From: Oopsacas minuta
Lineage: Eukaryota > Animalia > Porifera
Assembly: GCA_024704765.1 (NCBI GenBank)
Contig: JAKMXF010000111.1
Span: 1,070,619-1,134,618, forward strand
Length of the DNA stretch: 64,000 bases
Direction of reading: 5' to 3'
The notes beneath the pieces were generated by a model. That model searched no databases and was not told the origin of the DNA. It saw only the letters and a program-made list of their open reading frames with translations. Position numbers and translations under genes: made by a program. This document shows, piece by piece, positions 1 to 64,000 of this stretch; position 1 is the stretch's first letter; each line of letters opens with the position of its first letter.

Positions 1-40
1 TGCAAACTCTGTCCTTTAGCTCAATATATAAGTTAAAACT

Positions 41-1373
41 ATGATACGACAATACATAATACGATCTCTTAAATATTCCACATATTTGCGTATCTCTACC
101 AATAAAATATCCTATCAAACAGATGGTGTATTTTCTTTTTCTAACGACGATCTAAAAACTCAACTTTTCCCTAAGATAATCCAACCAGAAAATCCTTACT
201 TCCTAAAAGTTGCAATTCTGGGAGAGCCAAATGCAGGAAAATCCTCCTTAATAAACAGCTTAATGCCTCGCGATATGTTCCCAACTTCACATGTCATGCA
301 CACAACACACAAAAAATCAACTGGAGTAATCACACATGGAAACGTACAAATCGCGTTTTTAGACACTCCCGGGATCGTGACAGTCCGAGAAGGGAGAGAA
401 AAGAAAGTAGACAAGACAGTATTGTCAGATCCATTAGCATCAGTACAAGAAGCAGATCTACTACTCGTATTATTTGACATAGCAAATAAGTATAAAGTTA
501 AGTCATTACATCCTGTAATAGTTAAATATTTGAGATTATACGATCTTCCAGCTATCCTAGTACTGAACAAAATGGATAGTATCAAACACCAGCAAAATGT
601 ATTAAAACAACTTGATTCAATACTCAAGTCCTATCACAGTACTTCTATTGATAAAGAGGAAACTCCCAACGAACAAGTATCAAAACGATTTCAAGATACT
701 TTCTTCATATCTAGTGTAACTGGTCAGGGAATAATACCTCTAAAAGAATACATACTTAATTGTGCTAGTCCAGGCAAATGGCGATTTCCAGAAGACTTCA
801 CGAATGATATGGATATATTAGGCAAGTTAATTATTTATTTATGAATCACAATTTCCCTGCTGTAACAAGGTCGTCGTCTATAAATCACGGTCACTTCGGG
901 CAATCAATATTGATTTGCAAAAAAGGGCTAATCCAATTTAGAAATCCTTACTTGCCAGCCCTCATATCTAGTGCTAATATTTGCTATTTTTCCAGATATT
1001 TTCGGATGAAATAGAGAAAATGACGTGAAATATAGAACCATAATTCTAATAGGTTTATTTAGCCCTGTTTTTATTTCTAGAACTAATCTCTGAGTTTATT
1101 CGTGCACAACTCCTCAGTCACTTTTATCAAGAGGTTCCCCATGCTGTAGTACAATTAAACGAGCGTCTAGACACAAGAGATGATGGGAGTTTATACATAA
1201 AACAGGTTCTGCTCTGTCCTTACGGTAGTGTCATGCAGAGAATGCGAGTTAGTGAAGGAAAGGTTCTCAAATCAGTGGAGATTAAAGCAGCCAAGCAATT
1301 ATCTATAGCTTTCCAAACAGATGTAAATCTCGAAATAAATTTGAGAGTACACAAATTTAAGAAAAATGATTAA
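41..1373 (+). CDS. ERAL1: Era-like mitochondrial GTPase, 2 exons (41-821, 1081-1373)
   Basis: G1 GEPNAGKSS, G3 DTPG, G4 NKMD, G5 SSVTG. Splicing at a GC donor (822, GCAAGT) to TTTCTAG at 1080 gives an in-frame KH-like tail ELISEFIRAQLLSHFYQEVPH...KFKKND*. Confidence 0.9.
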
Positions 1374-1412
1374 ATTAAAATAGTAATATTTATATCAGTT
1401 TAAAATACAAAC

Positions 1413-2625
1413 CTGAAATCTCCTTCCCATTGTTCACGACGTATAACCTTATTCACAACTGGGTTTAACAACAATTTGTTGATAAACACAGACAGTATGA
1501 ATAGAGAATACACAGAGACTACTCCTAGCCAACCTACACTGAGAATATTTATATAATAAATTATATTATAGAATACCTGTATTTCTCGCTATCTCTGTAT
1601 TAAAGGCTATTTAGCAATTATGTCTAAATACGGAGCTAATAGCTGAGAGATTATTCTAGAAGTCCTGCCTACAGGAAACTAGAATTTCCCTACTGATTTT
1701 CAGCATATGGCCGTACTATAAAAGTACTGGTGTACGTATAATATTTTAGTACCTTATCCACACTTGATATGTATAGTAGATTATAATGAAAGGTTTAAGT
1801 ATGATATTAACAAGTATTTCTGCCATCTGTTTAGTCAGCCGATAAATGTCCTGAGTTATGCGTTGATCTCTATGACACAATTATGTAAATAGTTGTATGA
1901 ACCTAGGTTGGTATTTTACATCTTACGGATTATCTAATACTTTTCTGTTGTGAAGAATATTCTGTATATTGTTTGCTTGAAAGTATTTTAATTGTATTTT
2001 ATTTGTTAGTCTAAATCTCCAAGTGAGGGCAAGCAAATCTTGAATGAGACTTTCAGTTGTAACACACTATTATGATAATATCTTAATTATATAATTAATT
2101 TACAATACTTGATTCATTCTTACCAAACTGACTGTAATTACCAATATACACATCTCCCATAGAATGTTCTTAAACTCTTCTCTACTGTTATCAAGTAAGG
2201 AAAGATAGAATGTGCTCGGCACCAAACCAATGTTGTAGATATTGACTTGTTCTACACCGAATAATATGAATTAGAATTGGCTAATACTTTTATAATAAAC
2301 GTATACACATCTAATTTAGTACTCACTTGCTACTGCAGTCACAATTAGAATTAGAGTATATCCGAATGAATTTGATAGAAAGCTAGGATACATTGTTCTG
2401 AATAGGATCCAATAATACCAGAAAGTTTCTTTCATAGATTTATTTCTGTGACGTATGTGATATGTAGTATATAATATCTTATAAATCATTACATTATTTA
2501 TCGTATAACTTAACTTACTTCCCTCCACAACAACAAGTTAATCTACTCTTCTTGACTATCTGGGTATTTTCTTCATCACTCATTTGTCTATACCCTCCTC
2601 TCCATGAATTATATTTAGTTTCCAT
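1413..2625 (-). CDS. ABCD4: ABC transporter subfamily D member 4, N-terminal transmembrane part only (about 6 exons); remainder not in window
   Basis: Spliced translation includes QVNIYNIGLVPSTFY, LDNPDQRITQDI, YYTYQVWISVGWLG and REQWEGDFR, matching ABCD4 motifs (VIYQVGLIPSQYY, DNPDQRISQD, STGWLG, EKLEGDFR). The last visible exon ends at a GT donor at 1412. Confidence 0.85.
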
Positions 2626-3013
2626 TGATTAGGTCTACCGTAACTCTAAAATTAAAATTTATAGAAGTGTTCCTTATTCTGAATTGAAAATTTGAAATAC
2701 AGTCAACTGCACTTAACTGGTGCACGATTGTTCAGGCTATTTTAAGCGGGTTGTAGATTACCCGAATATTTTGTAGTATTATAGGTATCCTGGGTTAGAA
2801 TGATTCGTGGAAAAAAGTGTCCTGGTTAACTGGTGTCACACTTAAGCGTAATTGACTATAATTATTACAATCCAGATAATTATATCAAACATATTCATGT
2901 ATTTATGTAGCAGCCATGATTACTTGCCTATGATAATTGCCTCCCACAAATCAAGTAACATCATGATCTGTAAAAATTTACAACTTGTATGTTGTTTAAT
3001 TAATTAAGCGATA

Positions 3014-3740
3014 ATGGAATTAGCTCTGAGGGGGTGGATCGGGTTAGTTGGAGGTATAGCGTTAATCAATGGACTAAATTGCTTCAGAAACCCTGAAGTA
3101 ATCCAGGAGAATGTCTATTCGAAACATCCTGAAGGTAAATATAGTTTGATAATAAACATATAATTTACCAATAAAAGCTCTAATATTTTTTCTTGTGATT
3201 CCCCTTATAGCTAGTGATATGGCTGTAAGATTGTTTGGCGTTTGGAACATCATGTCTGCTATAGTAAGAATAGGATGCGCCTGGGACTTCAATAACATTG
3301 CGTAAGTTATCATACTCGTACATAAGTCAACTCACGTTATATCGAAGCTCAAAGGACTGCGATAAATACTTCGATATGACTGATCTATGCTACTTTGACG
3401 ATTTGGAAGTTGGGCTCATATTTGCACAATTTCAGACTTGGATTATTTCGATATATTACGGGAAGTTGACTGTATTATATTTCACTAAATATATTACAAT
3501 TAGTTTGCAGAGCATTACAGAATTATCATTTCTGATTGCATTCCTATATTTCTCCCTTGAAACTACTGTCTACAAAACAATATCATTTACACCAGGAGTT
3601 ATAGCACCTATTATAATATCTAGTGAGTTGTTGGTATATTCTGATAAATTAGATTTAGCTATATTTATGAGATTTGATGTTACCCTCTTTCATTTCTAGG
3701 TATCACTCCTCTTGCAATGATAGCTTACAGCTTATCTTAA
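3014..3740 (+). CDS. ERG28: Ergosterol biosynthesis 28 homolog (C14orf1), 4 exons (3014-3134, 3211-3301, 3504-3622, 3700-3740)
   Basis: Spliced protein MELALRGWIGLVGGIALINGLNCF...AVRLFGVWNIMSAIVRIGCAWDFNN...GVIAPIIISS; GT-AG introns keep frame. Confidence 0.85.
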
Positions 3741-3760
3741 ATATCAATTATTCGAAATTT

Positions 3761-5140
3761 TTATTTATTCAATGTAATAAATTCTCGAATTAAAATAGTT
3801 TCATTCTCCATTTCTTCTAAACTCCTATCCTTTCGTTCCTTGTCTTTGTCGTGTGTTTCTATCTGTAGAGTATAAATTTTATTATTATTATTATTATTAT
3901 TAGATTAGAAATTAGCTAAGAATGAATATGATGTTCGCCTGCTCGCTACGCAGCATTCGTAGCACTACTTCAGTAAAGAGAGTCCCGACCCTGCTAGCTA
4001 CTTCCACACAGATCAGAACACCGACAGAACAGCAAATACGTTACGCAGGAGGAGCTGCACACACCAGCTGGAAGATGCAGAAACTAGCAGCTGGTGTTAC
4101 ATACGTATCTCTGCCTGTAGGCTTAATATTCCCTCATCCAGTACTCAGTTTTACCCTGGGAATATGTGTACCTATATACACATATTTCTGTCTACACGAG
4201 ATTGTGACAGACTACACCAATAAACTACCGCTTGTAAACTTTATCCTGAACACTGCTACTATAGCATTCTCTTGTATCACCTTGATATCAATCAACTACT
4301 TTAATTTCAATGACGTAGGAATAACACAAGCTCTACACAGTCTATTAACTCTATAACTATACTCATCATTAGTTTGTACTACTATTCATATGATAGGTAA
4401 TTTCTATACGTGTGATCAGCTGTTATTTAATTAATAACTAACCTCTTTATATATGTCGTCATTATGTTGGAAATCTCCTTTCTTCCTTGGCAGTATGTGA
4501 ACATGTACATGCTATATGAATGTATTAATAACAGAATATTTACAGTGTAATATCTTTCTTGATATAGATTGCATAGATATACATATAAGCATTAAATCCA
4601 GGAAAATAGTTTAAACTCTCCACCACCATAATTAGTATAGATTAATTACCTTAATACTCTGTCCTGCATCTTCTCCATCCTGTAAGCAAACAATCAATCA
4701 ATCATGTTTGAGTATATTTACTAGTAAACTATCAGTATGTAAATGCCATCAATTAGGATATACATATCGTACCTGCATTGAAATAGTCAGCGCAGTAGCA
4801 TTGTACATCTTTTCTATAATATTAGATACCTTCTGTACAGTTAAGAAGAGATCACTCACTTCATCAGGAGTGAGACCTGAGAATCTCTCAACTGGTCTCA
4901 GTGGTGATACCAACACATCTTCATAATTTAAGGAAAACACAATACATCACTTATAGTGAATTATTTTATTTACTATAGCATTAGTCTACTTATAATATTT
5001 TATAGGAGGATACGACCTGGTAAGATAGGACTTTTGTTAACAAATGCATAAGATAGATTACTCCTATAGAATGAAACTGTTGAAGGAATCTTCACATGAC
5101 CGAAGCGTATAAATTCTGTTATTCCTTTTCCAGCAGCCAT
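3761..5140 (-). CDS. FHIT: Fragile histidine triad diadenosine triphosphate hydrolase, 5 exons (5140-5014, 4918-4773, 4679-4650, 4510-4443, 3862-3761)
   Basis: Spliced translation RFGHVKIP...[21 protein letters not shown]...[21 protein letters not shown]...NDDIYKEIETHDK...RSLEEMENE; HIT motif HVHVH intact. Confidence 0.93.
3922..4356 (+). CDS. SDHD: Succinate dehydrogenase cytochrome b small subunit, intronless, nested in last FHIT intron
   Basis: Arg/Ser/Thr-rich presequence, three hydrophobic segments, quinone-site motif IVTDY, C-terminal [16 protein letters not shown] typical of CybS. Confidence 0.85.
   Translation: MNMMFACSLRSIRSTTSVKRVPTLLATSTQIRTPTEQQIRYAGGAAHTSWKMQKLAAGVTYVSLPVGLIFPHPVLSFTLGICVPIYTYFCLHEIVTDYTNKLPLVNFILNTATIAFSCITLISINYFNFNDVGITQALHSLLTL
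4919..5013 (-). other. U12-type (minor spliceosome) GT-AG intron in FHIT
   Basis: 5' site GTATCCTC, branch TTTTCCTTAAA about 10 nt before the AG, no polypyrimidine tract. Only this donor restores the conserved P-G-H-V-L. Confidence 0.8.
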
Positions 5141-6258
5141 GTGTGTAGTGTTTTGTTAAATTAAAATACTAACTACTAAATATGCTAAAACCAAAATTAA
5201 TACAAGAATTACAAGTACCATAGAAGCTTGTCATTAAGCAATCGCTCTAGATGCAAACCAGGTACTAATTAAGACGAATAAATTATTTCGTTTGCATTAA
5301 ATTTTTTGTGAGTTTTGTTGTGTTGTAATGACAGTTATGCGTTATCAGTTCTCACAAATTTCATTACCAAAATGAACTGTATTACCAGAAGTCATTCGTT
5401 GTTTATGAATCACTATTACACTATTCTATTCTGTAGTACGGAAAGGTTATAGATTATTCAATTCGTATTTCGAATTATTTTCTTAAAATTTTCGCAATTT
5501 TGCATTTTCCCTGTTGAAAATCATAGAATAGTTAAGTGATGAAGAGGACTTCAGATTCGGATCAGAAGATTGAATGCATATATTATATACGAGCTGCTTT
5601 GCTTCGTGCTGCGAGGCTTAGAAACACTGAGTTTCAATGAAAAACTTGAAAGAGCGAAATTCGGATTCCGCGTACTCCAATACCCATGTATTGCTGTTGA
5701 GAGCAATTCTCTTAGTATATTTAGAAAATTCAACTATTTGTTTACTCTATATTCATAAAAACAACAAATAAATTTACATATGATAAAGTTGAAAGTGTGA
5801 AAATCGGAATCAGCATACTCGATTACCTCAATGTAATTATTTACTTTTCCTTCATCGTCAACAGAAGGATATGTTATTCCCTGTATTATATACGCAGATC
5901 ATTTTCCCCTATCATTATAATACAAAGTAGAAAAACAAAAACACAATAATTGAGTTTTTAATAAATAGATTTGATAGAATGCAGGCACCAATAATAACCA
6001 TAAATGTGTTCGGCTGGGTTATTTAACTGTAAAATCAGAGAAATAAGTTGGATGTTAACTGAGTTAAAAACTCAACAAGAACTAGTATGACCTATAATAT
6101 ATAATAGTATAATAAGGACTGAATTAGAAAGTAATGAAAATTAAGAATCAGAATAGTTGAAAAGTTTGTACAATTCCTGACTGCATCGCTAGTCACAATT
6201 CCCTGCCTCATCTCTTCGCTCATGCTCTGTAGATTTCAGTTTTGTGATTTCTTCACTT

Positions 6259-7824
6259 TCAGTCTTTTATTCCCGCTGCTTCTTCTAGTACGCCAGGGTC
6301 AAAATTTGGACCCACAACCTGTGTTGTTTGATGTTTTTGTAGAAAAATGTCAAGATCTTGTTGATGAATTTTCATATTCTCAAATATTTGTGAAATAGTC
6401 CAATGATGAGATTGAAGTTTATCTAAAACTTTGTTTTTGAGAAGTTCATAAGAAAAAGTTTTTTCTTGTAATTTGGGTTTCTCTTTTGAATCGGGTAACG
6501 GATACGATTCGTTACAATACCAACCAGGAACAAAAGAAACTAAAGAAAGAAAATAATTCAATTTACTCTCATCACATTTTGCTACTTCACTAGTTGGTTG
6601 ATTTTCTTGTTCGACTTTGAATTTTAACTCTGAAAATGTCTTGGTTAATTTTTCTTGATCTGAGTCGAAAAAACTAATAAAATTTTCAAGATAGAAATTC
6701 ACTCTTGAGGTATGATATTCTTGGCTTTCTTTGTTCTTTAGTTTTTTATCAAAATCACCTTGCTTACTGGAAATATCTTTGGTTACTGCAGATATCTTTT
6801 CGTAAAGTTTTATCCCAGATTGGATCTCACCTTTCAGTTTATTAAAACTATACTTTATTCTATCATAATTTACAGACTCTTCCGTCCAAGTACTCCACCA
6901 CCCTCGCTCTGAATTTTTGTTTTCATTGAGTTCTACCAAATTAATTTCTACCTTGGTTAAAAGTTTCTCATAAAAAGTAGTCACATCATCGAAGTTATCC
7001 CCGATAACACCATTGTTTGAGTTATGTGAACAATCAGTTTGTTTAATTTCTCCAAGTTGCTCCATTTTTTCTTCAGTCATATTTGGCGAATTATTATCGT
7101 CGGTATGCAGATGGGGATCAGTATTGTATATGGAATATATTCGTTCAGTGTTTTCAGGCGAGTTTTCTCGTTGCGAATACACGTAATCCGAAAATAACTC
7201 CGGAGGGTTATAGTCTTGTGGATTATTTGCACTATGAATACCATCTTCAACACGCAAGATTAACTCACTTATTAAAGCATGATTTTTCTTTAATACAGTC
7301 AGTATTAACTCTTGATTTAGAGTTTGATAGAGTATCCTTGCAGTATTGAAGAGCATTTTACGATCATGATAACTCTTTATAATTGAACCATCTTTGTCTT
7401 GTATCTTTTCCAGCACTTTGATGTCTGCAACTATAGCTAGTAGCTCATCGAAATGAGATCCCAATTCTTGTTGAATCCCCCAACGAGGAGTGGTTTTGTC
7501 AGAATTTCTTATTGATAGTTGTTTAAAACGTTGAAAGTTTGGATTGCCATTCAAGATATTCATCTTACAGGATAACCTCATATAGAGTTGTAATCCTGTC
7601 TCTACCTCTTTCTTCAATATTTCAAGATTTCTAGGCAGATTTTCCATTTCGATTAGATTTCTCTCACCCGCGAAGTAGTCAAACAACTTTTCTGTTAGTG
7701 TTCGTTCTATTTCCAGGTCATTAAACAGTTGAATACAATAATAGATATCAATCAATACATTGGTGTAGGCTGATATGATGGCTCCTTTTCCAATTTCATT
7801 AGTAAAATTCTCATAGCTAGCCAT
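6259..7824 (-). CDS. Uncharacterised 521-aa predicted helical protein, single ORF
   Basis: Long ORF in AT-rich DNA with an internal two-fold repeat (LKKEVETGLQLYMRLS / LKGEIQSGIKLYEKIS). N-terminus resembles the 10111-10826 product. No family recognised. Confidence 0.75.
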   Translation of the reverse strand: MASYENFTNEIGKGAIISAYTNVLIDIYYCIQLFNDLEIERTLTEKLFDYFAGERNLIEMENLPRNLEILKKEVETGLQLYMRLSCKMNILNGNPNFQRFKQLSIRNSDKTTPRWGIQQELGSHFDELLAIVADIKVLEKIQDKDGSIIKSYHDRKMLFNTARILYQTLNQELILTVLKKNHALISELILRVEDGIHSANNPQDYNPPELFSDYVYSQRENSPENTERIYSIYNTDPHLHTDDNNSPNMTEEKMEQLGEIKQTDCSHNSNNGVIGDNFDDVTTFYEKLLTKVEINLVELNENKNSERGWWSTWTEESVNYDRIKYSFNKLKGEIQSGIKLYEKISAVTKDISSKQGDFDKKLKNKESQEYHTSRVNFYLENFISFFDSDQEKLTKTFSELKFKVEQENQPTSEVAKCDESKLNYFLSLVSFVPGWYCNESYPLPDSKEKPKLQEKTFSYELLKNKVLDKLQSHHWTISQIFENMKIHQQDLDIFLQKHQTTQVVGPNFDPGVLEEAAGIKD

Positions 7825-8168
7825 CTAGTCTTTTGTCTAAGTAAAGAAATGTTCTAATAATAGATCTTGGAAAATATTATAGTTTGTAGGGAGTCTAGCT
7901 CTAAGAATACACTATATAGTTTGTCAAAGAATTCGTTAGCGAGATTTTATTAGAACTTATTGCTTTTTGAGGTGTGATCAAACGTCAGTCTGTATTCATC
8001 TAGCTACGAATCCCCAAAGAACCCAGAACTCCAATACCTTCCGATTTCATTTTCCAAGTCCGTTCCTCAGGAGATTTCACACCAGGAACTGATACAGACA
8101 TTCTTCGAACTGTTTAGCAATTGATTCGTCAACTTTATCTTGGAAGTAGTCTAATTTATAGTGCTGAG

Positions 8169-8701
8169 CATAGCCTCTACTAAATATATGGCCTAACAGT
8201 AAAAGTACCAGGGATGAAGTATTACCTGAAAGCACTTATATACATGGTTCTTTATTGTAGAAAAGGTGCATTTTTGCCTGAATAAATGTTTTGCAGATTT
8301 GTAGGACATCAAATTTTACACAAATAAATGGTAAAAACTTTTAGGAATGTATAAAAATATGTGTCTAGTAAGCATTTATTTAGCAAAATATATCATTCTT
8401 TGATGTCTTGTAGAACGTTAAATATTGAATTTATCAACTCAGAGTGAATAAATAAAATGATCTATAGATCCTTTTATACAAAATGTCAAAAATTTGTCAT
8501 TCAAAAGTTGTCTCGTTGTTGAGTTAAGGTAGAGACCATGGATGACAAGTTTTTATGAATATTCAATTATAACTCGAGAATCAGCCAAAAATGCATTTTT
8601 CTGCAATAAGGAAACTATGTCTATAATGCTTTCAACTAATACTGCATCCCTGGCGCCAAAAATTCGAGTTACTGTTAGGCTTTATGTTTAGTAGGCTATG
8701 G
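8169..8701. mobile_element. MITE-like element with long imperfect TIRs
   Basis: Left end CATAGCCTCTACTAAATATATGGCCTAACAGTAA and right end TTACTGTTAGGCTTTATGTTTAGTAGGCTATGG, followed by TTAA. A second inverted copy lies at 11007-11420. Confidence 0.75.
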
Positions 8702-8882
8702 TTAAACACTTCCTATTTTACTGATTGTTTTTTCTGCGTATAATTAAAAGCTATCTCGCCTACCCTACTGAGTTCCAGTTTTTTCAATTTTCATAGCTAC
8801 ATATTAGTAAAATTCCTGGATGGTTTTTATTATTGTTCAGATTCGTAGTGGTGCGAAAGTTGTGAAACAGTGATATGGTTGT

Positions 8883-9200
8883 GTGATAAACGATTCCTGT
8901 ACGCTATCTGATATTTACAATGAGTTCAGTGGAGGAAATATTGATGGTGGTGCACTAATCTCTGACGAATATCTAAGCGCTTCAGTTGTATCATTTGTGG
9001 GTAAGACTAAAACCGAACTTACCCGTGTGAACTCCCAGTGTACTTTATCCGAAGTAGTGAGCGTCCTAGGTCGATATGTTGAGTTCATAGTATCACAGCA
9101 CGTTTATGATAATACAGAAACAGTTAGAAGCAAAACAGACGCGTTCACTTTGTAGATGAAGGGGGCGCAAGAGATGTTAAATGTTCCTGAAGAATTCAAG
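8883..9200 (+). pseudogene. Degenerate ORF fragment, probably transposon-associated
   Basis: 90-codon ORF without ATG. After an in-frame TAG it continues MKGAQEMLNVPEEF and is then cut by a repeat. It lies among TE fragments. Confidence 0.3.
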
Positions 9201-9512
9201 ATTATAGAGAGGAAGTGAATATTAGTTTTTCCATATACAGTGTAAGCTTAATACGAACACCAACGGACCGTACGGTTAAAATTTATTCGCCTTTCCGGAG
9301 TTCATAAACCCGGAGTAATATCCATTGAAGTACGGTTGTAGGGACCTGATTATGTACGAATATTGTTCGTCTTATCAGAAATTCGTATTAACGAGATAGT
9401 TTAAATAAATTAGTAAAATTACGCTAAGCAAAAAGTAAAATAAAATGCCACCCCCCGCCCCTATTTCGCAGAAAAAATGGATGAGAAACAAGTAATTTAT
9501 TTTACATGGCCT
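9200..9512. mobile_element. Right-end fragment of the TIR element seen complete at 46878-47561
   Basis: Near-identical direct copy of 47248-47561, ending ...TTTTACATGGCCT. It includes a CAGT-type MITE piece. Confidence 0.8.
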
Positions 9513-10110
9513 AAGTGAACACATCTTTGTCATTATATTTCTTCAATATTTATACAAAATATTGTTCAAACTGTGATATACAAATGTGTCGCATATTATA
9601 ATTATTCTTAACTTTTTACTAGATTCATAGGCATTTTATTGAACATCCATTTTGAGTTTTGTATTCTGGATTAGTTACACGTACTACTTTCAGCTTTGTC
9701 AACTGATAGAAGATTAAATAGGTAACTAATCCAGTTAGGGACGTAATGAGTCTTGTAAAGTGAGGACAATTTTGTATCTAATTAATCTGTGTGTGAAAGA
9801 CCCCAGGGCTGATTTTGGCATATATGGGTATTTTGGGCATGGCTCTGACAAGTTTGAGTCTTGGACGAAAATTCACACCTATGACGAAATTATGACGTCA
9901 TTGTCACCTGTACTAGTAGTAGTAATCCAATAATCGATTTGGGCAATGCTGTGGTCATCTTTCCTACTAATTTCTGAAAGAAAAGACTTTATCGTATCTA
10001 AATTAGTAATTTATTATGGAACTCGTTAATCTGAACTGTAAATACCGCGCCTGTCACTTAGTTTTCACGTTTTAATTTCCCATAATTGATATTTAGTCTA
10101 CGGATTACGG

Positions 10111-10826
10111 ATGGTTGATAACAATCCAGACTGGGAATCCACCCTTACTCAACTCCTAACGAATGTTACTGTATGTATAAACTTATTTGAAGAACTCGAA
10201 AGTGAAAAAACATGGGCGATTGTATAGCTGATTGGGTTGTTGGAGATAATAGTGAAATTCAACCAAAAGCGTTATTGGATTTTACGAAAAAATTCAGAAC
10301 AGTTTTGGAAACGCTTTTTTCAACCTACACAACATTATCCAGAAAGGTTGAATGGGGCAAAAAGTTGGAGCTTGGATATCAAGGAGTATCTCAGCACTAT
10401 AAATTAGACTACTTCCAAGATAAAGTTGGCGAATCAATTGCTAAACAGTTCGAAGAAATGTCTGTATCAGTTCCTGGTGTGAAATCTCCTGAGGAACGGA
10501 CTTGGAAAATGAAATCGGAAGGTATTGGAGTTCTGGGTTCTTTGGGGGTTACTATGATTGGAGCATTAGGATTAGAATTACAAATACCTATAGTCGTTGG
10601 TAGTGCGGCAGCGATTGCACATTACTACCTTCACTTAAAAGGGAGGAAAAGAGGGTTAGGATATCAACATGCAAGGTCGCTATACGACTCTCTTAAAGAT
10701 TCAACATTATTATCCAAATTGGAGGTTCTTTCCTTCAAGTTGGGAAACCTATCCAAGGAAGCCGATTCGCAGCTGGATCAATATGAACTGAAGTTTGATG
10801 ACACCTCAAAAAGCAAAAAGTTCTGA
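10111..10826 (+). CDS. Uncharacterised paralog of the 521-aa gene with one frameshift near 10205-10212 (pseudogene or indel error); Gly-rich hydrophobic hairpin
   Basis: ATG 10111 gives MVDNNPDWESTLTQLLTNVTVCINLFEELESEK, then the reading continues in the -1 frame as the 204-aa ORF (GDCIADWVVGDN...). The join aligns to LIDIYYCIQLFNDLEIERTLTEKLFDYFAGE of the 521-aa protein. Confidence 0.6.
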
Positions 10827-11006
10827 TAAATGTCACAAACTATAGTGTATTCTGAAATTATTGAAAAGTATTGCGGATTATTGAAAATGACCATATATGG
10901 GCATCGTCACATTGGTGAGAGATATCATATCAAAATGTATTGCAAGGGTATGGGAAGTCGGGTAAATAGTATAAATTGACTATTCTGATTTTACGATAAT
11001 TGTAAT

Positions 11007-11420
11007 GATTCTCGAGTTATAATTGAATATTCATAAAAACTTGTCATCCATGGTCTCTAACTTAACTCAACAACGAGCCAACTTTTGAATGACAAATTTT
11101 TGACATTTTGTATAAAAGGATCTATAGATTATTTCATTTATTCACTCTGAGTTGATAAATTCAATATTTAACGTTCTACAAGACATCAAAGAATGATATA
11201 TTTTGCTAAATAAATGCTTACTAGACACATATTTTTATACATTCCTAAAAGTTTTTACCATTTATTTGTGTAAAATTTGATGTCCTACAAATCTGCAAAA
11301 CATTTATTCAGGCAAAAATGCACCTTTTCTACAATAAAGAAACCATGTATATAAATGCTTTCAGCTAATACTTCATCCCTGGTACTTTTACTGTTAGGCC
11401 ATATATTTAGTAGGCTATGG
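11007..11420. mobile_element. Inverted partial copy of the MITE at 8169-8582
   Basis: Reverse complement matches 8170-8582 almost base for base over about 410 bp. Confidence 0.85.
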
Positions 11421-11544
11421 TTTAACCAAATTGATTAAGAATTACTAACGTTTTGTTACGTTATGCTTATTGTGGTTATACTACAATAATCAATATTATC
11501 CAAACGCGATTAATCTATAATTCTATATAATAATAATAATTAAA

Positions 11545-11898
11545 AATAATAATAATAATAATTTAGTGCACACCCCAGGGCTGATTTTTGCCATACAGGG
11601 AGGAGTATTTGGGCCTGACTCGGACAAGTTTGAATCTTGGACGAAAATTCACACCTGACGAAATTATGATGCCATTGCCACCTTTTTGGATTTTCGAAAA
11701 TCACATGATTAGCCACACTGCTCAGCGACCTAGCAAGCAAAGGGCGCTAGTGTTAAATAATTAGCTTGTTTCGAAGATGCTCATCTGCGAATATAAGTAT
11801 TAAATAAAGATATGTATTAGAATTAAAAAAATTGCCGAGGAGGGAGATTAAATGGGGCGAGCGGGGATGATAAACATGTATATTATTTTATATGGCCT
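11545..11898. mobile_element. Left-end fragment (inverted) of the TIR element at 46878-47561
   Basis: Reverse complement of about 46878-47225, ending ...ATTTTATATGGCCT. A shorter related piece lies at about 9800-9910. Confidence 0.8.
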
Positions 11899-12432
11899 AA
11901 ATAGAACAATGATAATATGGTTGCAACATATGTTGCTGTATCTAAAATGTATAGCACCATATGATACTACGAAAATGTAACTCGTTTTGTAAAGTAAATG
12001 ATGGGATCTGATGGGATTTAAAATATTTTGGTTACAATTGCGTCGTAAGATATGTTGCTACTAATAAAAACTTAAGTATTTAATTGAAAATTAAAACAGT
12101 TCTATTAGAATTATAATTCTGAGGATCTAGGGAAATTTTATAATTAAAGTGTCAAACAGTGAGACTCAAATAGTGGGGCCGTGTCTCCAAAAGACATCAG
12201 AGAATGTTTCAATCAATATTTAAAGTTTAGTGACCATGCTATGATTGTACTCAATTGGAAATCTATATTATTAAATCTCAATTGTTGTTTGTTTGTCCGT
12301 TGTCAAGGAAAAGGATTTATGGTATGTAATTTAATTGTCGCATAACTATGTATTTATCGTGTTTATCAAGTAAATAGAATTCAATCAAACACTAAATATA
12401 TCGAAAATGCTGAATCCGTTTTTCACACTTGG

Positions 12433-12487
<55 letters not shown>
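12433..12487. repeat. (ATT)n microsatellite
   Basis: Direct reading of the sequence. Confidence 0.95.
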
Positions 12488-12489
<2 letters not shown>

Positions 12490-14364
12490 ATTATTAACTA
12501 AAGAGTATATGTAAAAGATTTAATACATAAGCTAAATAAATAGCCAGCGAAACACATTTTGTTATTGTCTACTACTATTATTATTATTATTATTATCATT
12601 ATTATAAACGGCTACTGATGGGGATAAGACAATACGCTGAATCCGAATTTCGAATTTTCAAGTTTCTCATATATCAATTTATTGTTGTTTTTATGATATA
12701 CAGTAAACTAATTAGCCAAACCTCAAAATAGATGTACAGGCTTGCTCTAAACGGCTACAAAGGGGGTTGATCGTACAAAATAATTCAATAATATAATATA
12801 TATGGCATATACGTATATTCGTGATTACATTGTTCTAAATCTATCTATATAACTGAAATCAATTTAGATGACACATTTAAACGACATTATAATTTATAGC
12901 CTGTTATAGAATGGTCCCTTAAAAACGGTCCTTTTAAGTCGAGATATCAATATAAGCAGTATCAATATAGAGCTCAGCTCTAGCTATGTAGGTGGCCGAT
13001 ATGACCTGCGAAATTTTTCACTATATAATAATTATCACTTGCATTCAACAAGATAAGGTGAATTATATCTCGAAAAAGACCTTCAAAAGTAGAATATAAA
13101 GAACGCTTATAATCTTACACCTACAATCAAAATTCCTATATTCAAATAGCAATTCTTACTCTTACTGATAGAATGGGAGGTGGAAGTCCTTCCTCCTCTC
13201 CTCGTTGACTCCTTACAAGGGTTCTACAAACATAAAAAATGACATACTATATGACACCAATTTCGACAATTTGTGACATTATAAAGTCAAAGGTTTTGAT
13301 TTACGACTTCTTACTATTAAATTTGTCACATAAATTCATAAATTTTACCTCATTTTTCCTTTCCAGGGATTAGAAAAATTTAAATCCCGAAATCCCGCAG
13401 AGAAAAGATGTCCAAGATTGAAAGTTCTAGTGACAACCTTAAAATCTTACATTGTGTCAGGCCAAAAATCATAAACCAAGTGTAAATTACAAAGTAACAT
13501 ACTAAATAAGGGGTTCTTACCTTGAATCCTCTCCCATCTCCTCACTTCCACTCTCCTACATAATCTCAAGACCGCCCCCAACCCAAGAATTAAATCTTGG
13601 GTTCCTTCTATAAGGGGGGCGGAGTTTGCAATGGTGTTGCTATTCGATTACTAATTATATAATAATGAATGAATCTATAAACAAACACTTCAAGTTATGT
13701 TACAAAAAATCAGAGTAAATTCTCCAGGGATCAAAATTGGATAATAAAAGTAATTGGCCACATCGTAGCTGGACATTTGTAGATATTAATGGGGATTTTA
13801 AATTATTTTTGGTTGTTTATTTTATATGTCTCTTGGATTCAATAAAAAACAACACGAATGATACACTCAGATTTCGCTAATAAGTGGATAAATATGATAC
13901 CGTGTATACCTACGTATATGAGTATATGTAATTTATCAGCAAATGTGTTCGAAGGGATAATTATGGTTTTGGAGATTATTTACTTACTAATAACATCTTC
14001 AAGATCTACTCACTTATTGAAGCAAGATTTTACTTTAATACAGCTACAGTCAGCAATTAAATCTTGTTTTAGAGTTACTGAGGTACTACCTCTTGTATCA
14101 GGTCTTGACTCTCCAATGGCTCGAATAATTTTTACGTATTTGTTATATGTTTGAAACCAGCTTTACTAGTAATAATTATATACCGAAAATGAAAATAGCT
14201 AAATTTTTTCGGCTACGATTAGGAATTTGTAAAAGGTTCCGGAAGAGCCGAATGCTCGATCCTCGTTGCATCCTACGGCCATGGCTCATTGTAAGTAATT
14301 AAGACATCATATTATCATATCCCTCATCTCAGTAATCTATCAGCAATACTATAGTCTAACTAGT

Positions 14365-16022
14365 TCATGCATAAAGAATATCGTAATGTCCAGGTCTGTA
14401 TAACAAGTTGATAGTTACATTGATAGGACTGCCTTCTTGGAACTTGTGTTCTTGAACCTTCATGCCTCTATCCATATACTGAACAATTATTCTGATATTC
14501 AAACAGGTTGACAATCCATCAATATGCAAATGATCACTCTCCACATACATTGGCTCTACTTCCTACAAGAATACTCACTCAGCTATGGAAAAATTGGTTT
14601 TCATTATGCTAATAGTTTTCTCTATACAGTAGACTTTCATTAATATGAACACAATTAATACGAACAAACATTTCCGCAAAATCAGGTTCCTACAATTGTT
14701 ACTCAATTCTTATTACTCAGGATAAAGTGAACAAATTTGGACTGTCCGTTGGTGTTCATATTAACAAAATTCCACTGTATTTTTTATTTTATATAAATAC
14801 ATTCCCATACTCATTTATTTATACTCACTTCAGAAAGAAAGGATTTGATAGTTGGGTACTTTGAACTGATAAAGTTAAGATAGAATTCTGCATTACGTTG
14901 TAGCTGTACAGATACGATTAGTCTCATGAAACACACCATGTAGTCTGATAGTCCTGAGTCTTGATAAGTCTAAAAATAGTGTATTTAGCATATTTATCTA
15001 CTTTATTTGAAACATATTTATTAGATCTAACTTTTAGAAGATATTCAATATCTGTTTCTTCTTCTTTCAGTTTATCCAGCACTTCTATGAACTAACATTT
15101 GATAACAGTTTATAAGAATAATATTCGCACTGTACTTACATTGTCATAGAAATCCTCTACAGTCATATCTGGGTATCCAAACTTCCCAATGAGATCTGTC
15201 TTCACAGCTGTTAAACTTGGTTTAATTCTATAGGAATATTTATATGTTCATTTGGGATAAATATTAGAATTTTATTGAATATACATACTTGTCAATTTCT
15301 GATTTGTTAGCGAGAAGCTGTTCCATCAGTGAAAATCCAAAACTTCTAAAAAAGCAATTTCCATCTTGTCTAATTCTCCTAATCTTGCTGTAATTCTTCT
15401 CAATTTCCTTAAAGAGAAAGTATACTGCATTCAGATATCAGATCAGCATCCAGAGACTCCATGAACATGCATACCTGTATTTTAGCTTGATAAACACTAT
15501 CATCATTAGCATACACAGTTTTAAGTACACTTGTGGGTTCTATATCACCAACCAGATGCTGTTTGGAAACCTAAATTGTATTGCAATAAAGTTAGTCAAC
15601 TCTAGACAATTATATCGCAGTCTAAGGACCTTTAATGTAGATTCACTTCGTTTTGTTGGAATGTTTTCGGAGATTTCCGGATATTTAATATACGTACATA
15701 TATTGAATTAAGCAGGTATATTATATTATATTATATTATTATTATTATTACTACTAATAGAACTCTACCTCTTTCTCAATGTCTTGCTTCATGTGCTCCA
15801 CTGCTTGATCATGTTCCATTGCTAAACAAATAATCTATGTTATATTTCCTACAATTATATATGATATATATAAAAAAATAATACCAATAAAAATGATGTC
15901 ATAATCTCACCAGACATTTTTAGATAATCTGGAATATCAGCATTGCTTGCGTCTGTTGTATCTGTTGCTGTTACTGGTTCCACGGGAATAACCACTTCCT
16001 CACTACTTGTATTACTTGCCAT
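14365..16022 (-). CDS. OTUB1: Otubain (OTUB1-like) deubiquitinase, multi-exon
   Basis: Exons encode IRRIRQDGNCFFRSFGF (catalytic D/C), DYMVCFMRL, EVEPMYVESDHLHI and LLYRPGHYDILY (catalytic H). Confidence 0.9.
14627..14777. mobile_element. Tc1/mariner(pogo)-type MITE in an OTUB intron
   Basis: TA|CAGTAGACTTTCATTAATATGAACAC ... GTTCATATTAACAAAATTCCACTG|TA: TIRs plus TA flanks. Confidence 0.75.
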
Positions 16023-16581
16023 AAATTGTTTCTACTTGCTGGTAATAATAAAGTACATACGTACGTATTATAGTTTGTAAAAGTGATCATTATAAGTAAA
16101 CACAGCCTTGATACAGCCAAATTGGATTGTGGACGTTAGTCTATGTACTTGAGCATACAATCACTACACATTCTTTGAGTTTTGACAGCTGTTATACACG
16201 AAATATTTCATCTTTATCAAACAGATCGTGATCTCTCATACTATGCATGTCCGAGTTATCCTCATTGAATCTAGGAAACTGCAGTTCGCTACTACATATA
16301 ATCATTGAGACAATATTTTCTGCTCACTCAAGTTTATAAGATTGTATTGTCTGCATTAAGTTGTGGGTTTATTTTATCTATATGCCCCTGTCCTGGCGGT
16401 GGCCTCACCTCTTTTTGAAAGTTTCTGAGAGTTAAAACCGTATTTAAAGTCGTGGCTCCTATATCAATGGCCCCCCCCCCCCCCCCCCCCCAAATGGAAA
16501 ATCCTCTAATTCATTCAAATTATTAAATAATAGTGTATAATTATACGTGAAAATGTTCGTTAACTATCATATTCTACTGTT

Positions 16582-17448
16582 TTACATAGCATTCTTTATG
16601 TAGCGTGGAACAGTCAGGAATACTCCTCTATGATATTCCTGACTATAAACAGATATGTCTAATTCATCCAGGTCCTTATGGGATAATGTTCTCAAGGGTT
16701 CCTTGAAGTTAATTTCATTAGATTTGCAACAAAGCAAGAACCCCAGAGCACCGTATGGATAAGTAGGAACATTGAAAGTAGCATAGTCTACTGTTGGGAA
16801 TAGTTCACGTGAGAATTTCATCATTTTTTGGATAATCTCTAAATCAAACCAAATGCAACCAGCTTGTGAGCAGAGAATACCATCAGGTCGTAGTACTCTC
16901 TTCAGTAGAGTGTAGTGATCCTTCTCAAACAGGGCCTCTGCTGGTCCCACTGGGTCACTTGTATCCGAGACTATGACGTCAAAAGAACAATCTGCACACT
17001 CTTTTATATACTGTACTGCATCACCTATAACAACCTTAGCTTTAGGATGTGAGAAACCAGCTGATAAGCCAGGTAGATACTTCTTGGATAGCTCAATAAC
17101 CCTCTCATCTATCTCACACATTACTACTTCCTCTACTGAGGGGTGTTTGACTGCTTCTCTCAATGCTCCTCCGTCCCCTCCCCCTATAATAAGCACCCTC
17201 TTAGGATTAGGATGCGACATAATAGGTATATGTACGATATTCTCATTGTATACTCTTTCATCTTTCTCTGTCAACTGTATAGCCCCGTCTAATACAAGCA
17301 CTGTACCAAATGCTTGGTTCTTGAACAATAGAATATCTTGATATTTTGATTTCTCACTAGCAAGCACCTCACTAACTTCTAGGGATGTAGCTTGATGCGG
17401 CCACATGCTGTTCTTTTCATGAAACCAACCGTCTACTATCAACTCCAT
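16582..17448 (-). CDS. SRM: Spermidine synthase, intronless
   Basis: GWFHE, SKYQDI, VLVLDGAIQLTEKDE, VLIIGGGDGG, DTSDPVGPA and PTYP motifs. Confidence 0.96.
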   Translation of the reverse strand: MELIVDGWFHEKNSMWPHQATSLEVSEVLASEKSKYQDILLFKNQAFGTVLVLDGAIQLTEKDERVYNENIVHIPIMSHPNPKRVLIIGGGDGGALREAVKHPSVEEVVMCEIDERVIELSKKYLPGLSAGFSHPKAKVVIGDAVQYIKECADCSFDVIVSDTSDPVGPAEALFEKDHYTLLKRVLRPDGILCSQAGCIWFDLEIIQKMMKFSRELFPTVDYATFNVPTYPYGALGFLLCCKSNEINFKEPLRTLSHKDLDELDISVYSQEYHRGVFLTVPRYIKNAM

Positions 17449-17460
17449 AAATGCTAAGTA

Positions 17461-18781
17461 CAGTCTGTAACATATTATAGAGAATTATTCAATGAGCTAG
17501 AACAGAACCAATTTTCCTGAATGATTACTAATTCATGTGATTTAGTTTGAAAAACATCACTAGATAATAATTTATAGCAAAACCACCAGATTCTATTACC
17601 ATCTGGCATCTGTGTGGCATCGAATCACAATATGGCTTTAGAAATTCAGGGGTTATCTTAGCCCATACAATTTCAAGCTTCTTCCTTAGCTCTGAAATTG
17701 TCCTCGGAGCCAATTTTATAAGTTCTCGTTTTACCCAACTGAAAACATTTCTATTGGGTTGATATCGGGGCTCTGAGAAGGCCAAGGAAGATGATCTAGA
17801 TAGGCCTTGACAAGTTTAGAGGTGTGCTTTGGGTCATTGTCCATGACAAGACGCCATTCATTTCGGTGGAAGATTTCTGCCTGAGTTAACAAATGCCCTT
17901 CTAGAATATCAACAAACATTTGACTGTTCATATTTTCGGTGAAAATACATAGAGAAATGTTCCCATTGAACTAAACCCCGCCCAAACATTGATCTTTGGA
18001 GAATGCTTAGTTGTCGGGACTATTCGTTTTTGGCCTGATTTTGTCCACATTTTGATCCTTCCTCGAGCAAGCCAAATCGGCATTTCATCAATAAATACTG
18101 TTTGGTACCACGCTTTCTTGGGATATTTGTACTTCTTAGCCCATTGTCGCCTTGCAAGTCGATTTTTCTCGCTAATCATTGGTTTATTTGTCGGTTGTTT
18201 TTTGTTATAGTCAGGATCTTTCATCGCGCGCCAGACTGTTTCGTGTGAGGGTTACCGGGGGTAAGTGATGCCAAAGTACGTAAAGAAAGATAGGCCTTAC
18301 GTCTGATCTGTTGAGTAACGCTTCTCTTAACAGATAATCTAAGGCTAGATGGCCTACCAGCCCCCCTACGATGTTCAAGACCAACATTATGTTGTTTTCT
18401 TGATTTTACTCGATAACCGTGGCCACACTGACGCCAAGTTTCTTTGAAATCTGAACAACAGATAGACCAGAACTGATAAGTGATGTTTCTATCTGTAGTC
18501 TCTTTCGCTGTTGACTCATATCAAGGGATTACAAGCTAAAATTAGAATATTTTGAATTTACAAGTTATTATTCAAGAATTGAGAAAAATGATGACGTAGC
18601 AATAGATTCTTCATACAAATTAAATATTGAAGGATTCAATCTAAGTTGATAAATGGTCAAAATAGTTAAGAAAGGATATGTCGAACTAATTCTACATGTA
18701 AATGATATTGTAAAGTATGATTGAAAGAAATTGGTTCTTTAAGAATATATCGAAAATTCTCAATAATTATGTTACAGACTG
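17461..18781 (-). mobile_element. Near full-length Tc1-like DNA transposon with frameshifted transposase (about 18519 to 17550)
   Basis: TIRs CAGTCTGTAACATA(A)TTAT(A/T)GAGAATT with TA on both sides. Transposase pieces: HTH ...ISKKLGVSVATV, GAGRP, HETVWRAM, VFIDE, HSPKINVWAGF, MDNDPKH, WPSQSPDINPIE. Confidence 0.9.
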
Positions 18782-18920
18782 TATATAAAATTAATCAAAA
18801 TATGAATATATCAGGAAAAAAGCGTTTAATTGATTAATCATAAAAGACAATCACATACAAAAGTGCAATTGACATAAAAGTATAAGTGAGTAACTGTGTT
18901 GATACTTGGTCCAATAACTG

Positions 18921-21506
18921 TTAATCTTTGCGATATTTTAAATAATATGATTTGAATTTCTCGAGAAATACAAACAAGAGAATAGTGTGTGGTCCCACTC
19001 GTGCAAAATAGGCTAAAGAGCCTTTCCATAGACTGAAAAATCCTTCTGTTTTTATTGTCTTAACAAAAACGTCCTATAAAGATTAATTGGTGATTACAAA
19101 TGACTAAGATATTGCTCAGCTATACTTTAGTACAGTTTTTGTGTATTAGCTCTTCTATCTTCGAGGAAAGGTCATTTTTTCGGATTAATGAAAATCACCT
19201 TTTCGAATGAGGGGATGGGGTTTTTGTATTGATAAAAACTGTACTAGTATATAGCTCAGCTATACATAAGGAATCTCAATTGATTAATAGTATCTATAAT
19301 CACGTGTATCATATTATTATATAACACTTACTGCTGCGCTGGTATATGTTGAATGTCCATCAAGTATCTTCTGATTTTGAATCCTTGAATATGTAATGTG
19401 TCAAAATTAAAAGTGGATATGATTTATAAAATACAGTTTAACTCAAGTTATATTGAAATACCCGCTGATATATCTAAGTTTGAAATTGTCCAATTATGGT
19501 CACAAACCGTCAAAGTAACAATATATATATTACATCGGTTTTATTGCAGTAATAATCGCGGTCCTTTGAGCTTCGATATAACTGAGTTGACCATAGTTAT
19601 TATTTTAATTTCTAATACGTACCTTGTTTTGCAGAGATCTACTGGCATTGTAGCAATAGTAGCCATACCTCCAGCAAACACACTACTAACAACATGACAG
19701 TATACATTATCTGACATATAATCTATAAGGATGAGTAACATATAATACGCACGAGTATTATATCATTTATGGTTAGTAAAACTTACTGTGGTGAATAAGA
19801 AGCTGTTTTGCTTGTGAGTATGAAGCTAGTTGTGATGAGTTAGAGAACATAGCTCGCACTACAGTAGGTCTCCATCCCTTAATTACTTGAATTAATCACA
19901 TAATTACTAGAATTAGTTACATAAAGTTATTTATAGAATAACTTACAGTTAGAAGAGTGGAAGCACCTTCATACTTAGAAATCTGGTGAAAGCCATGGAA
20001 TACATTCTTATAACCCCTCTTTTCTTTGAGAGGATTTCTAAGAGATTTAAGATACAATTATATGCTACATTTGAACTTGTTTTTTGTCACCTGGTTATTT
20101 AAATTATCGTATTTTGTCCTCGATAAAAAAACAAAGGATTTTGACTGCTAATAGCCTATTCGTCTATATGATTTGTTTTTTCTTTGTAAAGAAATGGACA
20201 AAAACGATTTCCACTGTATTCTATTATTTATAAAATATATTACATACACTGACCTGCCGTCTAAACACATTCTCACCAATACTACATCAGCTGGAGTACC
20301 AAATATAGCGCCTATAGATCCAGCTACAGCCCCTGTATAACAGAAAATGTGAGTAGTTTTTGCTAGATACAGAATCAACAATTTTCCAGTATAACTTACC
20401 AATGAAGCATTTCATAAATATATTAGGAGGTGTTCCATCAGCACTGCATAGATACAAATAGAGAAGTAAAATACAAATAAATTACTGGATATTATTATTT
20501 ATTCAAATTTAAGTATATGTAGATTGTAATATAATTATACTGGAGTTTATTGTGATGTGTGACTAAGATTGGTATGCTATTTTGTAAAGCAAGTACGATA
20601 GGAAAAAAGTTGACGTGGCTATTTAGGGATATTTCTACCTTGTAAAATGATCAAATAGACTTGTGTATACTCCCATCCTTCCTGTAGTGTAAGTAGCTTG
20701 TCTCATCAGACCAGCAGAGAGTCTAAATACAATATCAACTTGCTTACATTAGTAGCTCCAATTAGCGATAGTATAACTCTTCAGTAATGTACAATATCGA
20801 TGGAAATATTACAAATCGCTTAGAAAGCGATTATTATCATGGAACAGTGCTCCCTATTTATGTAAAGGAACACAGAATAGCTTCATGATTGTTCTGTCGG
20901 ATACCAATGACTGGAAAACGCGGAATATTCTAATAGATGATGAACATATTGTACTATACACATTACCATTTCACAGCGGATATTTGTACAAAATTTAAAT
21001 GATACAGTATGAATAACTTCCCTCTTCTAATGGTGAATATTACAATTATGGAGAAACAAGCAATTACCAATTAAGTATGTAATATAATTATCATGAACCG
21101 ACCCACTCCATAATGCCGAGACACCCTCAGATCTAGAGATCTTTACGCCTGCATGTAGAGTATTTTTGTAGATACTCTTTACTCCCAGCTCTCCTACATT
21201 AATAACATAATATATATATATATATATTGGCTTGGTTTATGGCATGTTACCTGTCATTTGCATCCTGTTTTTGAGTACGTCTGTAGGTTGTACGAAACAA
21301 GTTGCTGCCATCCTTCAGATTTAGATAAAATTTTATGAAATCAATTTATTCCTATCCATGGAACAAAGTACTCACCCTGCTATTCCGCCAAAGAAAAAGC
21401 TAGCTAGTTTAGGTATTCTGGTCTGTGGCTTGGGTATCTCTGGGACAGTAGGTATCCCACTTATCTGGCTAGTCGAAGGTGTCATACTCTTATATACAGT
21501 GCTCAT
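18921..21506 (-). CDS. SLC25A11: Mitochondrial 2-oxoglutarate/malate carrier-like (SLC25), about 9 exons
   Basis: Spliced motifs FFFGGIAGMAATCFVQPTDVLKNRMQ, LSAGLMRQATYTT, GTPADVVLVRM, RGYKNVF, MPVDLCKTRIQN and LWKG...RVGPHTIL; three carrier signatures. Confidence 0.82.
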
Positions 21507-21603
21507 GATGTTGTCGATAGTAGAGACAGACTAGCTGATAAGCAACCTAGGTAAAAAGGTGAAATATACTAACTCAAAATTTTCTATTTGAGGAATGTAC
21601 AGT

Positions 21604-22140
21604 TTTACTATCTCTATTACTGGTACCATGGATACTCTATATCCATGACAGAGTTACTACCTTACATGTCAGAATTATTACCCTTTGATCATGACATGAA
21701 ATCGTATAACTCAAGTCTAAGTTCTTATCACACTGATAATAATGCATTTTCAATGGTTTCTTTGTTTCTGTTCTCGAGTTATATTACATAACTACAGTTT
21801 TAACGGTACGCTGATCATTGAGTAGTGAATGACTTAGTAATGTGTCCGGATGGTCAATTAATTGTCTAACGTATCTGTTGTAATTCAGCAAATTCATATT
21901 TTATTTTAGAATATATATTGCTATCATATTTGGAAAAAGTAACAATTTTGAAATAAATGAAGTGAGTAGACATATTGCTATTAATATAACTCGAGAGCAG
22001 AAACAAAGAAACCATTGAAAATGTATTATCAGTGTGATAAGAAATTAGAGGTGAGTTATACGGTTTCATGTTATGATCAAAGGGTAATAATTCTGTCATG
22101 GATATAGAGTATCCATGGTACCAGTAATAGAGGTAGTAAA
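21604..22140. repeat. Long inverted repeat (arms 21604-21786 and 21982-22140, about 195-bp spacer)
   Basis: The arms are reverse complements. The left arm has an extra 21-bp internal duplication. Confidence 0.9.
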
Positions 22141-22852
22141 TCTGTCATACAACAGCCCCAACTGGACAAAAATTTTTGTACATAATAAAGAGACTATTAA
22201 TCACAAAAGCGAAAATTTCTATAGCTGTATTTAGCTCTTTATTAATGATTTTGATATGGTATTCTAGGCCACCATGCAGCTAGGAAAATGGAAAGATTAA
22301 TTATTCGGTCTCTTTCAATGGAAACACAACCGAACACCACAATTGTCGATCACTGAGATATATAAATGGGAATAACAACAAACAACCTTTCTATATTAAT
22401 GTATCGTTATTATTTTGTACGTTCGTATAGTATCTCTGATAATTCTATAATTTCAAATTAATTGGAACACGATAGCCTTGTAACCAGAGGAGATACAGCA
22501 AATTATAACCAATTTGAGACAGGCTAAGATCTAGTAAATTGATATTATATATTTATCCTATCGTCAACTTTAAATAGGCTTTTAATCATGGAAATAATAA
22601 ATAGATTTTCTTTAATATGACCATACTGAACATTTGTATAGAGAAGGAGCATCACTCAAATCCTGCTTCTGTGGTATCATGTAACCTTGTGGGATGATGT
22701 GATCTCTCAATTTGGTACTACATTCACTGCGTATATATACCGTAAAACTTAGTTGCAATACTTGTTATCAACTAAAGTTTCGAGTTATATATCCGGTAGC
22801 TAATAAACCCTTATTTCGTTCAAATACAATTAGATAGTGTGGGTAAATAGAA

Positions 22853-24050
22853 ATGAGTTGTTTACCTACTCCGGAGGCGAGGCATGCCAAAGAGGTGAAT
22901 CAACAGATCCAGCGAGATCTTAAGAAACATAAGAAAGATTTGAAAAATACGAAGAAGCTTCTCTTACTGGGAACAGGCGAATCGGGTAAAACTACGTTTA
23001 TCAAACAAATGCGTATACTACATGGCAAGCCTTATTCACAAGCGGAACTGGATAACTTCCGTACTCTCGTATATCGTAACATCTACATTGCAGTTCAGAT
23101 ACTAATTGATGCTATGGATAGGCTAAGTATCCAGTACGAGGAAGCACCAGTTGAGGCAGAGACGAATAGGATCCTTGAAATTGACTATGAGAATCCTCCT
23201 GATCAACTACCCCCAGCTGATTACAGTTATATCAATAAATTCTGGAAAGATAAAGGTATACTTCATCAAAATAAATAATTACTTAGTAATATTAATTCCA
23301 ATACAAATTATTGAACATAAAAAGGCTTAAAAATAGGGATTTCGGGTATTTTGTATGCTAAGTTTGACTGTTTTTATAGGTGTGAAGCAGTGCTTTGAGA
23401 AGAGAAACAAATTCCAGATCTCAGATTCCGCAGAATACTTTCTAGACGCTCTAGACCGCGTGAAGGAAGATGACTACAACCCAACACGAGAAGACATCGT
23501 GAGGGTACGTCTCAAGACAGTAGGGGTACACGAGTACAATTTCAACATCCACGGACAGAACTTCCTCATGGTAGATGTAGGCGGCCAGCGAGGAGAGCGC
23601 AGGAAATGGATTTCTTCTTTTGAGAATGTACAAAGTGTAATATTCCTTACTGCAATCAGTGAGTATGATCAAGTCCTGGCTGAGACTGAGGAAGATGATA
23701 ATCGACTCTTGGAGAGCTTACAACTCTTTGAGACGATTATCAGATATCCATGGTTTAAAAACGCAGCGATAGTGGTGTTCTTCAACAAGTTTGATCTATT
23801 CGAAAAGAAGATATTGACATCTAACCTTGAGGAGTATTTCCCTTACGAGGGGCCTCGAGCAGACGTTAAGGAGGCCAAGAATTATATAAAACAGATGTTC
23901 AGCGAGGTTTATGGTGGTCGCGGCGAAATTCTGTCCACACATTTCACCTGTGCTACAGACACTGATGCGATGGGGAAGATATTCGAAGCAGTGAAGAGTT
24001 ACATCCTGAGCCAAAACATTAAAGAAATAGCTGGAGGAAACTTTTCTTAG
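22853..24050 (+). CDS. Heterotrimeric G protein alpha subunit, Gq-like, copy 1 (exons 22853-23255, 23380-24050)
   Basis: LLLGTGESGKTTFIKQMRILHG, VRVRLKTVG, DVGGQRGERRKWI, NKFD, TCATDT; one phase-1 GT-AG intron. Confidence 0.93.
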
Positions 24051-24357
24051 CCAATTCATTGTATTATAGAATTTGTGCATATGTGTATACGTTTGTAAAT
24101 AACCAAACTCAGGTAAGTGATTAGTGATTGTATATATTTGAACAATTCTATGGTAATTCTTTTTAGGCTGTTTGCTTTTTGTATTTTAACCTTGTGGGAT
24201 GATGTGATCTCTCAATTTGGTACTACATTCACTGCGTATGTATACCGTAAAACTTAGTTGCAATACTTGTTATCAACTAAAGTTTCGAGTTATATATTCG
24301 GTAGCTAATAAACCCTTATTTCGTTCAAATACAATTAGATAGTGTGGGTAAATAGAA

Positions 24358-25555
24358 ATGAGTTGTTTACCTACTCCGGAGGCGAGGCATGCCAAAGAGG
24401 TGAATCAACAGATCCAGCGAGATCTTAAGAAACACAAGAAAGATTTGAAAAATACGAAGAAGCTTCTCTTACTGGGAACAGGCGAATCGGGTAAAACTAC
24501 GTTTATCAAACAAATGCGTATACTACATGGCAAGCCTTATTCACAAGCGGAACTGGATAACTTCCGTACTCTCGTATATCGTAACATCTACATTGCAGTT
24601 CAGATACTAATTGATGCTATGGATAGGCTAAGTATCCAGTACGAGGAAGCACCAGTTGAGGCAGAGACGAATAGGATCCTTGAAATTGACTATGAGAATC
24701 TTCCTGATCAACTACCCCCAGCTGATTACAGTTATATCAATAAATTCTGGAAAGATAAAGGTATACTTCATCAAAATAAATAATTACTTAGTAATATTAA
24801 TTCCAATACAAATTATTGAACATAAAAAGGCTTAAGAATAGGGATTTCGGGTATTTTGTATGCTAAGTTTGACTGTTTTTATAGGTGTGAAGCAGTGCTT
24901 TGAGAAGAGAAACAAATTCCAGATCTCAGATTCCGCAGAATACTTTCTAGACGCTCTAGACCGCGTGAAGGAAGATGACTACAACCCAACACGAGAAGAC
25001 ATCGTGAGGGTACGTCTCAAGACAGTAGGGGTACACGAGTACAATTTCAACATCCACGGACAGAACTTCCTCATGGTAGATGTAGGCGGCCAGCGAGGAG
25101 AGCGCAGGAAATGGATTTCTTCTTTTGAGAATGTACAAAGTGTAATATTCCTTACTGCAATCAGTGAGTATGATCAAGTCCTGGCTGAGACTGAGGAAGA
25201 TGATAACCGACTCTTGGAGAGCTTACAACTCTTTGAGACGATTATCAGATATCCATGGTTTAAAAACGCAGCGATAGTGGTGTTCTTCAACAAGTTTGAT
25301 CTATTCGAAAAGAAGATATTGACATCTAACCTTGAGGAGTATTTCCCTTACGAGGGGCCTCGAGCAGACGTTGAGGAGGCCAAGAATTATATAGAACAGA
25401 TGTTCAGCGAGGTATATGGTGGTCGCGGCGAAAAGCTGTCCACACATTTCACCTGTGCTACAGACACTGATGCGATGGGGAAGATATTCGAAGCAGTGAA
25501 GAGTTACATCCTGAGCCAAAACATTAAAGAAATAGCTGGAGGAAACTTTTCTTAG
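24358..25555 (+). CDS. Heterotrimeric G protein alpha subunit, Gq-like, copy 2 (exons 24358-24760, 24885-25555)
   Basis: Same motifs as copy 1; four amino-acid differences. Confidence 0.93.
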
Positions 25556-26358
25556 CCAATTCATTGTATTATAGAATTTGTGCATGTGTATACGTTTGTA
25601 AATAACCATACTCAGGTAAGTGATTAGTGATTGTATATATTTGAACAATTCTATGGTAATTCCTTTTAGGCTGTTTGCTTTTTGTATTTTATTTCCTGTT
25701 ACTATTACTATTGTATTAGTTGCATAGCTTGCTGTTTTATTCATAACATTATTATTAGCATATAAATTATTGTTTGTTTACATTTCGGTTAATTAGGTAA
25801 ATCGATTGAAGGGAAATTTCCGTATTTCTGTTTTAAATAAATGATATAACAAAAGTTTGGATTCTATATTTATATTTACTCTTTCAGGCATTGTCAGCGT
25901 CAATACCCGAATGAGGATACGTATATCAATATTAAATTGCATATTTGGTGGACAAGGACAGATTAGAGATGATAGAGATGATACATATAAGTACAGTGGG
26001 TAACCCTATTAGCACCTTGGGTTTTGGTTCTCTAACAGTTCCTAATATGCTAGGTAGCTAATAGGCGAACATAATTCGTACAAAATCTACACTTGGAACC
26101 TGAAAATAGGTTGCTAATAGACAAATATTGCTATTAAGCTAGTTGCCAGCTAACAAGTGAATTCGTCTACGTATGTTGGTAAGGTAAGTGCACTTATCCA
26201 TAGTAAACACCTGAAATCAGATATGGTCAATGAAATATTATGGTATAGATAGAACTCATATACTTTGCTCATAATTATAAGGTCGTGAAATATTTATTAA
26301 TCGCATCTAATCAAAATTGAGAAATAATATTTGAAATAATCTCTAAAGTATTTATTCA

Positions 26359-27309
26359 CTAGTTACGTCCTTTCCTGATCTTTATCTGCTTCCTTCTCAG
26401 TTTACCGGGTCTTTTGTTGAGATTACCTTTAGTCTTTTTGACTGAAGGTTTGCTATTCTTGTAAGATTTGAATCCAGACATATCTGCTGACGACTGAGCT
26501 GAATTTCTCTTTCTAGTTTTTCCGCTCTTCCCACCGAATCCGAACTTTCGATCTTTCCAATCTCTTCTCTTGTTGGTCGTAGCGTTTCTATCTAGTTTGC
26601 CTTTTATTGGGAATTTCTTCCTGGGGGATTTCGTATCGTCTTCAAACTTGCGCTTTTTATCTCTACTCTCCTCAACTAACTCATCTCCTGCTCCTATAAA
26701 AGCACCAGATCGTCTTGATTTAAGTTTGCTTTTACCCATCTTCCTCTCAGCTTTTAGCTTTTTCCTATTCTCTCTATCTTTCTTAGCTTTCTCTCTCATC
26801 TCCTCTATCTTCTCTTGCATAACCAGTTTCTCTCTAACTCGCTGCATGTGTGATTCAGATTTTAACATTTCAGCTAAATAATCTTCAGGTCTTTCAGTTT
26901 CTATTCCTAAACTCTTCAATTTCCCGAAAGCGTTTATTACACCTTTCTGCGCTTGTTGGTAGAAGCTCAATTCGCGATTAAAGTCATCATGTATATCTAT
27001 CTCTGTGGAATGTTTATCTTTATCCTCGCTGTCATTAACCGCGATTAAAGGCACATTAACTGCCATACGTTCTATCCACTGCTCGGGATAACCTCGCTTT
27101 AAGTTAAGCAACGATTTCTTAATACCAGAAATGTTATTGATTGTTTTAGCATAATCAACAGGAGTTTCCTCAGTTAATTGTTGTCTGTAGAGGTGGCCAG
27201 ACTTCAGGTCTCCTCGCAAGAACTGCTCTCTAAGATCTACGTCCTCACTGTCTGTTGAGTTAACTTCCCATTCATCCATGGATTCATCCTGAGAATCAGC
27301 TTGATTCAT
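26359..27309 (-). CDS. EBNA1BP2: rRNA-processing protein EBP2, intronless
   Basis: DDFNRELSFYQQAQ, RPEDYLAEMLKSESHMQRVR, KDRKFGFGGK and KRPGKLRR motifs. Confidence 0.92.
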   Translation of the reverse strand: MNQADSQDESMDEWEVNSTDSEDVDLREQFLRGDLKSGHLYRQQLTEETPVDYAKTINNISGIKKSLLNLKRGYPEQWIERMAVNVPLIAVNDSEDKDKHSTEIDIHDDFNRELSFYQQAQKGVINAFGKLKSLGIETERPEDYLAEMLKSESHMQRVREKLVMQEKIEEMREKAKKDRENRKKLKAERKMGKSKLKSRRSGAFIGAGDELVEESRDKKRKFEDDTKSPRKKFPIKGKLDRNATTNKRRDWKDRKFGFGGKSGKTRKRNSAQSSADMSGFKSYKNSKPSVKKTKGNLNKRPGKLRRKQIKIRKGRN

Positions 27310-28077
27310 ATCTTTAATGTTTTTATGCTAACAACCTAGAATTTATCAGAACTTTGAATTTAATAGACATCGTCAGTTTATTTGTTTATTCGTCACATCG
27401 GTTATCCGAACTCTTCTGGTGCCAACATTTATTTTTCCTATTTCGTACATATTTTCGTGGCCTCCCTCAATTATCCTGTTGCAAACTTGAAATATATTAT
27501 TTACTTAATTATACATTGAGAATTTCAAAAAATATTATGAGAATGTTGACTCAGATTTCTAAATAAAATATAGATGTGAAAAGAAAATCCGAGCTTCTAG
27601 GCTGGATAACTTGAGGTATAAATGTTTATTTGTAATAAAACTTTGTTTCCATCCTGCTCATACATAGTTATAACCTTTGTTGCCAAAATATTGTCTCGTG
27701 TTTACCTCTCAGTTCAAAATAAATAATTGTCACAATTTATAAAAGCAGCCAAAGTTATAGCTTACCAGATAAGGAAATTAATCTGATAAGTGCATGGAAA
27801 GTTTATGATAACATTCTATTAAGTAATTACGTACAGTAGAGTTTACTTATTAGCAACTTGGGTTTTGCCTTTTTCAAACAGTTGCTTATAGGGTAACATA
27901 TTTAGTACATAATTTACACTTAGGATCTGAATCTTTGAATTTCTCAGCTTGATATAACAAAACTCATAAATTGTACTGAGCGACACACTAATGAAATGAA
28001 ATTCGAGGAATCAGAATAGTTTCTATTGTAACAATACCTGTATTACATATGTACGGTAGTTCAACAGCTGTTAGCTT

Positions 28078-29088
28078 ATGTTAGATGAAGGCGATAGCCC
28101 TACAGCTTGTAATACATGTACAAGCCTGGTATGTAAACCTGATAGAGACAATGAAACTAAGCTAAAACTACGAGTAGAGCAGCAACTAGATGTTATTTGT
28201 TCACTGAAATGTGAAGTTAACAGTCAAGAGAAAGATAACATAATTATGAGAAATGACATCGGTAAGATAGAAGAGAGTAGGAGTCAGTTACAGATTAAGT
28301 TAGCTAAGGAACAGAGAGCAAGGGATTTACTGAATGATAGATTTGATACGTTAGCAGATAATCACAATGAAATGATTGTAATCATGAAGGAATACAAGAG
28401 GGAGTGTGAAGAGTTAAGAAAAACTCTCTCCAGCAGAGAGGTAGAATCAAGTCAATCTCATCAACTGACATTACAAAATTTGAGTGAAGAATCAGATGAA
28501 AAGTCAAAAGAAATTGAACAATTAAATAGCAAGATAGCTGTTCTAGAGGAGATTAACAATAACCTCTCTCAACAAAGTAGTGAACTAAAGAAAACAGTTT
28601 ATTCACTATCAAACCAAGAAATACAGCTTAAATCAGAATTAGATAGAGTCAGAGAGGAGAGTGACGTCAGAGTATTGTGTTGTGATGATAAAATAGAAGA
28701 ATTTAATAAGCTGGAAGAGAAAACTGAAAATGAGAAAAATAAATTAAAGCTACAATTACTGGCTGCAGAAGATAGCAAAAATAGTTTTGAGCTATATAAT
28801 AAGGAATTAGAAGAAAAGTTGAAAGTTTCACAAATAGAATTAGATAATCTGAGAGGAGAAGTGAGAGATAGTGATGCGAAGAGGAGAATTTCAGAGAACA
28901 GATTCCAATTAGAAGCAGAGAAAGTGAACAAAGATTTACAAGTAAAACACCTGAGAGAAGAGTTAGACAATGTTCAGCAAGAGTTATCCTCACTCACTAG
29001 CAAACATCAAAGCTACAAACAATATACTAACGAACTTTTGTCGCAAGAAAGAGAGATTAATAAGAAACTTACATCAATTTTATCTTAA
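28078..29088 (+). CDS. CCDC89: Coiled-coil domain-containing protein 89-like, intronless
   Basis: LRVEQQLDVICSLK, DRFDTLADNHNEMI, RFQLEAEKVNKDLQV and ELLSQEREINKKL match recalled CCDC89 blocks. Confidence 0.75.
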   Translation: MLDEGDSPTACNTCTSLVCKPDRDNETKLKLRVEQQLDVICSLKCEVNSQEKDNIIMRNDIGKIEESRSQLQIKLAKEQRARDLLNDRFDTLADNHNEMIVIMKEYKRECEELRKTLSSREVESSQSHQLTLQNLSEESDEKSKEIEQLNSKIAVLEEINNNLSQQSSELKKTVYSLSNQEIQLKSELDRVREESDVRVLCCDDKIEEFNKLEEKTENEKNKLKLQLLAAEDSKNSFELYNKELEEKLKVSQIELDNLRGEVRDSDAKRRISENRFQLEAEKVNKDLQVKHLREELDNVQQELSSLTSKHQSYKQYTNELLSQEREINKKLTSILS

Positions 29089-30991
29089 CCAAATATACCA
29101 TGATTTATTGTCCAGTATATCCGTATAATATGATAATTATTACATCTTAAAGGAGCTTTTATAACTATACATGCTTATCCAATGTTGTCTTTAAGTTGCG
29201 TTGTTATGTTAAGTATAAAAGTAAGCTAGTTTCGAAATATTCTTCCGCGCATGACAGTAGTATACATTCTATGAGATGCTAGTTGTATATACTCTTTCAA
29301 ATGAAAAATGTTATTTCTATAATTCGCGAAACGTAAGAGAAAGCCCATCATTGTCAGACTAAAACATATTTTGTTGGAACTAATAATTTTGATTAGAGGC
29401 ATATGGGCTGCTCTTTATTTCAAGTTGATGCCACAATACTAAAATATAATTATTCAGTTCATTAATCTCGGTGAAAACTAACATCCAGTATTCAATATTA
29501 ATTGTACTGAACTGATAATTTGGTTAGATAGCACCTGCTTGTGAGTACAGCATAAGATCTTAAATAAATTACCGCTAACCTTCTTGGTAGAGATGTGACT
29601 ATTCTGTGACTGTTATCTAATTAATACCCTTATTAATTTAGTAATCCGGATTAAACTAAAATTGAGTCTTTTTAAAGAAAACCTATTTAAAATCATATTC
29701 TATCAAATTATCTATAATCTAATTAAATCATAAACTGATTAAAAACTGTTGCTCTGTAATTGAGTGATAAATTCACTTAGTTTGAATAATATTTTTCACA
29801 GATTATTAAGATATAGATCCTTTGAGTTATCATAGCAACGACAAGAGTACATTGAAATTCACGTAAAAAAACATGCATACTCTAATCCACGTGTAGAATT
29901 AATTTGAGATAGCATACCTGTTTTAAAATCAACATAGCGTGAATTTAATAATTAGAGAAAATAATCCACCCAATTTACTCTATATATCCACACATTTTCT
30001 AATCATTTATACCATCAATTTCTTCCTACGAGAAAAGGCCATAAGTTCAAATTCTTAACATAATTACAATAGCAATTTCTAGAACTCACAATACAACTCC
30101 CCCAGCCTTATGTTGCAAAACATTACCTATAGTAATAGTAAATACTCATGAGGTTGAAGGAAAAGAATATTTTCTTTCTATAAAAAACATCACCATACGT
30201 ATGCAGCAAATTTGGGAGTAGCTGAATTTGTTTTATGAAACATACTAAGAATTCAATAGATAATTATCCCAGTATAATAATGGCATTTCATCAAATTCCA
30301 CTCCCAACCAAACAAACTGCTGACATCTGTTGAGAGCATAATCAACTTGTACTTGACATCAATAAAGATGAATGAAATGATATTTAATTCATTATGTAGC
30401 AAGAATTATGTTGGTTAGGTATTCTGCTTGGGTGTGGTATTAATGTCTCCCCCACTTTGCGTTAGTAAGTAATGGAAACAATTGGCATTTTAAACTATCT
30501 AGCCTAGGGAAGACATACTATTTGAAAAGGAAGAAATTTGTCTGTAAACAAACCCAGTCAACATTATAACGAAAATATATTGAAAACATAGCATCACTGG
30601 CTATTTTATGTTCATAGTTGGTAAGAGAGTCGTATCGTAGAGGTTGTCAGCCAGTTTGAGTCTCTAGCTTACAGTTAGCCAATATATAAACCTCACACAT
30701 AAATATATAGAATATATAATTATTAATTTGCGTTTATTTCAATATTAAATGGGAATAATGTTACGAAATTTTGGCAGGTGGAAAATATTAACTTCTCAGC
30801 TGTATTACCAAATAATGTATTAATTATGGATACTGTATTTCTCTGGTAAGGGCAAGAAGATACGTACTTAGTTGGATAATTCATGATTTACTATTACTGT
30901 ACATCTACTGTTCTATACAATTCGAATGGAAGGGGATTTTGGAAGTTTGTTGCACGAAGGAATGTATTCTGGGTGCTGACGAAATACAGTG

Positions 30992-31077
30992 TATACTATA
31001 CTATACTATATTATATTATACTATACTATACTATACCTGTCTCTTATACTATACTATACTATACTATACTATACTAT
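30992..31077. repeat. (TATAC)n/(TATAT)n microsatellite
   Basis: Direct reading of the sequence. Confidence 0.9.
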
Positions 31078-31312
31078 TTTATATTATTCTGTCAATTTCA
31101 TAATTTTTTTAATATTTGTTTTTAATATCCATAATCCATCTTACACAATTAATTGTTAGAATTTACGAATTCCTAAAATTGAGCAAATACAGGATACAAT
31201 AAGCAATAGCCTCATTGGAATAAATACAAATATTATAACTTAAAATGATTGAAATCTACACAATGAAGATCAATATTAAAACAACCAATTAAATAACAAA
31301 CAACATTGAAGT

Positions 31313-32023
31313 TCAAAAATATCTGCAACAATTCGATTGTACTCCCTCTGTTCTAACATTATCATGTATTGTGATAGTATCTCCATCATGATGTGTATCA
31401 TCTATATCTAATTCAATTATTTGAGTAGATATTTTGGTAGAGGGCTGTTGTAAGTAAAGCGAGGGTAGAGTTTTCTTGCTCACAGCAACCAATGCTTCTG
31501 CAGCAATTGATATTAATACTTGTTCTACGTTCTCTCCAGTGAGAGCATTTGTGAGGAAGAAAGATAAGGAATGCTTTTTAGCAATGTCTTTTCCTTCCAG
31601 CAAAATAGGTAATGTAGTATCCCTAGATAAATAGTCCATTTTGTTACCGACTATAGCTTTAGCACATGATGTGAGGTGACACAGATTGGAGAGAAAGTTC
31701 TCTATCTCTCCAAGACTTTTGTGATTTGATAAATCAAATACAAGCAAGGCACCATGCAGCATCTTACCCCATGATTCAATTGCAATTTTAGGCGTCGTCT
31801 GCCTTGCAGCAAGATTCCTCCAATGAAATAGTATTATTTTCACATTTATGCCATCAATAGCAACTTCACATTGTCGGTATGCAGGCCGAGTAGTCAGTGA
31901 GGATTTGGTAAACTGTGATATCAAAGTGTTACAACCTACACTATCGTCTCCTACAAGAACGATTCGTAACACACAACCGAATTGAGAGAGATCCTTCAGA
32001 ACTGTTCTATCTTGAGTTGCCAT
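31313..32023 (-). CDS. Divergent Rab-like small GTPase with degenerate G1/G3 motifs, intronless
   Basis: RIVLVGDDSVG, HGALLVFDLSN, AIVGNKMD, FFLTNALTGENVEQ and C-terminal CCRYF. Confidence 0.85.
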   Translation of the reverse strand: MATQDRTVLKDLSQFGCVLRIVLVGDDSVGCNTLISQFTKSSLTTRPAYRQCEVAIDGINVKIILFHWRNLAARQTTPKIAIESWGKMLHGALLVFDLSNHKSLGEIENFLSNLCHLTSCAKAIVGNKMDYLSRDTTLPILLEGKDIAKKHSLSFFLTNALTGENVEQVLISIAAEALVAVSKKTLPSLYLQQPSTKISTQIIELDIDDTHHDGDTITIHDNVRTEGVQSNCCRYF

Positions 32024-32156
32024 CTAATCTGCCTTTTACAGGTTCGTAATTATAATATACGTAGTAACAGAAATAATATTTATAATTAATAAATTTTACA
32101 TTTTAATAATATTAAATTTCTGTAAACGTAGGTAAGTAGTATTTCCGGGAGAAAAC

Positions 32157-32264
32157 CAAAAATACATTTGTTATCGCTTTAAAATTCAAAAATACATTTG
32201 TTTTCGCTTTAAAATTCAAAAATACATTTGTTTTCGCTTTAAAATTCAAAAATACATCTGTTTT
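32157..32264. repeat. 30-bp tandem repeat, about 3.6 copies
   Basis: Unit CAAAAATACATTTGTT(A/T)TCGCTTTAAAATT repeated head to tail. Confidence 0.92.
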
Positions 32265-32535
32265 GATAAACAAATTCACTTTCAATGAAGTTGTTTAATC
32301 TGCATTTTCGCTAACTTAAGATTCGTATTTTTGACTTAGATTACAATGTAATCAGATATTTACTAATCAATTAGTGGTAGTGCAGTTGAGTACCTAGTTT
32401 AGCATGCTTTTACCTCACTGAAATATTAAAAGTATAAATACTGCTTCTAAAGTGTATTATTTAACGAGAGCTGAGCTTTTATTCAATATTGTGATCAATT
32501 TTTATAACGCTTTAATTAACAACCAAAAAATAAAT

Positions 32536-33531
32536 ATGGTAGATGTCCCTTGCTATCCAGGCGATTACCTGCGAATGAATAACGAGAGTATGTTCTACTC
32601 TCAAAATATGTATCAATTTCGTTCAGATCAGTTCAATTGTGCTCCTTATCTTCCACCTCATGCGCTAGCACAAAGACCATACAATCCTATCAACCACAAT
32701 AATATTCCACCTCATAACTATGTTCACGAACCTCAATACATGCCACCCTGTACACCGATGAGTCAGCTTTCTTTCTGCAATGAACAACCTATTTCTCCTC
32801 AAGATATATCTCCTTTCCAAACTCCACCCCAGAAAATATGCTACTATGCAGATTCAAACGATGGGTACACTCCGAATCTGCCCAACGATTTGAACAATTA
32901 TGTGCAAACAAGCCAATCCACAAGCGAATCAACTGAGAGTGAGGTAATTACTGCTTCTAATAACTAAGCCTAATAATTTGTAGTAAAAGCACAAATTAAC
33001 AAATGTAAATAATAAATTTGCAAATTTAGAACATTTTATTTTAGGAAATGAGCAAAGAAGATGTGAAAAATGTAATGAGTAAACAGATAATAGCAATATT
33101 GGAACAACAGGGTCCAACGGCTAATGGAAAGAGGAAAAGAATAAAAGTAAGAAATTTTCTAATTATATGCTAATTATGCATGTATCGTTCATTTATTGCT
33201 TGTAATTAAAATTATCAATTCTTTAGAAAGGAACCCTTACTCAATCGCAAAAAGTATATTTGAGAAGAGAGAGGAATCGTGTCGCAGCCACAAAGTGCAG
33301 AGAAAAGAGAAAGCAACAAAGCAGCGTCACTAAACTGGTAAGTATTGAAATATTACTTCAAACATTTCAATCTTTATTTTAATTGATATATTTTTATAGA
33401 AATATGAGGAATATAATGAAAAAAATCTGGAAATTCGGATGGATATCGAACGCTTGGAGCGACAAAAAGTGTACCTGCTTAGCGTAATAGAATCCCACTC
33501 TTGTATCAAAACCCCTCATATCACTTCGTGA
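32536..33531 (+). CDS. bZIP transcription factor, Fos/ATF3/ATF2-like, 4 exons
   Basis: Basic region LRRERNRVAATKCREKRK, zipper ending LLSVIESHSC, Pro/Asn-rich N-terminus; GT-AG introns in frame. Confidence 0.85.
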
Positions 33532-34119
33532 AACCCCAAAGATCAAAAAATTTAAATCCTGGCGTACACAATGCATTTTCAAACTTGGAAGATATTGCAA
33601 AATTACAGATCTCCCAATTAATTATTTTATTCGGATGTTGCTTTTTTAATATCAATTTATTGATTGCTTATAGATCTCTTTATAGAATAATTTATAAGAG
33701 TTTAATCAAGATTCTTATGTTTGAAGAAATTAAATCTCAATAAAGAATTTACTTACATTTATATTACGTACTTCATAGTGTCTAACTGGGAAACTAGATT
33801 TGCACAAATTCCTTTCCCAAGAAAGGCAATGATTAGATCAATAAGGAATACGATGGAATAATAGAGAATATCGGAAAACTTCCATAGATACAAAGAATTT
33901 GAATTATCTTTGAAGTATAACTTGAAATGCTTGTTGTAAAGGGATACTTCAAAATATATTCGGACACCTTCCGAGCACTTTACCGCTAACTATTGTGAGA
34001 TAGCAAAACTGTAATCTCTACCTTAGGATTACCAATAAAAGTAGCAAAAATCTGCTCATTTAATTATTGATGCTTTGGGCCATATCCAAAAAATAAACTC
34101 ATGTACATTGTTGGCAATG

Positions 34120-37100
34120 TTAGTTTAAATGAAATCCTTTTTCTTTGGTAGCAGCCATGAGACATAGATGCATCTCTTCTTCAGTTTTGTACTCCGGGAG
34201 CTTGAGGTAATGGAAACACGTGTTGACAGAAGGGAGGGTGCCTTCATAGGTAGTAGACTTCCTTACCACACACAGTCTGGGATGGAGGTTGGCAAGTCCG
34301 CCTGGAGGGAGAGAAGATGACCCAGTCACAAATTGCACAAATGCCTATATAAAATAAGCAAGTAATATGAAAACATATGAGCTTTATGCTATGGCTAAAT
34401 AAAAATATTTCGTTGATATGTCATTTAAAATGAATAATCACTATTCTTATCAGGTTTCTTTCTAAATGTATAGCAGCAAACAAATTGGATATGCAAATTT
34501 AGAACATTTCTATTTACGACCTAGTAATGGCATCTGTGTTAATGTCAGTTGTCTGTAAATACGTAATTAGTTCATATGCGAAGCTTCTTCGGTTCAAAAC
34601 ACTTCACTAAACGATTTCAAAGTTATGCCCTTTTACAAATATGTAGGTGTCACTCAACTCAAATAAAATCATGATTAGATTTAATAGAATTACTTTTGAA
34701 CAGAACTAATAGTACAGTAGAACTCGGATAAGACGTACCCTCTCGGGAAAACTATAATTACTACGTACTAACCGAGTTATTTCTTATGTGAATATTCTCC
34801 CTATATACAATTAGTAAAAGAATAGATAAACTGTTTTGGAGAAAAGTAAGTATTAACTAACTTCCACTGTAAAAACGATTGAATTAGGCTGAAAGAACAG
34901 CCAATATTGGAGGGTAGATAATTTTATTTGTTGTATTTAAGAGTATTTATTCGTAGCAACATATTACAAATCACCCAGCCCCATGATTATCGTCACTAAA
35001 TGGGTTGCTACAAAATAAGACTCTTTAATGCATTAAGAATTTTAGAGTGCATAATTGTATATATTTCATTCAAATTAACCTGAGTGACTAGCTATTTCGA
35101 ATTTCTTCCAAACCCCATTAAAGTTTTAGCTTTTTTTAATCTTTTTACTCAATTTCAAAGTACTAATGGCTTCACGTATCATGAGTATTGATTAGATGTC
35201 GATCTAGCGTTGCTTAATGCTTATATCATCTAAACGAACATATTTCCAAATATTCGTTGGACATGATTACGAATAATGATTTCAGTCCTAGAAATAATAA
35301 TACAAAATATCTAGAGCGGTTGGTGTCAATAGGTTCATAGCAAATACAGTCAGACTCGGATGAGATGAATCGAACCCATTGGGGTAATATAAATCAGTAC
35401 GTATTATTCGAGAGTACGTATTATTCGAGAGTACGTCTTATTCGGATAGATATTGTATAGAAATGAATAGGAAAATATTTTTTGGGAAGAAAGAAAAATA
35501 AGTATTAACCGAGACGTCTCATCCGAGTTCTACTGTCAGCAAAACAATGGTATCGTACTGCTTTCGGGTATTCAAATATTTTAAAATATATTCAAATATT
35601 TAAAATTTTGTATTCATCAATCAAAGTTAAGAAACTCAAAATCAAAGCCTCGAAGAACGATTAGTAATAAAAGCTTTTCATCAAAGACTCTTTAAGAGAA
35701 TTTGATTTTCAATTGAATCTGTTGTTGTGCTATTTTTAAGTGTTAGAGGTTAGAGATATAAGCTATATTACATACAGCTACACTTCACGTTCACATCACA
35801 ATGCCTTTGATAAACAGTATTTCCGCAAACGATAATGGATCAAAGAAATTTTCTGCAGAAAGAAAAGTGTAGTATTATGCCACAATATAAAGGGACAACT
35901 TACTTTCTTTTCTGATGGTGTGAAATTTGTAGCAACCTCAGTAAACATCAAATATGCTGTGCTGAAATAAAAAGAAAAGATATCTAAATATTCAACAGCT
36001 AATGTCGTTTAACTATCCATTTTCCAAGGAGTTAATTTTTATTATAAAGACATAGCTCCCTAGTAGCAAAGTTCGTGTGCAAAAATATGACTTGCTGCTA
36101 GGCGAACTGCACTAAAAAAAATATATATATACACATATAGAGATTGAAGAAGCTAGTCTCAGAGATGACTTATGGCCTGGCTCAGAAAATGCAAGCATTG
36201 CAAGATCATTGACACTTATAATCCCCATGGATTCACGACGTATTGCCACACTTTTGGATTTTCGAAAATTTACATACTTTATTGTTATATTAGGTGGTTG
36301 AATTGGAATCCAAGTACTACCAAATTGTCTGACGCCATAAGTTTCACCAAATATTTTATTTTAAGGGAATTATTACGCCATCAATATTCTACAAAAAAAT
36401 AGCAAATTTCGAAATCTAGTAGCGCGAAAAATTACAAAAGTTACCTCATCTTGTCATAACCATTTTTGGCTTCTGTAAAGTTGAGTAGATCTTCTCTAGT
36501 CCAGTTTGGAACTTGTTCTCCACAAGCTACTAATCTGAGCTCTTCAGGTTGGAAGCAACTGAGTGTGTTCATTGGAAATACAGTATTGAACCCAGCTACA
36601 AATACAATAAACACTCGTTAATTCGAACACGGTTATTACGAAACTCCGATGATACGTAAACTATTCAGTCCATTTCAATGCCTTTACAGTACCAATTGCG
36701 ACCGTCATTTTGTGTACGAACACCAATTGACAGTCGTAAGTATAAATTGAAGTTCCATGGCATTCAAGCACACAAAATATATGCCAAATCGCTGCCGCAG
36801 TAAAATTCTATATTTTCGTAGCATATCGAGTGTCAGTGTGTGTATTTATTATGCGCTATAACTGCTCAACAACCTGGATTGCACATTGAAAGTGGGAAAT
36901 ATTATTCAACTAAACTCAGCAAGTATAACATTCGATTATTGCCGAAAGTGAGATGTTAGATCATTAAATTAATTGATTTGAGGATAATTTGATTCAGCGT
37001 ATTTCAAAATATCAACGGTAAAAACTCATTTCTTTTGGAATGATAAAGCGATTTAATAGCTATTCTTTTGACAGTTATGCAATTCCTTAAAAATATATAT

Positions 37101-40100
37101 TTGGATTTGGAAGTTTACAAATTTGTTACATAAACAAAGTTATAAATATCAAATCTTACCCCGAAATGACTCTAACTGTTTTTGTATTCCCTTCCGGAGG
37201 AGAAATTCTTGAATTGAGTCGATATACAGTTCTGCATTGTCTAATGTCACTGTCTACAGTTGTAGAAATAAATTGGTTACAAATCTACTCGATAATGAGA
37301 AATAATTATTAGAACATATCCAGGAAATATATTAATATTGCATATTCAATTTTTATGTAGACCCCAGCAATTATATAGATAAAGAAATAAAATAGAGTGT
37401 AAGACGTTGAATAAATTGTGAGAAGTTATCTAGCAGTAACTTCTCAGCAAATATAAATTTACCTTTTCCTCTCCCTCTGTAATTAGTTGGTATTTGTCAT
37501 ATCCATAACATGTTTCTGGACAATACGTGAAGTTAATACTAAAGAAATTTAATATATAAAAGAGTTAGAAAAAATTATATAATTAAATTTCATACAGGAC
37601 GTACTATAAACTCTCAACCGAACGATTTAAATCTTGAATTTTATTCGTCTTCTCCAGCTCAGAGAGAGTAGAATCGTCGAGAATTATTCTTTGTTGTTTG
37701 AGCGCATAAGTGAGTTCTTGAGTTAGAGACGCGTATGCTGGGTATAACAGTTTAAAATCTTCCTAAATCACAAAATTATCAATAAATACACAATTGTTAG
37801 ATAATCTCCTAGGCTAAAAACCTACATGATTCAATACCCCGTATGAACTAGTCGGTTTCTCTTTAATGCGATTAGTTGGAGAATTCGGTGTATCTAACTG
37901 TTCAGCTCTTTCTTTGCACTGCGAATCATTTTCTTTGGCTAATTCAGGCAATGGGCTATTTTCACCTAAAATATAATTTGAGATATACAATATTGCAACC
38001 GAATTATTGGCGAATAATGTATATCTAGCCAAATCCTAATACAGCATACACCCAAATAAAAATTTCACCACATTTAAACGATAACCAGTAGAAATAGTGT
38101 ATCTATACAAGAATGCAGAAATAGATTCCTTGATGTAGCATACCCTAGAGAGGGCAACAATGTATATCAAGGATGTTACAACTTGCAAAGTAACATAAAA
38201 ATAGTATTAAAACAGTTAGCTTTCCAATTGGCTTATTTCAAATTGTACAATAGATTGTGTCCAAGATATCAACGTTAGTCTCAGGAAGTATCGTGGGGGT
38301 GTTAGATAATATATCTATCTTCGAATTGATTATAATAATGTCATAAGTATTGTATTAGCTGAAAATGCATTATAGAAATCGTATCCGATAAAAATACAAA
38401 AAAAAAGAAGTTAGAGACATAGCGCAAATAATGTTAATCACTAGCTAATTAGCTTAATTAAATTACTATCCACATGATAGTTGTATCTATTGCACTAATG
38501 TATAGGACAAACTTGAAGAAATGATTTCAGCATTCGGGCTCGTAAGGTAGCGACCTTTCGCGATCACGTTTCCAATTGAAATCTGATAAAGTTTATTAGA
38601 ATTCGATGATTGAATCAGGTCGCTAACCACGAGATTAGAAGGGAGAAGGAATATATGTAATCATGACATATTAATAAAGATGGGAGGGAAATTGAGGTAA
38701 TTGTTATACTGAATCACACGAGTGGAATTGTATTGTCCAATTAATCAGAGTACAAATATGCTGAGGAATAGATTAACTTTCCAGGGTATTTTAGGAAGCA
38801 CTGATATAGTTACAAATTGTAATCATCATGTGATACCCAAACAATATCAATAATATGATGTTGTCCTTTGCCAAAATATTACTAACAATTAACCAACTAA
38901 CATGTACAATAAATGGTGAACACTATTCTAAAGTGTACGCAATAAGATCAAAAGGATGCAATAATCGTAATATTAATAAGAAGTGATGGAGCAGCCAGGG
39001 GGAATTCCAGTCCTGAACTTAACTGCCCAATTAACCTACTGAACTTCAAGAAGCATTTTCAATACTCATTACAAATCTAGTTCCCGCAATAGTAAGACTG
39101 ATAATAAAGAAAATGACTGTAGCAGAACCAAAATTTCATTCAGAATACTTCGCTCTGCTGGAAGTATTTTGAATCAGCATATAAGCGCATAAGCTACACA
39201 AATGTTTTGTATTACTTCTATTGCCATATTCGAAATTCGAACTCCTAGAAAATTGTTACTAAATTTTTCGCCTCCAGTCACTTGCCTGGATAAATCCAAG
39301 GCCCCCCAGAACTTTTTTGGTAAAGGATAATATGGCAAAATATCATAATTTGTGAAAACATTATCATACACCAATAGTTACCTTGTGTCATACTATCTTG
39401 TTCCTGCTTATAATATCCGGTAATTTTGTGTACTGCTGGACTCAGGGGGGAGGGAGCACACAACAGCTTAAGAAATGACGTAGAGAGGGGTAGATCTACT
39501 ATCCTGTCGTCTTGTAGCGCTTTCGCAAGGAATATACCAAGGAAATTAAACAATTCTGAAACCTTATTGCCTGATTCAGAATTTGGAGGATATGGAGCAG
39601 GGAAAAGTCCTTGGTTAAAATGTACAAACTTTGATCTTTTTTCATTTTCATCAACCCCACTTTCAATAGTCGTTTCATGATTGTTTATTGCCTAAAATAT
39701 GTTCAATACGTTAAAGTTAATATTTCAAAAAACTTTTTCCTAGAATTAGTTGTTGAAAAGTCTTACATATATTACTTAATATAATGATTATAGAAATTAA
39801 TATTAATAAACACAAAATATTAGCAAATGAAAATATAAAAATTTCCGAAGAATCGAAAGTCAAGAAATTTCCAATTAATAATAGGTAAATATGGCAAAAC
39901 CCAAATTAAACAAATTCTATGTGAGTAGCATATTTGGTAAGATAGGCTATTTTCTAGTTCGATATAAAGAATTAAATGATTAGTAAATTAGCAGATTTGT
40001 GTTACAAGTTACAACCAAGCTAAATCAAATAGATTCCAAATATAATGACCTACAAGTATAATAGAAAACGTTAACAAATTTCGTGGATATTCTATTTTGA

Positions 40101-43100
40101 CGTTGACATATTTATCATAGTGGTAAACAACGAATAAAACACAAATCAGAAAAGAGCTCAAAATTATTCAAAGATGAAAAAGAGCAATCATTGGAGTAAT
40201 TACTAAGAGCTACATAAAATATTCTTGGAAGAGTACCAATAACTGTTAGGAACATGCTGGACTATATTAGTACAGAGTAAATTTGTATTTTTGATGAGCA
40301 GTTTTAACCTTATCATCTTTTGTCATACTTTTTTTAATTGAAACACATTTTTGTTGTGAAAAGGCTTCATTCTCCGTCAATTTGGGGCTTAGTGAGCCAT
40401 ACAACCCTCGGATTGAATCAGTACACAAAGATTAGTGCTGGAAAAAACTGACTTGTGACATGAGATAGTATTGTTGAAGTTGGAACTAGCGCATTTTATG
40501 ATTACTAAATAGTGAAATTTGGTTTGCGTCTTTGAAAAATTGAGAGAAAATTCTCTTTACGACAATACCCACGATATTGAGTAACATACTTCACTAGTGA
40601 CTTCCCAGTGATCATTTAACCACATGTTTTGCTCCACCTTCTGTAGTTCTGTAGCGACAAGAGAATAGAACTCTAGAGAAGGTCCTAAACCTGTTCCTTC
40701 CTCATTCTCGTATTGAATCTAAATATACATATCACCCAGTAAGTCACCATTTGGTTAATGCAAAATATATTTACCTCTAAAATAGCCTTCCTCGAGCAGG
40801 TTGCTTCCATTACCCTCTTAGCTTGTTGTAAAGTCTGTAAAATTTAGATTAATTCAATCCGTAATTAACTGAATTAAAACTTAGTAGGATTCATCGTTAA
40901 GTCGTCGCACATTCTTACAATTGTAGAACAGTTCTAATAAATCCTCCTCACCAATTACTTACCAGGTTTCTAGATACAGTGACAATATCAACTTTCAGCC
41001 TCCCTAGTCTAAACTCATGATGCTCCTCAGATCTGGAGGTGGTCACATTCAAGTTAGATCTGTTACGATCCAATTCATCTTTGTGCCTCTCCTGGAGCCA
41101 AACAATAGACCTGTGGGATATCAAGTAAATATACCTGCCCCATGGAGTAAAGTAATTCTCTTCAAAAGTTAAGATGAAATAAAATAATATTACACAAAGG
41201 ATATAGTTCATAGGAAATGATTATGCTGGTAACCATCATATACTATCAGGTCCCTTCCTTCATACCACACAAATTAGTATTGGTATGTGGATTCAGAATT
41301 AATACCTACATTTAAATGTTAGTTATTGAGCACTGAGATATGTGTAGTGCTCATATTTACGAGAGTATATTGTTTGTTGGTTGAAAGCACACAGCATTTT
41401 GACTCTATTTGTAAAGTTGTACACTTATGTTTCTGTAAATTGGTATGAAACATAGTACAAAACTGTGACAGTAATTTAACTCAATTTATTTTACTTATAA
41501 GTTCACAAACCTTGTCGGTCCGAATGATTTACTCTTGAAATATTTCATTCGACATTCAAAAGGAATAACAAATGAATAATTACACAACACTTGACTAATC
41601 CATTCAGGCAAAGCGTCAGATGTTAGTGAGAGTGGATCCTAATTAATACAATGTAATCGATAGAGTAGGATGAATACACACAGGTTTGAAGTACACACGG
41701 ATATAAAAACTGACCTTTATTTGCATTAATATCTTGTTAGTGACCTTTTTACTATGATACTCTTCTTGAGTAACATGATTTGTAGCGTCTGAATAATGAT
41801 TAATTGTAAATTACACAATATGAATTGTATGGAGGTTGCAAATTGTGTTACCTTCACTATTGTCCTGAGAAGATAAGAATCTTATTTGTGACAATAGCTT
41901 AAGGACTTGGAAGAAAGTCTTACTATTATCCTGTTGGTTAGCAATAGAGTTATGCTGTCTATTCCTACTCAGTAAGGCTGGCTGACATTCCTATGGGAAA
42001 AGTAATGAAATGGAATTGGATATTAGTAAAGTTATTAATTTAGTTATTTTAGTACCGAGACTGAGCAGTGAATAATCAATTAAATAAATATAGTATGATA
42101 TATGTACCATCACTTCGGTTCATAAGGTTCTTCCATTAATATTATCAAGACAGCCATGAAATTCAATAAATATACAAGTATGGATAATAGTAAACATCTG
42201 CTTACATTAGTTTCATCCTCATGAAGTTTGTAGATAAGTCTATGTGATAAATAAGAGTATTCAAAATAAATATTCACTCTACACACACAAAGACCCTTAT
42301 ATAATACATTTGTGAATTAAATATAGTTTTGAAAACAAAAGGCATTTGTTCATATACAACTAAAACTGATAATCATATATAGCAGCAAGCACACCCTCTA
42401 CAACATTATCGGGTATTACCTCCCCACTAAGCTCTATACTAGGCTTAGCACAGGGAGGAATGTTATCCCATCTAAGGGTTATTACATCACTCTCAATCTC
42501 ATTTCGTGAAGGAGTTAAATGGATTGGTATAACATCTAAAAAGCGGAAGAATTCAGAAAGCAATGCTGTGTCTTCAACTTGTGCGATAGCATTTAAATAT
42601 CTCTCCAGCTTCCGTTGTCTAACTTCAATCACATGTTTAATATTTTTAGCCATTTTCTTTGGTGGAAACTTCGGATGAGGTTTTATAACTTTTTTCAATA
42701 TTTTCCTCAATTTGTAAAATTCTCGATATCTCTTCTCTACGATATGTTTTTGTGTACCATTGGTTACTTCAATACAATACACAGTATAGCTATTCCCAGA
42801 TGAAGGTTCTATGTTTCTGTGTTTTGGGATATGTATATAAAAATCTGCATCTTCTACTCCATTAGCCATTTCAAATAATTAATTACAGCAATATCAGTCT
42901 GTTATATTGTTCAGGTGGTATGCTTATGGTATAATATGATTACTGTAAGATTAGTTTTATTGCCCTCACAGGTAACTTTAGAACTAGCTTCAACCATAAA
43001 CATAAATATTGTCTTGGCAGCATAAATACATTCATTTCCGATTTGAGTTGTGTCCCAGTATACTATTATTTGCTTTGCTCACAAGTTACAAATTAATTAA

Positions 43101-46100
43101 TTGGCTTTATTTTGTCTGGAATTAGTGAGTAATAAAGAAAATGGGATTAATGAAGCTGTTTATTGACACACAAGAATACCATTTCACCTATGAGTTTCCA
43201 TTACAAATTTTCTCAACTCATATTAAAACTGGGACATAAATATGGCAATAATAAGAGCCGAAAAGTAGTGGTATGTCGCCAATCAGAACATTTCATAGAT
43301 ATGAAGCTTATCTAGCTAGACATTCCCAGTATTAATTATTTATCCTAAAAATGCATTTAAGTCAATTATCTAATATAATTTTTGTTGATCAAAAATAACG
43401 AAAAGTTTAAAAACTTACTCGTAGGTTGCATCCCAAGGTTTAGCAAATTTCTTCAAGTCACTACACATGAACGCTTTATTCAGATAATAGAAAAGAGATT
43501 TACTCGGATCGTCTAGAGGAACAATCAGCTCGTCTTTCTAAAAGTAATAACCAATAATAATAACATTAAAATGATTATAAATTTGATTAGTCACAAAACG
43601 GAAATATCAACAAACTTTTTCGGTCTTAATCTTGGTTAATTTAAGAGAAAGTGCAAGTCGACCAGTAATAGATTTTACTTCGCTCCCTTCAAGTTGTTTT
43701 GGTTTGGGATCTTCTAGAAATCAAAATAGGATTGTAAAGACCATAAGAAAGTTAATCGTATCGGTAAATCCAACAATCACAATTAGTTTACAATCTTGTA
43801 GAAATATTCAAATTATAATTATTATGAATATTGAAACGTCTAATAATCTATAATTAATATAATGTATCAACATTTGTTGAAGTTTACAATATTAATGGGC
43901 GGAACCAGCAGGCACCAGGACGTGTTAACTTCACGGAAGACAAATTTAAATGAGTTAATACTGCGATTTTCGACAGGATTAGCACCAATTTTACCATTCT
44001 AATGGCGTCTACTCGCTTTATTACGACCGATTGCGGTTGATTCCAGTAGTAACAGGATATTTTTTTGCTCGGATACAAAAATATTTACTGCTACCTCACA
44101 TGTGTAACTACGTCAAAAAATAATAGTGACCTAAACCTGATAAATTTTTGTGTTTCGTATGTATTAGTGTCGTGAGATCATCCTTAGAGACTAACCAATC
44201 TGGTAATCATTCTATTATCACATCGTGTTATCAATATTAACCTGGGTTGGGTAGAGTGAGAGGCTGCATAACAGGAATGTTATATTGTCCAGGTCTAGGA
44301 TCGTACGGGGGAAGGAGATCACTATATTCTCCTCTCAATTCTATTCCCTGAGGGAACTCAGGAATAGATTGTGTTCCTTCTGTAGATGCATCAATCTACG
44401 GAAATGTAAATAAATAACTGAATGATAAACAGATATATATTCCAACCTCTAAATCATCTTCAGCATTTTGAGAAATATCAAAAGTAAGCAAACTTGCCTA
44501 AAAACAAATAAATAATTGCAACTGACTCCAATAAATTGAGTTATTGTTATTTGATCGAATAAATATTAGTTGAGAATACAAGCGCATAAAGGGAATTCTT
44601 GAAAGAAAGAGTCCAGATGTTCTAAGCTACCCCACAACTGACAATACCAGCTGTTATTATGATAAGGAAAATACATTATAACTAATTAATATAATAAATT
44701 GTGTAGTGACATAGATAAGTGACAAATGCCAAGAGATTTTGGAAACTACACAAGTCAAATTACACAAAAAAGCCATATTTGACGCATTCATAAACAATTT
44801 ATTCTTTGGCTAAGGATTTCCCCCAACTTAAATTTTAGAAGGAAAACTAACTTGATCACAAAGGACAGAATTGACATCCATAGTCATCACATCCTCATCA
44901 GGTTCAGGAGGTTTAAGTAAGTTCTCTAGGTAGAGATCGTATTTACCTCCAGCACCCATGCGGTAAGAATTTGTATTACCATTGTCCCATTTAACTTCTA
45001 TCCAACCTACAGAAAAATAACCTGATAAACCTACGTACTCAACGAATAACATTAACATTCTATAGCAATGATTTGAACTCAGACCACATACGACTTGTAG
45101 ACAGCTATTTTAATTATACTGAAATATATGGATGGGCGTAGTTATTGAAATCTAATCACATTATACTAATATTGTAAAAATTTATCACCAGCTATTCAGT
45201 GCAATCAGATATTCACAAATACACTGCGTAAGCATATGACATCAAAAAAATGTAAGCAATCTAACTAAACAGTAAGAATAAGTATGTAGAAATAAATATG
45301 ATGTCATAAATATAAAAAATCCCCTCAATTATACCATCAGAGCTTAAATCTCCAGTTACTGTCCCTGAATCAGATAATTCTTCTTCCCAGTTGAAGTCAA
45401 GCCCCTTTCTCACCTTACTTCCTTGTTTCAACTGAGGTATAATCTAAATAACAAGTTTTATTACACAGAACTTTGGTATTATTATATTAAATAATAATAA
45501 TAATTACAATATTTCATCCCCCAAAATGGTAAGATAAATAAAGCATGAAAAGTCCCAAAAATATTGCAGATCGTTATTACATTATTACCAATTGTTGGAT
45601 GAGCTGTCGTTTTTTGTTCAGGACCTGTTCATGTTGATATGCTAAAGTAATAAACTTTAATACAAAGCTAAGATAGAGGAAATTACATGTAATCAATGAA
45701 ATTATTATAATATTATAAATTATAGATATGATTAATGCTCACTCTTTGGCTTGCCAGCAACTCCTGTTAACATGCCGTATAACTCAATACCGGATATACA
45801 AATGTAAAAATATTTCCCACTTGCATCAGGTCCAGTTATCTTTATCCGAAAGAACCTCCAACCTTCTGTTTCGTCCTCAGGTGCCTTCACGGGCCATGAA
45901 CAAGTAGAACTAGAATACTTTCAATTAGAAGAAAGAATGGCTAGGGCATTACAAATTCATAACACGTAACTAATATATGTGACTTAATGCAAGTGGTCAA
46001 TCAGTAATCAAATCAAAGAGGGAGTATTAGTATCACACAAACCCTGGGTGGACGAGAGAACTGTCGTTTTCATGTTTTGATAGAAGCTGCCATTTTCTAC

Positions 46101-49100
46101 CATTCTTTGAACCTTCAAATCTCCAATTACGTAATCCTGAACTTGAAATGATGAACACAATAATAATCACAATCAAGTTAATATATTAAATACAATCAGT
46201 TTACTTCTCAAATCCTGCAGCATGTCTAATGGAGTACATAGTCGGTATGAACCATAATCCGAGATCTAGCATCAACCAGGAGTCTCTATAAGCAAAAACA
46301 CAAACAGGCTACAATCAAGGTTTGGTATCTTGTTCGAATGGGTAAAATCAGACAGAGCAAACAACAATTTACTGCAAATAAAGTACTTTTTGTTCCCGAT
46401 GTATGATTTGTGAGGAGTGGTGTCTCTCGACAGGAAATCTGATAAGAAGCCAGAAGCAGGGTACAGTCCATCACTGCTAGTTATATTCACTAACCGGATG
46501 TCATGTGGATTAGAATACTCACAGGTCCTATTAGATTGTGTATACAAATGTAAACTAGCAAATTTAAATAATTCTCCAAATAATATTAACAGAAATGTAC
46601 TACGTATAAGCGCGTTTGAACTAATTCGGTATATTTAGAGTTGCTAAACATAATAGAATTTTATCATAATGTTAAGCAGGTGGAGAGTGGAATAACAACT
46701 GATTATTAGTCCTAATCTCATTCGTACAAATAATCACCACAGCCATTTCTACAATTACGTATACAAAATGCAGAATTGTACTGGCGACTAGCACATTGAG
46801 GGTAACCCAAAACAATATCTTTCTCATGAAAAAGATGTCAACAAGCTATGACTAAGTTCTATAAAACCCTTACTCGAAGGCCATATAAAATAATATACTT
46901 GTTTATCATCCCCGCCCGCCCCATTTAATTTCCCTCCTCGGCAAATTTTTAATTATAAAACATCTTTATTTAATACTTATAATCGCAGATGAGCATCTTC
47001 GAAACAAGCTAATTATTTAACACTAGCGCCCTTCGCTTGCTAGGTCGCTGAGCAGTGTGGCTAATCATGTGATATTTCGAAAATCCAAAAAGGTGGCAAT
47101 GGCATCATAATTTCGTCAGGTGTGAATTTCGTCCAAGACTCAAACCTGTCCGAGTCAGGCCCAAATACTCCTCCCTGTATGGCAAAAATCAGCCCTGGGG
47201 TGTGCACTAAATTTTTATTATTATTATTTAAATTGTACAATAATTCAGATTATAGAGAGGAAGTGAATATTAGTTTTCCCCATATACAGTGAAAGCTTAA
47301 TACGAACACCAACGGACCGTACGGTTAGAATTTATTCGCTTTTCCGAAGTTCATAAACCGGAGTAATATCCATTGAAGTACGGTTGTAGGGACCTGATTA
47401 TGTCGAATATTGTTCGTCTTATCAGAAATTCGTATTAACGAGATAGTTTAAATAAATTAGTAAAATTACGCTAAGCAAAAAGGTAAAATAAAATGCCGCC
47501 CCCCGCCCCTATTTTGCAGAAAAAAATGGATGAGAAACAAGTAATATATCTTGCATGGCCTATATAGATGGCTATTACGAGTTACGTCATGACAGTAAGA
47601 AAGTGTTCCAATGTAATTTGAATCGAATAATTGAATTAATGCTAGCATGGTAGTTACCGTTTATGCAGCTGTGTTGATAAGATTAATATGTAAACTGATA
47701 TGATTAGAAAAGTTAGAGATGGTACCGTCAACAATACACATAATTATATAGTGATCATGTGTTTAGCACACAAAAGAATACACCTTGTAGATATTTTGAT
47801 TATATTGGTCTATGTACATTTTAGGAAATTTTTAATTAATATTATGTAATGAGAGTGTTGTTGCATGTTTACACATTAGCATTAAATTCTCTTATAATAA
47901 ATATAATTTTCACTCAAATAATTGCTCGTATACATTCTATATGTTAATAAATTACCAAGCGTTTGTTCCCATCCAATAGAAAATTCCTTGTTTATCAAAA
48001 TCGCCTGTGAAGTTGAACTGTATTGGGTGTGATTTGGCTATCTTAATGAAGTTCAGGTCATTTCTTTCGTAGTCATACCACATGTTCGTTAACTAAATTG
48101 ACAAAAATCAAATCGTACATAACTTCAAAGCTGAGAAAGTGAAATAAACCTTAGTATAGAGATACTTTTCAAGTTGCCTAACTAGAATAAGAGGCTCTGC
48201 ACGAAAATGTTTTCCAGTGTAATCCCTTAGAACTGTGTCGCAAGGTTCGCGACGTAATTCGATATGAAACTTCCTCTGAAGATTCTAAAGAAAAAGAATT
48301 AATTCTGAGTAATAAAACCATCAAACCTTAAATGGAGCATTCCTATACTCTGCTACGTTAGCTACCAATAGTTATTTGCTCCTACGACTAAGAAAACAGG
48401 GAAGCGGGAAAAGTAATAGAATAAAGAGATTATTGAAATTATGCAAGATATGAGTTAAAATTAGACTCAGTGTAGTGCTTCGCTACTAATTAGTATAATT
48501 ATTGTATTGGAAATGTTTTAATGCATTGTGGCTGGCTATCGCAGCTAAAAATAATCTCTTAGGTCCTCAATTAAACTAAAATTTGTTTCTGGATATGGTA
48601 TAGGGTTGTGCACCAGGGATAATTAATAATATTACATATACTGATGTACGAGAAGTGTGAAGAAATGTTTCGGTTGCAAAAGTGTAGAAATTTGGTCGAT
48701 AAATAAATAAGTGTAATTTTATGTGTTTATTATTTAGATTAAAATACATATTTTAATTAAACCAAAACTATCACAACACAAGAATTTATCACTAATGGAC
48801 CCAATAAATGGATGCTTCAATTAATAAATCAAAACGTACTTACACCAATAGAGAAGGTCTGTTTATGGTCGAATAAATAAACAGGTAGTTTTTCAATAGT
48901 TTCTAGGACTGATACAAGCTTCTGAACAAGGAGATTTAGATTTTTGCTACAAACATTAGTAAATTATTAATTACATAGCGTTTGCCATCTGATAGATACA
49001 TACGTATATGAAATGTTAGCAAAATACAACTGAGAAATGTATGTAGTTCTAAATTCGCATCACTGTTAATTATTGCAATGCCAAAAGGTAACATTCCAAA

Positions 49101-52100
49101 TAAATTTTAGGAGAATCAAATATTTAATTGGATGAAAATAATCAGCTGTAGATAACAGCTCTATATATGGCCATGATAGAAATATTTTGAGAACTTTATA
49201 CTCAGATATTGTAAATAGATTTAAGTTGAAATGCTAGCTGCAAAACCTTATAATAATTTAAATAATCAGAAATGACTGTTGTAGAGAGAAGCCGTTATGC
49301 TTAGAGGATTGATACACGCTAAACCAACGTTAAAACCTAATAACAGGAGCTTAATTGACTCAGGGTTCAAGGTAAGAATATTCCAATTCCATTCCAAAGA
49401 AGATTTTGATTTCGAAAAAGAAGGATTCTACCGCGAATATTCAAAGAAGAGAAAAAAGTCTGAAAAGCTTCCTCCACTAGATCCATTCAAACTAGATAAA
49501 TTTGAAAGAAAAGAAAGTGTAAAGGAAAATTTTGATGGTAGTATCCCTCTTAATTTGATAGAATCCATGAATTCATTTTCAATATTACCAAATCAAGTGA
49601 TGAGAAGTGCTCTTGGTAACAATGAACAGAGAGTTACAGATATATCTATGATAGTAAAAGAATTCTCAAATAAGATTTCATCATTGGATAACATTGAACT
49701 CTTTAGGGTGTTACTACTGAGGTTTAGTGTTGTAAATATAGATGTAGATAAGCTGAAATCAACAATACAAATATTAATAGAAAATGGTATAAATCCAGCT
49801 AGAATGTTAGAGCTACAACCTACAGTGATTTGCATAGATGTCAATATGTTAGCACAGAATCTTAAATCACTGCTACGAATAATAGAACCGAATTTTGAAG
49901 AAATTAAATTCAATCGAACCATCTTTCAGGAGCTGAATAAACTCTCTAGCTTTGCTAACAGATGTAACACTGAGTGTAAAGGAGCAGAGCTAGTAGAGAG
50001 ATTGTATCAATCAGGGAGAAAGAGGAATCTAAGTAACTTCCGTATTTATAAGCGAGTATTTGAGGCGATAAAGCTGACATCTCTCTCAGATAAATCCACA
50101 GATTCAGATGTCTATAATCTATGTTGTGTAGTGTATAAGAGACTGTTTAGAGCAGAAATAACTCAATTGTGCTCAGAACATTTCAAAGAGATAGCCCTTG
50201 GATTTACTGATGAGTTTCAAACAGATCTCAACTCATTGAGAGGAATAGGATTACAGAATAATAGTTGGGTGGGTAAATTCCTGAAGACCATATCTGTTTC
50301 TAAGATATTACTCAGAGATATTTCTATAGTACATCAGCTAGGCCCTAAGTTAACTCTACTAGAAGGATATGGGATTGATGTCAACAAGCTAAACCTGTTT
50401 CAAAAATGTCCAAAGCTTTTAAATTCCTCAGAGAGTGACATAACCAGATCAATGGCAATACTCAAATCTTCTCCATTTTACTGCAACAGAACTAATATAT
50501 CAAGAGTGCTAGCTAGAGATCCCAGTATATTCACAATACCTGAAGTACTTGAGAGCACGAGAAAAGAACTCGAACTAATACCTTTATTAAAACATAGACA
50601 AATAGATTGGCATGTCCTTATTAAAAGATGTCCCAATGTATTAACAATCAAGAACTATTCTAGGATATTTGATGTACAAGAAAATCATGGATTCTCAAAA
50701 GATGAAATTATTACTTCGTTGGAATACTATCCTTCAATTATTAAGTTTATCGAGAATAAAATAGATGAGTTAGATAGAAACAGTTCTCCTCTTAAGCCAC
50801 ATTTAACTAAGATAGCTCCATCAACAAAGATACGATTGATTAAGGAAAGAATCGAACAAGAAACACTCTACCGCTACTCTGGCTACACCAAAGCAGAACC
50901 TATAAGTGGAGAAGTTACAGATATGGCGGGAGATGGAAAAGATGGAAAAGATATTTCTAAAGAAACAGATAGAGATTTTGAGTATTTTGATGATGATAAT
51001 GATGATAATTAAATATATTGTATATACCTTTTATCTTTCAGATTAGGAGAGATACCAAAAGCAAATTTAAATATATTTATTCTGTCTCTAACCCGATTTG
51101 CATTAGAGTTCCCAGTCTATAAAATAACATTAATAATATCGACCTAAAATTCGTACAAATTTTAGTTATGATAGCTTACCGGCTCTACACATGCTAGTAG
51201 TGCATCAACAATTTTACTGAAGTGTAGTTCATAAGCTGTTAAACTATTGTCACTTGAAATTATAGTCACTAGATTGTTCAATAATTCATCTACTTCTTTT
51301 AAATGATTTTCAGAATCTGGTAACTAATAATAGATGCAAATAGATAAATAATATTAATTACAAAATTAGAGTATACTAGGATTACTCACACTGGAATCCT
51401 CGTGCGTCTCACAAGCTGTTTTTAACTTCAATGCAAGAGCTTGTAATTTTAGAGTTGATTTTCTTGCGATACTAGTTGAATCGAAGAAATGGACTTCTAT
51501 TATTTTCTCAGCAATAGCAGCAATCTATAGCAATCTCACAATATTATACGTATAATTAACACAGAAATTACAATTATCATATGAATGTGATAATTGAGGG
51601 TGGAATATACGAAAGTAACAAAACAAATCTATAAAATGTATTCGTATATCAGTGAGCGTTTAATCCAATTACACACTTTGAAATATTGCTTATAATAATA
51701 ATTAATTAATTAACATCACCAAAAAATGGCTACCTTGTCACTACCATCACTCTTCGGTTTAGATTTTCTATTCCATGTTATGGTTAATAAATCTAACAAT
51801 ATAAACCTTATGTAGAAATAAAAGTGATAAGTTAATCAAACATACCTTTTATTGCGAATTTATTGATGCAATATATATTGTAAGCAATTTGTTAGAATTT
51901 GAAATATGAGAAAATAACTGACAAATATCGTAATACGATTCATCTCTTTTTTCCATATGTTATTATTCCAAAAAGTAAGTCAACAAAAACAGTTATAAAA
52001 TTCTAAAAAAAATGCTGCCTTCCCTAATCATGAGGAATTACTATTACATAAGGAAATAACATACCTAGCATAGGGGCTCCAGTGAAGTTCAAAGAATTAT

Positions 52101-55100
52101 CGTTATAGTTAAATCCAAAGCCATCTGCTACTTGCTCTCTCAGCACCAGAAGTTGCTGGATAATAAAGAAAGTACTTAGGTAGAATTAATCTATTAGCGT
52201 GTATAGACAGTGTAATATTAACAGATAATTATACTGCATTACAATACCATATAAATTGCTGAAGCGGAGTACGTAGTAAATGATGTATAGTATTCTAGGT
52301 GTTATAACAGCCAACCTTAAGACGTTGGGAATTTGAAATATTGAGTACGCCCTCTTCTGGACAGCTCAACACCCATCTACCCATTAATAAATCAGGAGAA
52401 TCGGGGCATGAGAGGAGAGGGAGACTGCCTGCTGTAAAATTTATCGTTTCGCGACATAGCTTCATTGTATGTAAGAAACCTAAACAAATATAATTAGAAT
52501 TGTTCTAGCAATTAATGTAGGGGCTTCTTTCAGTTGTTGTGACGTAATCGGTTGGCTTAGTATAAGGAATGTTTTAATGTGGCCTCTAATGTGCAGTAAG
52601 AATTCATTAATCGCATTTTACTAAGAAATTGGTTAAAAATTCATCGAGAATACTTGTCACATAATAATTCTATTGTCTAAAATTGGTATTTCTAGAATTT
52701 AAGCTAGTTTTACGTCAATCATTAACTGACTTGGAGTTCTCTTATCAGGTTGTATTGTACCAGAAGAATACATTAGACGAGGTTTGCTATCTATCGCGAA
52801 TTTAAACCATCCATTACTCATGAAATTTAGCTCCAGTGCACAGAACTGATTCCAAATGTAAACTGTATCATCTCTAAATGCCATGAAACACCAGCTGTTC
52901 CAGTGGTAAGCTTTCCTAGGTTCTATCTTAGTTGCATCGGGAACAACTATCGGTTGCTAGAGAAGGAAAGGAATGTAGTATTCGATTCTTAATGGAACTA
53001 TTAAAATTAATAGTATCTGTGACACTTAGTTAGACTGATAGACAATAAAATATAGATACAGTAATTCTTGTGTAATTTAAATCGTTAAAAAGTTTTGCCG
53101 GCTTTTCACAAGGTTCGCTGTAATTAAAATAATTAAATTCGCTAAATTTACCATCCAAGAATTATGGAGATTAGAATAATCCAGTAATATATCAATAAAG
53201 ATAACTTTTATCTTTTAGCTCAAATAAGAAGTGGAATGACATTATTAATTTGATAACAAGCGAGATAGTTATCAGTTAGTTACAGTGAAATTCCCTAATA
53301 AATCCATAAACCTAATTATGCCAGTCTGCCATATGTGATATTCTCATTACATGAAGCCAGCCTTTTTTTTACAAATATTTTACAGTTTGACGAAACAAAA
53401 AGATAAAGATACATAAATTTATGGGTGTTATTGCAAGTACTAATTGAATTCAAACGACTTCAATTAATCAAAATAGCAATCAAAATGAACTCGTATACCT
53501 CAGGTGGTATCTTCACCATCTCTTTGATCATATCTACAATGCCTAAGCTAGTGAAGCTGTCCTTAAATATTGCTGGGCACTTTGTAATAGAGAACTGTAT
53601 CATTTGTAGTGAAATCAAATGTGATTCTATATATTCCTAGAAATGTAATTAAATATATTATATTACAAGTCATATACTTATGAATCATTACCTCTGGAGC
53701 TAGAGAGATAGCTAGTAGATCAGAGAGTATGCTGGGGAGACAGCCGCCACAACTTAGTTCGATACAAGATAGATCATGTAGCAGATCATCTGGTGGTGTT
53801 TTTAATAATCTCCGTATCAAATCAAGAGTCATTTTCCTAGAAAATCCTTTAAAAACAGCTGATATCATGTTAACATGATTGTAACATACTTTACAGTTCT
53901 AGAGAGAGTTGAGTGGTATGCCTGACACAAGATAGGAACATATGTGATCACAAATTGAGCTGCTAGGGTAGGATCACCTGAGAATACTTGTTTGGTTGCC
54001 TCGAGACCAGCAGAATTAGATCTAGGCTTTGTTTCTGGAGATGATGGAGCTTGGACTTGTTCAGTGTTGGAATCAGATTCTTCAGAAGATCCTCCATCCA
54101 TATAATCCTCTGTAGAAATAGACAGCAATTATATACGAGTATACTGTATGGTGACGTATTCAGGGGAGGGAACAAGAGGTACATGCCTCTTAAATATTTA
54201 AGACACAGTGAAGTTCGTTTATTCGCAACTCGTATTTTGCACGAATTCCAGTTGCTAATAATCTACACTTGGGAATTGAAAATAGATTTCTAATATGCGA
54301 ATATTGCTATTAACCGAGTTCCCAATAAGCTAACTCGATTGTATTTACAAATTATAACGTAACCTTCGTACAACCAAATATTCACGTAGTATATCAAAAT
54401 ATTAGTTAACAGCACTAGTCAGTATTAATGAAGTACTAATGAAGAGCAGGTGGTAGATAAAATTACTACAAGGGATTAATAGCTATGAATTTGAAGAAGG
54501 AAATAGTATTATGCCGCGTTACTTAAGCAAGAATTATTTCAAGGAGCATGCTATAGAGATAGAAGAGCTCCTGGACAGATGTCTCCTCGTGTCACCAGGA
54601 GCACATTTCACAGAGAACTGTCAGTTGTCAGCCACACACGAGGAGTTATACAAACCTTGGGAAGTGTCAAACTATAAGCACTTATTCGAGAACAGTTCCT
54701 TGTTAGAAGATAGAAGCATTGAAGAAGAACTTAGAGCATTATCTACTGCAGTCCCTCAGGTAGAGAGTATATGGGATTGTGATAAGGATCAATGGGAGGA
54801 GTTCTATGAGATAGATATGAATGAGACAGGTAGTTACTCTCTATATGAAGTGTTCTACCCTGATAACACATACTTGTATAATGAGTGGATATCTGGATTG
54901 AATGAGGATAATTACGTAACCGTTTCCAATTTCTTTGAGGACATGGAGAGTTGTAACTTCCTATCACTAGAACCTGACAAATATTATCCATCAGTTGACA
55001 AGCTGGTGGGCAGATGGAAGAGCAAACCAGTTACTGATCCTCTACTAGGAGATAATGGAGAGCCTCTATTAACTGAAGAAGTATTCTTGCGAGAAGACAG

Positions 55101-58100
55101 AGTACTAGATATAGAGTTAGGAGCTTGTGACGTGAACGAGGAACAGTTCTGTAGAGAACTGATAGGAGATGATGAAGTAGTAACTATTAATGGCATTATG
55201 TCATTATTTGAAGAACCCAAGGTACCTCCTATAGAAAACTATGGTGTAGAGTATATAGAGGAAGCATTGCAGTTTAGCTCTGATGTAAGTCCATTAAGTA
55301 TAGTGACATATGATAAGTTGATAGAAGACATGTCATTACTCAACGCTTGTAAAGTTAGTCAGTTAATCACTCAGGTAGAGAATCAATTAGATATCTCTTT
55401 TACAGAAGAAGTAGCAGAATGTAGTATAGAAGTTCCTATAGAACAGCACCAGGATACAGCATGGACGCTAGAAAGCCCTCTGATAGACCCGCAAGAACCG
55501 AGTCTCCTATCACAGCTGACGAATGAAAACACCCTCCTCCCCCTCACACCATTTACAACTCATCAATTCCTCTCTCCTACAGCTATAAGGAAATATGAGC
55601 TTGCCCTGAGGACTTGTAACCAAATGCCAGACGAGATTAGTAACTTAATGTTGGTGGAGCCTAGCATTAGTGTAAACACATTCTACCCAGCAGTACAGTA
55701 TGTAATAGAGCAGTTGGAGATGAAATTAGATGGAAATGTGAGTGCATTGGATATGGAACTTAGGTGGGATCCTCTCACACATTTTTATGATCAAATCGAA
55801 CTGGTTAAGCAGAGGTTATTCACACAATGTAGTCTGGAAATAAAGGGCTTCTCTGCTGAAATGTGTGCTGTTAGTTTATTCATTCTTAAAGAAAACCAGA
55901 TTGAGGATCTCACCAGATACGACACACTCCTGCCTGGATTAGATAGAGAGAGTTTAGCTAGTTCATACTACTCACAGAATAAACCTGCAATGAGATTACA
56001 CTCTATTGATGATGACATATTTGTTAAACAGAAAGTACAGCTCCATGATCATACAGCTAGATCAGAAATTAGATTAGGGATTCATGAAAATAGTAATTCT
56101 CAAAATTACAGTCTTCCTCTAGCTAGAGATAACTCTAAACAACAAATCAGTGATACATTCAATCACATTGATTCAATCGATTCATTCCTTCTCCTCAGAC
56201 AAAAGAGACAATCTCCACAATCCTCAACGACTGTAAGTCCTGAACACACACAACACAACCACACACAACCAAAACGTATATGTTTGATGACGTCACCAAA
56301 ACAGGCTACAAAGCTATCTGTCCTAGATGTACCACTCAACAGACTCTACAGAGAAGCGATTAATCTACTGACCGCTGCTGGAGAACCTCTATTAAGACAA
56401 GTTCAGGAGTACGGATATCTTCAAGATTCTAGTTACACAAGTCTGGTAAAGTCACCAGATATATTACAGTTTCTGTTGAGGGAACACAAACATCAATGGT
56501 TGGAAAATGACATGCCTATGGGAAATACAGTATGGTACAAACTTAGAGTAATTTCTCAGCTGTTCTGTCTCGTCAGCTGTGGGTACGCACTAGTGGGTAC
56601 AAGCCTGAGCGCAGCCATTGATGTACTTTTTGGTTCTGTCAACAAATACAAGGTACTCGTACAAAATTCCCTTGTGACCACTGGGAATTCATTGATTGGG
56701 ATGCAGGAGAGTGTACATAGTAGTTCATTTCATCCCAAAATTATTCAAACAATTTCCATTCTCTTAGAAAAAGAAAAAACATTGACAAAATGTTTTAGCG
56801 TTTGTATCATAGTATTCGACATAGCGTGTACTTTTAACCTCGCAGGTGAGATGTTTGAAATATTAAAGTCACAAGTTGGAAATCTATGCATTAACCTAAT
56901 TAAGGCTCCAAGCAATGAAACCTATAACAACTACCACGAGTTACTAAAAAGAGCATTTGACGCTAGCCATTGTTTGCTGTGTGAAAGTTCTACTCTAAAC
57001 TATGATAATTTTCCTTGGGAAAGAATTTCGCTAATCATATTATATAATTTGAAAGACACTTCAAAGAGTGTTTCTTTAGTAAATGAGAAGACACATGAAG
57101 ACTGTAGGATTCTGGTATTGAGGACGAGTATGGAGTCAGACTTGATAAATTTACAAAAACAGATCCCTGATAATCCACAGAAATCTAGTTTTATTATCTG
57201 CTCAACAGAAGTGTGTGAGGAACAAGGCTTGTTAGAGATAATTGAATCTAAATGTAACCTACTGGTAGTGGAGAGAGATTATGTAGGGATGGGATTAGAT
57301 AGATATTCAGCAGATATTATAGTCAATGAGAATACTGGGATATTACTCGTTAACCTGGCTAGTCTACACCAGGAGGGAGGTTTACACAAACTAACTGATA
57401 AACTGCAAAATGTGAAACTAGCCTATAACACCTGCTATGTGCTTGCGTTTACGAAATCTACTGAGGAGTATATGAAGGGAGATGGACCTAAAATGCTAGC
57501 TGCATTAAACTATACAATTTCAAAGTTACAATATGATAACTTCAAAATTGAGCTCAAGGGTAGCACTGAGATTCAAGGGATTGCAGATATAATCCGTACA
57601 ATCGTGAGTAATCATTCTACAAGTAAATGTGAAGATACAGAAATTGAAATCGAGGCCAGTGAGCAAGAAAAGTGGCTGCTAAGCCTGAGATGTGTAAATG
57701 CGTGTGCTGCACTTAATTTGCTCTCAAAATATACACTGACAGAACTTATTAGGGTAGATTTAAGTGAACTCAGTCATAAACATCCGCGGATACCAACTCA
57801 ATGCTTAGAAAGTCTCCATCAGATTTGCAGTCAGAATTACGACCAATGGAAAAACGTGGGTGACAGGATGTACCAGGAAAATAATGATTGTAACAGCAAT
57901 AATACAAATAACAATTTACTCAATAGTTCGCCAAATCATTATGCAACTAGTAAGCTAGGAAGCACTGATAATGCTCCAAATTTTGTCCATTCTACGAACG
58001 ATATGATAGTAAGAACTAATATTAATCAATTACTTTCTGATCCAGTGCAACAAGAAGATTATTACAACACAAAACCTAACAAACCATACAGCACCGGTAG

Positions 58101-61100
58101 CATAATACGTAATACGTGGGTGAAGGTGGGTGATTACAGACCACAAAACAACAACAATAACAGAATAAATAAACCTATACAGACTGGCAGGAACAACCTA
58201 TCAGAAGGATTATTAGAATTCCAAAAGCAGCAAACAGATACCAGAGTTACTATCCCCATAGAAACAACATATACAAATACTTCAGAGTATATTCAATGGT
58301 TAGATGAAACTATGGATACAAACCATAGAGAACTCAGTTGCAAACAGGTGCCAGGAGTATCACAAACTAAGTTAATCTTCAAAGAAAATTGATATATCTA
58401 CCAAATTTGTTAAATCACGAGATTCACATAATTATTATTATCATGTGATAAATATTAGCCTAGATACATACCAGCATTTTCTAGTATTTCAACTAGCATC
58501 TTCCCTTCCTTACTTCCATCTCCTGCCAGTAAGAGAGCTTTCTCTAGAGGAGTACTACCATCCTCAGCTCTCTGTTCTGGATTAGCTCCATACTTCAGTA
58601 ACACCTAATTAATCCATATAATTAACCATATATATGGGTCATATCTGCATGGATGTTTCCATAAGCAAATTTCCCGAGATCAACTCTCCGCCATTCCGAA
58701 ATTTGACGGTCCCTTGGTTACGCATTAATTAGTAATGATATTCTACTGTAATCAAACACACCACTACCTTAACTAGATTTGGTTTCTTTGTCATTACAGA
58801 TAAATGTAGAGAAGAAAACTTCTGACCTAGACAGGGATCAGCTCCTTGATTAAGAAGGTACCTTACCTATAATAAAATCAATGTAATGCAATACTCTGGA
58901 ATATATAAAATGATATATTAGTACCTGTTTCTCAGATCCCACAGCTGTTGCCCAATTTAATAATGACTGCCCTATATCATTAATATAGTTTACGTCAAAT
59001 CCTAAACGGAAAAATTAAAATATAATCCAATCTGTAAATGATTTAATTAATTAATTCGGATAGTATTGACTGACACAAAAGGTGTTTATATTGCATCTAC
59101 AAATTTTTAATCTGTTATTTAACAATATTAGACATATCAGAGCAGAAATTACTGTGATCTGTGTACGTATATTGTCATTAATGTACCTTTCTCTACAGCA
59201 GTAACTAGAGCAGCATAATCTTGGTTCTTGAGAACATCTACGATATGTCTTATTGGGGAGTCAGGATTTTCTCCTCTCGTAAACATATCAGATAATATAG
59301 CAGTAGAAGAGAAGTGAGATTTAGCTAAAGCTTCTCTCCCTTCTAAAGCTAATATCTCCAGCACTTCTATCAGTCTCAAACCCTCCACTACATATCTATA
59401 AGGTTTAATAGTAACTTCAGTAGTATACGTAGCTGCTACAGTAATGGTTTTTTGTTACCTTTCATCAGCTTGTAATGTTATCTTGAGCTTCTCTGGTAAC
59501 TTGGAACCCAGCAATGTCTGAGTAGAATGACATAAAATACATTATTAAAGCAAATATACTATGGGACAATTTATTGAGTGATTGAGACAATATCGCGGAT
59601 ATAATTCACGTTAAATGCGTTTGGTAAACGTGAATTTAGATATTCCACACAATCTTCAGCTTACTAGCACATATGCGCTTATGGCCTTTCCAGAAATTTT
59701 GAAATTTAAATGATTATAAAAATTGTGATAATTTATATTAAACATAATGTGTATGTATACCTCTGTTATAGACGGAGATCCTCTACACAACAGTCCAAAT
59801 ACTGGCAATATAGTTACTACACATTCTCCTACTACAACACCTGAATATGATACTGAGCCAGGGGAAGCATGGACCTTAGATTTTGTGATTTTTGTGTTCT
59901 GATCGAATTTTTCCAGCAACCTCTCCAAGAGACCATGTTCTACGAGGGGGGTGAGGTCAGCTTTTTTAGACACAAACTTTTTAATAAGAATTGTGAAGCA
60001 TTTCAAACAACCATCGAATATCTACAAAATGTCTATAATTATTAGCAGTTAGTTCTAGACAACACTTGGGGATTATTAATAGTGTAGACACTATGACAGC
60101 AATAAATACCTAGAGTTAATAATATCACAACATTATCATTAATAATAGATAAGGACTGATATGAAAGAATAGATGAATAAGAAGTCTGATAAATTACAAG
60201 ATCATGGTTCGTATTGTGTCGTAACTAGGTAGAATGTTTGGAGCGTAAAGAGGTACAGTGACTGAAACGTCCCGAGATGTTTAGAAATGTTCTTACATGC
60301 TTAGTTAAACAGGCTTCACATTTTCCTAGAATAATTTCATATCAGTCGGAATAGTCTAATTGACAAGTAGCATACCAATTGGCTATACCAATTGGCTATA
60401 CCATGTATTGTATTGTTAGCAATAAATACAATAACAGAGTGATGAGTAGATTTTACTTTGGTAGTATAAATGTGTGGTGTAATTTGCTATTTTATTGATG
60501 GTTTAACTTTATCATATATGATGATAACAAACTATGGATAACTGATATTACTGCTTGGTTATTAGATTAATAAGTGAACTTTAATTAATACTCCCTGTAT
60601 TCACCCCAAGACTTATGAGAGAATATCAAATAGAGCTTTATGGCTTTACTAACAAACAGCCTAGGTTCTAGATCCTCCCCTATTATATCCTAGCAAATTT
60701 GAGGATATTTTCCACGCAGAACATTCATGAGAAAACATGAGCACACGTTAACTAATATCCTATAATAGTCCCTGATAAATGCTACTATTAATTGAAAGTA
60801 ATCTGATTATGTAAGTATATGTGAGAATGATCTCAAATACCTTCTTATCATCACTCTCCATTAGTTGAGTAATGCGTAGACATACAAATGGTAAGTGTTG
60901 ATAATCAGGATCTACTCTAGGACACAGATGTATAGCAGCTGATATAGAGCTATAGAGAGCATCCTTATGCAGAGCTGTACCTAATGTAGTTAGTTTTAGG
61001 ACACAAGGAAGGCCTCCTGCATCAAATACAGATTTGCTATCTCCTCTCGATAGTAAGTCTAGAATCTAGAATATAGAATAATATAGCGGATGTACGAATA

Positions 61101-61563
61101 TATGTTAATTATTGAGAAATTACTTTAACACACTGCTCTCCCAGATCCAAACTCTCTTTAACAAAGGTGTTAGCAAATTCAATTATGTTAATAAACTTGG
61201 TTATGGTACCACTGACAGAGGTAATCTTCTTTCCACAGTCTAGAGATATATCTAAGAAGAAGTATAGAGCACGTGTAGCAGGCTCTAGAATAACCTCAGG
61301 AGCTGTATCGTCAAGGAATATGTTACAGAGAACAGGAATGAATGTCTTGGGTGGAAAACTAGAAAGTAAAAGAGTAAAGAGCTTCAAACCATGCTTGTGG
61401 AATTTCTCAAAGCAACTCACTTCTCCAAACATTTGTCAATATTATCAAACATTGACAGCATCTGACATAACTGTTCTAACCCAGTGAGTTGTAGCTCACG
61501 CTCGCTATCTTGTCCAAAGACATTGATCCACTCAATTAGGATTCCTGTGTCTATTCCAGACAT
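34120..61563 (-). CDS. HECTD1: HECT E3 ubiquitin ligase HECTD1, roughly 40 exons over 27.4 kb
   Basis: Exons in the expected order: [30 protein letters not shown], ankyrin [20 protein letters not shown]-like [26 protein letters not shown]2 [39 protein letters not shown], and HECT end [15 protein letters not shown]...KEKGFHLN*. A few internal junctions are approximate. Confidence 0.93.
34715..35535. mobile_element. Non-autonomous pogo/Tigger-like element in the last HECTD1 intron
   Basis: TIRs CAGTAGAACTCGGAT(A/G)AGACGT, TA on the left, TC on the right. Contains an internal second TIR-like copy near 35347 and 17-bp tandem repeats near 35397-35445. Confidence 0.7.
42360..42869 (-). CDS. SNX24: Sorting nexin 24/22-like PX-domain protein, intronless, nested on the same strand in a HECTD1 intron
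   Basis: [39 protein letters not shown] and C-terminal [12 protein letters not shown]. Confidence 0.8.
   Translation of the reverse strand: MANGVEDADFYIHIPKHRNIEPSSGNSYTVYCIEVTNGTQKHIVEKRYREFYKLRKILKKVIKPHPKFPPKKMAKNIKHVIEVRQRKLERYLNAIAQVEDTALLSEFFRFLDVIPIHLTPSRNEIESDVITLRWDNIPPCAKPSIELSGEVIPDNVVEGVLAAIYDYQF
46878..47561. mobile_element. Complete 684-bp non-autonomous TIR element in a HECTD1 intron
   Basis: Left end AGGCCATATAAAATAATATACTTGTTTATCATCC and right end GGATGAGAAACAAGTAATATATCTTGCATGGCCT. Its halves recur at 9200-9512 and 11545-11898. Confidence 0.75.
49297..51012 (+). CDS. mTERF-repeat-like mitochondrial protein, intronless, nested antisense in HECTD1
   Basis: Basic presequence-like N-terminus; repeats of L..xG....i..CP.lL/DP.IF/YP.II type; acidic tail. 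Confidence 0.6.
   Translation: MLRGLIHAKPTLKPNNRSLIDSGFKVRIFQFHSKEDFDFEKEGFYREYSKKRKKSEKLPPLDPFKLDKFERKESVKENFDGSIPLNLIESMNSFSILPNQVMRSALGNNEQRVTDISMIVKEFSNKISSLDNIELFRVLLLRFSVVNIDVDKLKSTIQILIENGINPARMLELQPTVICIDVNMLAQNLKSLLRIIEPNFEEIKFNRTIFQELNKLSSFANRCNTECKGAELVERLYQSGRKRNLSNFRIYKRVFEAIKLTSLSDKSTDSDVYNLCCVVYKRLFRAEITQLCSEHFKEIALGFTDEFQTDLNSLRGIGLQNNSWVGKFLKTISVSKILLRDISIVHQLGPKLTLLEGYGIDVNKLNLFQKCPKLLNSSESDITRSMAILKSSPFYCNRTNISRVLARDPSIFTIPEVLESTRKELELIPLLKHRQIDWHVLIKRCPNVLTIKNYSRIFDVQENHGFSKDEIITSLEYYPSIIKFIENKIDELDRNSSPLKPHLTKIAPSTKIRLIKERIEQETLYRYSGYTKAEPISGEVTDMAGDGKDGKDISKETDRDFEYFDDDNDDN
54511..58392 (+). CDS. SHOC1: SHOC1 (C9orf84/Zip2-like) meiotic XPF-domain protein, 1293 aa, intronless, nested antisense in HECTD1
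   Basis: C-terminal [17 protein letters not shown]...[11 protein letters not shown]...[15 protein letters not shown]...[18 protein letters not shown]...[10 protein letters not shown] matches the recalled ERCC4-like and HhH2 region of SHOC1. Confidence 0.8.
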   Translation: MPRYLSKNYFKEHAIEIEELLDRCLLVSPGAHFTENCQLSATHEELYKPWEVSNYKHLFENSSLLEDRSIEEELRALSTAVPQVESIWDCDKDQWEEFYEIDMNETGSYSLYEVFYPDNTYLYNEWISGLNEDNYVTVSNFFEDMESCNFLSLEPDKYYPSVDKLVGRWKSKPVTDPLLGDNGEPLLTEEVFLREDRVLDIELGACDVNEEQFCRELIGDDEVVTINGIMSLFEEPKVPPIENYGVEYIEEALQFSSDVSPLSIVTYDKLIEDMSLLNACKVSQLITQVENQLDISFTEEVAECSIEVPIEQHQDTAWTLESPLIDPQEPSLLSQLTNENTLLPLTPFTTHQFLSPTAIRKYELALRTCNQMPDEISNLMLVEPSISVNTFYPAVQYVIEQLEMKLDGNVSALDMELRWDPLTHFYDQIELVKQRLFTQCSLEIKGFSAEMCAVSLFILKENQIEDLTRYDTLLPGLDRESLASSYYSQNKPAMRLHSIDDDIFVKQKVQLHDHTARSEIRLGIHENSNSQNYSLPLARDNSKQQISDTFNHIDSIDSFLLLRQKRQSPQSSTTVSPEHTQHNHTQPKRICLMTSPKQATKLSVLDVPLNRLYREAINLLTAAGEPLLRQVQEYGYLQDSSYTSLVKSPDILQFLLREHKHQWLENDMPMGNTVWYKLRVISQLFCLVSCGYALVGTSLSAAIDVLFGSVNKYKVLVQNSLVTTGNSLIGMQESVHSSSFHPKIIQTISILLEKEKTLTKCFSVCIIVFDIACTFNLAGEMFEILKSQVGNLCINLIKAPSNETYNNYHELLKRAFDASHCLLCESSTLNYDNFPWERISLIILYNLKDTSKSVSLVNEKTHEDCRILVLRTSMESDLINLQKQIPDNPQKSSFIICSTEVCEEQGLLEIIESKCNLLVVERDYVGMGLDRYSADIIVNENTGILLVNLASLHQEGGLHKLTDKLQNVKLAYNTCYVLAFTKSTEEYMKGDGPKMLAALNYTISKLQYDNFKIELKGSTEIQGIADIIRTIVSNHSTSKCEDTEIEIEASEQEKWLLSLRCVNACAALNLLSKYTLTELIRVDLSELSHKHPRIPTQCLESLHQICSQNYDQWKNVGDRMYQENNDCNSNNTNNNLLNSSPNHYATSKLGSTDNAPNFVHSTNDMIVRTNINQLLSDPVQQEDYYNTKPNKPYSTGSIIRNTWVKVGDYRPQNNNNNRINKPIQTGRNNLSEGLLEFQKQQTDTRVTIPIETTYTNTSEYIQWLDETMDTNHRELSCKQVPGVSQTKLIFKEN

Positions 61564-61891
61564 TACTAGTTAGGTGTATGCACTGTCTATGTCCTATTTA
61601 CTCTATTCACAAATGGAAGTAAATGATAAAATCATAACGTATGCACGTATGTTAACACACTGTAAGCATGGGGTTAAGCTCTCAAATGGCTATGCCCAAT
61701 CAAACCCCCTTTACATAGGTAGGACTTGATCTACAATTGAGCAACCTCGTGTACCCACGTAATATTGTACAACCTCGCTAATATCTGGCATGGTGAGTAA
61801 TCCGAGTTAAGAAATGCCCCCAAAGAAGTTTTAAATTACAAGACCTTCGAATGCATATACTCATATTAGTAACTTTATGCGTTTATTATAG

Positions 61892-61899
61892 TGACGTCA
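61892..61899. promoter_or_regulatory. CRE/ATF palindrome upstream of HECTD1
   Basis: Perfect TGACGTCA about 330 bp upstream of the HECTD1 ATG. It is a single short motif, so function is unproven. Confidence 0.25.
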
Positions 61900-62093
61900 T
61901 TAGTGTACACTAAAATATTTGCTCCAATACATTACAGGGATAGTAATGAAATGAATTTATTAAAGTTGTTCAAATTAAGATAATACAAATTAATAGAATG
62001 AAACCTGCCAGAATTACAGTACGTAATAACAAAGTGAGATTGATACAGATAAATATTACAGATATTTGGTACGAACAAGCAGGGATAATCTGA

Positions 62094-63107
62094 CTACACC
62101 AGCTTATCAGTCATCTGAATAAAGAGAGGAACACCTAACCCTGTGACAGGATCCCAGCCCTCTCTGGCAGAGAATGCTGTCCCGAAACAACCTGTATTAT
62201 GTCCTACTCGTATATCTCTGAATACATCAGAGTGTTTGTAGAGGAGGGGATTAAGGAATCCGAACTGTTTAGTACCTTTCATAACACGCTTGTCATTAAG
62301 AAGTGAGAATATGCCTGCAATAGTAACCGTAGCAGCACTTGTACTGAACACTCTGTATTCCCAATCTCCATTTACTCTCACTACAAAGTTATCCCCGAGT
62401 GCTGACACGTCTGGGAATCCTCTCCCTCTGGAATTGAAGTAATCCTCATTAGGAAGAGTCCCATGCTTCAGATAGCGAGATACAGCATCTTGTTGGTAAG
62501 AGGGCGATCTGAACCGGTCAGAGAATCCACCTATTATAATAATAAAACATATACAGTGGAGTCTCCGAATAACGAACATGTTAGGGACATGGAATCTGTC
62601 TGTTGTAGGGGGTTGTCCGCTCCTCGGAGTGTCCGTTTTGGAAGATTCCACTGTATTTCTTATTAATTAGGCTATAATAAGATACTCACCTCCACTAATA
62701 TAGAATGCTCTTTCAGTATGTTGTTGTATCTGTGTAGCTCCAACAGAAGTGACGTATGGGCTAGAAGCAGGGAAGTAAGGAGAAAACTTACTTCTCTGAC
62801 AACCAGCTCCGTAATCTCCACTAGTCATGATTAAGGATACTCCACGCAATCCCATCTACAATTCGAGATCATATCATATATGCAATATAATGTTAATATT
62901 ATTACTAATCTACCTTCATGAATTCCTGGTTTATTCTATCCAAATACTCCTCAGAGAATAGAGCCTCCTGCTCTGAGTATCCACACGAGAAGAGGAGAGG
63001 GAGGTCTTTGTTATCCATACTGCTAGCGTTAACTATCCAGGATAGAAATGGTTCTATATTGTGCCATTTTCCTTCAGTTAACCACACCCAAGTAGGGATA
63101 TTGTTAC
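62094..63107 (-). CDS. TPP1: Tripeptidyl-peptidase 1 / sedolisin (S53), last three exons; 5' part beyond window
   Basis: MGLRGVSLIMTSGDYGAG, FPASSPYVTSVGAT, SGGGFSD, GRGFPDVSA, STSAA, FGFLNPLLY and GWDPVTGLG. Confidence 0.88.
62554..62653. mobile_element. 100-bp pogo-type MITE in a TPP1 intron
   Basis: TA|CAGTGGAGTCTCCGAA ... TTGGAAGATTCCACTG|TA. Confidence 0.75.
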
Positions 63108-63601
63108 CTGAAATAAAATTATAATTTAGGTCCTAGGAAATCGTAGCTTGGCTATAGGAGACGGTCAGGTTGGTCAGGTTTCAACCAGATCAACATTTGG
63201 TGGAATCTTTCAGCATTTTAATGTCAGAATTATTACATTTCACTATATGATTCGTGGGAAATGAAATCTAGTACTTATATACCAATGCAAGAATATTGTG
63301 TGACTAGTTTTCAAAAGATAAATCTTTCTCCATACGTGTTCCCTAATTAACTAAATATTCAATTATTGTCTTCAATTACGTAATTAGAATATAAAACTAT
63401 TGGAATAAAACTCAACGATACATAGCCGTAAATAATGTAAACCAAATGTGGTAGACTACAGGAGGGGGTTGAGATGAAAAGTTCCAATAAATTAATTTGT
63501 AACATAGAAATTTGATATAAATAACCTACAGAGCCTACAATTAGTCCCTAAACTCTATGTTACAATATTCTATAAATTGGCAAATAACTTGAGAATCCAA
63601 A

Positions 63602-64000
63602 ATGAGCAAATCCAAAGGAACATGTTTTTCCGATTACTACTCAGATGCTAAACAAGTAAGACAGTACGTAAATGAAAGAATTGAAACTTTGAAACAACTT
63701 TTAGATGAAAGGAGACTGCAGTTAAACATTGAATTAGACAATATTGAGTTAGAAAAAATTCAAAACGATGAGAAGAATAAAGAGTTAACTAAAAAGTGTA
63801 TTGAATATGAGAGTCTCACTATAACAATATTTGGGAAAGAAGACGGCAAATTAGCATCTATCAAATCTAAGATAACTACACTTGAAAAGGAAATGTTACG
63901 GAAAAAGATATTCCTACAATGGAAGGATGATACACTAGTGAATAATTTTGAATGTTTGGGAGTTGTTGCATACGAATCCAATGACATCTACGTAACTGTT
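63602..64000 (+). CDS. 5' part of an open ORF (coiled-coil N-terminus), antisense within a TPP1 intron; runs off the window
   Basis: ATG 63602 MSKSKGTCF...VNERIETLKQLLDERRLQL...IFLQWKDD... with no stop to 64000. It is absent from the ORF track because it is unterminated. Confidence 0.65.
   Translation, partial: MSKSKGTCFSDYYSDAKQVRQYVNERIETLKQLLDERRLQLNIELDNIELEKIQNDEKNKELTKKCIEYESLTITIFGKEDGKLASIKSKITTLEKEMLRKKIFLQWKDDTLVNNFECLGVVAYESNDIYVTV

Follow-up and report, generated by a model that had tools for sequence, protein, structure and literature searches.

Whole genes nested within the introns of other genes are well known in bilaterians, where they have been found within introns of human NF1 or F8 and in large numbers in Drosophila. 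The genomes of glass sponges were described by Francis et al. 2023 (PMC10282587) as rich in conserved nested and single-exon genes with extensive microsynteny. In Aphrocallistes vastus, 2432 nested genes were counted, "many of which are conserved", and in Oopsacas minuta 9872 of the 16340 transcripts (~60%) have a single exon (PMC10282587), the published averages for the latter species being 1.59 introns per gene and 341 bp per intron. The published count of nested genes in the O. minuta v1 annotation stands at 83, which Francis et al. already suspected of being an underestimate (PMC10282587) and which is likely to be a large one.

Here, one O. minuta locus is described in which a HECTD1 gene carries three further genes in three of its introns: a SHOC1/ZIP2 orthologue, a gene for an mTERF-domain protein, and a gene for a SNX24-like PX-only sorting nexin. 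Very probably, this is an ordinary example of genes nested in introns, fixed long ago in the compact genome of a glass sponge. All coordinates refer to the window, the whole stretch of 64,000 nucleotides that was analysed.

The host gene

34120..61563, minus strand: coding span of the HECTD1 orthologue; start codon at 61563, stop codon at 34120-34122; ~46 conserved coding segments

Translated pieces of the window, compared with the corresponding loci of other assemblies, gave ~46 conserved coding islands on the minus strand between 61563 and 34123 (6659 nt summed), from the N-terminal exon at 61420-61563 onwards, in a host of 27.4 kb with ~45 mostly tiny introns. Domain searches were run exon by exon, and Pfam results for individual exons were mostly empty or weak. 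Ankyrin at 58.5-58.9 kb (E 0.04) and Sad1/UNC (SUN) at 45.7-45.9 kb, upstream of MIB (E 0.28), are weak single-exon matches. The Pfam MIB_HERC2 exon follows in order at 44846-45010, with human HECTD1 as its best PDB matches (3dkm, E 5.5e-8; 2dk3, E 8.2e-8) and MIB1 at 3e-3. Positions 24-72, 162-211 and 234-305 of the HECT domain (PF00632) then appear in order at 39.4-39.7, 36.4-36.6 and 34.1-34.3 kb, the last exon scoring 75.7 bits. The PDB sequence search returned no matches for the N-terminal exon, one SUN-region exon and exon 33. Taken at the level of sequence, these results support the assignment of the host as HECTD1, whose exons, as the preliminary description had proposed, run along the minus strand in the canonical domain order, here as ~46 segments from 61563 to 34120.

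The guest-bearing introns

58472..58604, minus strand: HECTD1 exon 9 (ankyrin region), last before the SHOC1-bearing intron; AG 58606-58605, GT 58471-58470; 91-98% identity in relatives
54110..58471, minus strand: HECTD1 intron 9, 4362 nt, phase 1, GT..AG; the SHOC1 ORF makes up 89% of its length
54511..58392, plus strand: SHOC1/ZIP2 orthologue, single 1293-codon ORF, antisense to the host; stop 79 nt from host exon 9
53883..54109, minus strand: HECTD1 exon 10, first past the SHOC1-bearing intron; AG 54111-54110; 82-85% identity in relatives
51028..51116, minus strand: HECTD1 exon 20; donor site 15 nt from the mTERF stop codon; conserved in relatives
48947..51027, minus strand: HECTD1 intron 20, 2081 nt, phase 2, GT..AG; the mTERF ORF makes up 82% of its length
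49297..51012, plus strand: mTERF-domain protein gene, single 571-codon ORF, antisense to the host; ATTAAA at 51008-51013 overlaps the stop codon
48844..48946, minus strand: HECTD1 exon 21, first past the mTERF-bearing intron; AG 48948-48947; conserved in relatives
43419..43537, minus strand: HECTD1 exon 33, last before the PX-bearing intron; AG 43539-43538, GT 43418-43417; conserved in relatives
41959..43418, minus strand: HECTD1 intron 33, 1460 nt, phase 2, GT..AG; contains the same-strand PX gene
42360..42869, minus strand: SNX24-like PX-only sorting nexin gene, single 169-codon ORF, on the same strand as the host
41852..41958, minus strand: HECTD1 exon 34, first past the PX-bearing intron; AG 41960-41959, GT 41851-41850; conserved

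As read from the sequence, the junctions from exon 9 (end 58472) to exon 10 (start 54109; phases 1+2), from exon 20 (end 51028) to exon 21 (start 48946; phases 2+1) and from exon 33 (end 43419) to exon 34 (start 41958; phases 2+1) all have GT..AG boundaries. Each guest ORF was confirmed in the sequence to lie wholly between two consecutive HECTD1 exons; the whole genes that had earlier been placed in three HECTD1 introns are thus found exactly where they had been put, in phase-compatible introns.

The exon groups between the guests could alternatively be independent transcription units, so that HECTD1 would be split, and the same-strand PX gene does require a terminator within what is supposed to be a HECTD1 intron. 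This is nevertheless highly improbable, given that all three junctions are canonical and phase-compatible, that exon order equals domain order, that the exons are single-copy in the genome, that the locus has no more than a single conserved start exon at the N-terminus and a single HECT C-terminus, and that the collinear exon series recurs in the related loci wherever these cover it.

The three guest genes

The names that the guests had been given in the preliminary description, SHOC1, mTERF-like and SNX24-like, all hold up. The sponge SHOC1 protein gave no direct match to PF17825 (DUF5587), only a weak one to DUF7102 (17.9 bits against a cutoff of 27), and its membership therefore rests on profile searches. 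A profile search with the sponge SHOC1 recovered named SHOC1 proteins carrying PF17825 (E 2e-26 to 1e-23), and hhalign aligned it with SHOC1 over 1016 columns starting at residue 1 (E 1.2e-49, probability 100%). Residues 800-1115 were modelled by AlphaFold with a 26-row alignment at a pLDDT of 82 (a model of residues 590-1115 from five sequences reached a pLDDT of 42 and was not used), and the top structure match of this modelled C-terminus was Zip2:Spo16 (6bzf_F, E 2e-8), with FANCM-FAAP24 and XPF ranking next. The C-terminus is accordingly predicted, from the model, to comprise an XPF-like domain and a helix-hairpin-helix in the manner of Zip2. All six orthologues are encoded by one ORF each, of ~1255-1314 aa, and no canonical AATAAA or ATTAAA was found downstream of the O. 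minuta SHOC1 ORF. O. minuta possesses, in sum, a full-length SHOC1/ZIP2 orthologue with a predicted Zip2-like XPF domain, a component of the meiotic crossover machinery.

The mTERF protein matches PF02536 above the Pfam threshold (26.7 bits against 23.1); mTERF matches were obtained in four of seven orthologues (best E 2.7e-8), and the orthologues are 38-56% identical and each a single ORF. PDB searches with the protein alone and with a seven-sequence profile gave no meaningful match. At the DNA level, the ~200 nt upstream of the ATG are 71-72% identical in two relatives.

The SNX24-like protein consists of a PX domain (Pfam, 49 bits) and no more, and its best PDB match is human SNX24 (4az9, E 5.5e-15, 59 bits), followed by nischarin (39 bits) and SNX22 (37 bits). 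The open frame spans only 172 codons, so that the ATG is closely preceded by a stop. Six orthologues of 168-175 aa, all single ORFs, are 60-73% identical to it; in the genome itself there are only distant paralogues (E about 1e-4), and the 169-aa protein had no exact-sequence match in the public protein collection queried. The PX orthologue of one relative is represented by a Trinity ORF of 169 aa labelled "complete". The short Logan contig that carries a PX orthologue (L004) lacks poly(A) and runs collinearly with genomic DNA, and is thus uninformative on transcription. No canonical AATAAA or ATTAAA lies downstream of the PX ORF before the next host exon.

Conservation and age of the nest

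When the nesting was compared in relatives, as the preliminary description had proposed, all three guests were found to occupy matching introns, in matching orientation, in six other assemblies, namely ERZ25072740 (two haplotigs), ERZ20067936, ERZ25766962, ERZ25072730, ERZ25069837, and ERZ23489137, wherever the guests fall within the loci available. Substitutions at synonymous sites have reached saturation (dS > 1), with dN/dS at 0.13-0.27, from which it follows that the arrangement is ancient and that, as far as substitution patterns show, the nested genes are under purifying selection. The guest ORFs, of 169-1293 codons in DNA of 33% GC, are far longer than expected by chance and are conserved as proteins. 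The comparison also bears on whether the layout could be an assembly chimera, a concern raised at the outset and looked for here: independent assemblies show the exons and genes in collinear order, which effectively refutes a chimera and leaves it next to no probability.

A further proposal of the preliminary description was that nesting couples a ubiquitin ligase gene with meiotic, mitochondrial, and endosomal ones, for instance through antisense or read-through transcription. The stability of the arrangement over dS > 1 would fit such a function, as would the ATTAAA overlapping the mTERF stop codon and the short distance from that stop to host exon 20, which is ~15-40 nt in most related loci compared (~225 nt in locus L003). 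On the SHOC1 side, however, the distance to the host is inconstant between genomes (~65 to ~510 nt). Moreover, glass-sponge genomes contain nested genes by the thousand and are extensively microsyntenic throughout (PMC10282587), so that no special function is needed to account for a single conserved nest. No evidence of functional coupling was found; the coupling claim is not supported, and a functional reading of the nest is very unlikely.

Origin of the guests

SHOC1 and SNX24 are multi-exon in vertebrates, and the three guests had earlier been taken for processed retrocopies that "colonised" the introns of HECTD1, their multi-exon parents being later lost. The guest coding sequences are indeed without introns ("intronless" applying here to the coding sequences only), and retrotransposition was deemed a possible origin of glass-sponge single-exon genes by Francis et al. 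(PMC10282587). One amphioxus SHOC1 model is fused to a reverse-transcriptase domain, which is probably an annotation artefact and not relevant to the sponge locus. A search for parental multi-exon copies or further copies of the three guests, however, found none in the 61-Mb genome, each guest being the sole copy, and no A-run of at least eight occurs within about 300-470 nt downstream of any guest ORF. With ~60% of O. minuta transcripts having a single exon, missing introns do not single out these three genes. Since the nesting is shared at dS > 1 wherever the other assemblies cover it, any insertion must be very old and its hallmarks would have been erased, so that target-site duplications would no longer be recognisable. 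The guests thus share an intronless coding sequence with retrogenes but differ from them in having no parent copy and no poly(A) remnant, in not being lineage-specific, and in each being the sole orthologue. On these grounds the colonisation claim is not supported; nothing points to ancient retroposition followed by parent loss, and such an origin is considered unlikely.

Long introns and the packing of guests

Under the preferred reading of the locus as ordinary, anciently fixed nesting, the three long introns would stay long because each carries a complete, selected, single-exon gene, and a deletion bias may keep only "occupied" introns long. The guest-bearing introns rank first, second, and fifth in size of the 45 gaps between coding segments, the median gap being 136 nt. 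Six gaps exceed 1.4 kb: genes lie in three of them and dispersed repeats in two, one of these repeats being the following element.

46877..47562, no strand assigned: dispersed repeat of ~690 bp, MITE-like, at least 40 copies; enlarges the gene-free 1428-nt intron 23

The 1656-nt gap at 37763-39418 is single-copy and holds no recognisable content, so that occupancy is an incomplete rule for intron length. Rfam and tRNA scans of 33-63 kb gave no matches, and no conserved plus-strand coding sequence was found besides the two plus-strand guests.

Each guest probably has its own promoter, and from the neighbouring host exon to the guest ATG there are 350-550 nt in all three cases; separate terminators may likewise be supposed. 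With stops at 79 nt (SHOC1) and 15 nt (mTERF) from host exons, these two genes must have 3' ends that run up to those exons or into them. The SNX24-like gene, running in the same direction as its host, must start and end inside the intron during read-through transcription of HECTD1. It is conceivable that expression of the SNX24-like gene draws on the primary transcript of HECTD1 or on an unusual intronic start/stop mechanism, and that the close and conserved abutment of the mTERF 3' end and host exon 20 reflects regulated convergent transcription, which would take the nest beyond passive packing, but the chance of this is put as slim.

Comparison with known nested genes

The nested genes of bilaterians likewise lie in host introns, in many cases antisense to the host and poor in introns themselves. 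Their host introns, however, measure tens of kilobases, whereas the antisense guests in HECTD1 fill 82-89% of their introns and end 15-79 nt from a host exon. Much closer are the nested genes reported from the hexactinellids A. vastus and O. minuta (PMC10282587), such as glassin, which is single-exon and nested in both: there too, a single-exon guest lies wholly within an intron of a multi-exon host, nests are conserved from one glass sponge to another, the genome is a compact one, and the loci are poorly handled by automatic annotation. The HECTD1 locus differs from these in having three guests in three separate introns, one of them on the strand of the host, and the set of HECTD1 with SHOC1, mTERF and SNX24-like guests is absent from the text of PMC10282587. 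The HECTD1 nest is therefore genuine, and a new but ordinary case of a known glass-sponge feature; it leaves the view of nested genes unchanged, and its main value lies in annotation and in offering a clean worked example.

Gene structure of the HECTD1 host

All minus-strand stop-free pieces at 33.5-62 kb were translated and matched to loci from other assemblies, the related loci having been obtained via orthologues of the nested proteins. Within this window of 30-39% GC, HECTD1 was resolved into ~46 sharply delimited conserved islands (6659 nt in total), mostly ~60-100% identical as protein and collinear in every related locus where covered. HECTD1 searches were run one exon at a time, and two test exons were found to be single-copy in the genome.

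HECTD1 landmarks and neighbouring genes
62094-63087, minus strand: sedolisin (S53 peptidase) C-terminal exons, adjoining the HECTD1 start
~63629 to past the window end, plus strand: NHL-repeat gene orthologue, on the opposite strand to the sedolisin exons
61420-61563, minus strand: HECTD1 start exon, 100% identical in two relatives
58.5-58.9 kb, minus strand: weak ankyrin matches (single-exon domain search)
45.7-45.9 kb, minus strand: weak Sad1/UNC match (single-exon domain search)
44846-45010, minus strand: MIB/HERC2 exon, top solved-structure matches human HECTD1 (3dkm, 2dk3), MIB1 lower
39.4-39.7 kb, minus strand: HECT profile positions 24-72 (domain search)
36.4-36.6 kb, minus strand: HECT profile positions 162-211 (domain search)
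34.1-34.3 kb, minus strand: HECT profile positions 234-305 (domain search)

In the relatives, the HECTD1 5' exons are separated from the sedolisin Pro-kuma_activ exon by the NHL gene, which may therefore be a further nested guest, hosted by the sedolisin gene. At least 66 genomic matches to the NHL family were counted, and several of them contain in-frame stops.

The three guest-bearing introns

The preliminary description had placed three single-ORF genes inside HECTD1 introns, and this placement is borne out by intron borders taken directly from the sequence: GT..AG borders and phase-compatible exons flank all three.

Guest-bearing introns and their ORFs
58471-54110, minus strand: intron 9, 4362 nt (exon 9 end 58472, exon 10 start 54109; GT..AG, phases 1+2)
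54511-58392, plus strand: SHOC1 ORF, filling 89% of intron 9
51027-48947, minus strand: intron 20, 2081 nt (exon 20 51116-51028, exon 21 start 48946; GT..AG, phases 2+1)
49297-51012, plus strand: mTERF ORF, filling 82% of intron 20
43418-41959, minus strand: intron 33, 1460 nt (exon 33 43537-43419, exon 34 start 41958; GT..AG, phases 2+1)
42869-42360, minus strand: SNX24-like PX ORF, filling 35% of intron 33

The SHOC1 ATG lies 401 nt from exon 10 and its stop 79 nt from exon 9; the mTERF stop codon is 15 nt from exon 20. An ATTAAA (a poly(A)-signal variant) at 51008-51013 overlaps that stop codon, 15 nt before antisense exon 20; neither AATAAA nor ATTAAA was found 3' of the SHOC1 and PX ORFs. 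The PX gene, which lies on HECTD1's own strand, is flanked inside its intron by ~550 nt upstream and ~400 nt downstream, and its open frame of just 172 codons rules it out as an internal coding exon of HECTD1.

In size, the three introns rank first, second and fifth among the 45 HECTD1 gaps (median 136 nt). Two of the remaining three gaps above 1.4 kb have been enlarged by dispersed repeats, and the third is single-copy with nothing recognisable inside.

Repeats in HECTD1 introns
46877-47562, intron 23: dispersed repeat of ~690 bp, at least 40 copies, 81-94% identity, on many contigs
34362-35496, intron 45: 1.1-kb stretch, 92% identical to a site on contig C301
34713-34871, intron 45: element of ~150 bp within that stretch, at least 40 copies, 72-86% identity

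For the ~690-bp repeat, terminal inverted repeats of the MITE type are suggested by short reverse-strand matches of its first ~35 bases. It contains a 59-codon ORF (47061-47240), and a partial copy lies at ~11544-11898.

Identity of the guests

The names initially given to the guests were upheld by profile, Pfam and solved-structure matches. On the 1293-aa ORF, Pfam returned a DUF7102 match only, below threshold, and a word search found only six single-ORF orthologues (~1255-1314 aa), all in ENA assemblies. Among 1.84 billion representatives, a profile built from five sponge sequences (residues 590-1115) retrieved 65 matches, the top ones (Lineus, Haliotis, Octopus, Argopecten) being named by NCBI "protein shortage in chiasmata 1 ortholog(-like)"; PF17825 stood well above threshold in all six of the best non-self matches, the six scanned. 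Alignment of seven sponge with eight bilaterian SHOC1 proteins by hhalign gave a probability of 100% (E 1.2e-49) over 1016 columns from residue 1, and Foldseek with an AlphaFold model of residues 800-1115 (pLDDT 82) ranked the yeast Zip2:Spo16 complex best, followed by FANCM-FAAP24 and XPF. The ORF is SHOC1/ZIP2. In the alignment consensus, the final ~20 sponge residues (58290-58389) share a short motif with the bilaterian C-terminal end; this motif follows the XPF-like domain and an Asn-rich tail of low conservation.

The 571-aa ORF, above the Pfam mTERF threshold (26.7 bits vs 23.1) as are four of seven orthologues, is an mTERF-domain protein, assigned at family level. The 169-aa ORF carries a PX domain (49 bits), its nearest solved relative being human SNX24 (59 bits), with SNX22 and nischarin ranking lower. 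The public protein collection (NCBI and UniRef sources) contains the mTERF and SHOC1 proteins as exact sequences; it is a small new point that the exact PX protein, unlike these two, is absent from it. This same-strand guest is probably missing from public annotation or merged into another model.

Age, selection and origin of the nest

Six other assemblies supplied eight loci for comparison, two haplotigs coming from ERZ25072740. Each guest occupies the same intron in the same orientation in all eight loci wherever covered, a comparison among related genomes that the preliminary description had proposed. In the window, as in most relatives, the mTERF stop is ~15-40 nt from exon 20; in one related locus (L003) the distance is ~225 nt. 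On an 11.4-kb contig (L010, ena:ERZ26869290:ctg337121), the PX gene occurs twice, inverted (1450-1959 and 7284-7793), as do adjacent ORFs, apparently a palindromic artefact of long-read assembly.

By pairwise Nei-Gojobori estimates, guest dS is saturated (~1.2 to >3), with dN/dS lying at or below ~0.13 for PX, between ~0.23 and 0.27 for mTERF and between ~0.14 and 0.19 for SHOC1. All three guests are functional genes, nested in HECTD1 for a span exceeding one synonymous substitution per site. Among the non-coding parts of the three introns, nothing was alignable at the DNA level beyond the ~200 nt directly 5' of the mTERF ATG (49097-49293; 71-72% identity in two relatives, L007 and L009), a candidate promoter or 5'UTR of that gene.

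The guests had at first been read as processed retrocopies or intron-stripped genes that colonised HECTD1, with parental multi-exon copies to be sought elsewhere. The retrocopy reading is not supported: no copy of any guest besides that in the window was found across the genome (61,460,524 bp, 365 contigs), no A-run of at least 8 lies within ~300-470 nt 3' of any guest ORF, and the nesting is not lineage-specific. Retroposition in the distant past, with the parent copies since lost, is an unlikely origin that nothing supports. With ~60% of transcripts single-exon (PMC10282587) and an average of 1.59 introns per gene, intronlessness is the rule in O. minuta and not a mark of the three guests. 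Nor was evidence found for the functional coupling of the four genes suggested earlier.

Gene nesting in glass sponges

The O. minuta v1 assembly spans 61.46 Mb in 365 scaffolds (Francis et al. 2023, Table 1, PMC10282587). For A. vastus, Francis et al. (2023, PMC10282587) put the number of nested genes at 2432 (12.4%), "many of which are conserved", and described extensive microsynteny between that species and O. minuta; the O. minuta annotation held only 83 nested genes, which the authors put down to annotation method. Since conserved nested genes have already been published for glass sponges, HECTD1 with its three guests is a fresh example of a known arrangement.
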